From: Planctomycetia bacterium
GTDB lineage: Bacteria; Planctomycetota; Planctomycetia; Pirellulales; UBA1268
NCBI GenBank assembly: GCA_037129475.1
Contig: JBAXUY010000004.1
Coordinates: 2,111-66,110 of the forward strand
Length of the DNA stretch: 64,000 bases
Direction of reading: 5' to 3'
Made by a program: the position numbers and the translations under genes
Part shown: positions 1-64,000 of the stretch, piece by piece
Layout: each line of letters opens with the position of its first letter
Position numbering within the stretch: position 1 is the first letter of the stretch
Notes under the pieces: generated by a model
What the model was told of the DNA's origin: nothing
Database searches by the model: none
What the model saw: the letters and a program-made list of their open reading frames with translations, nothing else

Positions 1-1258
1 ACCGGTAGTCGATGCCGACGATCGGCCGCCCCTGGGCGTCGAGCATCGCTCCGGGCATGCCGGGCTGCATGCCGAATTCGCCTGGGCCAAACCCGGGCCC
101 ACCCGGGCCTCCGGGACCGAATTCGCCGCCGGGCGGCCCGAAGCCAGGACCCGCGCCCGGCTGCTGGCCAGGCAGGATCGGCGCCACCTGCTCCGCCTGC
201 TCGGCCGCCAGCCGTGCCTGCTCTTCGAGCTGCTCCTTGAACTTGGCCACGAACCACGGATGGATCGCCTCGAGGCCCCAGGGATCAGCCGCCAACGCGG
301 GCAGCGGGCTGCAGTATCCGAATGCCGCGCCGGGGTTCTGTTCGGCCGAGAGCATGAATCCCGCCGGCAGTTGCTCCCCCTGCACGCCGGCCCACTGCTT
401 GGCGGCCTCGTTGAAAAACTGTTTGAGGTCGATCCGCTTCCAGTCCTCGCGCCCGTTCGGCGTCACCACCATGCGCTCCACGAGGTAGTCGCTCCAGAGT
501 GGCACGTCGCGCTGCGGATCGCGCAGGCCCGCCTGGGCGTAGCGGTCTTGGTAGTCGCCGATCTGCTTGGCGAAGGGAATGAGGCCCGTGACCACGCAGT
601 AGGGCACGAGCCGGCCGCGCACCCCCGGAGCGCCGGGCGCGCCCGCCATTCCGGGCATCATCATGTCCGGCGGCATCATGCCGGGTCCGAACTCGCTGAA
701 CCCCGGCGGCAAGGCCGGCATTCCGGCCTGGCCTTTCTGATCTTTCTTGCGCCGCCGCTTCGTGCCCCCGGGCTGCCCGTCGGCGCCCTCCGGTGCATCG
801 ACGTCGGCCGGGTTGCGGCCGAGCGCGGCATCGGCCGGTCGCTCCGGCATGAAAGCGACCCCGGCCACGGCCCGCAGTTCCTCGATCGGAAACACGTCCG
901 GCTTCGAGCGCTTCGACTTCTCCTCGAAGAGCGGCTTGTTGAGGAGCGCCACCGGCGGCGCCTGCTGCACCTCCGGGGCTCGCCAGGGTTCGATCGACTT
1001 CGAGAGGTTGGAGCGCCGTATCTCCTCGGCCGGAGGCGTCTTCACGGCCAGGATGTGGGTGGCCGCGCGGCCGGCCTGCTCCTCGATCACGCCCGGCTGC
1101 TGATCACGACTCGCGGCCTGCGTGCGGGCGGCGCTCACGCCTGCCCACACGAGACCGCAGGCGATCGCCGCGACGATCCCCACGCCGATCTTCTCGCCGT
1201 GGGCGAGCAGAAACCCGACGATCGCATCCTTGTCGAAACTGATGCTGGGCCGCTTCAT
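1..1258 (-). CDS. Membrane-anchored Gly/Pro/Met-rich protein, 3' end cut by window edge (fourth gene of the mraZ/PilMN string)
   Basis: Absent from the ORF track because it has no stop inside the window. Hand translation of the minus strand from the ATG at 1258 gives MKRPSISFDKDAIVGFLLAHGEKIGVGIVAAIACGLVWAG... with no stop down to nt 1. The ATG overlaps the TGA of the upstream gene (ATGA, 1255-1258). A globular-looking core (VVTGLIPFAKQIGDYQDRYAQAGLRDPQRDVPLWSDYLVERMVV) is flanked by PGM/GPG low-complexity runs. Confidence 0.6.
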   Translation of the reverse strand, partial: MKRPSISFDKDAIVGFLLAHGEKIGVGIVAAIACGLVWAGVSAARTQAASRDQQPGVIEEQAGRAATHILAVKTPPAEEIRRSNLSKSIEPWRAPEVQQAPPVALLNKPLFEEKSKRSKPDVFPIEELRAVAGVAFMPERPADAALGRNPADVDAPEGADGQPGGTKRRRKKDQKGQAGMPALPPGFSEFGPGMMPPDMMMPGMAGAPGAPGVRGRLVPYCVVTGLIPFAKQIGDYQDRYAQAGLRDPQRDVPLWSDYLVERMVVTPNGREDWKRIDLKQFFNEAAKQWAGVQGEQLPAGFMLSAEQNPGAAFGYCSPLPALAADPWGLEAIHPWFVAKFKEQLEEQARLAAEQAEQVAPILPGQQPGAGPGFGPPGGEFGPGGPGGPGFGPGEFGMQPGMPGAMLDAQGRPIVGIDYR

Positions 1259-2757
1259 GCCGGATTGCCTCCCGCGTTCGCTGGCGCGGCCTCAGGCTCC
1301 GCCGCAGGTTGTGCGTCGGCCTCGGGCGCGGCTGCGTCGCCCGCATCGTCGGACGCCGCTTCGAGGCCGAGCACCTGTGGATCGGGCTGGGTGGCCAGCC
1401 CCACGGTGCCGCGCAATTCCACCGTCACGTCATGCAGCCGGCTGCCCGGTGGCTGCGCCGACGGTCCGCCAAACTCGCCGCCCGCCGGCCCCATGCCCGG
1501 CATGCCGCTTCCCGGCCCCGTGGCACCCGCGTTGATCCGCACCTGACGCACGTCGATCGGCACCGGCGCCGTCGCGAGATCGACGAGCAACGCATCGAGC
1601 TTCCGCTCGTCGACGATGGCCCGAATCACGAACGGCACGAGATGCACGAGCTGCGCATCGGGCGAGGTGGCGAGCTCCGCAGCCATGAGCGGCTTGCCGG
1701 TGAAATCGACGTAGATCCAGCTGCGGAGCAGATCGTCGGGAGAGACCGCGCCCTCGGGCGGTGCCTCGCCTCCCGGGCCGAACGGCGGGCCGCCGGGTCC
1801 TCCCACCCCGCCGCCGACAAACCGTGGATGAGCCGGCCGCACCGCCGGACCACCCTCCGCCATCATGGCTTCGGGCGGAGGGGCGAACTCACCCATCGGG
1901 TTCGCCTGGCCGGCCGCCATCGGCACCGCGATCCGGCCGCCGGCGGCGGCCCCGGGGTTGTCCTCGGCTGCGGGATAGCCCACTGCGAGTTGCTCCACGA
2001 GCGGAACCGGCGCGTTGTAGGCGCCCGCGGCCGACTTGTTCACCCGGGCGATCGCATCGGCGAGCACTCCGTACACCCAGAGCTCTTCCTGGGCCAGCAG
2101 CACCTGCACGGTCGACGGCGGCCTGTCCCAATTGAAGCTCGCGTAGAGCCGCTGCTGGTCGGCGGGATTCCACTGCACGATCGCGGCGGGCTTCTCGGGC
2201 ACGCCCGGCCGTCCGCGCACCATGCCCGGCTCGATCATCCCGGGTGGCGGCCCCATCGGCTGTCGCGGCCCGCCCGCGGCCCCGTCGACCATCATCTCGT
2301 CGGCTCCCATCCGGGCCGGCAGCGTGCGCACGAGCGCCCGCACGCTGTTTTGATACCGCTCGAGCAAGGGCCGGGGGAGCTTCGTCGCGGGCTTCAACGC
2401 CGTGACGCGCTGCACGAAATCGGGGCCGAGCGACGCCGGCCACACCCGCAACGGCTGCTGGCTTTCCCAAAACCGCTGCCACTCGGTGAGCGTCTCGCGC
2501 TTCACGCGGCGCGTCGCCTTGTCGATCTCGCTCGACCACGCGTCGTTGGGATGCGGCTGGATGCCGGTCACGCTCCGCACGGCCGAGAGCCGGCTGTCGA
2601 TCTGACTGCGGGCCGAAGCGATCTCGGCCGCCAGCTTGCCCCGGGCGAGGAACACCACGGGCAGCACCACCACCGGCACGAGCGCGAGCAGGATCCAGAA
2701 GTGGTGCTTCAGCGCCGCGTCGAGATACGGTCGCACGTTGTCGGGAATCTGGACCAT
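1255..2757 (-). CDS. Bitopic membrane protein in the PilO position (hypothetical), with Gly/Pro-rich segments
   Basis: 500-aa ORF lying 27 nt downstream of the PilMN fusion. It has an N-terminal TM helix (HHFWILLALVPVVVLPVVFLA) followed by a coiled segment, plus protein-like composition. The long plus-strand ORFs overlapping it look like antisense shadows. Confidence 0.7.
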   Translation of the reverse strand: MVQIPDNVRPYLDAALKHHFWILLALVPVVVLPVVFLARGKLAAEIASARSQIDSRLSAVRSVTGIQPHPNDAWSSEIDKATRRVKRETLTEWQRFWESQQPLRVWPASLGPDFVQRVTALKPATKLPRPLLERYQNSVRALVRTLPARMGADEMMVDGAAGGPRQPMGPPPGMIEPGMVRGRPGVPEKPAAIVQWNPADQQRLYASFNWDRPPSTVQVLLAQEELWVYGVLADAIARVNKSAAGAYNAPVPLVEQLAVGYPAAEDNPGAAAGGRIAVPMAAGQANPMGEFAPPPEAMMAEGGPAVRPAHPRFVGGGVGGPGGPPFGPGGEAPPEGAVSPDDLLRSWIYVDFTGKPLMAAELATSPDAQLVHLVPFVIRAIVDERKLDALLVDLATAPVPIDVRQVRINAGATGPGSGMPGMGPAGGEFGGPSAQPPGSRLHDVTVELRGTVGLATQPDPQVLGLEAASDDAGDAAAPEADAQPAAEPEAAPANAGGNPA

Positions 2758-2784
2758 GGTTCCGGTGGCCGCGTCGGGCCGTTG

Positions 2785-4890
2785 TCAGTTGCCTTCGGGA
2801 GCCGGCGGGGGAGGCGATGCGGGTGGCTTCGGCGCACCTGGCGACACGGGCTGCCAGCAAAACTGCAGCGTGAAGTCGAAGCGCCGGAGCGTCAACTCGA
2901 GGTCTTCCGGCTGGACGGCCCCTGGAAACAAGTCGGGCCGCTGTGCCGCCGGCTCGCCCGGCTGGGCGGCGCCTTCCTTGGGCACGCGCACGGTCCTCAC
3001 CGGAGAGGATGCCACGATCACGGGATAGCCGATGCCGAGTTCCTTCACGGGCACCGTCTGGCCGGCCAGCGGACCGGCCGACACGACCGCCTCGTCCCCT
3101 TCCCCGAGGAGCCCTTTCACGATCGTCGACCGCACGAACTGCGCCGCCTCGTCGGGCTTGTGATGATCTTCGTTGTGGTAGTGATAGCCGATCAGTTGCA
3201 CCACCCAGCCGGGGCCGGTCGGGCCCGACGCGGCAGGCGCGGCACCGTCGGCGCCGGCTTCAGCGGCCACGGGTGGCGCCGCCTCGCCTTCCGCCGGTGC
3301 CTCTGCGGCACCGGCCTCCCCGGTTTCGTCCGTCGCGTGGGTCTCGGCCCACTGCTGCTGCACGCGATCGAACCACACCTTCAGATCGGGAAAGTATTGG
3401 CAGTCGAGCGCCGTGATGTGCAGTTCGTTGCGGTCGGCCGGGCTGTCCGGAACCTTGCCCGCGGCGTCGCGCGGCAGGAGCGACTGCACGGCCCGCAGCA
3501 TGTCGAGCGACTGGAAGCGGCGATCCTCCACCTCGAGCAGGGCCCGCTGCTGCACGATCGCGGCGTCGCGCTTCTGCCGCACCTCGTCGAGCGCCGAGAC
3601 GGCCGCCTGCGACTGCGTCTTCACACCGTCGGCGCGGGCGAAGGCGCTCGCGTAGAGGTTCGGCGCGAACGACGTCCACGCGAAGAACATGCCGATGAAG
3701 CTGATCGCCGCCGCGGCGAGCAGGCCGACTCCCGCCCCGAGCGCCCACGGCTTCTTCGCCTCGACGATCCGTTCCTGGAGGATCTCGCGCGGCAGCAGGT
3801 TCGTGCGGATGCCCGGGGCGCCCGACCCTTCGAGCGCGAGGCCGTAGGCAGTGCCGAAGGCGAGGCGGTTCTCCCGGAACGCCGGCGCGCCGAGCACGCC
3901 GGGCCCTTCGAGGCCGCGAAACGTCTCGAGCCGCTGCACGTCGAGGCCGAGCTGCTTGCCGACGAAGTCGGTGAGGCCGCGGAGCTTGGTGGCGTTGCCG
4001 AGGAGCAGCACCTTGCCGATCGTCGCCGTGCGATCGGTGCCGGTGAAGTAGTTGAGCGACCGTTGCAGCTCGGCGGCAAACTCGTTGAACACCGGCCGCA
4101 TCACCTTGAACACGAGCTTCGGGTCTTCGGCCCTCGCCGCGTTGCGCTTGAGGTGCTCAGCCTTGGCGAACGTGAGCTTCATGCCCTGCACGAGCGCCTT
4201 GGTGAAGCTGCTGCCGCCGATCGGAATGCTGCGCTGCCAGATGCGCAGTCCGTTGGTGATCACGAGATCGGTGGCGTCGACGCCCATCGACACGAGCACG
4301 ATCGAGGCGGGAGGCTGGTCGGGGTCGACCGTCGTCGGATCGGGCAGCTGGTCGAACATCACCATGTTGGCCAGCGCGATCGGCGCGAGCTGGAGCACGT
4401 CCACCTCGATGCCGGCCTGGGTGAGCGGGGCGAGGGCCTTGTACACCTGCTCGCGCTTCATCGCGAACACGGCCACCTCGGCGTCGATGACGAAGCCGCC
4501 CTCCTCGATGCCGCCGGCGAGCCGCTGCCAATCCCACACCACCTGCTCGAGCGGAAATGGAATCTGCTGGCGGGCCTCGTACTTGACGATGTCGGGGATC
4601 TTCTTCGCCTCGATCGGCGGCAGCTTGATGAACTTCGCGAGGCCCGACTGCCCGGGCACCGACACGGCCACGCGGTCGCCCTTGAGTTCGTTGCGGCTCA
4701 GGAACTCCTGCAGGGCGGCCCGCACCAGTTCCACCGGATCGGCCTCCGGCTGCGTGAGCAGCATCGGATACTCGACATAGTCGAAGGCCTCAGCCGTCAC
4801 TTTCCGCGGCTCGGACGAGAGTCGACAGCGCACCGCCTTCAGCGCGCATTTGCCGATGTCGATGCCCCAACAGAACGGACTGCGAGCCAT
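2785..4890 (-). CDS. pilM: Type IV pilus assembly PilM-PilN fusion protein (actin-like ATPase fold + membrane anchor + long periplasmic tail)
   Basis: PilM-type motifs are present: FCWGIDIGKCALKAV, VSVPGQSGLAKFIKLPPIEAKKIPDIVKYEARQQIPFPLEQVVWDWQ, IPIGGSSFTKAL..AEHLKR and VLLLGNATKLRGLTDFV. These are followed by a PilN-like NLLPREILQERI and a TM helix, WALGAGVGLLAAAAISFIGMFFAW. Confidence 0.85.
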   Translation of the reverse strand: MARSPFCWGIDIGKCALKAVRCRLSSEPRKVTAEAFDYVEYPMLLTQPEADPVELVRAALQEFLSRNELKGDRVAVSVPGQSGLAKFIKLPPIEAKKIPDIVKYEARQQIPFPLEQVVWDWQRLAGGIEEGGFVIDAEVAVFAMKREQVYKALAPLTQAGIEVDVLQLAPIALANMVMFDQLPDPTTVDPDQPPASIVLVSMGVDATDLVITNGLRIWQRSIPIGGSSFTKALVQGMKLTFAKAEHLKRNAARAEDPKLVFKVMRPVFNEFAAELQRSLNYFTGTDRTATIGKVLLLGNATKLRGLTDFVGKQLGLDVQRLETFRGLEGPGVLGAPAFRENRLAFGTAYGLALEGSGAPGIRTNLLPREILQERIVEAKKPWALGAGVGLLAAAAISFIGMFFAWTSFAPNLYASAFARADGVKTQSQAAVSALDEVRQKRDAAIVQQRALLEVEDRRFQSLDMLRAVQSLLPRDAAGKVPDSPADRNELHITALDCQYFPDLKVWFDRVQQQWAETHATDETGEAGAAEAPAEGEAAPPVAAEAGADGAAPAASGPTGPGWVVQLIGYHYHNEDHHKPDEAAQFVRSTIVKGLLGEGDEAVVSAGPLAGQTVPVKELGIGYPVIVASSPVRTVRVPKEGAAQPGEPAAQRPDLFPGAVQPEDLELTLRRFDFTLQFCWQPVSPGAPKPPASPPPPAPEGN

Positions 4891-5156
4891 GGCCTGTTCC
4901 AGAAGGGAACGAACGGGCAGGTCGGTCGAACCAGCAACTCCCGATCTACCAACACTTTACGAACGGGCTGCGCGGGGTGTCAATTTGCCCGCACGGCGAG
5001 GCCGCTGGGGGCGATCACAAACGGAAGGGCCATGCCCGGAGGAGGTCCCTCGGCAGCATCCGTGCTCGTGGGGCCCGATCCGTGGCGTTCATTTTTCCTG
5101 ACCGGATGTCACCGACAGGTCAAACCGTTCCTCTCATCCGGGCATGGCCAAAACCG

Positions 5157-5642
5157 TCAGGCCGTGAGTTCGTCGATCCGTCGGCGAAACTCGGGCATCT
5201 CGCTCGTCACATAGGCCGACCAGGCGGCGGGCTGCCACAGCTCCACGCAGACAGCCGCCCCCACGACGAACAGCTCGCCCCCCGGCTCCACGCCGAGAAA
5301 CTCCCGGAATCCTTCCGGAACAACGAGCCGATCGCGGGCCGCGAGCGACACCACCTTGTGTCGCGTCGAAAGCAGCCGACCCAGGTCTTGAAGTTGGCCG
5401 ACCCGCTGCGCCAGCAGGCCGGCCTGAAGTTTGGTGCGCACCACGTCCACGGCCGCGTCGATACGGGGCTTCCACACGGCCGCCGGCCAGAGCGAGAGAC
5501 AGCCGGCCCGCTCCTTGGCGAGCACGAGTTTCGGCCCGGCGGCAAGCAGCGGCGTGGCCACTTCGGGCGGAATGGCCAGCCGAAACCGCTCGTCGAGCGT
5601 GCGGGCGAATTCGCCAATCAAGAGGTCGGCTGCTGCGGGCAT
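5157..5642 (-). CDS. mraZ: MraZ-like transcriptional regulator (two SpoVT/AbrB-type half domains)
   Basis: It carries two half domains, LIGEFARTLDERFRLAIPPEV and VSLAARDRLVVPEGFREFLGVEPGGELFVVGAAVCVELW. The track ORF extends to 5711, but the ATG at 5642 (MPAAADLLIGEF) gives a MraZ-sized 161-aa product. Confidence 0.7.
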   Translation of the reverse strand: MPAAADLLIGEFARTLDERFRLAIPPEVATPLLAAGPKLVLAKERAGCLSLWPAAVWKPRIDAAVDVVRTKLQAGLLAQRVGQLQDLGRLLSTRHKVVSLAARDRLVVPEGFREFLGVEPGGELFVVGAAVCVELWQPAAWSAYVTSEMPEFRRRIDELTA

Positions 5643-5672
5643 GACTCGTCTGCGGCCGGTCCATCCGTGGCT

Positions 5673-5741
5673 GCCCAATCGATTCGGGCTAAAAACCCAC
5701 GAGCCACTCATTGTGACTCATAAAAAAGGGCCGTCAACCCA
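5673..5741 (-). promoter_or_regulatory. Three same-orientation TGGGN boxes upstream of the mraZ-like gene (candidate MraZ operator)
   Basis: Minus-strand TGGGT sits at 5741-5737 and 5699-5695, and TGGGC at 5677-5673 (spacings 42 and 22 nt). A TTGACG -35-like hexamer follows the first box. Such short motifs are frequent by chance in GC-rich DNA. Confidence 0.2.
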
Positions 5742-5782
5742 CGGGCGAAGAGTCTAGCCGGGGTCGCGGGCTTTGAAAAGGA

Positions 5783-5901
5783 GCGGCGGAGCTCCAGCCC
5801 TGTCGTTGCCTCGTAGCGACGGAGCTCCAGCCCTGTCCTTGCCTCGTAGCGACGGAGCTCCAGCTCTGTCGTTGCCGACAGGCCTGGAGGCCTGTCGCTA
5901 C
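5783..5901 (-). repeat. REP/BIME-like cluster: three B-type units (GTAGCGACGGAGCTCCAGC[C/T]CTGTC) plus one A-type unit in reverse orientation (CGACAGGCCTGGAGGCCTGTCGCTAC)
   Basis: The palindromic units were read directly from the sequence. The terminal CTAC of the A unit (5898-5901) contains the TAG stop of the lipoprotein gene on the minus strand. Confidence 0.9.
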
Positions 5902-6152
5902 TTCACCTCGGCCAACTCTTTTTTGTAGGCCTTGAGCGCGGCGGCTTCCTTCGAGAGTTTGAACTCGGGGCCGGCCGGGAAGTATTGAATGTCGTCCTGC
6001 AGGTAGTAGGCGCTGGGCAGCGTCTGGCCGCCCACGTCCACCTGGCACCCGGTCAGCGAGAGCCCGGCCAGGCCGAGGGCGGCGAGCCCCATGATGCGGG
6101 CCGACGTGACGGCGATTTTCGAAGGACTGATGGTCATCGGCGACTGACGCAT
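5898..6152 (-). CDS. Small lipoprotein (84 aa)
   Basis: This is the C-terminal part of track ORF 5898..6674: MRQSPMTISPSKIAVTSARIMGLAALGLAGLSLTGCQVD..., with a lipobox LTGC after a hydrophobic signal. The longer N-terminal extension has shadow-like composition. Confidence 0.6.
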   Translation of the reverse strand: MRQSPMTISPSKIAVTSARIMGLAALGLAGLSLTGCQVDVGGQTLPSAYYLQDDIQYFPAGPEFKLSKEAAALKAYKKELAEVK

Positions 6153-6387
6153 GGCAGCGGTTCCTGCGTGAGGTTCGAGAGAGGTATCGGCCGTCACGAC
6201 CGGAAAACTTTGGGAAACCGCTACAACCGGACCGCAGCAGCAGCCCAAATCGCCCAACCTTCCCACTCTGGAGCGGCAGATTGGCAATCTGCCGTGTCGG
6301 CCGCCGTGTGCAGACTGCCAGTCTGCACCTACAAAAGCGGGTGCGTCGGCTCCACAGCCCCGCGCTCCTTTCCGGTACAACGACGTC

Positions 6388-9300
6388 ATGTTTCGCCGTG
6401 CCGTCTGCGTGCCGTGCCTGCTGTCGGCGGTGATCTTCGTTGCGCTGCCGTCCAGCGCCCGTTCGCAGATCGTGCTCCAGCCGGGCCTGGGAGGCGTGCA
6501 GGGCGGCCGCACGGTGCCCACCGCGGGGTACGACGCAGCGCTTGTCGCACTCGCAGCCGGCGACTTCGCCAGCGGCCTCGAGATCGCCTCGCAGGAGTAT
6601 CGCGGTGGCATCCGCGCGGGCGCCCAGCGCTGGATCGATTCGATCGCCGCGGCGATGGCAGTGGGCGAGGCCAACTACGAGCTCGGCCGCTTCCGTGAGG
6701 CGATCGCCGCCTACGACGAGGCGCTCCTGCTCTGGGCCACCTACGGCGACTGGCTGCTCGCCGTGCAGTTTCCGCAGCAACCGCTGCGCGGGCTCGCGCA
6801 GCAGCGGGTTGCCACGTGGGGCCGCAGCCAGCGCACCACCGCGCCCGCGGCGATCCCCGATCCGCTCACGATTCGCCAGGGTGGCGCCGACCCGCAGCAG
6901 GTGCTCAAGCAGGGCGGCGTGCTCACGTCCCCGGCCGATTATCCGATCCGGCCGCAGGAGATCGTGCGCAGCCTCGTGATCTCGCTCTATCGGCGTGCCG
7001 AGATCCTCGGCGAGCTGGCCCGCGACGGCGCCGCGCTCGACGATGCCGCGAAGGCGCTGATCCGTCGCCCCGCGCCGCCCAACCACTGGTCGCAGTCGTG
7101 GATCGACGTGTCGCTCGGCGTCGCATATTGGGCGCAAGGCAAGGCCGACCAGGCCACGCCGCTGTTGAACCGCGGCCTGATCGCGGCCAACCAGTTCGAC
7201 CACCCGCTCACGTCGTGGGGCTTGATTGTGCTCGGCCGGATCGCGCTCGACGCCGACCAGCCTGCCGCGGCGCTCAAGTATTTCGAGGAGGCGACCTACA
7301 CCGCCGCCGACTACGGCGATGCGCGGGCGCTCGAGGAGGCCTTTCGCCTGGCGTTCACCGCGCACATGGCTGCAGGCACCGGCGCGATGCCGCCCGCCTT
7401 CGGCCTGGCGAGCGAGTGGGCCCGAGCCAATCTGCCGGCCATGCGGGCCCGCCTGCTCGCGATGCAGGCCGAGGGCCTCGCCGTCGCCGGCAACCTCAAG
7501 GCCGCGTCGGCCGCGCTCGACGAGATCGACGGCCGGCTGCTCCGCGGCGATTTCGGCCGGGGCACGTGCGGCATCCAGGCCGCCTACGCTGCGGCGCTCG
7601 TCGCCTATCGCTCGGGCGAGATTGCCTCCGGCGACACGCAGCTCGACCGCGCGCTCTCCCTGGCGCAGCCCCGCACGCCGAAGCTCTTCCAGACCGCGCG
7701 GCTCGTCGAGCTCGTGATGGGCGGTGCGACGACGATCTCCGACCGTCAGGCCGACGCTCTGTTCACGAAACTCCTCGGCGATCCCGCGCCGCGCGACTTC
7801 ACGCTCGATCCGGTCGGCACGCTCGCCACGATGTCGGCGCCGCGCCGCGAGGCGTTCGAGGCCTGGCTCGCCCCCGCGTCGCGCCGCGGCCACGATGCCT
7901 TCCTCGCCGCTGGAGAAGCCCGGCTCCGCAGCCACTGGCTCTCGTCCCAGCCGCTCGGCGGCCGGCGCACGGCGCTCGAAACGCTCGCGGGTGCAGCCCC
8001 CGAAGTGCTGCCGCGAGCCGCTGCCGCCCGCCGTGCCGCGCTTCTCGCCCGTCATCCCGATTTCGCCCGCGTGCTCGACGAGGCGGCGAAGCAGCGGCCT
8101 GCGCTCATCGCCGCGCTCGCGGCGCCCGCCGGCGGCCCGGCGCAAGACGTAGGCTGGGATTCCTACGCAGCGCTCGGGCGGCAGCAGCGCCAGTTCATCG
8201 CGGCGCTCGCCGCCAGTCGTGAGCCGACCACGCTCGACTTCCCTCCGCTCGATGCCCCTGCCGACGTCCGGCGTCGCCTCCCCGACCGGCATCTCATCCT
8301 GTCGTTTCAGTGGACGGCGGCCGGCCTTGCGGGGTTTCTCGAATCGAACGCCCGCGTGGCCACGTGGCAGATCAAGCGACCGGTGGCGCTCGCCAAGGAG
8401 ATCGCGGGCCTCACCAAGGCGATCGGCATCGTCGACGCCGTGGCGCCGGTCTCCACCGAGCGCATGCTCGAGACCGAGTGGCCCGCCGCGGCCGAGCGGG
8501 TGGAGCGGCTGCTCTTCGAAAACTCGAAGGTCTCGCTCGGGTCCGGCGTCGAAGAACTCGTGATCGTGCCCGACGGTCTGCTCTGGTATCTGCCGTTCGA
8601 GCTGTTGCCCGTGGGCTCGGCCCGCGAGGTGGCCGTCGACGATCCGGCCGCGGGAAGCGCCGGCCCGCGCGCGCTGCTGCGCGACGCCTGCCGCATCCGC
8701 TACGCACCCACCCGCAGCCTGGCGGTGCGCCGGTTCGAGCCGGCGGCCGTCGACGGCATGCTCGGCGTTCAGGCGGTGCGGCCGTTCCGGGGCGATCGAC
8801 CCGAGGTCGGTGCCGCGGTCACGGCCCGGTTTGCGGAGGCGTTCGACAGGGTCGTGTCGCTCTCCGCCGCAGGCTCGGCCGCACTTGCCGCCTCGCTCTG
8901 TGATCGGCTCGTGCTCGCCGACGAACTCGTGGGCGACGGCCCGATCGCCGAGCGGCCGCTCGCTGTGAACGTGTCGGGCAAGCCCGGGTTCACGTTTGGC
9001 GACTGGCTCTCCCCGCCGCCGAAGCGGCCGCAGCTCGTGATCGTGCCCGGGCTCCAAACGGAGATGGCCGACGGCCTCGCCAAGCTGCCGGCGCGGCCCG
9101 GCGACGACCTGTTCGTCGCGGCCACCGACCTGCTCGCCGCCGGGGCCACCACGGCCGTCGTGAGCCGGTGGCGCGTGGGGGGCAAACTCGCCGTCGATCT
9201 CGTCGAGGAGTTTCTGCGTGATCTGGACGTCGAGCCGGATGCCGACGACGAAGCGCCGCAGGTCCGATCGCGGGTCGCCGCGAGCTGGCAGCGGGCGGTC

Positions 9301-9501
9301 GACGTGGTCACGGCCGAAGAGCCCGACGTGGCCCGCGAGCCGCGCGTGAAGCAGTCGCCGGGGGCCGTGCTCGGCGATGCGAAGCATCCGTTCTTCTGGG
9401 CCGGCTATGTCCTCGTCGACTGCGGCCGGGGCACGTATGAAGAGCCCGCCGCACCTGCGCGGGCGCCGGCCGCCGCCGCCCCACCCAAGGCGGCGCCATG
9501 A
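6388..9501 (+). CDS. Secreted TPR-like / CHAT-domain protein (CHAT catalytic dyad apparently substituted)
   Basis: 1037 aa with signal peptide MFRRAVCVPCLLSAVIFVALPSSARS and a helical-repeat N-terminal half. The C-terminal CHAT hallmarks are ELVIVPDGLLWYLPFELLP, PQLVIVPGLQTE, LLAAGATTAVVSRWRV and HPFFWAGYVLVDCG. Confidence 0.75.
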   Translation: MFRRAVCVPCLLSAVIFVALPSSARSQIVLQPGLGGVQGGRTVPTAGYDAALVALAAGDFASGLEIASQEYRGGIRAGAQRWIDSIAAAMAVGEANYELGRFREAIAAYDEALLLWATYGDWLLAVQFPQQPLRGLAQQRVATWGRSQRTTAPAAIPDPLTIRQGGADPQQVLKQGGVLTSPADYPIRPQEIVRSLVISLYRRAEILGELARDGAALDDAAKALIRRPAPPNHWSQSWIDVSLGVAYWAQGKADQATPLLNRGLIAANQFDHPLTSWGLIVLGRIALDADQPAAALKYFEEATYTAADYGDARALEEAFRLAFTAHMAAGTGAMPPAFGLASEWARANLPAMRARLLAMQAEGLAVAGNLKAASAALDEIDGRLLRGDFGRGTCGIQAAYAAALVAYRSGEIASGDTQLDRALSLAQPRTPKLFQTARLVELVMGGATTISDRQADALFTKLLGDPAPRDFTLDPVGTLATMSAPRREAFEAWLAPASRRGHDAFLAAGEARLRSHWLSSQPLGGRRTALETLAGAAPEVLPRAAAARRAALLARHPDFARVLDEAAKQRPALIAALAAPAGGPAQDVGWDSYAALGRQQRQFIAALAASREPTTLDFPPLDAPADVRRRLPDRHLILSFQWTAAGLAGFLESNARVATWQIKRPVALAKEIAGLTKAIGIVDAVAPVSTERMLETEWPAAAERVERLLFENSKVSLGSGVEELVIVPDGLLWYLPFELLPVGSAREVAVDDPAAGSAGPRALLRDACRIRYAPTRSLAVRRFEPAAVDGMLGVQAVRPFRGDRPEVGAAVTARFAEAFDRVVSLSAAGSAALAASLCDRLVLADELVGDGPIAERPLAVNVSGKPGFTFGDWLSPPPKRPQLVIVPGLQTEMADGLAKLPARPGDDLFVAATDLLAAGATTAVVSRWRVGGKLAVDLVEEFLRDLDVEPDADDEAPQVRSRVAASWQRAVDVVTAEEPDVAREPRVKQSPGAVLGDAKHPFFWAGYVLVDCGRGTYEEPAAPARAPAAAAPPKAAP

Positions 9502-10337
9502 CGGAGGCCGCCACGGCAGCCGGGCTCGGCACCGATGTCGGCGGCTTCGCGCTGCTCGCGATCGTCACGTTCGTGGCGGCCGCGGTGAACTCCGTCGCAG
9601 GGGGCGGCACGATCCTCACGTTCCCGGCGCTCGCGGCAATCTTGCCGGCTGGCCCCTCGCGGCTGGTGGTCGCCAATGCCACGAGCACGATCGGCCTCTG
9701 GCCGGGGGCCGTGTCGGCGGCGTGGGCCTATCGCGGCGAGCGGGTCGGGCAGCCGGCGTTCACGCGCTGGCTCGTGGTGCCGAGCATCGTGGGTGCGTTG
9801 CTCGGCGCATGGCTCGTGGTGGTGCTGCCGCCGGAGTGGTTCGCCACGCTCGTGCCGTGGCTGATTCTCGTGGCCGCGGTGCTGTTCGCGCTCCAGCCGC
9901 AGATCGTGGGCCTGGCGGCGCGGCTTCGCGGGCCGGCAGCCGATCGGCCCGCCGCGCGCCCTGCGGCCGGCCTGCCGCTCGCCTGCCTGCTGCAGTTTCT
10001 CGTGGCGGTCTACGGGGGCTACTTCGGCGCCGGCATCGGCATTCTGATGCTCGCGATGCTCGGCCTGCTCGGCCTCGGCGACATCCACAAGCTCAACGCC
10101 GTGAAAAACGTGCTTGGCATGCTCATCAACGGTGCCGCGGCCCTGCTCTTCGCCGTCGGCTCGTTCGCCGGATCGCACGCCGTCTCGTGGCCGCACGCCG
10201 CGGTGATGGCCGCGAGCGCCGTCGCCGGCGGCTTTGCCGGCGCGATCGTCGCCCGCCGGTTGCCCGCCCCGATCGTGCGCCGTGCCGTCGCCCTCATCGC
10301 CTTCGCCCTCGCCGGCTATTATTTCATTACGGGCTGA
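9498..10337 (+). CDS. TauE/SafE (DUF81) family anion exporter, membrane protein
   Basis: 279 aa and multi-TM, with the family-typical N-terminus VNSVAGGGTILTFPAL and a second-half repeat GGYFGAGIGILMLAML. Its ATG overlaps the preceding stop (ATGA, 9498-9501). Confidence 0.85.
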   Translation: MTEAATAAGLGTDVGGFALLAIVTFVAAAVNSVAGGGTILTFPALAAILPAGPSRLVVANATSTIGLWPGAVSAAWAYRGERVGQPAFTRWLVVPSIVGALLGAWLVVVLPPEWFATLVPWLILVAAVLFALQPQIVGLAARLRGPAADRPAARPAAGLPLACLLQFLVAVYGGYFGAGIGILMLAMLGLLGLGDIHKLNAVKNVLGMLINGAAALLFAVGSFAGSHAVSWPHAAVMAASAVAGGFAGAIVARRLPAPIVRRAVALIAFALAGYYFITG

Positions 10338-10373
10338 TTTTGATTCCGCGACTCGCATCGATAGTTTGATGGC

Positions 10374-10688
10374 ATGAACCCTGTCGCATCAAAAATAGAG
10401 ATTGTCGGTCGGCTGCAGGCAATTGCTGACCGCATGCACGGGCTTGGAGTCAATCGAGTGTCTCTGTTCGGGTCGTGGGCTCGCGATGCTGGCCATGAGG
10501 CAAGCGACATCGACCTGCTGGTCGAGTTTCGTCCGCGCGAAAAAACATTCGCGCGGTACGTCGAGCTCGCCGAGTTGTTCGAGGCAGTTCTCGGGCGGCC
10601 GGTGGATCTCGTCACGACGGACGGCCTCTCACCGCATATTGGCCCGAAGATTCGGGAAGAGGCTGTCGATGTCGTTCGCGCCGCATGA
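10374..10688 (+). CDS. mntA: MntA-type nucleotidyltransferase antitoxin
   Basis: 104 aa with the minimal NTase motif LFGSWARDAGHEASDIDLLVEF. It overlaps the downstream HEPN gene by 20 nt. Confidence 0.85.
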   Translation: MNPVASKIEIVGRLQAIADRMHGLGVNRVSLFGSWARDAGHEASDIDLLVEFRPREKTFARYVELAELFEAVLGRPVDLVTTDGLSPHIGPKIREEAVDVVRAA

Positions 10689-11016
10689 CTACCCGCGACA
10701 CATCCTGGATGAATGCGATTTTCTCCTCGACACCGCGGCCGGCGTAACCGCCGAGGCATTCCTTGCCGACAAGACGCTTCGGAGAGCCTTTCAACGGAGC
10801 CTGGAAGTCATCGGCGAGGCCTCGAAGCAACTCTCCGGAGACTTTCGGTCAACACATCCTGATCTCCCGTGGAGGGAAATGGCTGCCATGCGCGACCGAT
10901 TGATTCACGGCTATTTTGGAGTCGACGACGCAATCGTCTGGGACGTCGTGCAGTCGCACATTCCACTTGTTCGCGCGGCTGTGCTAGAGATTCTCACTGG
11001 CTACGATGACGGCTGA
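10669..11016 (+). CDS. hepT: HepT (DUF86, HEPN-domain) toxin
   Basis: The internal ATG at 10669 of track ORF 10402..11016 gives MSFAPHDYPRHILDECDFL..., with the HEPN Rx4H motif in RDRLIHGYFGVD. The size (115 aa) is typical. Confidence 0.85.
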   Translation: MSFAPHDYPRHILDECDFLLDTAAGVTAEAFLADKTLRRAFQRSLEVIGEASKQLSGDFRSTHPDLPWREMAAMRDRLIHGYFGVDDAIVWDVVQSHIPLVRAAVLEILTGYDDG

Positions 11017-11061
11017 GAGGCTTTCAACGGTTTTTTCTCTGAAAGCGTCGCACCCGTGCCC

Positions 11062-11149
11062 GTAGGGACGGAGCTCCGACTCTGTCCATTCGACAGGCCT
11101 GGAGGCCTGTCGCTACAAGCATTCAACAGGCCTGGAGGCGTGTCGCTAC
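11062..11149 (-). repeat. REP/BIME-like cluster (B unit, A unit, degenerate A unit; GTAG heads on the left for B and CTAC tails for A)
   Basis: The units are gtagggacggagctccgactctgtcc, cgacaggcctggaggcctgtcgctac and caacaggcctggaggcgtgtcgctac. Confidence 0.9.
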
Positions 11150-11155
11150 AAGCCC

Positions 11156-12028
11156 ATGCTCGTCGAAACGGTCGATCTCACGAAGCGGTATGGCGCGTTC
11201 ACGGCGCTCGATTGCTGTTCGTTCGGCGTGCGCGAGGGGGAGATCTTCGGCCTGCTCGGCCCCAACGGTGCCGGCAAGACCACGCTCCTGCGGCTTTTGC
11301 TCGGGTTCATCCACCCCACGGCCGGCTCGGCCCGCGTGGCCGGGTTCGACTGCGTGGCCGAGTCGCTCGCCGTGCGGGCCCGCACGGCCTACCTGCCCGG
11401 TGAGGCCCGGCTGTTTCGCCGCATGAACGGCTTTCAGACGCTCGACTTCTTCGCCGGGCTGCGCCGCGAATGTCGGCGCGACCGGGCCGCCGAGGTGGCC
11501 CGCCGGCTCGATCTCGACTGTTCCCGGCAGGTGGCCCGCATGAGCACGGGCATGCGGCAGAAATTGGCACTCGCCGCGGTGCTCGCCACCGACTCTGCGC
11601 TCACGATTCTCGACGAGCCCACGGCCAATCTCGACCCCACGGCCCGGGCCGAGGTGCTCGCGCTTGTCCGCGAGGCCCGCGCGGCGGGCCGCACCGTGAT
11701 TTTTTCGTCGCACGTTCTCTCGGAAGTCGAAACCACCTGCGACCGCGTGGCGATCGTGCGGGCCGGGCGGCTCGTGCACGAGCAGTGCATCGCCGATCTG
11801 CGCCGCAGCCACCGGATCACGGCCCGGCTGGCGGGCGCGTGGAAGGCGATCCCGGCCGAACTCGAGTCTCACGCCACGCTCGTCTCCCAGCGCGACGGCC
11901 GCGTGGTGCTCGAGTCGGGCGACTCGCTCGCGCCGCTCCTCGGCTGGCTGGCCACGCTGCCGCTCGACGAAGTGCAGATCGAGCCCGTGGGGCTCGGCGG
12001 CATCTATGATCGCTTCCACCGTATGTAG
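11156..12028 (+). CDS. ABC transporter ATP-binding protein (ABC-2 type system)
   Basis: It has Walker A GLLGPNGAGKTT, signature MSTGMRQKL and Walker B LTILDEPTANLD. Its stop TAG lies inside the GTAGGGAC head of the next repeat. Confidence 0.9.
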   Translation: MLVETVDLTKRYGAFTALDCCSFGVREGEIFGLLGPNGAGKTTLLRLLLGFIHPTAGSARVAGFDCVAESLAVRARTAYLPGEARLFRRMNGFQTLDFFAGLRRECRRDRAAEVARRLDLDCSRQVARMSTGMRQKLALAAVLATDSALTILDEPTANLDPTARAEVLALVREARAAGRTVIFSSHVLSEVETTCDRVAIVRAGRLVHEQCIADLRRSHRITARLAGAWKAIPAELESHATLVSQRDGRVVLESGDSLAPLLGWLATLPLDEVQIEPVGLGGIYDRFHRM

Positions 12029-12115
12029 GGACGGAGCTCCAGCTCTGTCCATCGACTCCACGTAGGGACGGAGCTCCAGCTCTGTCCATCGACAGGCCTG
12101 GAGGCCTGTCGCTAC
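12025..12115 (-). repeat. REP/BIME-like cluster (B, B, A in reverse composite orientation)
   Basis: Two copies of gtagggacggagctccagctctgtcc are followed by cgacaggcctggaggcctgtcgctac. Confidence 0.9.
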
Positions 12116-12126
12116 AAAACACGCAC

Positions 12127-12957
12127 ATGTTCAATACCGCTATCTGGAAAAAAACGTGGGGCGACCAGCGCGTGCTGGTGCTGTCGTTCGTCGCACTCTG
12201 GTCGGCGTTTCCGTGGATCTACATCTGGCTGTCGTCGCAGATCCCGATGCCCGCCTTTCAAGACGTGCTGCTGCGGGCGATCCCGCAGGATTGGCAGCGG
12301 CTCTCCGGCGTGCCGTTTTCCGAGGTGGCCACCCATGCCGGCCGCGTGGCGCTCGCGTTCGTCGATCCGGTGGTGGTGCTCGCCGCCACGGTGTTCGGGA
12401 TCACACGCGGCAGCGATGCCGTGTCGGGCCCGCTCGAGCGGGGCACGATGGAGATGGTGCTCGCCCAGCCTGTGAATCGCGTGGCGGTGTTCGTGTCGCA
12501 GGCGCTCGCCACGATTGCGGCGGCCGCCCTGCTCTCGGCCGTGCTCTTCGGCGCCGCGGCGTCGGCGGTGGCGCTCGGGCCGTGGGCGGGCAAGGTCGAT
12601 CCGCTGCGGCTGGTGCCTGCGGCGCTCAATGTGTTTGGCCTCATGGTGTGCATGGCAGGGATCTCGGCCTGCGTGTCGGCGGCCGACAGTTACCGCTGGC
12701 GCACGATCGGGATCATGTGCGGGTTTTACGTATTCGCGATCCTGGCGAAGCTCGTGGGCCGGCTTTCCACCACGCTCGGCTGGTGCGGCTATTTCTCGAT
12801 CCTCAACGCCTACGAGCCGCAGCGGCTGGTGGGCGATCCCGCCACGGCGTGGAGGCTGCTGCTGGCCTACGACGGCGTGCTGCTGGGCCTCGGCCTCGCG
12901 GCATATGCGGTGGGAGCGTGGGTGTTCGCGAAACGCGACCTCCCCGCGCCGCTGTAG
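12127..12957 (+). CDS. ABC-2 family transporter permease
   Basis: 276 aa and multi-TM, lying immediately downstream of the ATPase. Its stop TAG is the TAG of a GTAGCGAC repeat head. Confidence 0.75.
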   Translation: MFNTAIWKKTWGDQRVLVLSFVALWSAFPWIYIWLSSQIPMPAFQDVLLRAIPQDWQRLSGVPFSEVATHAGRVALAFVDPVVVLAATVFGITRGSDAVSGPLERGTMEMVLAQPVNRVAVFVSQALATIAAAALLSAVLFGAAASAVALGPWAGKVDPLRLVPAALNVFGLMVCMAGISACVSAADSYRWRTIGIMCGFYVFAILAKLVGRLSTTLGWCGYFSILNAYEPQRLVGDPATAWRLLLAYDGVLLGLGLAAYAVGAWVFAKRDLPAPL

Positions 12958-13113
12958 CGACAGGCCTCCAGGCCTGTCGAAATTCCCACGTAGCGACGGG
13001 CCTCCAGGCCTGTCGAAATTCCCACGTAGCGACAGGTCTCCAGGCCTGTCGAAATTCCCACGTAGCGACAGGCCTCCAGGCCTGTCGAAGGACAGAGCTT
13101 GATCTCTGTCCCT
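12954..13113 (+). repeat. Tandem REP array: 4 A units at a 36-nt period followed by one inverted B unit
   Basis: A-unit starts at 12954, 12990, 13026 and 13062, each followed by the linker aaattcccac. The array ends with ggacagagcttgatctctgtccct. Confidence 0.95.
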
Positions 13114-13170
13114 CCGGAGATGCCGCTGTAGCGTTCGATCGGCTGGTTGCCGCATACTATTGACCGCCCC

Positions 13171-13177
13171 AAGGAGG
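13171..13177 (+). promoter_or_regulatory. Shine-Dalgarno AAGGAGG for the TPR protein gene
   Basis: AAGGAGG lies 6 nt upstream of the ATG at 13184. This supports that start over the TTG at 13160 used in the track. Confidence 0.6.
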
Positions 13178-13183
13178 TTCGCG

Positions 13184-14890
13184 ATGCCCCTGCGACTGCT
13201 GCTCCTGCTCGCTCTCTGTCTGCCCTGTGGCGCGGCGTCCGCCGCCGACGAGCCCGGCCAGGCCGATCTCGATGCCGCCATCGATGCGAAGCTGGCCGCC
13301 GACAACTTCGACGACTTCGGGGCCGTGCTCGAGCTCTGCCAGTCGGCCCTCAAGAAAGGTCTCGACGAAGAAGGCAAGAAGTTCGCCGCTGACCTCTACA
13401 CCGGCACGCTCATGGACCGGGCGAGCATGGTGGTGGAGGCGATCTTCGACGGTCCGAATCCCGACCCGCAGTGGCAGCGGATGCGGGAGTTCGCGATGCG
13501 CGACCTCGACGAAGCCATCGACCGCGATCCGAAGCTCGGGGCGGTCTGGCTGATGACCGCCCGCCTGCAGAGCCTACCCGGCGGCGACCGCAAGCGGGCC
13601 GACGAGGCGGCCGACAAGGCGATCGACCTCGGCGGCGACGACAAGCTCCTGGTCGCCCAGGCCCACGTCATCCGCGGCAACCTCCGCGACGACGACAAGG
13701 CCGCGCGGGCGGCCGACTACGACAAGGCGGTGGAGCTCGCCCCGCGTGACAAAGACGTGCGCCGCACCCGCGGCCTCTTCCACCTGCTCAACGACGAGTT
13801 CGACGAAGCCCGGGCCGACCTCGCGGTGGCGATCGAGGAGGATCCCGACGACGTCTCGCTGCTCGAGGCCCTCGGCATGGCCTACATGATGGAAAACAAG
13901 CTCGACGAGGCGCAGAAGGCGTTCGACAAGGCGATCGACATCGACCCCGACGCCCCCGGCGCGCTGCTCCAGCGGGCCCGCGTGCTCGCGCTCAAGGGGG
14001 AGCAGCCGAAGGCGATCGCCGACCTCGACAAGGCGATCGAGCTCGATCCCGACGACGCGATCCCGCTCGTGCTCCGGGCCCGCATCCACCAGCAGGCCGG
14101 CAACACGGAGCAGGCCCAGGCCGACCTCGAAAGCGTGCTTCGCCGACGGGCCGACCATCCCGCGGCCCTCGAGCTCCGTGGCCTGATCGCCGCCGAGCGC
14201 AACGACTATCCTGCGGCGATTCGCGACTTCCGCAAGCTCGTGTCGCAGCATGGCGACGACGCCCTGCTCGTGGGCCAGCTCGGCATGCTCTACCTCGCGG
14301 CGAAACAGCCCCGCGAGGCGATCAAGCGATTCACGCGGGCGCTCGAGCTCGACGACAGGCAGTTCCTGAGCCGCCGCGGCCGCAGCGACGCGGCGATCTC
14401 GATCGGCGACCACAAGGCCGCCCTCGACGACCTCGAGAAAGCGCTCGAGCTCGACGATGACAACGACGGCGTGCTCAACAACCTCGCCTGGCTGTTGGCC
14501 ACGTCCCCCGACGACTCGATCCGCGACGGCAAGCGGGCGATCGACCTGGCGACGAAGGCCTGCGAAGAGACGGAGTGGAAGCAGGCCCACATCATCAGCA
14601 CGCTGGCAGCCAGCTACGCCGAGACGGGCGATTTTGCGAAGGCCCGCGAATACAGCCAGAAGGCGGTGGAGACGGGCGGCGAGTCGCCGGAAGTGAAGGA
14701 GCAGCTGCAACACGAGCTCGCCAGCTACGAGGCGGAGAAGCCGTGGCGCGAGCGGCAGGAATTGGCCGAGGCGAAGCTCGCCGAAGCGGGAGGCGACCTC
14801 GTGCTCGAAGCAGTGCGTGAGGATGAGGAAGACGCGCCGGCCGAGAAGCAGGCCGCGGAGAAAAAGCCCCGTCGCCCCTTCGACGAGTAG
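13184..14890 (+). CDS. Secreted tetratricopeptide (TPR) repeat protein
   Basis: It has signal peptide MPLRLLLLLALCLPCGAASA and many 34-aa TPR-like units (A..D.DKAIELDPDD pattern repeated), with an acidic C-terminal tail. Confidence 0.85.
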   Translation: MPLRLLLLLALCLPCGAASAADEPGQADLDAAIDAKLAADNFDDFGAVLELCQSALKKGLDEEGKKFAADLYTGTLMDRASMVVEAIFDGPNPDPQWQRMREFAMRDLDEAIDRDPKLGAVWLMTARLQSLPGGDRKRADEAADKAIDLGGDDKLLVAQAHVIRGNLRDDDKAARAADYDKAVELAPRDKDVRRTRGLFHLLNDEFDEARADLAVAIEEDPDDVSLLEALGMAYMMENKLDEAQKAFDKAIDIDPDAPGALLQRARVLALKGEQPKAIADLDKAIELDPDDAIPLVLRARIHQQAGNTEQAQADLESVLRRRADHPAALELRGLIAAERNDYPAAIRDFRKLVSQHGDDALLVGQLGMLYLAAKQPREAIKRFTRALELDDRQFLSRRGRSDAAISIGDHKAALDDLEKALELDDDNDGVLNNLAWLLATSPDDSIRDGKRAIDLATKACEETEWKQAHIISTLAASYAETGDFAKAREYSQKAVETGGESPEVKEQLQHELASYEAEKPWRERQELAEAKLAEAGGDLVLEAVREDEEDAPAEKQAAEKKPRRPFDE

Positions 14891-14897
14891 GCACTCC

Positions 14898-15059
14898 GTA
14901 GCGACAGGCCTCCAGGCCTGTCGAAATTCCGACGTATCGACGGGCCTCCAGGCCTGTCGGATTTCCGTCGTAGCGACAGGCCTCCAGGCCTGTCGGATTT
15001 CTTTCGTAGCGACGGGCCTCCAGGCCTGTCGCCGGACAGAGCTGGAGCTCTGTCCCTAC
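14898..15059 (+). repeat. Tandem REP array: 4 A units (36-nt period) plus an inverted B unit
   Basis: A-unit starts at 14898, 14934, 14970 and 15006; the B unit is ggacagagctggagctctgtccctac at 15034-15059. Its CTA (15056-15058) is the minus-strand TAG stop of the next gene. Confidence 0.95.
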
Positions 15060-15628
15060 ATTCCCACACGTCGCGCGGCGGCAGTGTTGCCGGCACGTTG
15101 CCAGGCCTTGAACGCCAGCTGTCTCGCGTCGGCTGCGAGGTCGGTGCGGCCGTCGGTGTCGGCTCGCGTCGCAATCCGTTCGGCCGCCTCGGCGAGCCGC
15201 GTGGCGCGGGCGGGGTCGAGCGGCCGCAGCGGGATCTCGGCGAGCGATTCGAATTCGATCGCGAGTTCGTCCACGTCGAACACGGCCGACGTCAGCGTGA
15301 CGGCGCGGCTCACGATCTCGGCGCTGCCGGCGGCGGCTCCGAGCCGGCGGGCCTCGTCGAGCATGAGCCACTTGAGGGCGGTCTGCGGCTCCTCGTGGGC
15401 GGCGGCGAGGAGCGTGTCGGCGGCGGTGCGGGCGCCGGCCGCGGTTTCGGTGTGGGAGAGGGCGCCTTTGAACCGGGCCTTGAGGGCGGCGCGGGCGTCC
15501 ACGAGGTCGCGCTGCGAGGGGGGCCGGGGCAGGGCGGCCGAGGCGGGCAGTTGCCGCATCGTGGGGCGATCCTCGGCGTGGGCGGCCGAGGCAAGGATGA
15601 TCACGAGCAAAACAGCGCGGAGCGGCAT
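15056..15628 (-). CDS. Secreted hypothetical protein (190 aa)
   Basis: The track ORF 15056..15805 begins inside the repeat array. The ATG at 15628 gives MPLRAVLLVIILASAAHAEDRP..., a signal peptide. The helical Ala-rich body resembles the N-terminal module of the 33255..34697 protein. Confidence 0.6.
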   Translation of the reverse strand: MPLRAVLLVIILASAAHAEDRPTMRQLPASAALPRPPSQRDLVDARAALKARFKGALSHTETAAGARTAADTLLAAAHEEPQTALKWLMLDEARRLGAAAGSAEIVSRAVTLTSAVFDVDELAIEFESLAEIPLRPLDPARATRLAEAAERIATRADTDGRTDLAADARQLAFKAWQRAGNTAAARRVGM

Positions 15629-15631
15629 CTC

Positions 15632-15792
15632 GTACCGACGGGCCTCCAGGCCTGTCGGATTTCTCTCGTAGCGACGGGCCTCCAGGCCTGTCGGATTTCT
15701 TTCGTAGCGACGGGCCTCCAGGCCTGTCGAAGGACAGGGCTGGAGCCCTGTCCCTACTTTGCCAAAGGACAGGGCTGGAGCCCTGTCCGTAC
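15632..15792 (+). repeat. Tandem REP array: 3 A units (36-nt period) plus 2 inverted B' units (GGACAGGGCTGGAGCCCTGTCC)
   Basis: A-unit starts at 15632, 15668 and 15704; the B' units are at 15732-15757 and 15767-15792. Confidence 0.95.
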
Positions 15793-15801
15793 GGGCGCGG
15801 C

Positions 15802-16224
15802 TCACCGGCGTGGGTAGAAGTGCGACAGGTTTTGATACGTCGAGGCGTGGCCGGTGGGGCGGATCGTCTCGTCGACCTGCCGGCTCGTCGTGTCACGCTG
15901 GATCTGCTGCACCTGGTTTTGCAGCCGTCCGAGTTGCCGCGTTTGGCTCTGCTGCTCAATCACCTGCTGCTGCTGCTGGAGCTGCGGCTGGATGATCTGC
16001 TGATAGATCAACGAATTGTTGGCAACGGCGCCCGTCTGATTGTTGACTGTCATCGGACTTTGCGGGTTCCCCATCAGTGTGTAGGGGCTCACCGCCGGCC
16101 GCGAGTAAATGTTTGAAAATGGCAATTTTCCATTCCCCTGCGCCGCGGCCGTGCCGGCCAGGCCGAGGCTCACACCGGCCGCCACGACGACCACAACTGC
16201 CCACATCCGCGTCTGCCGTGTCAT
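15802..16224 (-). CDS. Secreted Gln-rich hypothetical protein
   Basis: GAGGAG lies 7 nt upstream of the ATG at 16224. The product has signal peptide MTRQTRMWAVVVVVAAGVSLGLAGTAAAQ followed by a Q-rich coil (QQIIQPQLQQQQQVIEQQSQTRQLGRLQNQVQQIQ). Confidence 0.6.
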   Translation of the reverse strand: MTRQTRMWAVVVVVAAGVSLGLAGTAAAQGNGKLPFSNIYSRPAVSPYTLMGNPQSPMTVNNQTGAVANNSLIYQQIIQPQLQQQQQVIEQQSQTRQLGRLQNQVQQIQRDTTSRQVDETIRPTGHASTYQNLSHFYPRR

Positions 16225-16279
16225 AGCGATGCTCCTCTGATCGATCCTCACCCACTACGCTCGAAGTATACGCCCTGGT

Positions 16280-17599
16280 TCACTCGGCGTCGTCATACTG
16301 GGCGATGGCCGCTTCCATCAGCATCCGGATGCCCGCCTTCAGCAGCGGCTTGTCGTGGATCCAGGCCGCAAACTCCTCGCCGTGGGCGAGATACGTCTCC
16401 CGCAGCCAGCTTGGAGCCTGCGTCATCAACCAAGCCCTGAAGAGCAGCCAGCGGGGGTTTTCAACTCCATACACCTCGCGGGCCACCCAGCAGGCTCCGA
16501 AGTTGGGGTTGAAGCCGAACGGGAACCGGTTGATCTGCTGCACGGTGCTCGAGCCAAGCAGGGCGAAGCCAAACATCCGCTCGAAGGGCGCCGTCCATTT
16601 TTCGACCAGGGTGTTGAAGGCGATCATGTGGTCCTGGGCGATGAACACGCGGTCGCCCGGCAACACCTGGTAGTTGGTGCCGGTGGCGGCGCCCTTCATG
16701 ATGGCCTCGATGTCCACGGGCAGAATCTGGTCGCAGCCCACGCCCGAGGGCGCCGGCCGCGCGATCCACACATCCTTGCTCGAGAGCCGCGAGAGGCCGT
16801 TGATCTGGGCGATCGCGTCGAGCACGGTCTCGTTGCCGGTCACCGGAAAGCGGGCGATGTTGTCCCCCTGCCCGGCACCTTCCGTGATCACGTAATACAC
16901 CTTCGAGTTGTAGCTGAACACGTCCACGCTCACGAGCGGCGCGTCGAGAAACTTGTCGAGGTGCTTTTCGATCTTTTCCTTCGCCTCTTCGAGCGTCAGG
17001 CCGGTCACGAACACGCTGCCGTAGGTGCCGAGGTTGATCGTGCCGTCGGGGCCCACGAGGTGCTCGCCCGAGATCTGCTGCTGGCCGGCGGCCTGGGCGA
17101 GCGTGAGCGACACCTGCGGCTCCTTGAGCACGCGCTTCAAGTGGCGAAACACGGCGTCTTGCGCCTCTTCGAGCGACTGCCCGCCCACCATCACCTTGCC
17201 ATACGACGGCCCGAGGTCGAGCATCCCGCCCGGCTCCACCACGTAGAGTCCGTTGATCGGCTGTTCGAGGAGCGTGCCCTCCACGATCACCTGCAGCGTG
17301 TCGAAGCTCTGGATGCGGAACGGCGGCTTGGGCACCACGCGGAGCGCGTCGATAAGCAGTATGTCTGGCGGCTCGATCACGTAAGGCGGCAGCGTGATCT
17401 TCGCCAGTTCCTTGGCCGGCATCTTGTCGGGGTCGGGTGGGCACTGCGAGTCGAGCACCGCCTGCTGGGTCACGGCCCGCTGCGGGCGACCAAATGTCTG
17501 GCAGCCCAAGGTGTTCGCCATCGTCGCCAGAAGCAGCATCCACGCGAGCCCCTTGCGGGTGGTTTCGTGCGTCATTGCAGGCAGTTTCGAAACTCGCAT
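16280..17599 (-). CDS. Outer-membrane polysaccharide export (OPX, Wza-like) lipoprotein with an atypical C-terminal extension
   Basis: GGGAGGAG lies 6-7 nt upstream of the ATG at 17599. The lipobox is LATMANTLGC. Poly_export/SLBB-type segments are present: PPYVIEPPDILLIDAL, GEHLVGPDGTINLGTYGSVFVTGLTLEEAKEKIEKHL and NSKVYYVITEG...FPVTGNETVLDAIAQ. Confidence 0.85.
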   Translation of the reverse strand: MRVSKLPAMTHETTRKGLAWMLLLATMANTLGCQTFGRPQRAVTQQAVLDSQCPPDPDKMPAKELAKITLPPYVIEPPDILLIDALRVVPKPPFRIQSFDTLQVIVEGTLLEQPINGLYVVEPGGMLDLGPSYGKVMVGGQSLEEAQDAVFRHLKRVLKEPQVSLTLAQAAGQQQISGEHLVGPDGTINLGTYGSVFVTGLTLEEAKEKIEKHLDKFLDAPLVSVDVFSYNSKVYYVITEGAGQGDNIARFPVTGNETVLDAIAQINGLSRLSSKDVWIARPAPSGVGCDQILPVDIEAIMKGAATGTNYQVLPGDRVFIAQDHMIAFNTLVEKWTAPFERMFGFALLGSSTVQQINRFPFGFNPNFGACWVAREVYGVENPRWLLFRAWLMTQAPSWLRETYLAHGEEFAAWIHDKPLLKAGIRMLMEAAIAQYDDAE

Positions 17600-17805
17600 G
17601 GCAAACTCCTCCCAACCGCTACAGTCGGTTGTCTCGGAGTTATCGGCACAGCCCGCCCGGAAACTTTGCCCGGTTTTCCTCGGCAAATCCTCACAGGCGC
17701 AAGCGGCCAAAACACGTCGTAGAATTGGGGGGTTCCAGTTGGAGCCCAGGCGGGGAACGGCGGCCCACGCCACCCACGAGCCCGGAGTTTGCGCAGTTTC
17801 CGCTC
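17600..17805. promoter_or_regulatory. Divergent promoter region between the OPX gene and the NusG-paralog-led glycan operon
   Basis: This is a 206-nt non-coding gap between divergently oriented starts. No specific boxes were identified. Confidence 0.4.
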
Positions 17806-18369
17806 ATGCCCATCCTGCCCCGGCAACACGATCTTTTCCCGGCCGACCTGCTCGATGCAGACCGCCCCGCCGTCGCACCGTCCGCCCAGTGGCTCGCGTT
17901 CTACACGCTCTCGCGCCGCGAGAAAGATTTGATGCGCAAACTCGAGGCCGTCGGCATACCCTTCTACGCCCCGCTGATCCGGCGGCGGCTCAAATCCCCC
18001 GGCGGCCGCACCCGTGATTCCCACGTGCCCCTCTTTCCCGGCTACGTGTTCTCCTGCGTCGACGACGACCAGCGCCGCGCCGCCCTCGCCACCAACACGG
18101 TCGCCCGCTGGCTCCCGATCACCGACGCAGCCGCCCTGCTCGCCGACCTCCGCGGCATCAAGCAACTCATCGACAGCGACTGTCCGCTCACGCCCGAAGC
18201 CCGGATCGAACCAGGCCAGTTGGTCCGCGTACGAACTGGTGCCCTGCGGGGGCTCGAGGGCACGGTGGTCAGGCGGCACGGCGAGCAGCGGCTCGTGGTG
18301 GCGGTGCGGTTTCTGAATCAGGGCGCTTCGGTGGAACTCGAAGACGTCGACCTGGAGAGACTCTCATGA
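17806..18369 (+). CDS. NusG-paralog transcription antiterminator (RfaH/UpxY/LoaP-like; NGN + KOW)
   Basis: The ATG at 17806 gives MPILPRQHDLF... The NGN-like part is WLAFYTLSRREKDLMRKLEAVGIPFYAPL...VPLFPGYVFS and the KOW-like part is GQLVRVRTGALRGLEGTVV. Its stop overlaps the next gene's start (ATGA, 18366-18369). Confidence 0.75.
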   Translation: MPILPRQHDLFPADLLDADRPAVAPSAQWLAFYTLSRREKDLMRKLEAVGIPFYAPLIRRRLKSPGGRTRDSHVPLFPGYVFSCVDDDQRRAALATNTVARWLPITDAAALLADLRGIKQLIDSDCPLTPEARIEPGQLVRVRTGALRGLEGTVVRRHGEQRLVVAVRFLNQGASVELEDVDLERLS

Positions 18370-20291
18370 ATTTCGTACGGGCCGACAAGATGGTCAGGCG
18401 GCTGTCGAAAAAAGCGGCGATCCTGCTCGTCGTCCATGCGGGCCTGTTCGTGTTTTCGTTTTTCCTCGCCTTTTTCACCCGCAACGACTTCAGCTTCAGC
18501 GGCGACTGGCTGCCGGTGTTTGCCGCCACGGTGGGCGGCGTGGTCGTGCTCAAGCTGATCGTGTTCTACACGCTCGGGCTTTGCCACGTGTCGTGGCGAC
18601 GGGTGTCGTTCGGCGACCTCACGGCGCTACTCTGGGCGGCCACGCTCACGATGCTGATCATGGCCACGATCGACGGCCTCTTCCTCTCGACGGGCCGTAT
18701 TCCCGGCATCAAACGCGTCCCGCGGAGCGTGATCCTGCTCGACTGGGCCTCCACGATCCTGCTCGTGGGCGGCATGCGCACACTGTGGCGGAGTTTCTAC
18801 GAAGAGCTGCGGCCGCTGTTCCATGCCACGCCCGCAACATCGGCCCTCATCATCGGCGCCAGCCAAGCCGGCGAATTGCTCGCCCGCAACCTCAAGACGA
18901 CGTCCAACAGCCCCTACCACATCGTCGGGTTCCTCGACGACGACACGTCGCTCCATGGCAACCGCTTTTCCGGCATCGAGGTGCTCGGCTCGATCGACCG
19001 GGCGAGCATGGAAGTGGCCCGCCGCCGAGTCAAGGAGGTGCTCGTGCAGTCCGGCACGCTCACCGGCAAGCGATTTCGCAGGCTATTCGACGAGTGCGCC
19101 GCAGCCGGTGCCACGGTGAAAGTCATCCCGGCCATCGACGAGCTGCTTGGCGAGAAGAACGGCGACCAGAAGCATGTCCGGCTCCGCGAAGTGGAGATCA
19201 AGGATCTTCTGCGCCGTGAGCCCATCCGGCTCGACGACACGGCGGTCGCCAGGCTCGTCGCCGGCCGCACCGTCATGGTCACGGGCGCCGGCGGCTCGAT
19301 CGGCTCGGAGATCTGCCGGCAGGTGCTCCGTTACCACCCGGCCAAGCTCCTGCTCGTGGAGCGCGGTGAAAACTCGCTGTTCCTCATCGAGCAGGAGTTT
19401 TCCCGGCTGACCCCGCGGCCTGCCTTCGAGCCCCTGATCGCCGACGTCACCGACGAAGACCGCATCGATCAGATCATGGCCGACCACAAGCCGGCGGTCA
19501 TCTTCCATGCAGCGGCCCACAAGCACGTGCCCATGATGGAGTGGAACCCGGCCGAGGCGATCAAGAACAACTGTCTCGGCACGCGCTCGCTCGCGCGGCT
19601 GGCCGACAAGCACGGCGTGGGCGCGTTCGTGTCGATCTCCACCGACAAGGCCGTGCATCCCTCGAGCGTGATGGGCTGCTCCAAGTTGATCGCCGAACGC
19701 TACGTCCAGGCATTCTCGAAGGATTCGCGGACAAAGTTCATCGTGGTGCGGTTCGGCAACGTGCTCGCGAGCAACGGCAGCGTGGTGCCGATCTTCCAGG
19801 AGCAGATCCGCCGCGGTGGGCCGATCACGGTCACGCACCCCGACATCGAGCGGTATTTCATGATGATCCCCGAGGCTTCGCAGCTGGTTCTGCAGGCCGG
19901 CGCCATGGGCGAAGGCGGCGAGATCTTCGTGCTCGACATGGGGGAGAGCGTGAAGATCGTGGATCTGGCCCACGACCTGATCACCCTCTCGGGTCTCGCC
20001 GAAGACGATATCGACATCGAGTTCACCGGCCTGCGCCCCGGCGAGAAGCTCTACGAAGAACTCTATTTCGACGACGAGCGGCGGCTGCCCACGCCGCATC
20101 CGAAGGTGTTTTGCGCGATGCACCGGCCTGCCGAACTGGCCGAGATCGAGGGGGTTCTGGAAGAATTGCGGGAGGTGCTCGACGATCCGCCCGACGAGGT
20201 GCGGCGCCGCCTGAAAAAACTCGTCCCCGAGTACCGCCAGGAGCACGAACGGCAGGAACGCACGAATGCCGAGGTGAAAGTCGATGCATAA
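18366..20291 (+). CDS. Membrane-anchored nucleotide-sugar 4,6-dehydratase (CapD/PglF/WbpM family)
   Basis: 641 aa with N-terminal TM helices followed by Rossmann VMVTGAGGSIGSEICRQV, the FHAAAHKHVPMME motif and VSISTDKAVHPSSVMGCSKLIAE. Confidence 0.9.
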   Translation: MNFVRADKMVRRLSKKAAILLVVHAGLFVFSFFLAFFTRNDFSFSGDWLPVFAATVGGVVVLKLIVFYTLGLCHVSWRRVSFGDLTALLWAATLTMLIMATIDGLFLSTGRIPGIKRVPRSVILLDWASTILLVGGMRTLWRSFYEELRPLFHATPATSALIIGASQAGELLARNLKTTSNSPYHIVGFLDDDTSLHGNRFSGIEVLGSIDRASMEVARRRVKEVLVQSGTLTGKRFRRLFDECAAAGATVKVIPAIDELLGEKNGDQKHVRLREVEIKDLLRREPIRLDDTAVARLVAGRTVMVTGAGGSIGSEICRQVLRYHPAKLLLVERGENSLFLIEQEFSRLTPRPAFEPLIADVTDEDRIDQIMADHKPAVIFHAAAHKHVPMMEWNPAEAIKNNCLGTRSLARLADKHGVGAFVSISTDKAVHPSSVMGCSKLIAERYVQAFSKDSRTKFIVVRFGNVLASNGSVVPIFQEQIRRGGPITVTHPDIERYFMMIPEASQLVLQAGAMGEGGEIFVLDMGESVKIVDLAHDLITLSGLAEDDIDIEFTGLRPGEKLYEELYFDDERRLPTPHPKVFCAMHRPAELAEIEGVLEELREVLDDPPDEVRRRLKKLVPEYRQEHERQERTNAEVKVDA

Positions 20292-21573
20292 TCCCCGCCT
20301 GTCGGTGATCCCCGAGGCCCGCTCGTCGATCGGCGCGGTAGCAGCCGGCATCCGCGTGCCCTTCGTGCGGCCGGCGCTGCCGGCGTTCGAAAACGTCCGC
20401 GAAGCCTACGAGGAGATCCTGCGCGGCGGCCAGCTCACGAAGGGCCGCTACGTGGAGTCGCTCGAGTATGCCCTCGCCAAGCGGCTCGGCGTGCGCCACT
20501 GTGTGGCCGTCAGCAGCTGCACGGTGGGGCTGATGCTCGTCTACAAAGCCCTCGACCTCTCGGCCGGCAGCTGCCGGAGCCGGCGTGGGGGCGCGGAAGG
20601 CTGTGCCGTGGGCGCGATGGAGCAGTTGTCGCGGTTCGGGATGGTGCGGTCGGGCGGCCGCAGCGAGCCGGTCGGCGAGGTGATCATTCCGAGCTTCACG
20701 TTCCTCGCGGCCCCGGCAGCCATCGCGTGGAACAACCTTCGGCCCGTGTTCGTCGATGTCGACATGCATTCGACCAACGTGTCGACGCAGGCCGTGGCCG
20801 CCGCGATCACGCCACGCACCGTCGCGATCGCCGCCTGCCACAACTTCGGCAATCCGTGCGACATGGCGGGGCTCGAGGCGCTCGCCGCCGAGCATTCGCT
20901 GCCGCTGGTGATCGATGCGGCGCATGGGTTTGGCGCTTCGATGCACGGCCGGCCCGTCGGCAAGGGAGGCACGGCGCAGGTGTTCAGCCTGTCGCCCACG
21001 AAATTGCTCGTGGCCGGTGAGGGGGGCATCGTGGCCACCGACTGCGACTGCCTCGCCCACTTCGTCCGTCTCGGCCGCGAATATGGCAACGACGGCTCCT
21101 ACGACGCACTGTTTTCGGGCGTCAACGGCCGCATGCCCGAATTGAGCGCCGCGACGGCCCTCGCGGGCCTCGACATTCTCGACGAGGTGGCCGCCGCACG
21201 CCGGAAGATCGCGGCGTTCTACCGGAACGAGCTCTCCTATCTGCCCGGCGTCGGCTTCGTGGAGGAGGCCCGCGGCGCCCAGTCGAGCCACAAGGATTTT
21301 TCGATCACGATTGATCCAGGAAAGTTCGGCATGTCGCGCGACGCCCTGCGGCGCGTGCTCGCAGATCGCGGCATCGAAACCCGCACGTACTACAATCCGC
21401 CGTGTCATCGCCAGACAGCATTCGAGCATTTTTACGACCGCAGCCGGGCCCTGCCCGTCACGGAGATGCTCTCCGCGCGGAGCCTCTCGCTGCCGCTCGG
21501 GGCCCATGTCGACGAAACGGTGGCGGCGGAGGTGTGCGAGACGATCGCCAACGCGAAGCACGCGCTCTCGTGA
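20284..21573 (+). CDS. DegT/DnrJ/EryC1/StrS-family sugar aminotransferase (PglE-like) with an internal insertion
   Basis: It has VPFVRPALP...LTKGRYVESLEYALAKRLG, the PLP-lysine region FSLSPTKLLVAGEGGIVAT and RGIETRTYYNPPCH. At 429 aa it is longer than is usual for this family. Confidence 0.9.
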   Translation: MHNPRLSVIPEARSSIGAVAAGIRVPFVRPALPAFENVREAYEEILRGGQLTKGRYVESLEYALAKRLGVRHCVAVSSCTVGLMLVYKALDLSAGSCRSRRGGAEGCAVGAMEQLSRFGMVRSGGRSEPVGEVIIPSFTFLAAPAAIAWNNLRPVFVDVDMHSTNVSTQAVAAAITPRTVAIAACHNFGNPCDMAGLEALAAEHSLPLVIDAAHGFGASMHGRPVGKGGTAQVFSLSPTKLLVAGEGGIVATDCDCLAHFVRLGREYGNDGSYDALFSGVNGRMPELSAATALAGLDILDEVAAARRKIAAFYRNELSYLPGVGFVEEARGAQSSHKDFSITIDPGKFGMSRDALRRVLADRGIETRTYYNPPCHRQTAFEHFYDRSRALPVTEMLSARSLSLPLGAHVDETVAAEVCETIANAKHALS

Positions 21574-22631
21574 TCGCCGCTGCGCCTTCCATGCCTCTCA
21601 TCGTCTTCTGGTCGGTGTGGTCGCTCACGGCGCTGATCGCGTCGGCGCTCCTGTCCGCCAAGTTGATCGATTGGGCCGCGGCCCGCGGGGCGGTTGACGT
21701 TCCCAACGCCCGTAGCAGCCACAGCCGGGCCACGCCCCGCGGGGGTGGGCTGGCGATCGTGGCGGTCGCAGCCGTGGCCGGCGCGGTCGTCTGCCTGCTG
21801 CACCCCGAGTCGATTCGGTCCGTTCTCGGCCTGATTCTGCCGGCGCTCGTGATCGCGGCCGTGAGCTGGCTCGACGACGTGCGCTCGCTGCCGAACCGCG
21901 TCCGGTTCGCGGTGCATCTCGGCTGTGCGGCTGCGACCGTGGCAGTTCTGGGGCCGGTGCAGAGCGTCGATCTCGGCTCGTTCGGCACGCTTGATTTCGG
22001 TCCGGCAGCATGGCCGCTCACGCTGCTCTGGATCGTGGGGCTCACGAACGCCTTCAACTTCATGGACGGCATCGATGGCATCGCCGGCATCACGGCGGGG
22101 ATATCCGCGGCGGCGATTGCGGCCGTCGCAGCAGTCGTACAAGCCCCGGCGATCGGGGGCATTGCCGCGGCATGCGCAACGGCATCGTGCGGCTTTCTCA
22201 CCTGCAATTGGCAGCCGGCGAGAATCTTCATGGGCGACGTCGGCAGCGCGTTCTGCGGCTTCGTGCTCGCCGTGCTGCCGCTTGCGTTTCCAGCGCATGC
22301 AGTCCCGACCGCCGTGGCTGTCGCCGCAGCGGCTCTGTGGCCGTTCATTTTCGACACGGCGTACACGATCGTGCGGCGGCTGCGCAAACGGGAAAACATC
22401 TTCCGGGCGCACCGCAGCCATCTCTACCAGCGGCTGGTGATCGCGGGCTGGTCGCACGCGGTCGTGTCGACGCTGTATGGAGTGCTCTCGGCGCTGGCGG
22501 CCGTGTGCGCCGTGGTGCCGCTCATCGCGCCAGAGTGGAGAGCGGCTGCAGATATCGGCGCCGGCGCCACGATCGGTCTCGGGACCGTATTCCTGCTTGC
22601 GCTCGTGTTCGTTTCGGAACAAAATACGTAG
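21570..22631 (+). CDS. Polyprenyl-phosphate HexNAc-1-phosphate transferase (MraY/WecA family, polytopic PGT)
   Basis: It is multi-TM, with VPNARSSHSRATPRGGGLAIV, WLDDVRSLP and NAFNFMDGIDGIAG motifs. The start is either GTG 21570 (GTGA overlap) or ATG 21591. The track ORF start at 21402 lies inside the DegT gene. Its stop TAG lies in a GTAGCGAC repeat head. Confidence 0.85.
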   Translation: MIAAAPSMPLIVFWSVWSLTALIASALLSAKLIDWAAARGAVDVPNARSSHSRATPRGGGLAIVAVAAVAGAVVCLLHPESIRSVLGLILPALVIAAVSWLDDVRSLPNRVRFAVHLGCAAATVAVLGPVQSVDLGSFGTLDFGPAAWPLTLLWIVGLTNAFNFMDGIDGIAGITAGISAAAIAAVAAVVQAPAIGGIAAACATASCGFLTCNWQPARIFMGDVGSAFCGFVLAVLPLAFPAHAVPTAVAVAAAALWPFIFDTAYTIVRRLRKRENIFRAHRSHLYQRLVIAGWSHAVVSTLYGVLSALAAVCAVVPLIAPEWRAAADIGAGATIGLGTVFLLALVFVSEQNT

Positions 22632-22723
22632 CGACAGGCCTCCAGGCCTGTCGGAAAACCACGACTCGCCAGGCCTGGAGGCCTGTCGCCACATACTCGA
22701 CAGGCCTGGAGGCCTGTCGCTAC
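22628..22723. repeat. REP/BIME-like cluster: one forward A unit facing two reverse A units
   Basis: The units are gtagcgacaggcctccaggcctgtcg (22628-22653), cgccaggcctggaggcctgtcgccac (22667-22692) and cgacaggcctggaggcctgtcgctac (22698-22723). The last one ends 3 nt before the next gene's ATG. Confidence 0.9.
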
Positions 22724-22726
22724 ATC

Positions 22727-23347
22727 ATGCTCTACGCCCGATTCATCAAGCGCGGTTGCGACATCGTGGCAGCTGCGGCGATCCTGATCCTCACGCTGCC
22801 GCTGTTCGCGGTCGTGTGGATCGCCGTGCGGATCGCGCTCGGCGCGCCGGTGCTCTACTTCTCCGAGCGGGCCGGCAAGGGCGGTCGCCCGTTCCTGCTC
22901 GCCAAGTTTCGCTCGATGACCAATGCCACCGGCCCCGACGGCACCCTGCTGCCCGACGCCGAGCGGCTCACGCCGTTTGGTCGGTTGCTCCGCCGCACGA
23001 GCCTCGACGAACTGCCCCAACTGTTCAGCGTCCTCACCGGCTCAATGAGCATGATCGGGCCCCGGCCGCTGCCGCTTCGCTACCTTTCCCGGTACTCCCC
23101 TCGGCAGGCCCGCAGGCTCGAAGCGGTGCCCGGGCTCACGGGCTGGGCCCAGATTCATGGCCGGAATTCGCTCGACTGGCCCACCCGGCTGGAGCTCGAC
23201 GTGCAGTATGTCGATATGCTGAATCGCTGGTATGCCCCGCTCCTCGACCTGTGGATCGCCTTGTGCACGGTGGTGCAGCTTGCCTGGCAGGCCCTCACCG
23301 GCCGCGGCATCGCCGCCCCCGGCTCCGCCACGATGACTGAATTGTAG
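22727..23347 (+). CDS. Small monotopic phosphoglycosyl transferase (bacterial sugar transferase, PglC/WbaP C-terminal type)
   Basis: The ATG at 22727 gives MLYARFIKRGCDIVAAAAILILTLPLF... It has KFRSM, the LDELPQLFSVLTGSMSMIGPRP motif and PGLTGWAQI. Confidence 0.9.
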   Translation: MLYARFIKRGCDIVAAAAILILTLPLFAVVWIAVRIALGAPVLYFSERAGKGGRPFLLAKFRSMTNATGPDGTLLPDAERLTPFGRLLRRTSLDELPQLFSVLTGSMSMIGPRPLPLRYLSRYSPRQARRLEAVPGLTGWAQIHGRNSLDWPTRLELDVQYVDMLNRWYAPLLDLWIALCTVVQLAWQALTGRGIAAPGSATMTEL

Positions 23348-23619
23348 TGAATCCCCTCGACGCCATCATCACCGCCATCCGCACCGTGCTTCGCGACACC
23401 GGCCGCGACGCTCGCGAGATCTCCCCCGGGATGCTCCTGGCCGCCGACCTCGGCCTCGACTCGCTCGACCTCGCGCAGACGATCGTGCTCCTCGAGCGTT
23501 CGCTCGGCGTCGATCCGTTTCGGGCACCGGCCGCGACCGCCCCGCGGCCCACGATCCGCACCGTCTCCGATCTCGTCGCCATCTACACAACCGCCCTCGC
23601 TTCCCCCCAATCACCATGA
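23347..23619 (+). CDS. Acyl/peptidyl carrier protein
   Basis: 90 aa with a GTG start sharing 1 nt with the preceding TAG. The phosphopantetheine-site-like motif is DLGLDSLDLAQTIVLLE. It is ATGA-coupled to the downstream ligase. Confidence 0.75.
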   Translation: MNPLDAIITAIRTVLRDTGRDAREISPGMLLAADLGLDSLDLAQTIVLLERSLGVDPFRAPAATAPRPTIRTVSDLVAIYTTALASPQSP

Positions 23620-24980
23620 CCACCGCCGCCAACGCCACCACGATCGCCCACCTCGCCGACGCGCCGGCCGAAGACCGGCTTGCATCGGCCATCGCTCTCG
23701 TCGCCCGCCAGTTCCCCGACCGCACTGCGATCGTCGCAAACGCCGGCGGCGAAGCCCGCCGCGTCATCGACTATGCCACGCTCACCGCCGCGATCGCGAA
23801 GCTCGAAGGCGAACTCGCCGTGGCGCGGCCGGTGGGGATCGTGGCCCGCGCCAAGCGTGTCGAGTCGCTCGTGGTGATCGCCGCAGCCTGTGGCCGGGAG
23901 CATGTGCCGGTGGCGTTCCTCGCCGAGGATGCCCGCGATCTCGTCGGCGAACTCCGCGACTGGGTGCCCCTCGACGACTCGCTCGCGTTGCCCGCCGGGG
24001 CGGCCGCAGGCCCGCGGCGCGAGTTTGAAACCGTGCCGCCGCAGGTGGTCGTGGCCACGAGCGGCACGAGCGGCCCACCGAAGCTCGTCGACCACTCGTG
24101 GGATTCGCTCCTCGCCGCCGCACGGCTGGCCGAGCAGTGGCACGGCCGCGGCTGGCTGCTCGTCTACGACGCCACGCGCTGGGCGGGTCTCCAGGTGTGG
24201 CTCCAGGCGCTGCTCACGGCCGGCCGGCTCGTGGTGCCGGCCTCCCGCGATCCCGATCTCGTGGCCAAGGCGTGCGTCGATGAAGACGTCTCGATCCTGC
24301 CGGCCACGCCCACGCTCCTGCGTCGCCTGATCGCGTCAGGCGACCGTGCAGTGGTCTCCACCATGAAGCTCGACCGGATCACGCTCGGCGGCGAAGCGGC
24401 CGACGCACAGCTTTTGGAGCAGGCCAAGGCGTTGTTTCCGAAGGCAAAAATCACGCATGTCTACGCCACCACGGAACTCGGCGAAGTGTTTCGCGTGACC
24501 GACGGCGAAGCAGGGTTTCCGGTGGAGTGGATCGGCCGGCCGCTGCCGGGGGGCGCGCGACTTTCGATGCGGCGCGACGGCGAGCTGCTCGTGCAGCTCT
24601 CGCGCGACACCGCCGAGGTGGCCACGGGTGATCTCGTGGAGCGGCGTGGCAAGCGGTTCGAGTTCACGGGCCGGCGGAGCGACGTGATCGTGGTGGGCGG
24701 GGCGAAGGTGTTCCCGAAACGCGTCGAGGAGATTCTGCGCGGCGTGCCCGGCATCGCCGATGCGCGGGTCTACGGCCTGCCGAGCGCGATCACAGGCGAG
24801 CTCGTGGCGGCGGAGATCGTGATCCACGAGCCGCTGCCGGCGGGCACCACGCCCGACCAGGTGCGCTCGGCGGCGCTCGCCGTCTGCCGCGAGCGGCTCG
24901 AAGCCCACGGCGTGCCGCGGGTCGTGGACGTCGTCAAGAAGCTCACCCTCACCCCCGCCGGCAAAATCCCCCGCCGCTAA
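23616..24980 (+). CDS. AMP-dependent synthetase/ligase (ANL family; probable acyl-carrier-protein loading enzyme)
   Basis: It has the AMP-binding motif VVATSGTSGPPKLV, YATTELGEV and the C-terminal lysine region PAGKIPRR. Confidence 0.85.
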   Translation: MTTAANATTIAHLADAPAEDRLASAIALVARQFPDRTAIVANAGGEARRVIDYATLTAAIAKLEGELAVARPVGIVARAKRVESLVVIAAACGREHVPVAFLAEDARDLVGELRDWVPLDDSLALPAGAAAGPRREFETVPPQVVVATSGTSGPPKLVDHSWDSLLAAARLAEQWHGRGWLLVYDATRWAGLQVWLQALLTAGRLVVPASRDPDLVAKACVDEDVSILPATPTLLRRLIASGDRAVVSTMKLDRITLGGEAADAQLLEQAKALFPKAKITHVYATTELGEVFRVTDGEAGFPVEWIGRPLPGGARLSMRRDGELLVQLSRDTAEVATGDLVERRGKRFEFTGRRSDVIVVGGAKVFPKRVEEILRGVPGIADARVYGLPSAITGELVAAEIVIHEPLPAGTTPDQVRSAALAVCRERLEAHGVPRVVDVVKKLTLTPAGKIPRR

Positions 24981-24986
24981 CATCCC

Positions 24987-25012
24987 GTAGCGACGGGCCT
25001 CCAGGCCTGTCG
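24987..25012 (+). repeat. Single A-type REP unit
   Basis: The unit is gtagcgacgggcctccaggcctgtcg. Confidence 0.9.
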
Positions 25013-25059
25013 AAACCACCGCCGTCCCCCGAACAGCCGAGCCGACTGTCCCACTTCCC

Positions 25060-25779
25060 ATGCCCACCTCCCTCGTCTCCGGCGGATCGCGTGGGCTCGG
25101 GCTGGCTGTCGTGGAGCGGCTGCTCGAGCGGGGCGACCGCGTGGCCACGTTCTCGCGGTCCGGCTCCGAGAGCCTGGCGAAGCTCGTCGCCCGGCATCCG
25201 GGCCGGCTGCACGCTGAAACGCTCGACGCCGCCGACGGCGCCGCCGTGCGCGGCTTCGTGGACCGTGTGGCTGCCACATTTGGCTCGATCGACCACTGCG
25301 TTGCGAATGCGGCGATCGCCCACGAGGGCGTGCTCGCCACGATGGCCGACGCCGAGATCGACGCGATGCTCGCGGTGAACCTCCGCGGCTCGATCGTGCT
25401 CGTGCGCGAGGTGGTGCGGCAGATGCTCGTGGGTGCGGAGCAGCCGTCGATCACGCTCGTCTCATCGGTGGTGGCCGCGCAGGGCAGCCCTGGGCTCGCC
25501 GTCTACGCGGCCACGAAAGCCGGCCTCGAAGGCTTTGCCCGGAGCCTGGCCCGCGAGCTCGGGCCGCGGGGCATTCGCGTCAATGCAGTCGCCCCGGGCT
25601 TTCTCGAAACAGATCTCTCCGCGTCCCTCTCAGCGGAAAACCGTAGCCGCATCGCCCGGCGCACGCCACTCGGCCGCCTCGGTCTACCGGCCGACGTGGT
25701 GGGCGCGATCGATTTCCTCTCAAGCCCCCGCGCCAGCTTCATCACGGGCCAAGTGCTCACAATCGCCGGCGGCGCGTAA
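25060..25779 (+). CDS. Short-chain dehydrogenase/reductase (FabG-like)
   Basis: It has the SGGSRGLGLAV cofactor motif, the YAATKAGLEGFARSLA catalytic YxxxK, and VNAVAPGFLETDL. Confidence 0.9.
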   Translation: MPTSLVSGGSRGLGLAVVERLLERGDRVATFSRSGSESLAKLVARHPGRLHAETLDAADGAAVRGFVDRVAATFGSIDHCVANAAIAHEGVLATMADAEIDAMLAVNLRGSIVLVREVVRQMLVGAEQPSITLVSSVVAAQGSPGLAVYAATKAGLEGFARSLARELGPRGIRVNAVAPGFLETDLSASLSAENRSRIARRTPLGRLGLPADVVGAIDFLSSPRASFITGQVLTIAGGA

Positions 25780-25780
25780 C

Positions 25781-25905
25781 GTAGCGACAGGCCTCCAGGC
25801 CTGCCGAATGTGTCTGGCGTAGCGACAGGCCTCCAGGCCTGTCGAATGTGTCTGGCGTAGCGACGGGCCTCCTGGACTGTCAACGGACAGGCGACTTGCC
25901 TTTCC
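25781..25905 (+). repeat. Tandem REP array: 3 A units at a 38-nt period (third degenerate) plus a decayed B-like remnant
   Basis: A-unit starts at 25781, 25819 and 25857, each followed by the linker aatgtgtctggc. The array ends with acggacaggcgacttgcc. Confidence 0.9.
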
Positions 25906-25940
25906 TGCGCCCGCGCGAAAGAGCATCGCCACGTGAGGGC

Positions 25941-26250
25941 TCAATACACCTCGTCATGCGTCCCAACGGTGAGCAGCGTGATCGTCTCAGCCTCAACGCC
26001 ACGGATCACTTCAGGCGGCCCCACCTCGAACACGATTCGAATGCTATACGTAACGCTACACGCCCAACATCCTTGAAGATCCCCTCGGAGCTTGTGGGAT
26101 TTCAACGACGGGGGCAAACATGTCGGCTTCAAGAAGTTCCACAGCATCCCGAATCTGCTTGCCGAGATCTGGAGAGTGCTTCGAAGCACGTTTCGCAGAA
26201 CGGCGAAACGTGGCTGTGACGTAAACGTGGCGAACCGAGCTTTCGGACAT
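25941..26250 (-). pseudogene. RelE/ParE-family toxin gene interrupted by a frameshift
   Basis: The N-terminal half (MSESSVRHVYVTATFRRSAKRASKHSPDLGKQIRDAVELLEADMFAP) is in one frame (track ORF 26056..26253). The C-terminal half (SLKSHKLRGDLQGCWACSVTYSIRIVFEV...LLTVGTHDEVY) is in another (track ORF 25941..26189). The switch falls at a G5 run at 26110-26114. Confidence 0.65.
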
Positions 26251-26465
26251 CAATTCTCGAGATCTTTCGCGATCTCATCGAGATTGAGAAGGCTAGCCCT
26301 GCCAGCAGCACGGTCAGCGCGTGCCTCGCGTACATCAGCCACAACACGCTCCCGTTCGCGCTCAACAAGCCGACGCCGAACGAGGTGGACGAGTTCAGCC
26401 TGCTCGTCGACGGATAGCCGATCAACTGCTTCGAGGACTTCGTCGAACGCCAGTTTTCGAATCAT
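26250..26465 (-). CDS. Antitoxin partner of the RelE-like gene (71 aa)
   Basis: The ATG at 26465 gives MIRKLAFDEVLEAVDRLSVDEQAELVHLVRRRL... Its TGA shares one nucleotide with the toxin ATG (TGATG). The longer track ORF start at 26600 lies in repeat DNA. Confidence 0.6.
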   Translation of the reverse strand: MIRKLAFDEVLEAVDRLSVDEQAELVHLVRRRLVERERERVVADVREARADRAAGRASLLNLDEIAKDLEN

Positions 26466-26519
26466 GCTTTGAGCCTCCGGACATCCTGCGGTTATAAGTG
26501 TACGGAAGTCTATCTTCTG

Positions 26520-26570
26520 GTCAACGCCATCGCCCCCGGGTTTCTCGAAACAGACCTCTCCGCCTCGTAG
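26520..26570 (+). pseudogene. Orphan fragment of an SDR gene (VNAIAPGFLETDLSAS-stop)
   Basis: The 51-nt stretch translates to 15 of 16 residues identical to VNAVAPGFLETDLSAS of the intact SDR at about 25579-25626. It has no start codon and no upstream coding context. Confidence 0.6.
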
Positions 26571-26578
26571 CCCCAGTG

Positions 26579-26632
26579 GGGCAAGCGTCTCGCTTGCCAT
26601 GCATTCCCGTGGGACAGGCGTCCCGCCTGTCC
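26579..26632 (+). repeat. Two further GC-rich hairpins with GTGG heads (different REP-like classes)
   Basis: The hairpins are GTGG-ggcaagcg-tct-cgcttgcc (26579-26597) and GTG-ggacaggcg-tcc-cgcctgtcc (26612-26632). Confidence 0.75.
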
Positions 26633-26805
26633 GAAGAAAACGCCCAATGGACAGCCGAGACAGCTATCCCACGCACTGCACCAACAGAGCCCTGTCTCTA
26701 CGGTTCACGCAGCGCCGCGAAACTGTTCGATTGTCATTGCTCGCCTCCTTTCGCTGTTGCACCCCGTCTTCCGACACCATGCGTATACGCCTGCTTGGCG
26801 TAGCT

Positions 26806-27018
26806 TCACGCCGCCTGCAAGGGCTCGATTGTGTTCACGTGAATAAGGACGCAATGCACCGCCCGATTCTCTTCGGGATATCCGAGAATCACCTTCGTCT
26901 TCATCACGATCGCGCATTCCGGATGCCGCACCTCGTGGACCTCGCCGTTCGACATGCGGATCGCGAAGGGCTCGAATGGCTGCCGTCGCAGGAATTCGCG
27001 AATCGTGTCGGGATTCAT
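26806..27018 (-). CDS. Small hypothetical protein (70 aa)
   Basis: This is a clean ATG-to-stop ORF with protein-like composition (MNPDTIREFLRRQPFEPFAIRMSNGEVHEVRHPE...). I recognise no function. Confidence 0.55.
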   Translation of the reverse strand: MNPDTIREFLRRQPFEPFAIRMSNGEVHEVRHPECAIVMKTKVILGYPEENRAVHCVLIHVNTIEPLQAA

Positions 27019-27133
27019 GGCGTTGCTCCTTCAAGAAATGGACGCCCGTACATCATACGCTAACGGCGGTCAAGCAACAAGTCATTTCAGAACGCCGGCG
27101 TAGCCTGCAGGGCTGCCGCCCGACGGGTGTATC

Positions 27134-27622
27134 ATGGCTCGCATGAACGCCACGCCGCTGCTCTCGCAAATCCTCCGGGCTCTGCACGAGCATCGGCTTG
27201 AAGCCGTGCTCATCGGCAACGCTGCTGCGGCCGTTCACGGCGCCCCGGTCACCACGCTCGACTTCGACTTCATGTTCCGCGACACCCCCACGAACATGCG
27301 CAAGCTCAAGGCAATCGCCACGGACTTGCGGGCCACGATCCTACGGCCTTTTTATCCAGTCTCGAAGCTCTACCGGGTCGTCAATGAAGACTCCGGCCTG
27401 CAGGCCGATTTCATGCCGGTCATTCATGGTGTGCGCTCCTTTGAGGGGCTACGCTCGCGGGCTGACGCCCGTGATATCGATGGGCTTCGTCTGCTCGTAG
27501 CATCTCTCGACGATATCATTGCAAGCAAGAAAGCTGCGGGCCGTGATCGCGACAAAGCCGTGCTGTCTATTCTGGAACAAACCCGAAAGTCTGCACGCAA
27601 GCGAGGCGCCAATGGCTCGTAA
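27134..27622 (+). CDS. Nucleotidyltransferase-fold protein of unknown function (putative TA/defence component)
   Basis: 162 aa. The segment LEAVLIGNAAAAVHGAPVTTLDFDFMF resembles the beta-strand/GxxA..D.D core of small NTase-fold proteins, and the C-terminus has DDIIASKKAAGRDRD. Confidence 0.6.
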   Translation: MARMNATPLLSQILRALHEHRLEAVLIGNAAAAVHGAPVTTLDFDFMFRDTPTNMRKLKAIATDLRATILRPFYPVSKLYRVVNEDSGLQADFMPVIHGVRSFEGLRSRADARDIDGLRLLVASLDDIIASKKAAGRDRDKAVLSILEQTRKSARKRGANGS

Positions 27623-27794
27623 GAAGCGAGAGCGGGCATCCGAGAGCGCCACGCGGGCAAAGAGTCTTGCCGCTCTCAAAGCCGAGAGCGAGCGGCAGCT
27701 CGACGATCTGATCCAGCGGCGGCTGGCCTTGCCGCTGGAAAAGCGGATGAACTTCCTGCGCCGACGCCTCCCCGGCGGCGGTAGCAGCCTGTAG
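27612..27794 (+). CDS. Small basic ORF overlapping the end of the NTase-fold gene (possible partner)
   Basis: The ATG at 27612 gives MARKKRERASESATRAKSLAALKAESERQLDDLIQRRLALPLEKR... It overlaps the upstream gene by 11 nt. Support is weak: there are no recognisable motifs. Confidence 0.3.
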   Translation: MARKKRERASESATRAKSLAALKAESERQLDDLIQRRLALPLEKRMNFLRRRLPGGGSSL

Positions 27795-27834
27795 GGCGAG
27801 CGTCCCACGGCCATTCCGCGAGTACAATCCCGGC

Positions 27835-28173
27835 ATGCCTCGCCCCGCCGCCACTCCCGCGCCGCGCACGCCGTTCGAGGAGCGGTATCTCGCGCTCGCC
27901 AAGCAGATCTGCCTGACGATGATCCCCGACCCGCGCTACGAGATCTTTCTCTTCGGCTCCCGCGCACGGGGCCACTGCGAGCATGCGAGCGACGTGGATA
28001 TCGGCGTCGCAGGCCCTGAGCCGATTCCGGAAGGCGTGCTGCGGCTGATGGGCGCGCTCGACGAGTCTGACGTACCCTGGCGGTGCCAGGTGATCGACTT
28101 CGCGCTCGTCACCGATGAGAAGTTTCGGACACACGCCTACGAAGGCCGAGAGATATGGCGAGCGGCGAACTAG
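27835..28173 (+). CDS. Minimal nucleotidyltransferase (MNT, HI0073-like antitoxin)
   Basis: It has the motif LFGSRARGHCEHASDVDIGV and overlaps the downstream HEPN gene by 19 nt. Confidence 0.85.
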   Translation: MPRPAATPAPRTPFEERYLALAKQICLTMIPDPRYEIFLFGSRARGHCEHASDVDIGVAGPEPIPEGVLRLMGALDESDVPWRCQVIDFALVTDEKFRTHAYEGREIWRAAN

Positions 28174-28562
28174 GCTACGACAACCTGCAGCGGGCGCTGC
28201 GAGGCTTCGAACAGGCCCTGTCGCTCGACGGCAGCGGCTATCCAGACTTTGTGCGCGACGTGCTCGACAACGGCCGTATCAAGAAATTCGAGTATTGCGT
28301 CGAACTCTTCTGGAAATACCTGCGCTCGTGCCTGATCGCCGAAGGACGCGACGTGCCGAACAGCCCACGGGGAGCGATCAAGGCGGCCCTCGACCGCGGC
28401 TTTATCCTGGAGGCAGAGTATCAGCCAGCCCTCGACATGTTCACCGACCGCAACACGTGCAGCCACATCTACAAGCAGGCGTTGATCCCGGTCATTATCG
28501 CCCGCCTCCCAGCCCACGCCGCCGTGATGCAAGCCATCGCCGCCCGCCTGCCGACCACGTAG
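28155..28562 (+). CDS. HI0074-family nucleotidyltransferase substrate-binding (HEPN) protein
   Basis: It has RIKKFEYCVELFWKYLRSCL...SPRGAIKAALDRGFI...FTDRNTCSHIY (Rx4H-like). Its stop TAG lies in a GTAGCGAC repeat head. Confidence 0.85.
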   Translation: MASGELGYDNLQRALRGFEQALSLDGSGYPDFVRDVLDNGRIKKFEYCVELFWKYLRSCLIAEGRDVPNSPRGAIKAALDRGFILEAEYQPALDMFTDRNTCSHIYKQALIPVIIARLPAHAAVMQAIAARLPTT

Positions 28563-28622
28563 CGACAGGCCTCCAGGCCTGTCGAATGGACATCACGTAG
28601 CGACAGGCCTCCAGGGCTGTCG
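28559..28622 (+). repeat. Two A-type REP units at a 38-nt period
   Basis: Unit starts at 28559 and 28597; the second has one arm mismatch (ccagggctgtcg). Confidence 0.9.
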
Positions 28623-28645
28623 AATGCGTCTGGCGGAACTGGAAC

Positions 28646-29887
28646 TTACGGCCTGTCTGGAAACAACCCCGGCATCCACTGAGATGCCAGCGCCGTCGGG
28701 AAAGCAAACCGCAGCGGCGCCCGCGGCGAGGCCGATGTCACGACTCCGTGCGTCTGCAGGGCAGCCGTAATCCTCCGCGCCGTGCGCTCGCTCGTCGCCG
28801 CGAGCATCGGGATGTCGCCACGTGGCACTTCCCCTCGGTTGAGCAAGGATTCCACGACGGCCAAGGCATGAGGGGGCAGTGTTCCCTTCCGGATCTCATC
28901 CTGAGTCCACAGAATCACGCGCTGGCGGAGCCGATCGGGCTGCACCAACGACGCCATGAAGGTGATCTGATCGAGGCAGACGCGCAGGAAAAACTCCGCG
29001 AAATCAGCCAGGCATTCCGTGCTGAGATTGCCGCGGCCATCGAGACCGCCGTGTCGAAGCTCGTCGCATCGTTCCAGATGCTCCTTGTATTCCGACTCGC
29101 GGCGAGCGAGCCCGCGGGCTATCGACCAGATGCCACCCGTCTCGAGGGCGTCTCGCAGCATGGCATGAGACATCAGTCGCGCAACCCGGCCATTGCCGTC
29201 CGTGAACGGATGGATCCAAAGCAGTCGATGGTGGGCGGTGGCGGCGGCAATGATGGAATCGATCGCCCCCAGCGCTGCGTACGCTTGCTGGAACCTTTCC
29301 ATGAATCGCGGTACGGCTCCGGGGCTGATCGCGACATGCCGTCCGACCGCCACCTGGGTTGTGCGGAATTCGCCCGGCTGAACGGCAGTCCGTGAACCGT
29401 CAGGGTTCGTGATCCACAGAAGATCGTCGGGCAGAAGGGAACAGAACCGTCGATGGATCTCGCGGACTGCAGCTTGCGTGGTAGGTCTTCCGGCGACTCC
29501 GTCTGCGTCGATCCAGGCCTGAACCTCCACGTGCGCCCGGGCTTCGAGCTGCAGGGTTCGTTTCGGGAGATCTTGGCTGTAGTCGTTGCGCAGAGCCCGT
29601 TCAATATCGATCGGATGCGTATCGTGGCCTTCGATCAGGTTGCTGTAGTAGCAGTTCATCGCCCGCACCATGTCGGCGATCGCGGGCACGATCCCGGGCG
29701 GGAGGCTGCTCCGAAGTGCGGCTGACGCTCCCACGACGGTCACTGCCAAGTCGGCCAGATCGTCGCGGCGCTGCTGTGGCTCGCGGACGAGCATCGGCTC
29801 CATCAGGCTGGATGATTCGCCCCGGTCAAAGGCCGGCTCGACAGGCGGCATGTTGGCCGGTTTCTTGGCCGGCTCGTCGCTCGTCAT
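28646..29887 (-). CDS. Fic/DOC family protein (AMPylase-type)
   Basis: 413 aa with the canonical Fic motif HPFTDGNGRVARLM and a C-terminal winged-helix-like tail. Confidence 0.9.
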   Translation of the reverse strand: MTSDEPAKKPANMPPVEPAFDRGESSSLMEPMLVREPQQRRDDLADLAVTVVGASAALRSSLPPGIVPAIADMVRAMNCYYSNLIEGHDTHPIDIERALRNDYSQDLPKRTLQLEARAHVEVQAWIDADGVAGRPTTQAAVREIHRRFCSLLPDDLLWITNPDGSRTAVQPGEFRTTQVAVGRHVAISPGAVPRFMERFQQAYAALGAIDSIIAAATAHHRLLWIHPFTDGNGRVARLMSHAMLRDALETGGIWSIARGLARRESEYKEHLERCDELRHGGLDGRGNLSTECLADFAEFFLRVCLDQITFMASLVQPDRLRQRVILWTQDEIRKGTLPPHALAVVESLLNRGEVPRGDIPMLAATSERTARRITAALQTHGVVTSASPRAPLRFAFPTALASQWMPGLFPDRP

Positions 29888-29987
29888 AACGCCATCCCAG
29901 CAAGCGGTTTATGGATTGCCTGAGCACCGGCGGGCCGGTCTCATGGCCGCTTCATGATACCCCGGCCATCGCCCGCCTGCCGACCAC

Positions 29988-30117
29988 GTAGCGACAGGCC
30001 TCCAGGCCTGTCGAATGCACGTCATGTAGCGACGGGCCTCCAGGCCTGTCGAATGGACGTCACGTAGCGACAGGCCTCCAGGCCTGTCGACGGACAGGGC
30101 TGGAGCCCTGTCGCTAC
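29988..30117 (+). repeat. Tandem REP array: 3 A units (38-nt period) plus an inverted B' unit
   Basis: A-unit starts at 29988, 30026 and 30064; the B' unit is ggacagggctggagccctgtcgctac at 30092-30117. Its CTA (30114-30116) is the TAG stop of the PEP-CTERM gene. Confidence 0.95.
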
Positions 30118-32189
30118 TTCCGGCGGGCAACGGCGGCGAGCGCCACGCCGAGCAGTGCCAGCCCTATCGCCGCTGGCTCCGGCACCATCACGAGCTGCAT
30201 CACCTGGCCGTTCGTCACGGTGCCATCGGCGAAGTTCGCGCTCGCCACGCTCACCGTCGACACGCTCACGGTCTCGTAGCTCGGCCAGAAGCTCGTGTCG
30301 AGCAGATAGTAGCCCTGGCCGTTGTAGGTCTTCGCCGTGCCCAATCCGTTGCCGAGCACGTAATACGTGAACGCCGCGTTCTGAATGCTCGAGAGAAAGC
30401 TCGCCGAGGCGTCGGTAAAAAATCCACCTTGAAACGTATCGTTGAGCGCGAGTGACGTCACGCCGAGGTACACGTCCACGGCGTTCGCCGACCCAAGCGC
30501 GGTCGTGAATGGCGACGATCCCGCCGTCAGCCGGAGCACGTCATTCCCGCTGGCCGTGCCCGTGGCCCAGATCGGCGCGCCCGTCTTCCCGAACTCAAAG
30601 TTGAAGTCGAGCCCGCTGGTCGGATTCACGCTCGTGGCCGTGAGGATGCCAGGGCTGTTGCCGGGTCCTACGATTCCGGCCCCCGAGATCGCGCTCACGC
30701 GGCCCGAGCCACCGAGCGTCACCCCTGCATCAAGGGCCACGCCGCTTGATGCGGCGATGTTGCCATTGACCACGAGGGCCCCGGAGTGCACCCACGTGCC
30801 GCCGGTGTAGCTGCTCGAGCCGGTGAGCTCGAGCCGATTTCCCGAGAGGGCGAGGCCGCCGCTGCCCGACACCGCGCCCGTAATCCGGGCCGTGCCACTG
30901 CCGGCGATTTCGAGCAGCCAGCCGTTCGTGTTGATCGAAGCCGCAGTCACTCCGCCCGACCCGACATCCCAATATTGGGTGTCGCCAAGGGCCACGGTGT
31001 TTGAAAACGTCTGTCGCGACGTGTCGTAATTGGTCAGGCCGCCCCGGCCGATCGTGAGCGTATTTGCTCCCGAGAACGTGAATCCGAGCGTCCCGGTCGC
31101 CGTGCCCTTGAAGGCCAGCCCGCGCAGGTTCACGGCTGCGTTGAGATCGATCGACCGCACGGCCGTGGATGTCCCGCTAAACAGCGTGTAGAGATCTGTC
31201 GGCACCGAGTTGGAGCTCCAGTTGCCTGTCCTGCTGAGGTCGTCCTGCGTGGTCGGTCCGCCGGATCCGCCCTGCCAGGTTGCGCTGGGATTCCCCACCA
31301 CCCGGAGTGCATAGCCCGTCACGGCCATGGCATCGGTCGCATTGGCCATGGCTCCCGGGGCGGCGAGCAGGCTCATGATGTTGTAATTGCCGCTGACGCC
31401 CGAGTTGAGCCCGAGCACGGTCAGTTCCTTGCCACCGTTGGGATTCGTCCAGCCGTTGAGCAGCGGGCTGCCCGAATCGCCCTCCACGAGTTGCACGCTG
31501 GGCGTGCCCGACCGCAGTGTGAGAATCACGGTCTGCGTCGGATCAGAACTTAGAACCCCAGTCTGATTGACGGTGGCGGCCCCAGCCCGCGGGCTATCGT
31601 TGGTTGTGTTTCCCCTGCCATAGGCGAGCACGCCGAGACCGTTGTAGACGGAGTAGCTGGTTGACACCGACGAGGTAAACAGGTCGAGCACGCCGTACCG
31701 AAAGACGTTGGTTGGCGACGCGATCGGCGCGGCAAGCGTTCCCAGGGCCAAGTCGTTGGCAGTCACGCCGCCGTTCGTAACGATCGCTCCGTAGCCGAGA
31801 TTTGTGATGCCGCTATTCGTCTGCGACACGAGCAGTCCGTCGTTTCCGCGAATTGTGACGCCCTGGGTGAGCAGGCCGCCGTTCTCGTAGTGCTGGGCCG
31901 TGAGAAAGTGCCGCGGGCTGAGGAGGGCCAGGCCCTTGTAGCTCGAGGCGGCGTAGATCGTGGTGCTCCAGCCCACGCCCGACCAGTCGTAGGCCGCACC
32001 CACGAAGCTGCCGCTGGTGTTGGGCGTCGGGTTCGTCGGGAATCCGCCGGTGAAGCGATCGTTAACCGTGGCCGAATAATCGGTGATATCGAGTGCGACG
32101 GCGGGGGGGCCATCAGCCACTACGACGGCGACCAGGGCGGCGACAGCCCAAGAGGCCCATGGGCGGGATGATGGTTCGCGTCGGTTCAA
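30114..32189 (-). CDS. Secreted trypsin-like serine protease domain + autotransporter-associated beta-strand repeats + PEP-CTERM anchor
   Basis: The start is TTG at 32189, followed by a signal peptide. Triad-like motifs are FLTAQHY (His), NDLALG (Asp) and GDSGSPLL (Ser). Repeats of the type LTGSSSYTGGTWVHSGALVVNG are present. The C-terminus VPEPAAIGLALLGVALAAVARRK is a PEP-CTERM signal. Confidence 0.85.
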   Translation of the reverse strand: MNRREPSSRPWASWAVAALVAVVVADGPPAVALDITDYSATVNDRFTGGFPTNPTPNTSGSFVGAAYDWSGVGWSTTIYAASSYKGLALLSPRHFLTAQHYENGGLLTQGVTIRGNDGLLVSQTNSGITNLGYGAIVTNGGVTANDLALGTLAAPIASPTNVFRYGVLDLFTSSVSTSYSVYNGLGVLAYGRGNTTNDSPRAGAATVNQTGVLSSDPTQTVILTLRSGTPSVQLVEGDSGSPLLNGWTNPNGGKELTVLGLNSGVSGNYNIMSLLAAPGAMANATDAMAVTGYALRVVGNPSATWQGGSGGPTTQDDLSRTGNWSSNSVPTDLYTLFSGTSTAVRSIDLNAAVNLRGLAFKGTATGTLGFTFSGANTLTIGRGGLTNYDTSRQTFSNTVALGDTQYWDVGSGGVTAASINTNGWLLEIAGSGTARITGAVSGSGGLALSGNRLELTGSSSYTGGTWVHSGALVVNGNIAASSGVALDAGVTLGGSGRVSAISGAGIVGPGNSPGILTATSVNPTSGLDFNFEFGKTGAPIWATGTASGNDVLRLTAGSSPFTTALGSANAVDVYLGVTSLALNDTFQGGFFTDASASFLSSIQNAAFTYYVLGNGLGTAKTYNGQGYYLLDTSFWPSYETVSVSTVSVASANFADGTVTNGQVMQLVMVPEPAAIGLALLGVALAAVARRK

Positions 32190-32496
32190 GACGTCCTCTT
32201 GATCATCGTCGTCGGAAAGCCCTGCCCATAGTCGAGTATATGTCGCGGAACGACCCTATTTCAACAAATTTCCGGCCGGCCGACTCACGCGGCGGTCGGC
32301 CCCAACAACCGTGCTCGCCGTCACCTTCCTCACTCGAGGCGGGGCAGCGCGCGGCAAAAATTACTGTTCGAAGCGTATCGTTATCCTTAGCGCTGTAGAA
32401 TTTATGGGTACGGTGCAAGGCAACGCGGGTGTCACCCAGGGGAACGGAGTGCACCTGCACAGCACCCCTCCTTTGAAGGGATAGCAAGGGCCTGTC
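32190..32496. promoter_or_regulatory. Divergent intergenic region (PEP-CTERM gene versus the long plus-strand glycan operon)
   Basis: This is a 307-nt gap that looks more AT-rich than its flanks. No specific elements were identified. Confidence 0.35.
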
Positions 32497-33258
32497 TTGG
32501 ATTCGCTTCCGTCTGCTTCGCGGCGTGTTGCCAGCGACCGACCAGTTCGGTCGGCCGACCGCGATAGCTTCGCCCCGCCGCCAGCCTGCGAACGAATCCT
32601 CATCGTTGGCGCGGGGGGCTTCGGCCGCGAACTACTGCAGTGGGCACGTGACGCGTGGCCGCAGTGGTCCGATCGCTTAGCCGGGTTTCTGTCCGCCGAT
32701 GACCATGTGCTCGACGGATTCGATTGCAACCTTCCGATCGTCGGCTCACCGACAGACTTTCGACCATCTCGTGGCGACGGGTTCCTGCTCGCAATCGGCG
32801 TCCCCTACGCACGGCGGAATGTGGCAGAACTGCTACTGGCCCGTGGCGCCCAGTTCCTCACGCTCGTACATCCCACCGCCGTCGTTTCCGCCTCGGCGAA
32901 AATCGGCGACGGCGCCGTGCTCTGCCCATATTCCATCGCCAGCGACTCGTGCCGGGTGGGCCGGTTCGTGCTCATGAACTACCACACCTCGCTCGGGCAC
33001 GACGCCATAGCCGGTGATTTTTCGGTTTTATCTCCCTATGCAACGCTCGGCGGCCGTGCCTCAATAGACGAAGATGTCTTTTTAGGCCTCCACGCTTCGG
33101 TAGGGCCCGGGAAAACCGTTGGCGCCCGTAGCAAGGTAAGCGCTAATTCCTGCGTCTTGGCCAATGCCCCATCCGACTCACTGGTGTTCGGCGTTCCTGG
33201 CCGAATCGGCAACCGGATCGACCTCGATTCCTTCCCGAAGCGTAGTAGCGAAAGATGA
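32497..33258 (+). CDS. Sugar N-/O-acyltransferase, NeuD/PglD family (Rossmann-like N-domain + left-handed beta-helix)
   Basis: It has ILIVGAGGFGRELLQW followed by hexapeptide repeats (IGDGAVLCPYSIASDSCRVGRFVLMNYHTSLGHDAIAGDF...). The start is uncertain: TTG at 32497 is the only in-frame start upstream of the Rossmann motif. Confidence 0.8.
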   Translation: MDSLPSASRRVASDRPVRSADRDSFAPPPACERILIVGAGGFGRELLQWARDAWPQWSDRLAGFLSADDHVLDGFDCNLPIVGSPTDFRPSRGDGFLLAIGVPYARRNVAELLLARGAQFLTLVHPTAVVSASAKIGDGAVLCPYSIASDSCRVGRFVLMNYHTSLGHDAIAGDFSVLSPYATLGGRASIDEDVFLGLHASVGPGKTVGARSKVSANSCVLANAPSDSLVFGVPGRIGNRIDLDSFPKRSSER

Positions 33259-34697
33259 TGCCTTGGTCTTCTAAATTCTGCGTCGGGATCGTACTTGTGC
33301 TTTCCCTTGGCCTCGGTTTTTACGCCACCGCGGCCGACCAAGTTCCGCCCCCAGCAGGGGCGGAACTCGATGCCGCGATGGAGTCGGTGAAGGCGATCTA
33401 CGCCGACAAGGCCAGCAAGGCCAAGACGCCGTCGGAACGGGCGGCGCTTGCCCGGGAGGTGTTCGGGCATCGCGACGCTGCATCCACGCAGGCCGAGCGC
33501 TACGCGATCGTCATGGCGGCGCTCAACATCGCCACCAAGAGCGACGACGCGCTCTTGTTGATGACTATCTGCGACGATCTGGCGGCCACATTCACGGTGG
33601 ACAGGATCCGCCTATTCGTCGATCGCGTGGACGATACGACCGGCCCTGTATCGCAGGCCGCTTGGCCGAAGCTCAAAGACAGACTCGACGGCATGGCCGA
33701 TGCCTGCCTGCAGGCAAACCGCTTCGACGACGCAACCAAATTAGCCACGGCGATGATGTCGCTCGCCAAGCGAGCCCGCGACGCAAAGGCAGGCACAGCT
33801 ACCACTGCGCTCCGCAAGACCATCGCCGACCGGAAGAAGGCCCGTGAACGCTACGAAGACCTGGCAAACGCTGCCAACCAGCGCGACGCTGATCCCAAGA
33901 CGCTGCTCGAGTTTGGCCGCATGCTGTGTTTCACAGAGGGGGATTGGGCCCAGGGTGTTCGCTATCTCGCTCGCTCCGATGACGCAGCGCTTTCCGCCGT
34001 CGCAGCCGCGGAGGCTCGGGCCGCGACGCCGGAGGCGCAACTTGCGGTAGCCGATGCCTGGGCGACCTACGCCGAGAAAGCCCCGGTTAACGAGAGGGAG
34101 CCGATCCGCGACCATGCCGCCGAGATTTACACCGAAGTAATCCCAACCCTGACGGGCCTCGCGAAAGTGCGCGCCGAGAAGGCGCTCGATGACGTGCTGG
34201 CCGCCTCCCAGTCAACGAAAGATGGAAATGCTTGGCTGGTCGTCTTCCGATCCGACAACCCCAAGATCTGGAACACGGAAAGTCGTGACGATCCACGAAA
34301 CTTCGCCGTGCCGCTCGACAGCCTGCCGCAGACGATCAGGTTCGTCCGAATCCGTCGCTCCAATGGCCAGACCGTGATTGCTCCGATCAGTAAGCAGACG
34401 ATCGGCTCGCTTTCGAGGGGCCCGCGCTACGGCTGGGAAGGCTCCAAGCCGGAGCGGTTCGGAGCATTACTGTTGGGCATCATCGACAACGAGGCCAATG
34501 TTCACCAAAAGACGGGTGAGGTGGGCATCGTGGATAGTGGGCAAGACTGTCGCTCAGGCTGGGGATTCGGCATTCGCATCAATCATGGCAACCAGGCTGT
34601 ATGCTGGGCGGGCAAGTGGATCCCCACCGAGCCGCTGGAAATCGCCGTGGCCAAACGACCGCTATCGCCCGACGAGCAAAAACTGCTGCTCGAATGA
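33255..34697 (+). CDS. Secreted hypothetical protein (480 aa)
   Basis: It has a signal/TM segment (FCVGIVLVLSLGLGFYATAA) and is ATGA-coupled on both sides. The helical N-module resembles the 15056..15628 product; the C-terminal beta-rich domain is unknown. Confidence 0.7.
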   Translation: MMPWSSKFCVGIVLVLSLGLGFYATAADQVPPPAGAELDAAMESVKAIYADKASKAKTPSERAALAREVFGHRDAASTQAERYAIVMAALNIATKSDDALLLMTICDDLAATFTVDRIRLFVDRVDDTTGPVSQAAWPKLKDRLDGMADACLQANRFDDATKLATAMMSLAKRARDAKAGTATTALRKTIADRKKARERYEDLANAANQRDADPKTLLEFGRMLCFTEGDWAQGVRYLARSDDAALSAVAAAEARAATPEAQLAVADAWATYAEKAPVNEREPIRDHAAEIYTEVIPTLTGLAKVRAEKALDDVLAASQSTKDGNAWLVVFRSDNPKIWNTESRDDPRNFAVPLDSLPQTIRFVRIRRSNGQTVIAPISKQTIGSLSRGPRYGWEGSKPERFGALLLGIIDNEANVHQKTGEVGIVDSGQDCRSGWGFGIRINHGNQAVCWAGKWIPTEPLEIAVAKRPLSPDEQKLLLE

Positions 34698-35842
34698 GAA
34701 TCCGCGTCGTAGGTTTCAACTTCAGCGCAATCGGCGGCCTGGAGATCGTTTCCAAAGCGATCGCCGGGGTGCTGGCCCGACGAGGTCACGACGTCGCATG
34801 CTTGGCATTGCACGAATCCGGCACCATCACCGGCGACGGATTCAAGATCGTGGGCATCGTGCCGGGATTCATCGGAGCGCGCTCGCTGGCCCACCGCTTT
34901 CCCGCGCTCTTCCCGAGCGGCCAGCTCCGGAGCCATCTTGGCGATACCGACATCGTCATCGCAGCCCATGCCCACACGCTTTGGACCGTGCTGCCCGTCG
35001 TCGAGACCTTGCCGTCCCGACCGATCGTCGTCGGCTGGCTTCATGGCCGCGAAGCCTGGGCCCGACTAGGGAGGGACCTGGCCCCGTGGCTGCAGAAGGT
35101 TGATCATCTTGCCGCCGTCAGTCACTTCACAGCCGACACGGTCAGCAACTTAGTGCCTGGGATACCCCGGCCCACGGTCATCCATAATCCGGTCGATACA
35201 AACGTCTTTTTCCCCACCGCTTCGCCGGCCGATATTCGGCGGCACCATATCCTCACGGTTGGTCGCCACGATCTTGACTCGCACCATAAGGGCTACGACG
35301 TGCTGATCGAGGCCATGAGCCTGCTGCGCCGCAACCGGCCCGATCTACCGCTCAAACTCACCATCACTGGCACGGGATCGCTGCTCGAGAATCATCGGCG
35401 GCGGATCGCCGACAGCCGCCTGGGCGAAGTGGTCTCGCTGGCGGGAAGGGTTTCCCGTGACACGCTTCGTTCGCTCTACCAAACGACCGACCTGTTCGCG
35501 TTTCCCAGCCGCCTTGAATCCGTCAATGACGAGGAATTTGGAGAGGGCTTCGGCGTCGTCAACGCGGAAGCCGCCGCCTGCGGCCGGCCCGTGATCACGA
35601 GCACGCATGGTGGCTGTCCGGAAACGGTGATCGACGGCGTCACGGGATTCGCCATCGATCCCACGTCGCCCGACCTCGTGTCCCGCGGGATCGCGGCAGT
35701 TTTCGACATGCCCGCTGCGGAACGCGACGCCATGGGCGCGCGCGGCCGGGCGATGGTCATGGAGCGTTTTTCCACGACAGTCTTCGAGCAGCGCGTAGGC
35801 GATTTCATCGACTCGTGCGCAGCCGGAGCCATGGTGTCATGA
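34694..35842 (+). CDS. Glycosyltransferase, GT4-like (GT-B fold)
   Basis: The ATG at 34694 (ATGA overlap) gives MRIRVVGFNFSAIGGLEIVSK... The C-terminal half has the E-x7-E-type region EEFGEGFGVVNAEAAACGRPVITS. Confidence 0.85.
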   Translation: MRIRVVGFNFSAIGGLEIVSKAIAGVLARRGHDVACLALHESGTITGDGFKIVGIVPGFIGARSLAHRFPALFPSGQLRSHLGDTDIVIAAHAHTLWTVLPVVETLPSRPIVVGWLHGREAWARLGRDLAPWLQKVDHLAAVSHFTADTVSNLVPGIPRPTVIHNPVDTNVFFPTASPADIRRHHILTVGRHDLDSHHKGYDVLIEAMSLLRRNRPDLPLKLTITGTGSLLENHRRRIADSRLGEVVSLAGRVSRDTLRSLYQTTDLFAFPSRLESVNDEEFGEGFGVVNAEAAACGRPVITSTHGGCPETVIDGVTGFAIDPTSPDLVSRGIAAVFDMPAAERDAMGARGRAMVMERFSTTVFEQRVGDFIDSCAAGAMVS

Positions 35843-37131
35843 AGGCCCAAGACGCAGGCATCGCGAAGGGTCGCGTCGCAATCATCGGCCTCGGCTACGT
35901 CGGGCTGCCGTTGGCCTTGGCCTTTGTGAAGGCGGGACACGCCGTGGTGGGCATCGACCGCGATCCCGAGAAGGCCACGCTGCTCGAGGCCGGCACATCG
36001 TATTTGCGTCATATCCCGGCGGAGCGGATTCGCGAGGCGATGGGCACGGGCCGTCTGCATGCCACGGCAAACATGGCGGAGGCTGCCGAAGCAGAGGCCG
36101 TAATCATCTGCGTGCCCACTCCGCTCACGCCGCAGCGCGATCCCGACCTCTCCTATGTGCTCAACACGGGCGCCGCGCTGGCTCCACACCTCCGCCAAGG
36201 GATGCTCGTGGTCCTTGAGTCCACCACCTATCCCGGCACCACCTCCGTCGAACTGCGGGGCTGCCTGGAGCATGGCTCCGGCCTCGTGGCCGGCCGCGAC
36301 TTCCATCTCGCCTTCTCGCCCGAACGCGAAGATCCGGGCAATCCGACGTCGCTCGAGCGTATCCCGAAGGTCGTGGGCGGCCTCACGCCGGCCTGTCTGC
36401 GGCGGGCGGTAGACCTCTATGGCGCGGTCGTGCCCCGGGTGGTCGAGGTATCGAGCTGTGACGCTGCAGAGGCTACAAAACTGCTAGAAAACATCTTCCG
36501 CTCAGTCAACATCGCCCTCGTCAACGAGTTGAAGGTGATCTACGAGGCGATGGGCATCGACGTATGGGAGGTGATCGCCGCGGCGAGCACCAAGCCCTTT
36601 GGTTTCATGCCGTTCTATCCCGGGCCCGGCCTGGGCGGACACTGCATCCCCATCGACCCCTTCTACCTCAGTTGGAAAGCCCGCGAATTCGGCCACACGG
36701 CCCGATTCATCGAGCTGGCAGGTGAGATCAACACGGCGATGCCGCGGCACGTGGTCAACCGCGTCGCCGACGCGCTCAACGACAGGGGCAAGGCGGTGCG
36801 GGGTGCCCGGATCCTTCTGCTCGGCCTCGCCTACAAGAAAAACGTGGATGACGACCGCGAGTCGCCTACCTACGCCATCTGGGAGATGCTCGCCGACGCA
36901 GGCGCTTCGATCTCTTACAACGATCCCTTCGTGCCCGTGGTGCGGCCGGGCCGCACGCACAGCGCCTTCGCCGGCAGGCAATCCGTCCCCATCACAGACG
37001 ACTTCGACGCGATTGTCGTCTGCACCGATCACGACGCCTACCGCGAGCATGACTTTGGCGGCTTTGAGGCTGCGGTCATCGACACACGCAACGCAATTCG
37101 TCACCGCCCGAAGCACTACCACCGGGCCTGA
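35839..37131 (+). CDS. Nucleotide-sugar 6-dehydrogenase (UDP-glucose/UDP-ManNAc dehydrogenase family)
   Basis: It has VAIIGLGYVGLPLALAF, the catalytic region GPGLGGHCIPIDP and LGLAYKKNVDDDRESP. Confidence 0.9.
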   Translation: MKAQDAGIAKGRVAIIGLGYVGLPLALAFVKAGHAVVGIDRDPEKATLLEAGTSYLRHIPAERIREAMGTGRLHATANMAEAAEAEAVIICVPTPLTPQRDPDLSYVLNTGAALAPHLRQGMLVVLESTTYPGTTSVELRGCLEHGSGLVAGRDFHLAFSPEREDPGNPTSLERIPKVVGGLTPACLRRAVDLYGAVVPRVVEVSSCDAAEATKLLENIFRSVNIALVNELKVIYEAMGIDVWEVIAAASTKPFGFMPFYPGPGLGGHCIPIDPFYLSWKAREFGHTARFIELAGEINTAMPRHVVNRVADALNDRGKAVRGARILLLGLAYKKNVDDDRESPTYAIWEMLADAGASISYNDPFVPVVRPGRTHSAFAGRQSVPITDDFDAIVVCTDHDAYREHDFGGFEAAVIDTRNAIRHRPKHYHRA

Positions 37132-37140
37132 CGACACACC

Positions 37141-38547
37141 ATGGCCACCGCCCACCTTCAGACACTTCCACCGCGGACAGTTCCCGGCGTCGCGGACCGG
37201 ATCCGGTCCGCGTTCGCCTCGGCGCGGAGCGTGCCCAGTTCCCTGCCCCCGTTCTGGATCGCCTGCGCTCTCACGCTCATCGTGGCCCACTACCAGCTCT
37301 GGGGAAGGCTCAACATCGTCTACAAGATTCTGGGCACCGTCGTGGTCGTGATGATGCCATTCACGGCCGGGTTTGCCCGCATCATCTCGCGGCCGGCGGT
37401 CATCTGGCTACTCGTGTTCGAGGCGGTGATGGTCGCCAACATGGCGTTAGGGCGCTACTTCACGGTGTCGAGCCTGTTTACGACGGCAAGTGCCCCGGTG
37501 ATCCTGATCCGCTCGCTCCCCTTCCTGCTCTGCGGCTACACGCTCGCCCGCCACCCGCTGTGGCAACGCCGCTTCCTGCTCTTCGTCGGGGCGGTCTATT
37601 GGCTGTTCGCGGTCCAAGATGCCCGCGGGTTTATCGCTGGAGCCCGGGCGCAGCTCGGTCGCGCGGAAACGTACACACAAACGCAGGGTCTGGACGACAC
37701 CCGCGTGGGTTCGATGTACGTCGGTGCGTTCACCTATTTTGCCCCGTTGATGCTGTTCTTCGCGATCGGGCTGTTCCGGCTCTATCCGACGCTTTCCAAG
37801 CCTTGGAAGATGTTCGTGATCGTGATCCAGGTGACTTTTTCGACCGTGGCCGTGCTCGCGGGCTTCGGGGCCACGACGACGATGGCGTTTCTCGCCGTGC
37901 TTCTCCTGGCGATCTATGCACCGGTGAAGACGATCGGCTGGAGACTCTACTACCTCGGCATCAGTGGGGCGGCGTTCGCGATATTTGAAGTCATTCGTCG
38001 CGCACTCTTGGACCAAGGAGGGCGTGGTGCTGCCGGAGATGCGTTTGCGAAATTTACGCTCCTGTTCCAGTCGTTGTGGTCAGCTCTGACTGGTGTTGAT
38101 ATGTCGGCGCTCGAGCGGGCTTCAAGCTCTCGCATTCCCTTGATGCTCGCTTCTCTCGAGACGTTTTTGCGCAATCCGATCGTAGGACACGGCTTTTACG
38201 GTGCATCCGACCTGGACATCGGCGGCCACAGCTTCCTGGTGGACACGGCTGCCATTTTCGGTCTTGTCGGACTCGTGCCGATCCTGTTTTTTTTCTCGCT
38301 TGTGCTCACGGGCCTACGCCGCAAAAACCGACACGGAGGGCGAACCTGGCCGATCTCGAGTTCCCGGATCTTTGTCCTGCTGTTGCTCGCCGGGTTGGTC
38401 ATGAATCCCTATTTCCTCAGCCTTCTCAGCCTCTCGTACTTTCTGTTCCTACTGCTCGGTTTCGCACTCGCCGACAGCGAAGTGGATACGCCTTCCTCCA
38501 CGGAATCTGTCCGTCCCGCGCGCCAAGCCCAGCCACTCAGCCTCTGA
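37141..38547 (+). CDS. O-antigen ligase/polymerase-like (Wzy/WaaL-type) polytopic membrane protein
   Basis: 468 aa with about 10 or more hydrophobic segments and a large loop with GHGFYGASDLDIGGHSFLVD, typical of the O-antigen ligase (Wzy_C) family. Confidence 0.75.
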   Translation: MATAHLQTLPPRTVPGVADRIRSAFASARSVPSSLPPFWIACALTLIVAHYQLWGRLNIVYKILGTVVVVMMPFTAGFARIISRPAVIWLLVFEAVMVANMALGRYFTVSSLFTTASAPVILIRSLPFLLCGYTLARHPLWQRRFLLFVGAVYWLFAVQDARGFIAGARAQLGRAETYTQTQGLDDTRVGSMYVGAFTYFAPLMLFFAIGLFRLYPTLSKPWKMFVIVIQVTFSTVAVLAGFGATTTMAFLAVLLLAIYAPVKTIGWRLYYLGISGAAFAIFEVIRRALLDQGGRGAAGDAFAKFTLLFQSLWSALTGVDMSALERASSSRIPLMLASLETFLRNPIVGHGFYGASDLDIGGHSFLVDTAAIFGLVGLVPILFFFSLVLTGLRRKNRHGGRTWPISSSRIFVLLLLAGLVMNPYFLSLLSLSYFLFLLLGFALADSEVDTPSSTESVRPARQAQPLSL

Positions 38548-38556
38548 CGTTTCATC

Positions 38557-39381
38557 ATGGAGACCATCATCGAGGCTGGGCGGGCGGAAAAAAGTTACTG
38601 GCGTGACCTGTGGCGGTACCGGGATCTCTTCTACTTCCTGGCCTGGCGCGACGTCCTGGTCCGCTACAAGCAAACCGTCTTTGGCGTCCTGTGGGCCGTG
38701 CTACGGCCATTTCTCACGATGGCGATCTTCGTCGTCATCTTCAGTCGTGTCGCGGGCCTTCCCAGCGATGGGGTGCCCTACGCCATCCTCGTACTGGGGG
38801 GCATGCTGCCGTGGCAGTTCTTCGCAAGTGCGCTCGCGGAATCGAGTAACAGCCTCGTTTCCAACGCGAGCCTCATCACGAAGGTGTATTTTCCACGGAT
38901 CATCCTTCCGGCCAGCTCAGTGATCGTGGCAACAGTCGACTTTCTAATCACACTCGGCCTCATGGCAGCGGTGATGGCTTGGTATGGCTACGTGCCTCCC
39001 GCCCGTATCCTGCTGCTGCCGGCATTCGTACTGCTCGCTCTGGTTGCAGCCTTGGGACCCGGGCTGATCGCGACTGCACTCAACGTGAAATATCGTGACT
39101 TCCGGTTTGTGATCCCGTTCATCGTGCAGTTCGGTCTCTATGTGTCGCCCGTCGGCTTCCGATCCTCGATCATCGAGGAAAAATTGGGCCCCGTGGCGCG
39201 GCTCCTCTATTCTCTGAACCCCATGGTGGGCGTGATCGACGGCTTTCGCTGGTGTATCGGGGCGGAGCCGAAGCTTCACGTCGGCTCGCTTGCGGTATCC
39301 ACGGCAATGAGCTTCGTTCTGCTGTGGGCTGGCGTCCGATTTTTTCGCAGCACCGAGAAGAGCTTCGCGGACGTCGTCTGA
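38557..39381 (+). CDS. wzm: Polysaccharide ABC exporter permease (ABC-2, Wzm/TagG type)
   Basis: It has YRDLFYFLAWRDVLVRYKQTVFGVLWAVLRPFL, a typical N-terminal signature, and six TM segments. Confidence 0.9.
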   Translation: METIIEAGRAEKSYWRDLWRYRDLFYFLAWRDVLVRYKQTVFGVLWAVLRPFLTMAIFVVIFSRVAGLPSDGVPYAILVLGGMLPWQFFASALAESSNSLVSNASLITKVYFPRIILPASSVIVATVDFLITLGLMAAVMAWYGYVPPARILLLPAFVLLALVAALGPGLIATALNVKYRDFRFVIPFIVQFGLYVSPVGFRSSIIEEKLGPVARLLYSLNPMVGVIDGFRWCIGAEPKLHVGSLAVSTAMSFVLLWAGVRFFRSTEKSFADVV

Positions 39382-39384
39382 AGG

Positions 39385-40638
39385 ATGACCGACTCCATCA
39401 TCACGATCGAAAACCTTGGCAAGAGGTATCGCCTTCGGCACGAGGCGAAGGCGCCGTATCACACCCTGCGCGAGGCAGTCGCCGGCAAAGTGCAGCAACT
39501 GTTCGGTCTCCGGAAATCCGTCACCGAGGCCCCGACGCAGGAGGACTTTTGGGCGCTCCGTGATGTGAGCCTCGAAATTCAGCGGGGCGATGTTGTCGGT
39601 ATCATCGGCCGCAATGGCGCCGGCAAGTCAACGCTCCTGAAGATCCTTTCTCGAATCACCGAACCGACAACGGGCCGAGTCCGGCTCGGTGGCCGTGTGG
39701 CCAGCCTGCTTGAAGTCGGCACTGGCTTCCACCCTGAACTCACCGGTCGCGAAAACATCTACCTGAACGGCGCGATCCTGGGCATGACCAAGGCGGAAAT
39801 TCGAGCACAGTTTGACGAGATCGTAGCGTTCGCCGAGGTAGAACGATTTCTCGATACACCCGTAAAGCACTACTCCAGTGGCATGTATGTCCGCCTCGCG
39901 TTCGCAGTTGCAGCACACCTCGAACCGGAGATACTTATCGTCGACGAAGTGTTGGCTGTTGGCGATGCTCAGTTCCAGAAAAAATGCTTGGGCAAGATGC
40001 GGGCCGTCGCCGAGCACTCCGGCCGAACCGTACTGTTTGTGAGCCACAACATGGCCACAATCAGCAGCCTCACGAACCAGGTTCTCATGCTGCGTGCGGG
40101 AGGTGTTGACTATCAGGGAGACACAGCGGAAGGAATCCGCCGATATCTGGCCGTGCCAGGCACTATAAGGGGGCTTTACATAGCAGAAAGAGTCAATACC
40201 ACGAAGCCGTACGTTTCGCGGATAGCATTACAGCCAGAGGGCTCGAAATATGTGCACTTGAGCGGCAAGCCGCTTGACATCGTTTTCGAGGTGAGACACA
40301 CGACGCCGATCGTTGGTGGATGCTTGTCGTTCCAGATTGTCAACCAGTTTCAACAGCCCGTAATTCACTGTTCTATCCTCGCGCCTAATGAACCAAACAA
40401 GGATCTTTTCCGAAAAGCTGGAGCCACCGTACTCCGGTGCCGGATTCCGAGACTTGCTCTAAACGTAGGCACTTACACTCTTAAGACTTTCCTGTCCGAG
40501 CCTCCCGGAGGCACACTGTTCGAAACGCTCGAGGGCGTCTGTCCGTTCGATGTCGATATGGCCGAGCCTTCGACGTTGTGGGGTTGGCGCCCGGACGCGT
40601 GTTCGTACCACGAACGTTACGTCTGGGAGATAGTATGA
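39385..40638 (+). CDS. wzt: Polysaccharide ABC exporter ATPase with C-terminal glycan-binding-type extension (Wzt/TagH type)
   Basis: It has FWALRDVSLEIQRGDVVGIIGRNGAGKSTLLK, YSSGMYVRLAFA and ILIVDEVLAVGD, plus about 170 extra C-terminal residues. Confidence 0.9.
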   Translation: MTDSIITIENLGKRYRLRHEAKAPYHTLREAVAGKVQQLFGLRKSVTEAPTQEDFWALRDVSLEIQRGDVVGIIGRNGAGKSTLLKILSRITEPTTGRVRLGGRVASLLEVGTGFHPELTGRENIYLNGAILGMTKAEIRAQFDEIVAFAEVERFLDTPVKHYSSGMYVRLAFAVAAHLEPEILIVDEVLAVGDAQFQKKCLGKMRAVAEHSGRTVLFVSHNMATISSLTNQVLMLRAGGVDYQGDTAEGIRRYLAVPGTIRGLYIAERVNTTKPYVSRIALQPEGSKYVHLSGKPLDIVFEVRHTTPIVGGCLSFQIVNQFQQPVIHCSILAPNEPNKDLFRKAGATVLRCRIPRLALNVGTYTLKTFLSEPPGGTLFETLEGVCPFDVDMAEPSTLWGWRPDACSYHERYVWEIV

Positions 40639-40904
40639 ACTTTATCAGTGCAGAAGACCGCGCGACACTGCACGGCAACAAGCTAGTCAAAGCCGTGCAC
40701 GCGAGCTCAGTGCCTGGAATCGCCTTGCGCCTGATAACCAACTTTTTCTTCTGCCACATCGCACCGTTGAACCGGTCAGCTGACTGGCCCGACGCATCTC
40801 ACAAGGTCCTGGATGCGAGCAATCCAAGTCATCGGCTATACGTAGGCCTACGGTTAGTGGTAGCTCAGCGGCCTGAGTCGACTGCGAGCCAACGTCTATG
40901 TTGA
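40635..40904 (+). CDS. Questionable small ORF (89 aa) at the start of an AT-richer patch
   Basis: Its ATG forms an ATGA overlap with the wzt stop, but it has no recognisable motifs and odd composition. It may be a gene remnant. Confidence 0.3.
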   Translation: MNFISAEDRATLHGNKLVKAVHASSVPGIALRLITNFFFCHIAPLNRSADWPDASHKVLDASNPSHRLYVGLRLVVAQRPESTASQRLC

Positions 40905-41024
40905 ACTGAGGGTGGCGTATTCCCCAATATCGAATTGATATTTCCAGCGATTGCCGTCCACTTCATTAATAAATTCTTCGCATTGCCAGGCAGTGTCAAT
41001 TAGCTACAAGGCCATACAGCCATA

Positions 41025-41873
41025 ATGAAACTTTTCGGCGGTACATTATCTCGGCTGGTTCGGTGTCTCAAGCGATCACCCGATCGCTTCCGGGAGGTTC
41101 TGCGCACGTTGCCGGAGGTCGTTGCGGGCCGTGAATACGCAAGAGCTTATCGGGAAAACGGGATTCGGCCTAGCCGCGCTGAACCTGCGCTAGCAAACCC
41201 CTTGGAGAACTACTTCGACGCGCACCATATTGGGCCTGGAATCTGGAAGTGGCGGCATTACCTTGAGATCTATCATCGACACCTCGCCAAGTTTAGGGGG
41301 CGCGCCATCAACTGCGTGGAAGTGGGAGTCTTTAGCGGCGGCAGCTTGAGAATGTGGGAGTGGTACTTCGGCCCACAAGCGCACATTCATGGAGTTGATC
41401 TCGACGAAGGCACGCGGGCTTACCAGAACGCTCACGTGACTATTCATATCGGCGACCAGGAAGACCGGACGTTCTGGGCGCGTTTTCGGAACGCTGTGCC
41501 GTCGCTCGACATATTGTTGGACGACGGTGGCCACACGCCACAGCAGCAGCAGATCACCCTCGAGGAGATTCTTCCCCATCTACGTGCGGGCGGTGTGTAT
41601 ATCTGCGAAGATATACACAACGAGGGCAACGCGTTCACTGCCTACGTGTCTGGTTTGATCGACCAATTGCATGCCGCCACCTCGGGCGCACCTATTCAAA
41701 CAAACTCTTTTCAGGCATCCGTATTCTCAGTACACGTTTACCCCTTTGTCGTTGTGATTGAAAAACGCGACCGTCCGCTTCCATCCCTCACCGCCGAACG
41801 GCATGGCTCGGAGTGGCAGCCGCCCGTTGTCGTTCGCCAGGGCTATGGCAAAATCATGGGGCGCGGTGGCTAG
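41025..41873 (+). CDS. Class I SAM-dependent methyltransferase (CmcI / Methyltransf_24-like sugar O-methyltransferase)
   Basis: It has CVEVGVFSGGSLRMWEWYFG...IHGVDLD...LLDDGGHTPQQQ...GGVYICEDIH. Confidence 0.8.
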   Translation: MKLFGGTLSRLVRCLKRSPDRFREVLRTLPEVVAGREYARAYRENGIRPSRAEPALANPLENYFDAHHIGPGIWKWRHYLEIYHRHLAKFRGRAINCVEVGVFSGGSLRMWEWYFGPQAHIHGVDLDEGTRAYQNAHVTIHIGDQEDRTFWARFRNAVPSLDILLDDGGHTPQQQQITLEEILPHLRAGGVYICEDIHNEGNAFTAYVSGLIDQLHAATSGAPIQTNSFQASVFSVHVYPFVVVIEKRDRPLPSLTAERHGSEWQPPVVVRQGYGKIMGRGG

Positions 41874-41936
41874 AAGGGCGATGACTGGGTTGGATGCAGC
41901 AATTTCTGGGGCCAACAATATCGCCGCATCGCTAGG

Positions 41937-42830
41937 ATGTGCGAGCAGAAAGTGCAGCGATCCATGAACCCGCTGCTTCATAGCGGTCCCACACTGCCAC
42001 TACGTAGGTTTCTTCGGAAAGCGGAGTTGCATCTGCGCAGCTTATTAGGATCTGAGGCTGCGAGGCTAGAGCAGGAGTATGCACGGTTGCGCCGATTCGG
42101 AAGCGGCGAAGCGATGACGACGATACTCGGGCGGCCTCTCAGGCTGTCTCATGCAGCGTCCTTCGAGGGGATGCACCGTGACATTTTCATACGGGAGATC
42201 TACAGGTTCAGTGCCGTAGCTGAACGCCCGCGGATCCTCGACTGCGGCGCGAACGTGGGACTCGCGAGCATCTATCTAGCCCGGAGACACCCACAAGCAC
42301 GCATTACTGCGTTTGAGGCAGATCCACGGATCGCGGAGCTAACCCGGGAAAATCTGGACGCGTTCGGTCTTGAACGCGTCCAGTTGGTTGCCGCCGCTGT
42401 TGCCGACCACGACGGGACGGTGACGTTTTCCGCAACCGGCGACCTGGCGGGCCGCGTTGGGCACGATGCATCGCTTCAGCCGAAGCGCACATGCGTCGTG
42501 CCAGCGGTGCGGCTTGCTCCGTACCTGGAGGAATCGGTGGATTTTCTAAAAATCGACATCGAGGGGGCCGAGCATGATGTACTTGCGGGTGTAGTAGATC
42601 AGCTTTGCAACGTAAGGATGTTATTCGTCGAGCATCATGGATTCGCGGATGAAAGGCAGCGGCTTTCCGAGTTACTACAACTACTGTCGGGCGCAGGATT
42701 TCGTTACTACATTACCAGCGCCCACGATTTTCGTCGGTGCCCGATGGAAGACTCCGAGCTGAATTGTGGCATGGATTTGCAGTTGAACATCTTCTGTGTA
42801 CGGAAAGATGGATTGCCCACCAGCGGCTGA
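41937..42830 (+). CDS. FkbM-family methyltransferase
   Basis: It has ILDCGANVGLASIYLARRHPQARITAFEADP and DFLKIDIEGAEHDVL. An alternative ATG lies at 41964. Confidence 0.8.
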   Translation: MCEQKVQRSMNPLLHSGPTLPLRRFLRKAELHLRSLLGSEAARLEQEYARLRRFGSGEAMTTILGRPLRLSHAASFEGMHRDIFIREIYRFSAVAERPRILDCGANVGLASIYLARRHPQARITAFEADPRIAELTRENLDAFGLERVQLVAAAVADHDGTVTFSATGDLAGRVGHDASLQPKRTCVVPAVRLAPYLEESVDFLKIDIEGAEHDVLAGVVDQLCNVRMLFVEHHGFADERQRLSELLQLLSGAGFRYYITSAHDFRRCPMEDSELNCGMDLQLNIFCVRKDGLPTSG

Positions 42831-43185
42831 TTCACACACTCTCGCAGTTGAGACTCTATAGTCCCTGCCTAGAACCTATTCGAAGCAGGTTTTCGATCGA
42901 ATTGAGACACGTTGTCAGATTCGATAAAGGCTCTCTGCTACGGCCGGGCCTCCGAGCAAGCGGTGCCCACTAGGGTCGCGAAGCTTGCGAAAACGGCGAT
43001 TGCATGTCCTGCAAACAGAATCAAGCTACTCCGATGCATCCGCTGCCTTGCGCTGAAGCATTCGAGCGATTGTAGTTGTCGTTAACTTGTTGCCACTTTT
43101 GAGAGACTGCCGCACTTTCTTGATTGATTCGCAAAACTTGCCAAGAGTCTCGCCACACCTGACCGATTAGCAGGGAAATTGTCTC

Positions 43186-44082
43186 GTGCTTGAAATCGTG
43201 ACGACCGCCGATCGCAGTTTCCGACTACCGTTGGCAGTCATGTTTGCAAGTCTGACGCGAACCATGCGCGCCGATTCATTGCGGGTGACGGTGCTAACCG
43301 ACTCGCTTGAAGCGTCCGACGTCGTAGCGATTGCGGGCGACTTGGAAACCCAGTGCGTCCATGTACCACCAAATCTCGTCGCCGGCGCACATCTTCCAGG
43401 CTACCTAAAAGCGCCCACACTCTACCGCTTACTCCTGGGCGATCTCATGCCGGGTAACGTGGATCGGGTGATCTATGTCGATGCGGATACGATCATTCGG
43501 CGCGACATCACGGATCTTTGGGAGGAGAACCTCGCCGGCCACTCGACGGCGGCCGTCATGGATCCGGTGATTCCATGGGCAGCTTGTCCGGATGGGCTGC
43601 CTTGGCAAGAACTCTCGCTACCTCCCGATGCCGCTTATTTCAATGCGGGAATGATGGTGATCGACCTGGGCCGGTGGCGTCGGGAGCGGATCGGGCAAAA
43701 GGCGCTCGCCTTTCTGCGAACTCACCGTTTACCGCATGCCGATCAGGGCGGGCTTAATGCAGCGCTCTCCGGGCAATGGAAGCGACTCGAACCCTCGTGG
43801 AACCTGCAAGCCGGCCACCTACTTACTGCGCGCAGCCTCACTCACGTCGTCGAGACCCCCGAGGCCCTCGACGAAGCCCGAAGGACCCCCGCCATCGTGC
43901 ATTTCAATAACTCGCCATTTGGTCGCCCTTGGGAAGGCGGTTGCGTTCACCCCTTCAAGGACGAGTGGTTGTCCCGTGTCGATGAAACTCCATTATGCGG
44001 GTGGCGCCCGCCTGCCCACGCGCCCCGCGTGCCTTTCCTTGTCCGCTTGCGCCGCGCGGCGGCTCTTGTCATCAAGGGATGA
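43186..44082 (+). CDS. Glycosyltransferase family 8 (retaining, LPS galactosyl/glucosyltransferase-like)
   Basis: It has a GTG start, DxD in VIYVDADTIIRRDITDLW, YFNAGMMVIDL and LPHADQGGLNA. Confidence 0.85.
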   Translation: MLEIVTTADRSFRLPLAVMFASLTRTMRADSLRVTVLTDSLEASDVVAIAGDLETQCVHVPPNLVAGAHLPGYLKAPTLYRLLLGDLMPGNVDRVIYVDADTIIRRDITDLWEENLAGHSTAAVMDPVIPWAACPDGLPWQELSLPPDAAYFNAGMMVIDLGRWRRERIGQKALAFLRTHRLPHADQGGLNAALSGQWKRLEPSWNLQAGHLLTARSLTHVVETPEALDEARRTPAIVHFNNSPFGRPWEGGCVHPFKDEWLSRVDETPLCGWRPPAHAPRVPFLVRLRRAAALVIKG

Positions 44083-45278
44083 CGCAGAGCCCACGGGCGG
44101 CTTCGATGACATTTTCTTCCCACGACAAGCCGTCGGTCCTGATCGTCTGCGACCAATTCCCTCCGATGAAAGGCGGAATCGGGGATTACACGGTCCTGCT
44201 CGCCAATGCACTGATCGACCAGGGAGTCGAGGTGTCGCTTCTCGTCCCCGAGGGAAGCAGCCATGCCGGATGCCGTGCCCCGATCGCCGCAACCTACCCT
44301 GCTTGGTCGTGGTCCACCTTGCCCCACCTCCATCGCACCCTGATGGCGACGCGTGCCCAATGGATACACCTTCAGCACAACGGTGGCCTGTATGCAAACT
44401 GCCGACTGGCCGCCTATTTCCTCCCGATGTACCTCCACTGGAAGCGATGGCCGGGCCGGATTGCCGTGACATTCCACGACGTCAACCCGCCGCGATTGTT
44501 TCCAAAAGCCGGCCCCCTCAGAGACTGGGTGGTGAGCAACCTCGCCAAGCATGCGGATCTGGCGATCGCCGCAGACACCACGGATGTCGCCCGCTTGCGA
44601 GCACGCGGTGCGGTCGTGCACCAGATTCCCATCGGGAGCAACATTCCAATCTCCCGCGTGGGAAGCGAGTCTTCCCAGGCGATCCGTGCCCGCTACGGCA
44701 TTCCGGCCGATCACTTTCTTGTCGGTCATTTCGGCACCAGTCTCGGTTTGGATACGCTGTTCGAGGCCGTTGCGAACATGTCGGACACGACCCTGCTGCT
44801 CATCGGCAAGACTGAAGCCGTCGGCACCCCGGGGGCCATCGATCAACTGCCCCCCGCGCTCCGATCCCAGTTGACTGCTCTGGGCATCGGCCCACGTGTG
44901 CGCTGGACGTCACATCTCGCCGCCGAAGCCGTGGCCGATGCTCTCGCTGCCTGCGACATGATCGTATTGCCCTATCCCGGCGGTGCGTCTTTGCGACACG
45001 GCGGTCTCGTAGCGGCGATCAACCAAGGGCGGGCCGTCGTCACCACAACACCAAAGACGCCGCTCGTCGGCTTCGATACCGGCAACTCCCTCGTGATCGT
45101 GCCTCCGTGCGACGCTCCCGCGTTGCTCACAGCCATGAACGAGGTTCGGCTCGATCCGGCCAGGAATTTGCAACTGGAGCATGCGGCGACCACGGCGCGA
45201 GAGTCGTTTACCTGGGAGACGATCGCCCGTGAGCACGCGAGGCTTTACACCGCGTCCCGCCACGCGTCTCGATCATGA
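44079..45278 (+). CDS. Glycosyltransferase, GT4-like
   Basis: The ATG at 44079 (ATGA overlap) gives MTQSPRAASMTFSSHDKPSVLIVCDQFPPMKGGIGDYT... The track ORF start at 43995 lies inside the GT8 gene. Confidence 0.8.
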   Translation: MTQSPRAASMTFSSHDKPSVLIVCDQFPPMKGGIGDYTVLLANALIDQGVEVSLLVPEGSSHAGCRAPIAATYPAWSWSTLPHLHRTLMATRAQWIHLQHNGGLYANCRLAAYFLPMYLHWKRWPGRIAVTFHDVNPPRLFPKAGPLRDWVVSNLAKHADLAIAADTTDVARLRARGAVVHQIPIGSNIPISRVGSESSQAIRARYGIPADHFLVGHFGTSLGLDTLFEAVANMSDTTLLLIGKTEAVGTPGAIDQLPPALRSQLTALGIGPRVRWTSHLAAEAVADALAACDMIVLPYPGGASLRHGGLVAAINQGRAVVTTTPKTPLVGFDTGNSLVIVPPCDAPALLTAMNEVRLDPARNLQLEHAATTARESFTWETIAREHARLYTASRHASRS

Positions 45279-46408
45279 CACGCCTCCTCGCGATCGCTAC
45301 GGCCTTCGTCGTTCCCGAAAATCGAGTTGTGTTCAAGGCTCTTGCCGATGATTTCGGCTTCGATGTCACCTTGGTCAGTCCGAATACATGGATACAGCAT
45401 CGCTATGGCAGCGAGCAGCGGTTTACAGTCGAGCCGGAAGTCCGGCCAGGATATCGACTCGTGCCACTGCGGTTTACCGCAGGCAGATTCGACCGCTACC
45501 ACTCCCTGATGCCTGAACTTGTGCGGGCGCGCCCCCGGATCGTCGTGTGCGCCCAGGAATTCAATTCCTTCGCCGCCGTCCACTCGCTCATTCTCGCCCG
45601 CGTCGCCGCCTGCAACCCGCTCACCGTGAGTTGCAGTCTTCAAAATATCCCTTACGCACCGAGCCGTTTCCGCCATCGCCTCCGCGAATGGGCCGGGCTC
45701 ATGATGTCCGATGTCATCCTCGCCTCGTGCAATGACGCGGCCGCCTTGCTGAAAAGTCGTGGCTACCGCGGCAGGACGGAGATCCTCTATCCGCTCGGTG
45801 CCGCGAGCGTGAGCCCACCGCCGCCAGGCGAACCTCGAACCCGAGGCGCTCCATTCACGGTCGGGTTTGTCGGGCGAATCGCGGCTGAAAAGGGCGTATT
45901 CACGCTCGCAGAAGCATGTGCACAACTCGGCGGGGACGTGCGGCTGCTTCTCGTGGGAGATGGCCCGGATCGTTCACAACTCGAGAACCGTCTCGCGCAG
46001 CTTGGAATCGCGGGCCGTACGACCTTCGTCGGCCTGGTCAGCCGGGACAAGGTGCCTGAATACTATGCCCGCATGGATGCGCTCGCGATGCCGTCGCTCA
46101 GCACGCCGACGTGGAAGGAACAGTTCGGCGTCGTGCTCGCCGAAGCCATGCTCATGGGGTTGCCCATCGTGGGCTCGACCAGCGGGGCGATCCCCGAGGT
46201 GATCGGCGATGCCGGGCTCCTGTTCCCGGAGGGCGACGCCAAGGCCCTGGCTGAAAAACTCCGCACTCTCAAGGATGACCCGGATAACTGGCGGAATCTC
46301 TCCGTCCGCGCACGTGCCAGGGCCGAGACGTACTTCACGCCTCGTGCTATGGCGACTCAACTCGTCAACCTTTTTGCCGACCTGGGCGCCATCGGAGAGA
46401 AGGTATGA
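45275..46408 (+). CDS. Glycosyltransferase, GT4
   Basis: It has FVGRIAAEKGVFTLAEA and EQFGVVLAEAMLMGLPIVGSTSGAIPEVIGDAGLLFPEGD. Confidence 0.9.
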   Translation: MTRLLAIATAFVVPENRVVFKALADDFGFDVTLVSPNTWIQHRYGSEQRFTVEPEVRPGYRLVPLRFTAGRFDRYHSLMPELVRARPRIVVCAQEFNSFAAVHSLILARVAACNPLTVSCSLQNIPYAPSRFRHRLREWAGLMMSDVILASCNDAAALLKSRGYRGRTEILYPLGAASVSPPPPGEPRTRGAPFTVGFVGRIAAEKGVFTLAEACAQLGGDVRLLLVGDGPDRSQLENRLAQLGIAGRTTFVGLVSRDKVPEYYARMDALAMPSLSTPTWKEQFGVVLAEAMLMGLPIVGSTSGAIPEVIGDAGLLFPEGDAKALAEKLRTLKDDPDNWRNLSVRARARAETYFTPRAMATQLVNLFADLGAIGEKV

Positions 46409-47415
46409 ACTCCGCGGAATCGGGTTCGACCGACTCCGGGTGTCTGCCCGCGCCGTACCGGATCCTGCCCCACGAACTCCCGTTCCGGATTCCCGGTTTC
46501 CTCAAGCAGGCCCGCCCGTCGGACCGGGTGCTTGCCCCCGTCGCCTGCGATTGCGAGACCTGGTTTGATTCCTTCGCGAGTCACGTGGCTTCGAGCGTTG
46601 GTCGTCGATTCCTGCCCGTCTGCAGAATGAGCGATGGGGAGTTTTTCTTCCTCTTTGGCCGTCAACCTCCGAGCCTACGGCTTTCGGCCGCCGCACGTTT
46701 TCGCCGGCGGATTCGGCAGGCACTCGGCTCGTTGAGGGGTATGGCGAGGGGATTCCATGCATCGACTGCAGCCAGTGTGTCGTCGGGCGACTTTAGCGCA
46801 GCGGAATGGCGACGGTATCGCCCGCTGCTCTCCCAGGATTATCTGGCGGTACTCGAGGCCGGCGTTCTCGGCATCCACCTCTCGTATGGCAAGTCAGCCT
46901 TTCAGGAGCACTATTTTCCAGCAATCGCCCGCTGGCTCGCGCAGGCTGATCGGCGATTAACCCTCGCCAATTACGTGCCGTTCTACTTCGTTTATGCGCT
47001 GCTGCGCGGGCCGCGGTTTCGCGAAATCATCGCAAACAGGCGACTGTTGGTCGTGCATTCTGCAACCGGCGTCAAACGCGACTCGATCATCGCAGCGCTT
47101 CGCCAGCATGGCGCACGATCTGTCTCATGGCTTGCCATATCATCGAATCGTTCCTTCGCCGACACGCTCGATCTCTCGTCGGTCACCGACGCTCCGGATG
47201 CTTGCTTGGTCGGCGCCGGAATCGGCAAATCGCGAGTCATCCGCCAACTGGAGCCCCTCGGCGTGCCGTGCATCGACGCCGGCTATGCATTCGAGGTGTG
47301 GGCCGATCCCGACAAGCAGTGGGATCGACCATACATGACACCGGACGAAGTCTTCGACGCAACAAAAGTGCGTTTCCTGTCGCCCGATGACCGTGCCATG
47401 CTCGGACGCACATGA
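46405..47415 (+). CDS. Hypothetical protein inside the GT run (possibly GT-D/DUF1792-like)
   Basis: It is ATGA-coupled on both sides. RMSDGEFFFLFG and LVGAGIGKSRVIRQLEPLGVPCIDAGYAFE loosely resemble GT-D signatures, but this is not a secure call. Confidence 0.65.
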   Translation: MNSAESGSTDSGCLPAPYRILPHELPFRIPGFLKQARPSDRVLAPVACDCETWFDSFASHVASSVGRRFLPVCRMSDGEFFFLFGRQPPSLRLSAAARFRRRIRQALGSLRGMARGFHASTAASVSSGDFSAAEWRRYRPLLSQDYLAVLEAGVLGIHLSYGKSAFQEHYFPAIARWLAQADRRLTLANYVPFYFVYALLRGPRFREIIANRRLLVVHSATGVKRDSIIAALRQHGARSVSWLAISSNRSFADTLDLSSVTDAPDACLVGAGIGKSRVIRQLEPLGVPCIDAGYAFEVWADPDKQWDRPYMTPDEVFDATKVRFLSPDDRAMLGRT

Positions 47416-48548
47416 TGCCTTCAGCATGTATGCCGCGTCGCTACGTGTTTTGGCAGCCGATTCCTTCGATGCATCAGATGCCTTTCTTGGAGGCCTTGCG
47501 TCAGACGGTCGACAGCGAAGTGATTTGCGTTCATGCGGAAGACGTGCCGGCGGATCGAATCGCGCTGGGCTGGTCAATACCGTCGGCAGTCGGTGTGAAG
47601 GTGATGCAGCCACGGGAGGCAGAATCGTCCCGCCTCCTGGCGGCAGACGGCGGCGATACGTTTCACCTGTTTTCCGGCATCCACTGCCATCCTTTCGTGT
47701 CGGCGATGTTTCGGAAGGCGATGCAGCTCAGGCTGGCGACGGGCGTGATTTCTGAGGCGCACGATGGACGCGGGATTCGCGGGTTCGCCCGGCGCATGAG
47801 ATCCCGCATCGATGCGATCCGCTATGCGTCGCGCATCCAAGTGATACTTGCGATGGGAAGCCTCGGTGTCGACTGGTATCGCACGGCTGGCTTCAGGCCC
47901 GAGACGATCTTCCCCTTCGCGTACGTTGGAAGCCCACAGGTGTTGTCGCCGCAAGCTGCGACAACCGGCGACCGGCCGTTCTCGTTGGCGTTCGTGGGCC
48001 AATTGATCCCTCGCAAGGGAATCGACCTTCTGTTCCGTGCCCTTGCCACACTGGGTGAACTGCCGTGGAGGCTTGAGATTGCAGGGACGGGTCCGCTCGA
48101 ACCCATGCTCCGCGACATGGCGACGGCCGAGGGCATATCAGATCGCATCACCTGGCATGGCTCTCTTCCGAATCAGGCGGTGGGGGCGATGCTTGCATCG
48201 TGTGATCTGCTCGTTCTTCCCAGCCGCTTCGACGGGTGGGGAGTCGTTGTCAACGAGGCCCTCTCGGCCGGAACGCCCGTCGTCTGTTCCGATGCCTGTG
48301 GTGCCGCAGACCTGCTCGCCACTCCGCAACTCGGACGAACCTTTCGGGCCGCAAGCGTGCAGTCGCTCGGGCTCGTCATACGCCAGCAGTTGGCCCAAGG
48401 CCGTCCGACCGGAACCACCCGCGAACTCATTCGCGATCGAGCTGCAGCGTGTTCCCCAGGCAGTGTCGCCGGATATTTCGTGAAAATCACCCAGGCGGTG
48501 CGAACGCACACGGATCCACCGCCCCCGCCCTGGCGATTTGCAGTATGA
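47412..48548 (+). CDS. Glycosyltransferase, GT4
   Basis: It has FVGQLIPRKGIDLLFRALA and DGWGVVVNEALSAGTPVVCSDACGAADLL. Confidence 0.85.
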   Translation: MMPSACMPRRYVFWQPIPSMHQMPFLEALRQTVDSEVICVHAEDVPADRIALGWSIPSAVGVKVMQPREAESSRLLAADGGDTFHLFSGIHCHPFVSAMFRKAMQLRLATGVISEAHDGRGIRGFARRMRSRIDAIRYASRIQVILAMGSLGVDWYRTAGFRPETIFPFAYVGSPQVLSPQAATTGDRPFSLAFVGQLIPRKGIDLLFRALATLGELPWRLEIAGTGPLEPMLRDMATAEGISDRITWHGSLPNQAVGAMLASCDLLVLPSRFDGWGVVVNEALSAGTPVVCSDACGAADLLATPQLGRTFRAASVQSLGLVIRQQLAQGRPTGTTRELIRDRAAACSPGSVAGYFVKITQAVRTHTDPPPPPWRFAV

Positions 48549-49690
48549 AGATCGTATGGGCCGGGCCACTACAGTGTGAGGATGCCTTGCTGCATGGCAC
48601 GGCTCCCCACCCGGCAACCATGCGCTGGCAGCGAATGTTTGTAGGCGGCCTGCGCGAGGCGGGCCATCGAGTCCGCTGGATAGGGCATGAGCCCCACCGA
48701 ACCTGGCCATGGGGGCCGCTGCGAGTTCCATCGTCCGGCGACGCACACCATCAGCAAACGCACGCCGAAGGCACACAGATCGCTTACACGAATTTGGGGA
48801 GGCTGAGAACGCACTCGCTCCACAGTGCGTATCTCACCGCAACCCAGAATGCGATTCGAGAAGCCCGGCCAGATGTAATCGTGTCGTACAACGCCGACCG
48901 TTGGATTCAGGGTGTTGCCGCAGCATCGATTGCAGCGACGGTGCCTTGGGTGCCTCTCATTCTGGAATGCCGGGATCCCCTCATCGATGATTGGCGTGAG
49001 TTCAAGCAACAGACTGAGCACGCTCGTGGCGCGGCCTTCATATCCTATTGGGCTTTTGTGAATGCCCCAATTGACCGAAAGCACCTGCTGTCAGCAGCCG
49101 TCGTTCCTCGACAAATCTCTGCACCACGGCCTGCCTCAGTGATTTCACCGATGATTCTGTACGCGGGCGCTCATTCTCGAGACGGAGGAATTGATCGTCT
49201 CGTGGCGGCCGTGCCCCTTCTAAAGACTCCCAATGTTCGGCTGGTGATCACGGGGCAGGGCAAGGGACTCGACCCTCAAATCACCCGTGCATGCGAGACA
49301 ACTCCGGGTGTCGAAGATCTCGGCATGGTGCCGGAGTCACGACTCGTGGAATTAGCAGCGACAGCAACTGTACTCGTGAACCCCAGACCCATCGACTATG
49401 GCGATAATCGAACCAACTTTCCGTCTAAGCTGCTCGATTATTTGTCGTTCAAGCGACCGATCGTGAGTACCCGCACAGCTGGGATCGGCCCGGGGTACGA
49501 GGACCTTGTGCATTTCGCAGCGTCCGATACACCGTTGGACATCGCTACAGCGATCGACGAGGTCTTGGGGCTGAGTGATCAAGAAAGAAGTCTTTGGATG
49601 CAGCGTGTCACCGCTGCTATCGACCGCATGACGCCATCGCAAGCAGCGAGCGACTTAGCTGGGTGGATTGAATCGCTACTCGTAGTTTAA
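48545..49690 (+). CDS. Glycosyltransferase, GT-B fold (GT4-like, divergent)
   Basis: The ATG at 48545 (ATGA overlap) gives MKIVWAGPLQ... The C-terminal half has LYAGAHSRDGGIDRLV...VLVNPRPIDYGDNRTNFPSKLLDYLSFKRPIVSTRTAGI. Confidence 0.75.
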   Translation: MKIVWAGPLQCEDALLHGTAPHPATMRWQRMFVGGLREAGHRVRWIGHEPHRTWPWGPLRVPSSGDAHHQQTHAEGTQIAYTNLGRLRTHSLHSAYLTATQNAIREARPDVIVSYNADRWIQGVAAASIAATVPWVPLILECRDPLIDDWREFKQQTEHARGAAFISYWAFVNAPIDRKHLLSAAVVPRQISAPRPASVISPMILYAGAHSRDGGIDRLVAAVPLLKTPNVRLVITGQGKGLDPQITRACETTPGVEDLGMVPESRLVELAATATVLVNPRPIDYGDNRTNFPSKLLDYLSFKRPIVSTRTAGIGPGYEDLVHFAASDTPLDIATAIDEVLGLSDQERSLWMQRVTAAIDRMTPSQAASDLAGWIESLLVV

Positions 49691-49692
49691 GC

Positions 49693-50394
49693 ATGAGTGC
49701 ATCCGGAATGTCCATTAAACAAGTCATCAAGGATTCGGCGCCGGCTTCGATTCTAAATTGGGTATTGCCGGCCTATCGCGTCATTCGCAGATGGTACGTG
49801 ACTTTGCGTACGCGCATCCGATGCTTGCAATTTACGTCGTATCCGCGACCGATCCGGATTGAACTCGGGCCCGGGATGATTGCACCCCCGCCGGGCTGGC
49901 TCACGTTGGACCTCACTCCATCGGCAACATTTTACTGCGATCTCCGTGCCGCCCTCCCTTTTCCCTCGCAATCGGTCGATGAGATTTACAGTTCGCACGT
50001 CCTCGAGCACTTTACGCTCCCTCAGCTGAAAGCATTGATTGCGGAGTGCCGGCGTGTGCTTACGCCTGGAGGCGTCTTTAACGCTGTAGTGCCAAACGGC
50101 GGAATGTTTATACGGGCCTACTGCGACGCCGAGCTTCGAAAAACGTTAATCGGATGGGTCGGAACGTCTGCGGATTGCCAACTTGGCACACCAATGGATG
50201 TCGTCAACCACATGGCACATCTTGGAGGAGAACATCGATACGTATTTGATGAAGAGAATGTGGTGTCGCTCCTCAAGATGGCCGGACTCGTCGATGTGCG
50301 ACTTCGCGATTTTGATCCGGATCGTGATGTCCACGAGAGACGACACGAGTCGATTTATGTTATCGGATTTAGCCCGAATCCTGGGCAATCATGA
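49693..50394 (+). CDS. Class I SAM-dependent methyltransferase (Methyltransf_11-like)
   Basis: It has SVDEIYSSHVLEHFTLPQLKALIAECRRVLTPGGVFNAVVPN. Confidence 0.85.
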   Translation: MSASGMSIKQVIKDSAPASILNWVLPAYRVIRRWYVTLRTRIRCLQFTSYPRPIRIELGPGMIAPPPGWLTLDLTPSATFYCDLRAALPFPSQSVDEIYSSHVLEHFTLPQLKALIAECRRVLTPGGVFNAVVPNGGMFIRAYCDAELRKTLIGWVGTSADCQLGTPMDVVNHMAHLGGEHRYVFDEENVVSLLKMAGLVDVRLRDFDPDRDVHERRHESIYVIGFSPNPGQS

Positions 50395-51671
50395 GTCGTA
50401 GGATCCTTTACGTTCAGCACGCGGGCAGCCCTGGCGGGTCGGTCGTCAGCCTCCGCTACCTCATAGAGGGCATGATTGCGGCGGGGCATACCGTCGCCGT
50501 TGCGATGGTCGAACCCAACCGCGAGGTGCGGACGCTCTACGAAACCTGCGGAGCGACGGTCTTTGATGCCCCGGAGATTCCACTCTTTCGCCATACCACG
50601 GCCGGCTGGGCCCGGTTCGGGGATCCCCGCGCATGCGTCTATCAGGCTCGAGCCTTCGTCAAGCGATCTGCCGGCATAGCTCGGCTGCGCCAACTCATCG
50701 ATACTTGGAAGCCCGACATCGTGCATCTCAACAGTGTTACGCTGGCGATGGCAGCCAACGGCCTTAGCGGTTGCGGCACGCCCATAGTCTGGCACGTCCG
50801 GGAGTCGCCTGTGCCAGGCTATTGTGGCATGCGGCTGCGGTATCTTCGCGAGTCGCTGCTCCGCGAGGCGGACGAGATCATTTTCCTCTCCGAGTCGGAT
50901 CGGGAAGCCTGGGTTCAGGGCCAGCGCGGGCAGGTCGTCCACAACGTTGTGCCGTTAAGCGAGCAGCCAAGCGAGCGGGCAATCGGTTGGGAACGCGAGC
51001 GATTCGGACTCGATGCTGGAGATCGGGCGGTGGCCTACGTGGGCGGCCTGGCGGAGATAAAAGGCATCTTCCCACTCATCGCGGCCGTGCGTGAACTGCT
51101 GCCCAAGTTTCCAAGATTGCGAATCGTGGCTCCGGGGACAGAACTCCCAGAGCCGCGATCATTGAAGGCAAGGATCGCCCGCACCGTGCTGCCGTCGCTC
51201 GGGCTGGCTCGCGACTACGAGAGGGCCGACAAGGCAATCCGGTCGCCTGAACTAGCGTCGGTCTTTCGCCGATGTCCCTTTGCCCAGCACATTCTGCCGG
51301 TAATCGCGGCCTGCGAGTTTCTCGTTTTCCCTTCAACACGTCCGCATTTCGCCAGGCCTGTGGTCGAGGCAGCGAACGTAGGCCGACCAGCGATAGGCTC
51401 CGACCTTGGCGGGGTCTGCGACTTGATTGAGTCGGGGCGTACGGGCGTTCTTGTTCCCGCTCGTAACCCCAAGGCCTTGGCCGCGGCCATGGAGCAGTTG
51501 CTCTCAGCCCCCGCGAGAACTGCCGCGATGGGCCAAGCTGCTCGCGAACTGGCCCGAGAACGATTCGACGCGGCGGCGCAGGTAAACCGGATTGCTGGCA
51601 TCTATGAGGCTGTGAGCCGACGGGGCGTGCGACCCAACGAAGCGATCAACGAACGGTCTGCCACGGCATGA
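50391..51671 (+). CDS. Glycosyltransferase, GT4
   Basis: It has MSRRILYVQHAGSPGGSVVSL... and PHFARPVVEAANVGRPAIGSDLGGVCDLIESGRTGVLVP. Confidence 0.85.
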   Translation: MSRRILYVQHAGSPGGSVVSLRYLIEGMIAAGHTVAVAMVEPNREVRTLYETCGATVFDAPEIPLFRHTTAGWARFGDPRACVYQARAFVKRSAGIARLRQLIDTWKPDIVHLNSVTLAMAANGLSGCGTPIVWHVRESPVPGYCGMRLRYLRESLLREADEIIFLSESDREAWVQGQRGQVVHNVVPLSEQPSERAIGWERERFGLDAGDRAVAYVGGLAEIKGIFPLIAAVRELLPKFPRLRIVAPGTELPEPRSLKARIARTVLPSLGLARDYERADKAIRSPELASVFRRCPFAQHILPVIAACEFLVFPSTRPHFARPVVEAANVGRPAIGSDLGGVCDLIESGRTGVLVPARNPKALAAAMEQLLSAPARTAAMGQAARELARERFDAAAQVNRIAGIYEAVSRRGVRPNEAINERSATA

Positions 51672-52858
51672 TGGTCGCGGAGAGCGCCTTGCTGCAGCGT
51701 TCCCGCAGGTCGAGCGATGCGATGCGGGCGGTGCATGTCACGGGTGCTACGGGTCGCGAAGGCGCGGGAGTGACGGCGGCCGTCGAGGGTATGGTCGCCG
51801 GACTCGCCACCTGTCCCACGGTCGAACTCTCGCTGGTCGGCATCTGCCCGCCGGGAGAGGCCTGGAATTCACGAGCTGATCTTCGCGCCACGCGTATCCG
51901 CGTCACCTCGCGGCCACCACGCATATTTTCCTATGCGCCGGGGCTACAACGGCTGTTTTCTGAACTTCGCCCATCCATCCTTCATCAACATGGCATCTGG
52001 CAGTACTCCGGGATTGTCGCCGCGCGGCTTCGCGACAGTCTGGGGGTGCCTTTGATAATCAGTCCTCACGGCATGCTGGCACCGCGGGCCATGGCCCACC
52101 ACGCCCCTCGAAAGCGGCTGGCCTGGTGGCTGTACCAGCGGCGGGTCCTCGAGGCGGCAGATGTGTTTCACGTCGCTTCAGAGCGCGAACGCGACGACGT
52201 CCGTGCGCTGGGCCTTCGACAGCCTGTCGCGGTGGTACCCTTCGGCATCGACGTGCCAGACGCCTGCCCGGTGCGAACGAACACCGGCCCGATGACAGCA
52301 CTATTCCTGTCGCGCATCCACCCGATCAAGGGTGTGCTCGATCTCGTCCACGCCTGGGCTCAGGTGCGACCCGCCGGCTGGCGGCTCATGATCGCCGGCC
52401 CCGATGAGTGCGGCCACACGGCTGAAGTTATGGGGGCCATCGGCAAACTCGGGCTTGGCGAGTCGGTGGCCCTCCGCGACGCTTGCTGGGGTGCCGACCG
52501 CGACCGCCTGATGGATACGAGCGACCTATTCGTTCTCCCATCGCATTCGGAAAACTTTGGGCTCATCGTAGCCGAAGCCTGTGCCCGAGGGTTGCCGGTG
52601 CTCACCACCCAGGGCACACCATGGCATTCGATCGTCGACAATGCCTGCGGCTGGTGGGTGCCCGTCGGGATCGAGGGCCTCAGAGCTGGTCTACGGGAAG
52701 CGTGCGGGCTGGATCGTACCACCCTCGAGGCCATGGGCCACCGCGGCTGGAAGATGGTAGCTAGCTCCTACAGTTGGCCCACGGCGATCAGCCGACTGCT
52801 CGGCGTTTACGAATGGCTGCTCGACGGCGGAAGACAGCCCGATTGTGTATGCCTGTAA
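51668..52858 (+). CDS. Glycosyltransferase, GT4
   Basis: It has FLSRIHPIKGVLDLVHAW and ENFGLIVAEACARGLPVLTTQGTPWHSIV. Confidence 0.85.
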   Translation: MMVAESALLQRSRRSSDAMRAVHVTGATGREGAGVTAAVEGMVAGLATCPTVELSLVGICPPGEAWNSRADLRATRIRVTSRPPRIFSYAPGLQRLFSELRPSILHQHGIWQYSGIVAARLRDSLGVPLIISPHGMLAPRAMAHHAPRKRLAWWLYQRRVLEAADVFHVASERERDDVRALGLRQPVAVVPFGIDVPDACPVRTNTGPMTALFLSRIHPIKGVLDLVHAWAQVRPAGWRLMIAGPDECGHTAEVMGAIGKLGLGESVALRDACWGADRDRLMDTSDLFVLPSHSENFGLIVAEACARGLPVLTTQGTPWHSIVDNACGWWVPVGIEGLRAGLREACGLDRTTLEAMGHRGWKMVASSYSWPTAISRLLGVYEWLLDGGRQPDCVCL

Positions 52859-52986
52859 TCCATACAGATCGGAGGTATGCTGCGACCTATTCGTAGAAGG
52901 TTCTCCCCACGGCCGTTCCGCTGACTGCTTCGTATCGCAAGAGCCTGAGCCGCCGAACCATTTTTTGTTGCAGAGAGGACCAAGCA

Positions 52987-53646
52987 ATGACTACTGGCAT
53001 GCCCCCTTCTCAACTCAACATCAACGTTGGGTCGGGCCGTTACCCGATGAAAGGATTCGTCAATCTCGACAACTCGATTTTTTTACGCACGCTACCGCTT
53101 TATCCTCTACTGAAACCCTTCCTGAGTTCCAATCACAAGAAAATTTTCGAGGAATATCGAGCCGCAGTCGCCGGCAACACGTATCAAGTCCACAACTGTA
53201 TTAAGAAGCTGCCGTACGCGGCTGGCTCCGTCAATCACATTCTTTGCTCACATTTTCTCGAGCACGTTTTTCACGACCAGGCGAGAGCGATTCTCAGGGA
53301 TTTTCGACACGTCCTCAGGCCGAACACGGGCACGATTCATCTAATCGTTCCAGACATCCGTTCCCGCGCCGAACGATACGTCCATTCGCAAGACCCACTC
53401 GCTGCCGATGAATTCATCAACTCTACGATTCTGTCATCCCCTCGCCGGCCGAGCCTCCGATACCGCCTGATGGAAATCAATGGCTCCTTTGGACTCGGTC
53501 ATCGTTGGATGTACGACGAAAGCACGCTGTCCAAACTCGTTGAGGAGGCTGGATTCTGTATTCTGGACCGCAATGAGACGCCCTCTCGTTCCTGGCGGGA
53601 CCAGCGGCAGCCAGGCGAAGTAGAACTCGTCGCGCGAGTAAAGTAA
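52987..53646 (+). CDS. Class I SAM-dependent methyltransferase (Methyltransf_11-like)
   Basis: It has LNINVGSGRYPMKGFVNLD and SVNHILCSHFLEHVFHDQARAILRDFRHVLRPNTGTIHLIVPD. The local sequence looks AT-richer than the flanks. Confidence 0.8.
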   Translation: MTTGMPPSQLNINVGSGRYPMKGFVNLDNSIFLRTLPLYPLLKPFLSSNHKKIFEEYRAAVAGNTYQVHNCIKKLPYAAGSVNHILCSHFLEHVFHDQARAILRDFRHVLRPNTGTIHLIVPDIRSRAERYVHSQDPLAADEFINSTILSSPRRPSLRYRLMEINGSFGLGHRWMYDESTLSKLVEEAGFCILDRNETPSRSWRDQRQPGEVELVARVK

Positions 53647-53862
53647 GTAGGAACCGACTTCTTCGTGGGTATCAAGTCCTTCTACCAACGTTTCCCCATC
53701 ACTCGGGATCTGTATCGCCTCTTCAATGTGCTCAATGAGAACTCACCGATATACAGCGATCTTTGGCATTTGCACTGAAAACCGAGGTGCATGCCGCCAT
53801 CACCAGACACGATCCGCGTACGAAAGAGCTGCAAAGCTTGACGCCTTACGAATACTCGGATT

Positions 53863-54190
53863 TATTCCCAAAACGGGGAGGACGGGATTCTGGCAGAGAT
53901 CGTGAGTCGCATCGGAGTTTCCAATCGTATGTTTTTGGAAATCGGCGCCGGGGACGGCGAGCCTCGAGGCTTTAGAAGTGCTCCGGCAAGAGATCGGCTT
54001 TAATCGGGCGAGCTGCGATCTGTCGCGTTCAAATGCTTTTCTCGTGCGCGACAATTTGGTTGTCCCGCAGTTCGCGGCGTCATTACTGCGGAACATCGTT
54101 GTGGGCCATATCGGCCGTGGCTATCAACCGGCCGCTTCCTCAAAGCTCAGTTCCTTGAAGACTGCACGGTCTCGCCGCGTTCATGATTAA
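53863..54190 (+). pseudogene. Decayed methyltransferase gene (FkbM-like YSQNGEDG...EIGAGDG type), split over two frames
   Basis: Frame 1 reads YSQNGEDGILAEIVSRIGVSNRMFLEIGAGDGE and then hits a premature stop at 54001-54003. A second frame ends NAFLVRDNLVVPQF... at 54190. It has no intact start. Confidence 0.45.
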
Positions 54191-54271
54191 TCTGTCAGTA
54201 TCCGAAGGGCATATTGTTCAAATGTCGCGACTTCGAGCAATCTTTTTATCAGCGAACCCTCTGGTGATCTC

Positions 54272-56050
54272 GTGACTGTTATTCTCGGCATCAATTTTCT
54301 TCATGCTGACTCCTCGGCCTGTCTATTCGTAGACGGGCAGCTCACGATGGCCGTGGCGGAGGAGAGGCTCGGTCGCCGGGTGAAGCATGACCCGGCTTTT
54401 CCGGCGGCTGCGATTCGCGCTGTCCTCGACGACGCAGGGCTTGCTCTCAAGGATATCGATAACGTCGCCGTGCCCAGGCGGCCGCGGGCAAACCTGGGGC
54501 CCAAGGTGCGGTACGTTGCGGCCCACCCGCTGTCTGGGTTTCGCGCATACCTCGGCCATCGCCGACGCCGGCGGATGCAAGACGAAGCGCTGAAGACTCA
54601 AGTCGCCCGCGCCTGCGGCTCCGATCCTGGCACGGCGCGATTTGAGACGACGCTCGTCGAGCATCATCTTGCGCATGTCGCCAGCGCCTACTACTGTTCC
54701 CCATTCGAAGGACTTACAGCCGGCTTTTCCTTCGATGGCTCGGGAGACTTCGCAAGCATGATGGCGACGCGCTGCGAGGGGCAGCGTATTGAGGTTCTCG
54801 ACAGGGTGCTGCTGCCACACAGCCTTGGGTTTTTCTACACAGCCATTTGCCAGGCAATCGGGTTCGATCGCTTCGGTGAGGAATATAAGGTGATGGGACT
54901 GGCGGCCTACGGTGAAGACGAGTTTGGCGACCTCATGAAGCGGCTCGTGCAGCTACCCGGAAACGGTTGGTTTCGCCTGGCTCGTGGGCTCTTCGTCATG
55001 CCTGGCACAAGCGGCGCAATGGAGTGCGACGACGCAGGCAAGGTCGAAATCCCACCGCTGTACTCGGAATCCCTGTTAAAGGCGATTGGCGGCAAGCGAC
55101 ATCGCGATGATCCCGTCAGCCACCGGGAAAAGGCCCTGGCCCGATCGTGCCAGGTGCGGTTTGAGGAAGCTTTCATGCACTGTGCGAAGCGCCTTCACCA
55201 GCTTGTGCCCACGGACAAAATCGCGTATGCCGGCGGCTGCGCCCTCAATGGCGTTGCCAACGCCCGACTCCTCCGCGACACGCCCTTCCGTCAGCCCTAC
55301 CTCCAGGCTGCCTCAAGCGACGAAGGCTGCGCGATCGGTGCAGCGCTCTGGACATGGCACAACGTCCTTGGACGCAAGGAACGCTTCCATATGAAGCATG
55401 CCTATTGGGGCCCGCGTCACCCGGAGACCGCCATGAGAAAATCGGCGGAAGCCGCCGGCACACCTTGGCGAACGCTGGAGGCCGATCGGGTCGTGCCGGT
55501 CGTGGCACAGCTGATTCGGCAGGGACTCGTGGTGGGGTGGTACCAGGGCCGAAGCGAATGGGGTCCCAGGGCGCTCGGCAACCGATCAATCCTCGCCGAT
55601 CCGACGCGGCCAGAAATGAAGGATCTTATCAACGCGAAGATCAAGCGCCGCGAGATGTTTCGACCGTTTGCACCCACCGTTCTTCGCCCCTCCGTGTCCA
55701 AGTATTTCGAACAAGACGTCTTCAGCCCGTTCATGATGCACGTCGTCAAAATTCGTCCGGAGTGGCGGGAGAAAATGCCTGCCATCACGCATGTGGACGG
55801 TACCGGCCGACTGCAGAGCATCGAGCGAGAAACGAATCCGCTCTATTACGATCTGATCCAGGAATTCGGCCGGCTTTCGGGCGTCGATATCCTGCTCAAC
55901 ACAAGTTTCAACGAAAATGAGCCGATCGTCGACACCCCCGATCAGGCTCTCGCCTGCTTCCTGCGAACGGGGCTCGATGCCCTCTGCCTTGGCCACGAAC
56001 TACTCGTAAAACCAGAGTTCGTCGACGTGCTCGCCCGAGTCGTTGCCTAA
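54272..56050 (+). CDS. Carbamoyltransferase (NodU/CmcH family)
   Basis: It has a GTG start, ILGINFLHADSSACLFVDGQL, HHLAHVASAYY, YAGGCALNGVAN and LNTSFNENEPIV. Confidence 0.9.
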   Translation: MTVILGINFLHADSSACLFVDGQLTMAVAEERLGRRVKHDPAFPAAAIRAVLDDAGLALKDIDNVAVPRRPRANLGPKVRYVAAHPLSGFRAYLGHRRRRRMQDEALKTQVARACGSDPGTARFETTLVEHHLAHVASAYYCSPFEGLTAGFSFDGSGDFASMMATRCEGQRIEVLDRVLLPHSLGFFYTAICQAIGFDRFGEEYKVMGLAAYGEDEFGDLMKRLVQLPGNGWFRLARGLFVMPGTSGAMECDDAGKVEIPPLYSESLLKAIGGKRHRDDPVSHREKALARSCQVRFEEAFMHCAKRLHQLVPTDKIAYAGGCALNGVANARLLRDTPFRQPYLQAASSDEGCAIGAALWTWHNVLGRKERFHMKHAYWGPRHPETAMRKSAEAAGTPWRTLEADRVVPVVAQLIRQGLVVGWYQGRSEWGPRALGNRSILADPTRPEMKDLINAKIKRREMFRPFAPTVLRPSVSKYFEQDVFSPFMMHVVKIRPEWREKMPAITHVDGTGRLQSIERETNPLYYDLIQEFGRLSGVDILLNTSFNENEPIVDTPDQALACFLRTGLDALCLGHELLVKPEFVDVLARVVA

Positions 56051-56179
56051 TGTGGCTTGTTCCATAGTCCGCTCCCCCCGCGTCGTGATCTGGACTCACC
56101 TCACTGTCAAGATCGTATTGCTGGGAATCGGGCTGGTGGAGCAGTTGCGATCTTGGATTCAAGCCGATGGTGTGGCTCC

Positions 56180-57742
56180 ATGATCGTTCGTAATCTCAAG
56201 GCACTGGATGCATACCAGTGCTCAGGCAAGCAGGCTGTGATCATCGGGGCAGGCACCATCGGCCTCTACTTGGCCAAACTGCTGCTGGAAAAGGGCTTCC
56301 ACGTCACCGTCGTCGAATCAGGCGATACGACGCTTGGATCGTTCTCGGCCGATGGCTTCCGGAATGTTGGTAAAACCCACCATGGGGCCCGCATTGGCCG
56401 GAGCCGGTCGGTCGGCGGCACATCGAACCTGTGGGGCGGTCAACTTGTTGAGTTTTCGCCTGCAGACTTCGGTGGCCGACCATGGCTGGAGAGCTCCACG
56501 TGGCCGATAGGTACCGATGAGTTGACGCCCTATTTTCGGCGAGCCTTCCAGAGGCTCGGCATCGAACCGGCGGTTCAACACGATGCTCCGATCTGGCAGG
56601 AACGGTTGGGCGAAACGCCAGGATTTACCAACGACATCGAGATATTCCTCACGCGGTGGATGAAAACGCCCAGCATGGCGGTCATGTATGCGGACGACAT
56701 CCACGCGAATCCCACACTTGCCGTCCTCGTCGGCCATACGGCCATCGGCTTCCGAGCCCAAGACACACGAATCACGGGCGTCCTCCTCAGGACTCCCGAT
56801 GGCGACACCTCGCACCTTGAAGGCGACGTCGTCATTATCGCCGCCGGCACGATCGAGGCGGTACGGTTGCTCCTGGCGGCGGAGATCGATCGCTCATGGG
56901 CCTGTCCATGGCGAACAAATAAGATGCTCGGCCTGCGGTTCCAGGATCACCTTGGTGGTCGTATCGGCACCCTTACTCCGATCGACAAGCGGCGGATTTT
57001 TCGCATCTTCTCGACCCTCTACTCGAATGGTCACAAATTCCAGCCCAAGCTCAGGGTGACGGAATCGGCCTGCCTGGCAAATCGTCTTCTCGGGGCGCAG
57101 GGCATCATGTGCTTCGAGAGTTCTGCAACGGAGCACCTGGTCTTTCTCAAACAGTTTCTGAAGGCGGCGATCCAAAGCAGGCGACTCTCTGGCATGGGCG
57201 ACTTCTTTCGGCATGCTATCGCATGCGCACGGCATCTTCCACCGCTCATGTGGACCTACATGAAGGAGCACCGAATGTTCGTGCCCTTCGATTCGCAGGT
57301 GGTGCTCAACGTGCAGGCCGAACAGGTGCCAAACGACCGTAGCCGAATCACGGTCGATCCGTCGCGACGGGATTCAATGGGGCTACCCCAAGCCGTGATC
57401 GACTGGCAGGTTACCGGTGAAGAACTGCCGACGATCCTCGATCTGGCCCAGCGGTGCGGCCGCGCCTTGGAGGCCGCTGGCCTGGCCACACTGGCGATCG
57501 AGCCGGATTTGCTGGCTCTGAAGCCATCGTTTCTCGACACGCTGCACGACACCTACCACGCGGCTGGCGGGGCCATCATGGGCGTGGATGACCGCCACGG
57601 CGTGGTAGATCGCGATCTGCGGGTCTTCGGCACGACAAACCTCTATGTCGCGAGCGCGGCGACGTTTCCCACCTCGAGCAGTGCGAACGTGACCTTCACG
57701 GCGCTCGCATTCGCAACCCGGCTTGCGGACCACCTCCAGTGA
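56180..57742 (+). CDS. GMC-family FAD-dependent oxidoreductase
   Basis: The ATG at 56180 gives MIVRNLK..., with VIIGAGTIGLYLAKLLLEKGFHVTVVESG (the FAD GxGxxG motif). The C-terminus has HAAGGAIMG...NLYVASAATFPTSSSANVTFT. Confidence 0.85.
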   Translation: MIVRNLKALDAYQCSGKQAVIIGAGTIGLYLAKLLLEKGFHVTVVESGDTTLGSFSADGFRNVGKTHHGARIGRSRSVGGTSNLWGGQLVEFSPADFGGRPWLESSTWPIGTDELTPYFRRAFQRLGIEPAVQHDAPIWQERLGETPGFTNDIEIFLTRWMKTPSMAVMYADDIHANPTLAVLVGHTAIGFRAQDTRITGVLLRTPDGDTSHLEGDVVIIAAGTIEAVRLLLAAEIDRSWACPWRTNKMLGLRFQDHLGGRIGTLTPIDKRRIFRIFSTLYSNGHKFQPKLRVTESACLANRLLGAQGIMCFESSATEHLVFLKQFLKAAIQSRRLSGMGDFFRHAIACARHLPPLMWTYMKEHRMFVPFDSQVVLNVQAEQVPNDRSRITVDPSRRDSMGLPQAVIDWQVTGEELPTILDLAQRCGRALEAAGLATLAIEPDLLALKPSFLDTLHDTYHAAGGAIMGVDDRHGVVDRDLRVFGTTNLYVASAATFPTSSSANVTFTALAFATRLADHLQ

Positions 57743-58587
57743 CAAGCGTACCACGCTTCACCTTCGAGCCACTCGGCATCACGACGTCACGCGTCGGGCT
57801 TGGCTGCGCTTCCCTCGTGGGTCGGGACTCGTTTCGCGCGGCTGCCCGGCTCGTGGAGACCGCGCTCGACCTCGGCATCCGCTACTTCGACACTGCCCCG
57901 TTGTATGGCATGGGAACGGCGGAGCAGGTACTCGGCGCGGTTGTCGGAAGCGACCCGGATGTGGTCATCGCCACGAAGGTCGGCATCGCTCGCCCACCCT
58001 ACTCCACGCTCAAGGCCGCGGTGAGACGGTATGCGAAGCCCCTGCTCGACCGGTCACGGCCGATAAAGGCGGTTGTTCGCTCACTTTACACACGATCTAC
58101 GCGGAAAACTGACGCCGATCCATCCAAGTCCATGCTCCGCAACCTGTCGGAGGCCGCCGTCCACCGTGAACTCGACGAGAGCCTGCGGCTTCTCAAGCGG
58201 AGCCGAGTCGACGTTTACCTGGCACACGAGCCCTCGGTCCATGACCTCGAAGTGGCGAGGGCCGAGATTTTTCAGAGTCTCGTGGCCGCAGGACGAATCG
58301 GGTGCTTCGGCGCTGCCATAACGGCGCAAAGTGGCCCGTGGCTTCCCTTTGGCAGCGTCTGGCAGTCGGGCTGGGCGGGCCGGCCCGGTAAGGACTATCC
58401 GCAAGGGATCGGCTACATATTCCACGGCATGGTCCGCACGGCGGCCAAGGACCGACTCGGACGGGCCATCGTGGCGCCATCGACACTGCTGCGAACCGCG
58501 ATGGCGGAGGCGCCGCGGGCGCTGTTTCTGGTCGGGGCCTCGACTCCCGAGAAGCTGCGACGCATCCTGGCAGAAGTCGTCGCATGA
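57739..58587 (+). CDS. Aldo/keto reductase family oxidoreductase
   Basis: It starts with a GTGA overlap. Motifs are LGLGCASLVG...AARLVETALDLGIRYFDTAPLYGMGTAEQVLG and VDVYLAHEP. Confidence 0.85.
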   Translation: MTSVPRFTFEPLGITTSRVGLGCASLVGRDSFRAAARLVETALDLGIRYFDTAPLYGMGTAEQVLGAVVGSDPDVVIATKVGIARPPYSTLKAAVRRYAKPLLDRSRPIKAVVRSLYTRSTRKTDADPSKSMLRNLSEAAVHRELDESLRLLKRSRVDVYLAHEPSVHDLEVARAEIFQSLVAAGRIGCFGAAITAQSGPWLPFGSVWQSGWAGRPGKDYPQGIGYIFHGMVRTAAKDRLGRAIVAPSTLLRTAMAEAPRALFLVGASTPEKLRRILAEVVA

Positions 58588-59843
58588 GCCGCACCCTCCT
58601 CGTGATCTGCCAGGTCTACGATCCGGACCCTGCGGCTGTCGGCCAGCAGGTCACCGACGTGGCGCGGGAAATGGCGAGCCGCGGCTGGCGGGTGGTCGTT
58701 TACACCTCCGCTCGGGGCTACGAGGATCCCTCCATCCGCTACCCCAGGCACGAGGAGCGGGACGGCGTGATCATCCGCCGCCTTCCGCTCTCGAGTTTCG
58801 GTAAACAATCTCTCGGCGTTCGATTACTGGCGCACACACTTTTCATGGCCCAGGCGGTGTTTTTCGGCCTCTGCACACGTGGGCTGGCAGCCGTGCTCGT
58901 AAGCACGAGTCCGCCGTTTGCAGGATTCGGAGGAGCCCTCGTCTCGGCGGTCCGCCGTGTGCCGTTCACTTGGTGGGTGATGGATGTGAATCCCGACCAG
59001 ATCACAGTCACAGGCCGGCTCTGCGATCGGTCGATCTTCGTGCGGCTGTTCCAGTGGATGAACCGCTTTACGCTGGCCCGGGCGGCGGCTGTCATCACAC
59101 TCGACCGATTCATGGCGGAGCGGGTCCACGGGCAGGCGGAAGACCCGATTACGGTGGAGGTCGTCCCGCCCTGGGCAAAGACCAACGTAGGCCGGGTACC
59201 TCCGGAGGATGCCATTGGTTTCCGGCGGGCCCATGGCCTGGAGAATGCCTTCGTGGTGATGTACTCCGGCAACCACGCGATCCAGCATCCGCTGACGACT
59301 TTGCTCGACGCGGCGAGGCGACTGGAGCATGATCCACGGTTTATGTTCGTTTTTATAGGAGGGGGCGCGGGCAAGGCCGAGGTGGAAGGGAGGATTGCGG
59401 CAGGCGCCCGGAATCTGCGTTCGTTGCCATTCCAGCCACTCGACACGCTACGATCGAGCCTCGGTGCGGCGGACGTGCACGCTGTGAGCATGGGGGACGA
59501 AGTGGTGGGTATCGTCCATCCCTGCAAGATCTACGGCGCGATGGCAGTAGGCAGACCGATTCTGTTCTTGGGGCCTGAACGATCCCACGGGGGCGAGATC
59601 GTTCGGGGGCACGCCGTCGGCTGGAACATACCCCACGGCGACGTGGATGGTGCCGTGCATGCTCTACTGACGGCTGCGGCTATGCCTGCCGAAGAAATCA
59701 CGATGATGGGCGGGCGGGCCGTTCAGGTGATCGACTCCGACTTCCAGCCCCGTCGCCTCCGTGGCCGTGTCGGCGACATCGTCGAGGGGGCTCTTGCTGC
59801 CATTCCTGCGAACGCCAGTCCCACAAGCCAGAGATCGCACTGA
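58584..59843 (+). CDS. Glycosyltransferase, GT4 (WcaI-like)
   Basis: It has MSRTLLVICQVYDPDPAAVGQQVTDVAREMASRGWRVVVYT and VMYSGNHAIQHPLTTLLDAA. Confidence 0.85.
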   Translation: MSRTLLVICQVYDPDPAAVGQQVTDVAREMASRGWRVVVYTSARGYEDPSIRYPRHEERDGVIIRRLPLSSFGKQSLGVRLLAHTLFMAQAVFFGLCTRGLAAVLVSTSPPFAGFGGALVSAVRRVPFTWWVMDVNPDQITVTGRLCDRSIFVRLFQWMNRFTLARAAAVITLDRFMAERVHGQAEDPITVEVVPPWAKTNVGRVPPEDAIGFRRAHGLENAFVVMYSGNHAIQHPLTTLLDAARRLEHDPRFMFVFIGGGAGKAEVEGRIAAGARNLRSLPFQPLDTLRSSLGAADVHAVSMGDEVVGIVHPCKIYGAMAVGRPILFLGPERSHGGEIVRGHAVGWNIPHGDVDGAVHALLTAAAMPAEEITMMGGRAVQVIDSDFQPRRLRGRVGDIVEGALAAIPANASPTSQRSH

Positions 59844-59854
59844 CCAGGGCACTC

Positions 59855-61045
59855 ATGCACGGCAATGACCGGCAGGCCCCCATCATGACGGCAGTCGATC
59901 CGATGGCACCCACCGTCATTGGCCAACAGGCCGACTTAGCGATCCGGCTCCCGCTTCCATTATTGACTTCCCTGCGTTTCTTCGAAGCGGTCGACGTGAT
60001 CGTATACCATCGGGCACCTTCACAAGCTCCGGGATTTCTAGCCAATCTTGCAGCCAGCGGCTACGACGCCGTCTCGTTCTTCTTCATTCTTTCCGGCTTC
60101 ATCCTCGCGTACGTGTACCACGCACCGACGACGCCCTCGAAGATGAAGTCGAGCACACGCACGTTCTGGACGGCGAGACTCGCCCGAATCATGCCCACGT
60201 ATCTCCTGGGCCTTTTGCCCGGTGCACCCCTATTCGCGTACTCAAGCCTTGTGTCGAGGGTTATCCCGCTGGATCACGGCATAGCAGGGCTCGTTCTCGT
60301 ACCCACGCTGCTCCAAGCCTGGTGGCCGCCAACCGCCCTCGTTTGGAACGGACCAGCGTGGTCACTGTCCGTGGAGGCATTTTTCTATGCTCTGTTCCCC
60401 TGGTTGATGCGGCTCATCAGCGGATGGTCGAACCTCCGCGGAATCGTGTTTGCCATGGCACTGATCATCGCAGCCTCGGTCATCCGCGCCTTCATTCCTT
60501 CCGCTGATGCTACGTCCATGTTTCGAACGAATTTTGTCTTGTACTGGCCACTTTTCCACCTGCCGTCGTTCATTCTGGGCATGACGCTTGGCCGATGGTT
60601 TCTTGAACAGGACTGTCGCCGCAACGGGATATTCAGCTGGTTATTCCCTGCTGGGGCAATTACCACCGTCCTTTTGTTTGGCTGTCGTTCATGGCTCCCG
60701 ACGTGGGGGACATCGCCTCCGATTCAAACTCTTGCATTCTCCATTTTGATAATTGGAGCTGCGGCAGCAAGGCCCACGGGCTTCCTGGCGCGGCCCACGT
60801 TCGTAGCTCTGGGCGAGTCGAGTTATGCGATGTATATCCTCCACGAGCCAGTTGCATTCTGGTGGAATCGTTTCATCGGTGGCATTGGCGAAGAGAGAAC
60901 ATGGACAGCGTTCACAGGCTTCTTGGTCACGGTAATCACTGGCGCCGTGGCGGTGTATTTTTGGTTCGAGAAACCATGTCAACGCCGGTTGCTGCGACAA
61001 ACGCCTCGCTCCGTCACGCCTAGTGCTCCGGTGCTGCACAAGTGA
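59855..61045 (+). CDS. Acyltransferase family 3 (membrane O-acyltransferase)
   Basis: It has about 10 TM segments. Motifs are LRFFEAVDVIVYH, VSFFFILSGFILAYVY and GESSYAMYILHEPV. Confidence 0.85.
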   Translation: MHGNDRQAPIMTAVDPMAPTVIGQQADLAIRLPLPLLTSLRFFEAVDVIVYHRAPSQAPGFLANLAASGYDAVSFFFILSGFILAYVYHAPTTPSKMKSSTRTFWTARLARIMPTYLLGLLPGAPLFAYSSLVSRVIPLDHGIAGLVLVPTLLQAWWPPTALVWNGPAWSLSVEAFFYALFPWLMRLISGWSNLRGIVFAMALIIAASVIRAFIPSADATSMFRTNFVLYWPLFHLPSFILGMTLGRWFLEQDCRRNGIFSWLFPAGAITTVLLFGCRSWLPTWGTSPPIQTLAFSILIIGAAAARPTGFLARPTFVALGESSYAMYILHEPVAFWWNRFIGGIGEERTWTAFTGFLVTVITGAVAVYFWFEKPCQRRLLRQTPRSVTPSAPVLHK

Positions 61046-61087
61046 ACCCGATCGCCTCGTGATTCGCGGCGCTAATCGTTTGTGGTG

Positions 61088-64000
61088 ATGAGCCATCCCA
61101 TTCGACGGCGGTTACCCCAGGGGGCGATTCTGCTTGCGCTCCTACTCATACCCGCGGGGCGCACTTTCGCCCAGAAACCGGTTGCTGTTCGGATCGATGG
61201 TGTCGATCCCAAGGCAAACTCGATCACGATCACGTTCCGTGACGCCGCTCGGACGATGCAGATGGCGTCTACGATGCGGGTCACGGTGGACGATCACGAG
61301 GCCACGGTGGCGGACATTCGGCCCGGAGACGCCGCCACCGTCGTGTACGACAAAACAGTCCATGCCATGGTCAGCGTGGATATCTGGCGAGCGAAACCGG
61401 TAGATGTACGGCACCAATTGCTTGCAGACGGCGGCTTCGAGCAGATCAGCGATGCCGCCAGTCTCCTGGGATGGGAGCGGCAAAGCGGACACGTTATGTC
61501 GAGTATGGATGCGCGCAATGGTTCTCGATCCCTGCTTCTCAGAGTGAGTGCGGGCAATGAGGAAGCACGTATTTTCAGCACGCCGCGAAAACCCCTCAAG
61601 CCGGGTACCACCTACCGGCTTGCCGTATGGGCCAAGGGAGAGGGCAGGTTGGGCCTCAACGTTTATCAGTATGGTGAGATCAATTTTGCGGGTACAGACT
61701 TCCTGCGCGATCAGCCGTCGCTCTCCCTCACGGACGAGTGGCAGGAACTCCGTTGCGACTACAAGCCTACTGACAGGCTGCTGACGTCCGCCTCCCTGGC
61801 GCTGGTGCTCAGCGGCAAGGAGGCGCAAGCCGTGATCGATGATGCCTCCTTCGTATTTTCGGAGTCCGATAATCCGGGCATCATGCTTGAAGACCCTCCG
61901 CCTACCCGAGATCTACGAATCGCCGTCGAGGTACGGCAGGCGAAGGTTGAGATCGCAATTGCGGGTCGGCCGGCGGCGATAACCGACGGTGTGGCTGCCG
62001 CCCGCGTCACCGAAGGTCTCGCCACTGTCGCTGTCCGTGCCGAGGCCACGGGCTATCGACCCGGCGTCAGACTCCGCGTGCTGGACCAACCCGAAACCAA
62101 CGGTCGCTGGCGGGCGACGGATGGGGAATTTCCCGATTGGTATGCGGAGGACTTTGATGATCGGGCATGGCCGCAGGCGCCGATCGATCGCGATGGCTTC
62201 GCCTGGCCGAAAGCCAGCCGGGCCCAAGTCGCCTGTTTTCGCCAGGTATTGCTCTGGAACGAATCCCACCACGGGCCCAACCGCTGCATTCTTCCGCGGA
62301 CGCACGAATGGGCTTTTTCTTGCGACGGATTCGACAATCTGCTGCTCGCACTCTATTCGCCGCTACCGTTCCCTATGGCCGACTATGAGTTCATCCTCGA
62401 CGTTCCCGAGGCATTCGAGCTTTTTGGTAGCGACGAGCCCTACTGGCAGCGATACATCACGAATGAGCGACCGTTGCGTGTAACCCAGGCGCTGACTCAC
62501 CGAAACGGACAGCCCTACACCCGGTATCGCATCGCCTTCGCCCCTGGCCAAGTTCCCGCAGATGCGACCCACTACTGCTGGCTCCCGTTGCGGCTTCGTG
62601 GAGGCACACCGGGAAAGTCAGCACCGTTTTTCTTCCATCGGCGTGGCAATGGAAACTTCACGGAATGTGAGCATCGGCTGCCTGTCACCATCCTGCCACC
62701 TATCAACGGGAGACAACCGCAAAATATCCTCGTCTCGCAGTATTGTCCGAATCCTTTTCACACGCTCGCGCCTCAGCACATGCGTGCGACGATTTCACAG
62801 TCTGCAGCGATCGGATTCAATCTTGCCGCCATGACGATCACGGAGCCGGGATGGGGTGCGCAATGGAATGCCTACCTCAAATCTTTTCACTACGAACTCG
62901 AGGCAAATGGGATTGGTACGATCATCAGCAACCCCGGTCAGTTTCCGCTTCACGGATCGCATGTAGCGGGCCATCAGTCCGACCAGTTTCTCCGCTGGGT
63001 TGGCACCACGCCCCGTGCGCAGGCTACCTACTTCGACGGCCGCCGCTGGAATCCCGACGAGAACGACATGTACTGCCCGACGTACATGACCGGAGAAGGT
63101 GCCGTAAAATTTCGGGAGATCGTGAGGCGGACCTATGCCGAGATCCTCACCCGCACGCCGAAAGCCAAAGTCCTGTTCCTCGACTACGAAGCTCCACCAT
63201 GGGTGGAGGGTTCTCGAAAGAGCCTCGGTTCCAGCTTCTGCTTCTGTGAGGCATGCAAGCAGTGTTTTCGCGAACATGCCAAACTGCCCCCTGATGTTGA
63301 AATGTCCAACGAGGCAATCCATGCAAAGCATTACCACGCGTGGGCCGACTTCCACGACTGGCAGGTAACCGAGATCCAGCGCCAGATGAAGGCAGTTGCC
63401 AACGCCCTTGGGCTTGAGTACATGGTCTACTCTTACGCCGGCTACATGTCGTTCTGGTCGAACATTCGCGGCAAGATTGATATCGCCTTCCCTGGCTCTC
63501 CGGGTTCCAACGTCGCGTCGGGCCATCTACAGAAGAGCCTCGATGAGGAGGGGAAATTTCTCCGAGTCGAGCAGGCGGTTCCGAAAGTTATCGGACAACG
63601 GTTCTCGTTTCTGGGCATCGGCGAGGCGAAGGGCGGTTGGCGGGATGTCAACGCCTTGTCCGACGACGGATTCGTGCACCCAAAGTCGTGGAAGAGCCAG
63701 ATCCTCCGCATCGTAGCCGCCTTCGGCGGCGGGGTGGACCTGCAAAGCGCTGGCGAGTGTGTGGCTGGCATGCCGTATTGGATCGGTGAGGCGACACGCA
63801 TCATCGCAACACACGAAGATCTGTTTATCGAAGGCGAAAGGGCTGACCACCTGGCTTCTTCAGAACAAATCGCCTATCCAGATCTACTCGTGCTTCGCAA
63901 CGGCCGCAGACGACTGGTGCTGCTTTTCAACGAGACTGATGCCGACCGCGCGGTCACACTCGCAAATCTGGAATTCCTACCTGGGCAGACGGCGCGGGTA
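61088..64000 (+). CDS. Large secreted protein, 3' end cut by the window edge (971 codons visible); CBM-like N-terminal module, unknown C-terminal domains
   Basis: Absent from the ORF track because it has no stop in the window. Hand translation from the ATG at 61088 gives MSHPIRRRLPQGAILLALLLIPAGRTFAQKP... and is open to nt 64000. The segment LADGGFEQISDAASLLGWERQSGH...YRLAVWAKGEGRLGLNVYQY resembles carbohydrate-binding (CBM4_9-type) jelly rolls. A Cys cluster, SFCFCEACKQCF, occurs later. Confidence 0.7.
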   Translation, partial: MSHPIRRRLPQGAILLALLLIPAGRTFAQKPVAVRIDGVDPKANSITITFRDAARTMQMASTMRVTVDDHEATVADIRPGDAATVVYDKTVHAMVSVDIWRAKPVDVRHQLLADGGFEQISDAASLLGWERQSGHVMSSMDARNGSRSLLLRVSAGNEEARIFSTPRKPLKPGTTYRLAVWAKGEGRLGLNVYQYGEINFAGTDFLRDQPSLSLTDEWQELRCDYKPTDRLLTSASLALVLSGKEAQAVIDDASFVFSESDNPGIMLEDPPPTRDLRIAVEVRQAKVEIAIAGRPAAITDGVAAARVTEGLATVAVRAEATGYRPGVRLRVLDQPETNGRWRATDGEFPDWYAEDFDDRAWPQAPIDRDGFAWPKASRAQVACFRQVLLWNESHHGPNRCILPRTHEWAFSCDGFDNLLLALYSPLPFPMADYEFILDVPEAFELFGSDEPYWQRYITNERPLRVTQALTHRNGQPYTRYRIAFAPGQVPADATHYCWLPLRLRGGTPGKSAPFFFHRRGNGNFTECEHRLPVTILPPINGRQPQNILVSQYCPNPFHTLAPQHMRATISQSAAIGFNLAAMTITEPGWGAQWNAYLKSFHYELEANGIGTIISNPGQFPLHGSHVAGHQSDQFLRWVGTTPRAQATYFDGRRWNPDENDMYCPTYMTGEGAVKFREIVRRTYAEILTRTPKAKVLFLDYEAPPWVEGSRKSLGSSFCFCEACKQCFREHAKLPPDVEMSNEAIHAKHYHAWADFHDWQVTEIQRQMKAVANALGLEYMVYSYAGYMSFWSNIRGKIDIAFPGSPGSNVASGHLQKSLDEEGKFLRVEQAVPKVIGQRFSFLGIGEAKGGWRDVNALSDDGFVHPKSWKSQILRIVAAFGGGVDLQSAGECVAGMPYWIGEATRIIATHEDLFIEGERADHLASSEQIAYPDLLVLRNGRRRLVLLFNETDADRAVTLANLEFLPGQTARV

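Follow-up and report, generated by a model that had tools for sequence, protein, structure and literature searches.

What are the short palindromes that recur in the intergenic gaps between 5.8 and 30.1 kb of this planctomycete contig, and what moves them? REPs have been studied in depth in enterobacteria and pseudomonads, and far less in other groups. Within the window, by which we mean the whole 64-kb stretch of DNA analysed, pattern matching, reading of the clusters and a unit-by-unit table gave 38 REP units (27 A and 11 B/B') in 11 clusters from 5,784 to 30,117, that is, 38 units within 24 kb. A pattern for A allowing up to three mismatches matched 27 sites and one for B about 10, and neither matched anything in 100 dinucleotide-preserving shuffles. 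A preliminary description had counted by hand about 27 A and about 10 B/B' units in the same clusters and had seen none from 30.2 to 64 kb; both statements held, the pattern search and the unit table likewise finding no A or B unit in the latter interval. All 11 clusters are intergenic, and 12 gene 3' ends adjoin a sense-oriented unit. The GTAG ascribed to one side of each unit is exact in most window units, the degenerate heads being GTAC, GTAT, GTGG and GGAG; across the window and related contigs it is exact in 160 of 182 units, the remainder having mostly GTGG, GGAG or GTAC. The GG centre ascribed to B has to be corrected: read in the GTAG orientation, B is GTAG-GGACAGAGCT-CC-AGCTCTGTCC and therefore shares its CC loop and its plan with A, whose inverted partner it usually is. 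The clusters are as follows.

Cluster 1, 5784-5901: three head-to-tail B-type units (plus strand, period 33) at 5784 (degenerate head), 5813 and 5846; an inverted A unit follows at 5876-5897 with CTAC at 5898-5901; the TAG of its GTAG (minus strand, 5898-5900) is the stop of a small minus-strand gene, 6152-5898, whose translated N-terminus looks like a lipoprotein signal.
Cluster 2, 11062-11149: one B (plus), then two inverted A, the second degenerate; downstream of a HepT-like gene.
Cluster 3, 12025-12115: two B (plus), then one inverted A; the ABC ATPase gene 11156-12028 has TAG 12026-12028 as its stop codon.
Cluster 4, 12954-13113: four head-to-tail A (plus), period 36, spacer AAATTCCCAC, then an inverted B with a degenerate head; TAG 12955-12957 is the stop of an ABC-2 permease gene.
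Cluster 5, 14898-15059: four head-to-tail A (plus), period 36, then an inverted B, between convergent genes; minus-strand TAG 15056-15058 is the stop of the minus-strand gene 15056-15628, and two units that precede a GATTTCTTTC spacer were scored as weak terminator-like sites.
Cluster 6, 15632-15792: three A (plus), period 36, then two inverted B'; a mechanical ORF, 15056-15805, reads through the array and yields a repeated TGLEARRYE peptide, its real start probably being the MPLRAV codon near 15628.
Cluster 7, 22628-22723: one A (plus), then two inverted A, the sole A/A head-to-head arrangement; a glycosyltransferase-4 gene uses TAG 22629-22631 as its stop.
Cluster 8, 24987-25012, plus strand: a single A unit.
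Cluster 9, 25781-25905, plus strand: three head-to-tail A, period 38, the third degenerate, and a decayed partner.
Cluster 10, 28559-28622, plus strand: two head-to-tail A, period 38; gene 28155-28562 stops at TAG 28560-28562.
Cluster 11, 29988-30117: three A (plus), period 38, then an inverted B'; the PEP-CTERM gene 30114-32189 stops at the minus-strand TAG 30114-30116, and about 25 bp upstream of the array repeat the flank of cluster 10.

Hairpins of other families lie in the same part of the window.

6270-6331: two paired hairpins of another GTAG family, CGGCAGATT-GGC-AATCTGCCG and, on the minus strand, GTAG-GTGCAGACT-GGC-AGTCTGCAC; related hairpins occur in the syntenic relatives L150 and L151.
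26580-26632, plus strand: two minor hairpins, GTGG-GGCAAGCG-TCT-CGCTTGCC and GGACAGGCG-TCC-CGCCTGTCC; L150 has tandem arrays of the former family.

Pair geometry was strongly uneven, with 62 head-to-head, 30 head-to-tail and 4 tail-to-tail pairs. The head-to-head pairs join A with B in 61 of 62 cases, with GTAG outward and a spacing of 2-3 or about 15 bp. The basic module is thus a head-to-head A/B heterodimer with outward GTAG, as in BIMEs and REPINs. The window also holds head-to-tail arrays with periods of 31-38 bp (31, 33, 36 and 38 by TRF, at 2-3.8 copies), whose spacers of 10-12 nt are nearly identical inside each array.

Each unit folds into a 10-bp stem with a 2-nt CC loop (-17.9 kcal/mol, z = -5.6), and the A/B dimer folds into two separate hairpins: its arms belong to different subtypes, A and B, so that each pairs with itself in a 10-bp hairpin of about -18 kcal/mol. 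The compensated pair reported to separate B from B' (AGAGCT/AGCTCT versus AGGGCT/AGCCCT) is present, and a third compensated version, ACCT/AGGT, was found in relatives. Overall, 3 of the 10 stem pairs have changed on both sides, and 96.7% of cells pair, a value reached by 0 of 500 shuffles; the three compensated pairs and the high pairing bear out the proposal that the hairpin is under selection. Moreover, the A/G polymorphism at stem position 5 produces a G.T pair solely on the GTAG strand, in A and in B alike, a sign of a single-stranded form of the GTAG strand.

In a related genome the family is dispersed. Exact A units occur on at least 49 contigs of the metagenome-assembled genome (MAG) C1_MAG_00073, a relative; further high-GC planctomycete MAGs also have them, and an identical 26-mer is found in several MAG species; no match to the A/B sequence was obtained among PLSDB plasmids and viral contigs. 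Matches labelled Terriglobia were considered as a mobile element and rejected, the two loci concerned (L009/L011) being a 4.3-kb, 98.5% identical inverted copy with housekeeping genes. Comparison with relatives, which the preliminary description had proposed, indicated that the units are lineage-specific and their sites polymorphic. None was present in the three closest syntenic relatives (L150, L151 and L152; 85-92% protein identity), where the same gaps hold other hairpin families or nothing: the gap between ABC ATPase and permease that carries cluster 3 holds D-type units in L150 (two) and L151 (one) but is empty in L152, where it is 9 bp long, and in L150 a D-type unit directly follows the TAG of its own glycosyltransferase-4 gene, at the codon position seen in cluster 7. 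In the related MAG locus L019, the site orthologous to cluster 8 has an A/B'' head-to-head dimer and then an inserted, AT-richer segment of about 0.5 kb that is missing from the window, and unit number at orthologous sites differs between L019 and the window.

We also asked whether a cognate transposase could be found. The statement that no RAYT gene lies in the window was borne out by phmmer (queries: E. coli RayT, 22 RAYT/TIRYT proteins from Additional file 5 of PMC3733652, and 40 planctomycete RayT proteins) and by HUH...Y motif regexes, which likewise detected none at 60 A-bearing loci (355 kb). Two ORFs lying between inverted units were rejected as RAYTs, neither matching any RAYT/TIRYT query: that of L012 is a DUF3050 protein, and the translation of that of L034 looks like an NAD-dependent epimerase. 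An exact look-up of one window protein returned no record, and protein P0099 was rejected as a product of the window's genome, being read-derived (SRR5260370) and of other origin. A conserved planctomycete RayT family does exist (863 matches), and its genes are flanked by head-to-head dimers of GTAG REPs at L063, L064, L068, L153 and many of the 80 metagenome loci L070-L149. The REPs at these loci have 8-bp stems and 4-nt GYNA loops, and the search for RayT genes flanked by inverted A or B units, also proposed at the outset, found none at about 86 RayT loci (the 80 metagenome loci and six look-ups). No match was obtained in metagenome contigs for a RayT HUH motif followed by a 355-385 nt gap and a REP core. 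Since many of these RayT loci are flanked by GTAG REPs but none by A/B, and no RAYT was found in the window or at the 60 loci, the cognate A/B transposase is one that we infer.

How do these units compare with known systems? GTAG REPs and REPtrons are documented (PMC3733652, PMC6006769), and the GTAG-tagged superfamily includes the SMAGs of S. maltophilia as well as the GTAG-20/21 families of Rhodopirellula baltica described by Di Nocera, De Gregorio and Rocco (2013), with two Planctomyces genomes among the strains (PMC3733652). The preliminary description, which took such elements to be known mainly from Proteobacteria, thus overstated the novelty. All structural features tested for this superfamily are present in A/B: a short GC-rich palindrome (22 bp, in a superfamily range of 20-40 bp) with an unpaired GTAG at one end, subfamilies that differ by complementary stem changes, G.T pairs, mostly head-to-head dimers, and a location downstream of genes, some overlapping gene ends. 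A/B differs in its 10-bp stem, 2-nt CC loop and near-strict heterotypic pairing, and in its frequent head-to-tail arrays in the window, described as rare or absent in most genomes (PMC3733652). With E. coli BIMEs (Y/Z) and Pseudomonas REPINs it shares two inverted subtypes forming a unit that is sometimes reiterated, lineage specificity and polymorphic insertion sites; A/B, however, repeats one arm head-to-tail where BIMEs and REPINs alternate subtypes, and the loci searched yielded no cognate RAYT or REPtron. The planctomycete REPtrons with an rba_11751-like RayT share phylum, GTAG head and outward heterotypic dimers, sometimes with head-to-tail runs by the gene, and at some loci the RayT gene ends with the TAG of a GTAG head. 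Their REPs, for example GTAG-CTGAATTC-GCCA-GAATTCAG, include none of the A/B kind, and no rba_11751-like RayT was found on the A/B-bearing contigs examined. Finally, IS200/IS605 elements (TnpA Y1) carry subterminal hairpins with an adjacent tetranucleotide and use single-strand chemistry (PMC6006769), whereas A/B hairpins enclose no transposase gene and the units are 26 nt long, non-coding and numerous in the window. The A/B stem and loop gave no match in a full-text search of searchable papers; A/B is a previously undescribed sequence family of GTAG-tagged REPs.

Other readings were weighed. The hairpins could be host-maintained 3'-end elements, stabilisers or terminators, whose dependence on a transposase has been lost or never existed and which spread solely by local duplication, recombination and gene conversion. 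The lack of a cognate RAYT at the 60 REP-bearing and about 86 RayT loci would fit this, as would the sense orientation of the first unit past the gene at 12 of 12 adjoining gene ends, and the near-identical array spacers together with the upstream flank of about 25 bp shared by two arrays indicate duplication together with flanking DNA. We nevertheless consider this account unlikely, because occurrence on at least 49 contigs, a 26-mer shared by several MAG species and total absence from the closest syntenic relatives are hard to reach by local duplication alone, and because the GTAG head and doublet plan match those of REPs beside RayT genes in the same phylum. Some units with a T-rich spacer after them do resemble weak terminators, yet terminator-like sites are not enriched (14 found versus 10.2 expected from shuffles) and only units with the GATTTCTTTC spacer score; intrinsic termination was thus rejected as a general explanation. 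Quite unlikely, too, is that the GTAG head is at least partly insertion target rather than cargo, the bodies integrating 3' of a pre-existing G-TAG stop, with A/B served by an undescribed Y1 enzyme and moving horizontally. IS200/IS605 elements behave in this way, inserting 3' of a fixed tetranucleotide. Insertion beside an existing G-TAG would account for the use of a GTAG head's TAG as the adjacent gene's stop codon at seven places in the window and as a native in-frame stop at 23 of 114 outer heads family-wide, and would explain why the permease of L152, an orthologue without a REP, ends in ctG-TAG at the same codon. Horizontal movement would fit the finding of identical units in several MAG species and on a chromosome labelled Terriglobia, with none in the closest syntenic relatives.

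Perfect 22-bp palindromes might also be duplex binding sites of a dimeric protein (a regulator, nucleoid or gyrase-type protein), and in E. coli, IHF, gyrase and Pol I reportedly bind to REPs (PMC6006769). This is highly improbable here: the compensatory changes keep pairing and not sequence, the G.T versus A.C asymmetry is confined to one strand, and the units lie at gene 3' ends rather than promoters, in arrays of up to five. The regular 36-38 bp spacing could bring to mind a CRISPR-like array, a known structured RNA or an assembly artefact, which we regard as barely conceivable. The spacers, at 10-12 nt, are conserved within an array, as opposed to the unique spacers of about 30 nt or more in CRISPR; no Rfam family reached its gathering threshold anywhere in the window (0 matches), which also speaks against the structured-RNA alternative named beforehand; and the same units appear in many independent assemblies.

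We therefore think it probable that the units are a planctomycete family of GTAG-tagged REPs, arranged in BIME/REPIN-like doublets and moved by a RAYT encoded elsewhere. The REP/BIME part of the original interpretation is supported by head, hairpin, inverted pairs and extragenic site, by the scatter over a related genome, and by the lineage-specific occurrence and variable occupation of sites; as to mobilisation by a RAYT, the REP structure is there, no Y1 transposase flanked by A/B was found at the loci searched, and the link is one of analogy. By analogy with characterised REPs, the doublets would be non-autonomous elements, and a single-copy HUH/Y1 transposase (RAYT) elsewhere would recognise GTAG and hairpin on single-stranded DNA, cut and rejoin. 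After insertion, local amplification of one arm may yield head-to-tail arrays (2-4 units, near-identical 10-12 nt spacers), most simply, to judge from the array anatomy, by slippage or unequal recombination. Placed at gene 3' ends and often giving the TAG stop, the units would be transcribed as stable 3' hairpins that could protect or end transcripts.

Because GTAG REPs had already been reported in planctomycetes (PMC3733652), A/B is a further case of a known kind and leaves knowledge of REP biology unchanged. It is a clean planctomycete example, with near-strict pairing of two subtypes, a strand-specific wobble and frequent merging with stop codons. Such arrays interrupt assemblies and extend ORFs spuriously, as at 15056-15805, so annotators of planctomycete MAGs should recognise them. 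Different hairpin families in the same gaps of relatives at 85-92% protein identity offer a system for studying site choice and family replacement.

Unit by unit, with head and stem quality tabulated for each, the window contained 38 GTAG-headed hairpins with 10-bp stems, 27 of subtype A and 11 of type B, spanning 5,784–30,117, which confirmed the eleven clusters listed in the preliminary description. The A consensus, CGACAGGCCTCCAGGCCTGTCG, had 27 sites in the window at ≤3 mismatches and the B consensus about 10, and neither was matched in 100 dinucleotide-preserving shuffles of the window. Tandem Repeats Finder resolved the arrays at periods of 31, 33, 36 and 38, with 2–3.8 copies. Perfect hairpins of any sequence with ≥8-bp stems were also sought, and none at 30.2–64 kb belonged to the A/B family, as had been noted from the sequence alone.

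Read with GTAG at the 5′ end, A and B follow a common plan, GTAG-sGACrGnnCT-CC-AGnnCyGTCs, and B is thus a stem variant of A, usually in inverted position. Among the units extracted from the window and from the loci of a species scan, 160 of 182 had an exact GTAG head. Across 39 distinct unit sequences the 10-bp stem was paired in 96.7% of cells and three stem pairs were changed on both sides (CG/GC, AU/GC and GC/CG), a level of pairing and covariation that was not approached by any of 500 shuffles or any slid register. One unit alone has a folding energy of −17.9 kcal/mol. A further, fourth pair of the stem is A-U or G-U only (13/39 distinct sequences, counted as sequences and not as independent events) and never A.C, and this polymorphism is present in both subtypes, so it is only on the strand with GTAG that the hairpin appears to stay intact. 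The asymmetry suggests, though not decisively, that this strand occurs single-stranded, as DNA or RNA.

Units were mostly paired head-to-head with their GTAGs outward (62 arrangements, versus 30 head-to-tail and 4 tail-to-tail), and A was joined to B in 61 of the 62, at a separation of 2–3 or about 15 bp. Folding of the head-to-head dimer gives each unit its own hairpin (−36.8 kcal/mol) and not one long hairpin. Head-to-tail reiteration of one arm was unusually frequent in the window. Spacers within an array were nearly identical (e.g. AAATTCCCAC three times), and neighbouring arrays had spacer types in common. The two last clusters (28559–28622 and 29988–30117) are moreover preceded by nearly identical flanks of about 25 bp, 28534–28558 and 29963–29987 (CCATCGCC(GC)CCGCCTGCCGACCAC), of which the former is the 3′ end of the gene at 28155–28562 and the latter is non-coding; the array therefore seems to have been copied together with its flank. 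Judging from the shared spacers and flank, local duplication fits better than repeated independent insertion.

A species-level scan (one genome per species) with GTAGCGACRGGCCTCCAGGCCTGTCG returned at least 60 loci; among those listed, 49 were on different contigs of the Planctomycetaceae metagenome-assembled genome (MAG) C1_MAG_00073, a contig of which has 82–87% DNA identity to window positions 24,154–25,841, and the others were in further high-GC planctomycete MAGs and a chromosome labelled Terriglobia. The window's permease has roughly 980 relatives in its lineage, and the closest homologues were likewise from MAGs annotated as Planctomycetia or Planctomycetaceae; the window thus comes from a planctomycete. 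Permease orthologues led to three syntenic loci, L150, L151 and L152 (92%, 87% and 85% protein identity), none of which contained an A/B unit.

What occupies the ABC ATPase–permease gap
Window: B, B, A (98 bp)
L150: sister family GTAG-GACAGGCT-NNN-AGCCTGTC, two units
L151: one unit of the GTAG-GACAGGCT-NNN-AGCCTGTC type, lying across the stop codon
L152: nothing (9 bp)

In the places of the window's A arrays, L150 carries tandem arrays of GTGG-GGCAAGCG-TCCC-GCTTGCC. L019, from a closer MAG with A/B, has the same two sites filled, in unit numbers that differ from those of the window. The comparison with related genomes that the preliminary description had proposed thus indicates that the family is lineage-specific and its sites polymorphic, the same gaps being held by different hairpin families. 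Unit counts are lower bounds beside masked N runs, as at 6708–6738 and 7264–7352 of L064 (a transposase locus discussed below) and about 12780–12880 of L150.

Some listed loci had unexpected labels. Three of them (L008, L009 and L011) lie on OZ240237.1, a 3.76-Mb chromosome labelled Terriglobia, and hold exact A units in intergenic DNA at a locus GC of about 0.60; L009 and L011 are a 4.3-kb inverted copy, 98.5% identical, carrying TsaD, molybdopterin oxidoreductase and AsmA genes. Horizontal spread, mislabelling and assembly duplication are alternative explanations. Another contig with one A/B dimer (L058, CAZDTC010000037.1) is labelled Candidatus Kuenenia. Kuenenia genomes have roughly 40% G+C, and this contig, at 69%, is probably mis-binned.

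All gene 3′ ends that abut a cluster meet the unit in its sense (GTAG) orientation, and seven window genes take their stop codon from the TAG of GTAG.

Window genes with a GTAG-derived stop codon
Plus strand: genes ending at 12028, 12957, 22631 and 28562
Minus strand: genes ending at 5898, 15056 and 30114

Over the whole family, the TAG of the outer head closes a coding frame in 23 of 114 evaluable cases, and only one outer head adjoins coding sequence in a different frame. The window and the three relatives without A/B have the same permease C-terminus, …DLPAPL; its stop is ctG-TAG with the REP body immediately after it in the window, ctG-TAG without a REP in L152, and TGA in L150 and L151. 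The glycosyltransferase gene ends in TAG at a matching codon position in the window and in L150, and in each of them the stop is immediately followed by a hairpin family of that genome's own. As background, TAG made up 9 of 23 orthologue stops. The pattern is compatible with insertion beside an existing G-TAG and, in this small sample, equally compatible with selection that would keep only protein-preserving insertions. On the minus strand, the mechanical ORF at 15056–15805 runs through the cluster at 15632–15792, which it translates as three TGLEARRYE repeats; its true start probably lies at the MPLRAV near 15628, and REP arrays will give false N-terminal extensions in automatic annotation.

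The window (G+C 59–74%) encodes PilM, MraZ, a CHAT/TPR protein, TauE, an ABC-2 transporter, TPR proteins and polysaccharide export and biosynthesis enzymes. Its REP-free half (30200–64000) is a compact polysaccharide gene cluster, almost entirely on the plus strand, in which translation reading suggested glycosyltransferases, an ABC-2 exporter, methyltransferases and a carbamoyltransferase-like gene. Mean GC3 was 0.70 there versus 0.84 in the first half. A/B units were present in about 11 of the 15 first-half gaps of ≥60 bp and in 0 of 7 such gaps of the REP-free half (Fisher p = 0.004), so the absence of REPs is not simply due to a shortage of space, and the cluster may reasonably be read as an island acquired more recently.

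Extra DNA adjoined REPs in two cases. In the stretch 10338–11155, a HepT-like gene lies between TauE and the ABC ATPase and beside the REP cluster at 11062–11149; the preceding ORF has a GSxxR…DxD motif and, on this motif reading, is a putative MNT nucleotidyltransferase. Since the TauE–ABC ATPase gap is only 73–188 bp in L150–L152, the putative toxin–antitoxin pair looks inserted at the REP site. The second is an AT-richer insert of ~0.5 kb in L019 (885–1405), right after a REP dimer and missing from the window (25013–25059), which may encode a small, putative RelE/ParE-type toxin–antitoxin pair. Small toxin–antitoxin or defence-type genes also occur at 25900–30000, where G+C is lower (0.60–0.64) and REP arrays are interleaved; minor GTAG/GTGG-headed hairpin families (two or three, low copy) lie at 6270–6331 and 26580–26632, and related hairpins are present in L150 and L151, the GGCAAGCG type being the one in tandem arrays in L150.

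Genes at 25900–30000
Weak YafQ-like match
DUF2204 nucleotidyltransferase
NTP_transf_2 and NTase_sub_bind pair
Fic/DOC protein

Minor hairpin families
GTGCAGACT-GGC-AGTCTGCAC
GGCAAGCG-TCT-CGCTTGCC
GGACAGGCG-TCC-CGCCTGTCC

REPs are expected to be moved by RAYT (HUH/Y1) transposases. Motif searches and queries with E. coli RayT, 22 RAYT/TIRYT proteins (Additional file 5 of PMC3733652) and 40 planctomycete RayT proteins found none in the window or in 60 REP-bearing loci. In the window, phmmer covered all six-frame ORFs and Pfam the ORFs of 1–34.7 kb plus two others, and the earlier statement that it lacks a RAYT gene held in phmmer, motif and Pfam searches alike. The R. baltica RAYT RB11751, used as a query, retrieved 863 proteins forming one family, about 190 residues long, some of which bear the JGI label 'REP element-mobilizing transposase RayT'. 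The best 120 of the 863, from different planctomycete MAGs and isolates, were 57–99% identical to the query and had the HUH and Y-x3-NP motifs; 0 of 120 had a precomputed Pfam domain. GTAG-headed head-to-head dimers flanked RayT genes on both sides in L063, L064, L068, L153 and many of 80 metagenome loci, with partners typically one compensated stem position apart (e.g. GAATTC versus GAACTC). REPtrons, RAYT genes flanked by REPs, are thus common in the phylum, and could be catalogued at about 170 loci from the planctomycete RayT family alone. These REPs share the doublet plan with the A/B family, but their stems are of 8 bp and their GYNA loops of 4 nt, and A/B is not among them. No metagenome match was found for a pattern combining the RayT HUH motif with the A/B core, and the cognate A/B transposase, for which no candidate was found, is the main gap.

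GTAG- and CGTC-tagged REP superfamilies have been described from >80 species in 8 phyla, including R. baltica (families GTAG-20/21), with Planctomyces limnophilus and P. brasiliensis in the strain list (Di Nocera et al. 2013, PMC3733652), and REPtrons and Y1 classes by Quentin et al. 2018. The tagged REPs of the former study have complementary stem variants and G.T pairs, form mostly head-to-head dimers, including heterodimers, and lie downstream of genes, about 10% of them at coding-region ends (PMC3733652). The A/B family shows every structural hallmark of its GTAG-tagged REPs, and the REP/BIME reading first proposed was essentially right. The A/B sequence was not found in the searchable literature, and it matched no Rfam family, PLSDB plasmid or IMG/VR contig. 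A/B therefore adds a new sequence family to a known kind of element, one already reported from this phylum. It goes slightly beyond textbook REPs in its near-strict A/B pairing rule, strand-specific wobble, frequent shared stop codons and head-to-tail arrays, and in that the same gaps are held by different families in related genomes.
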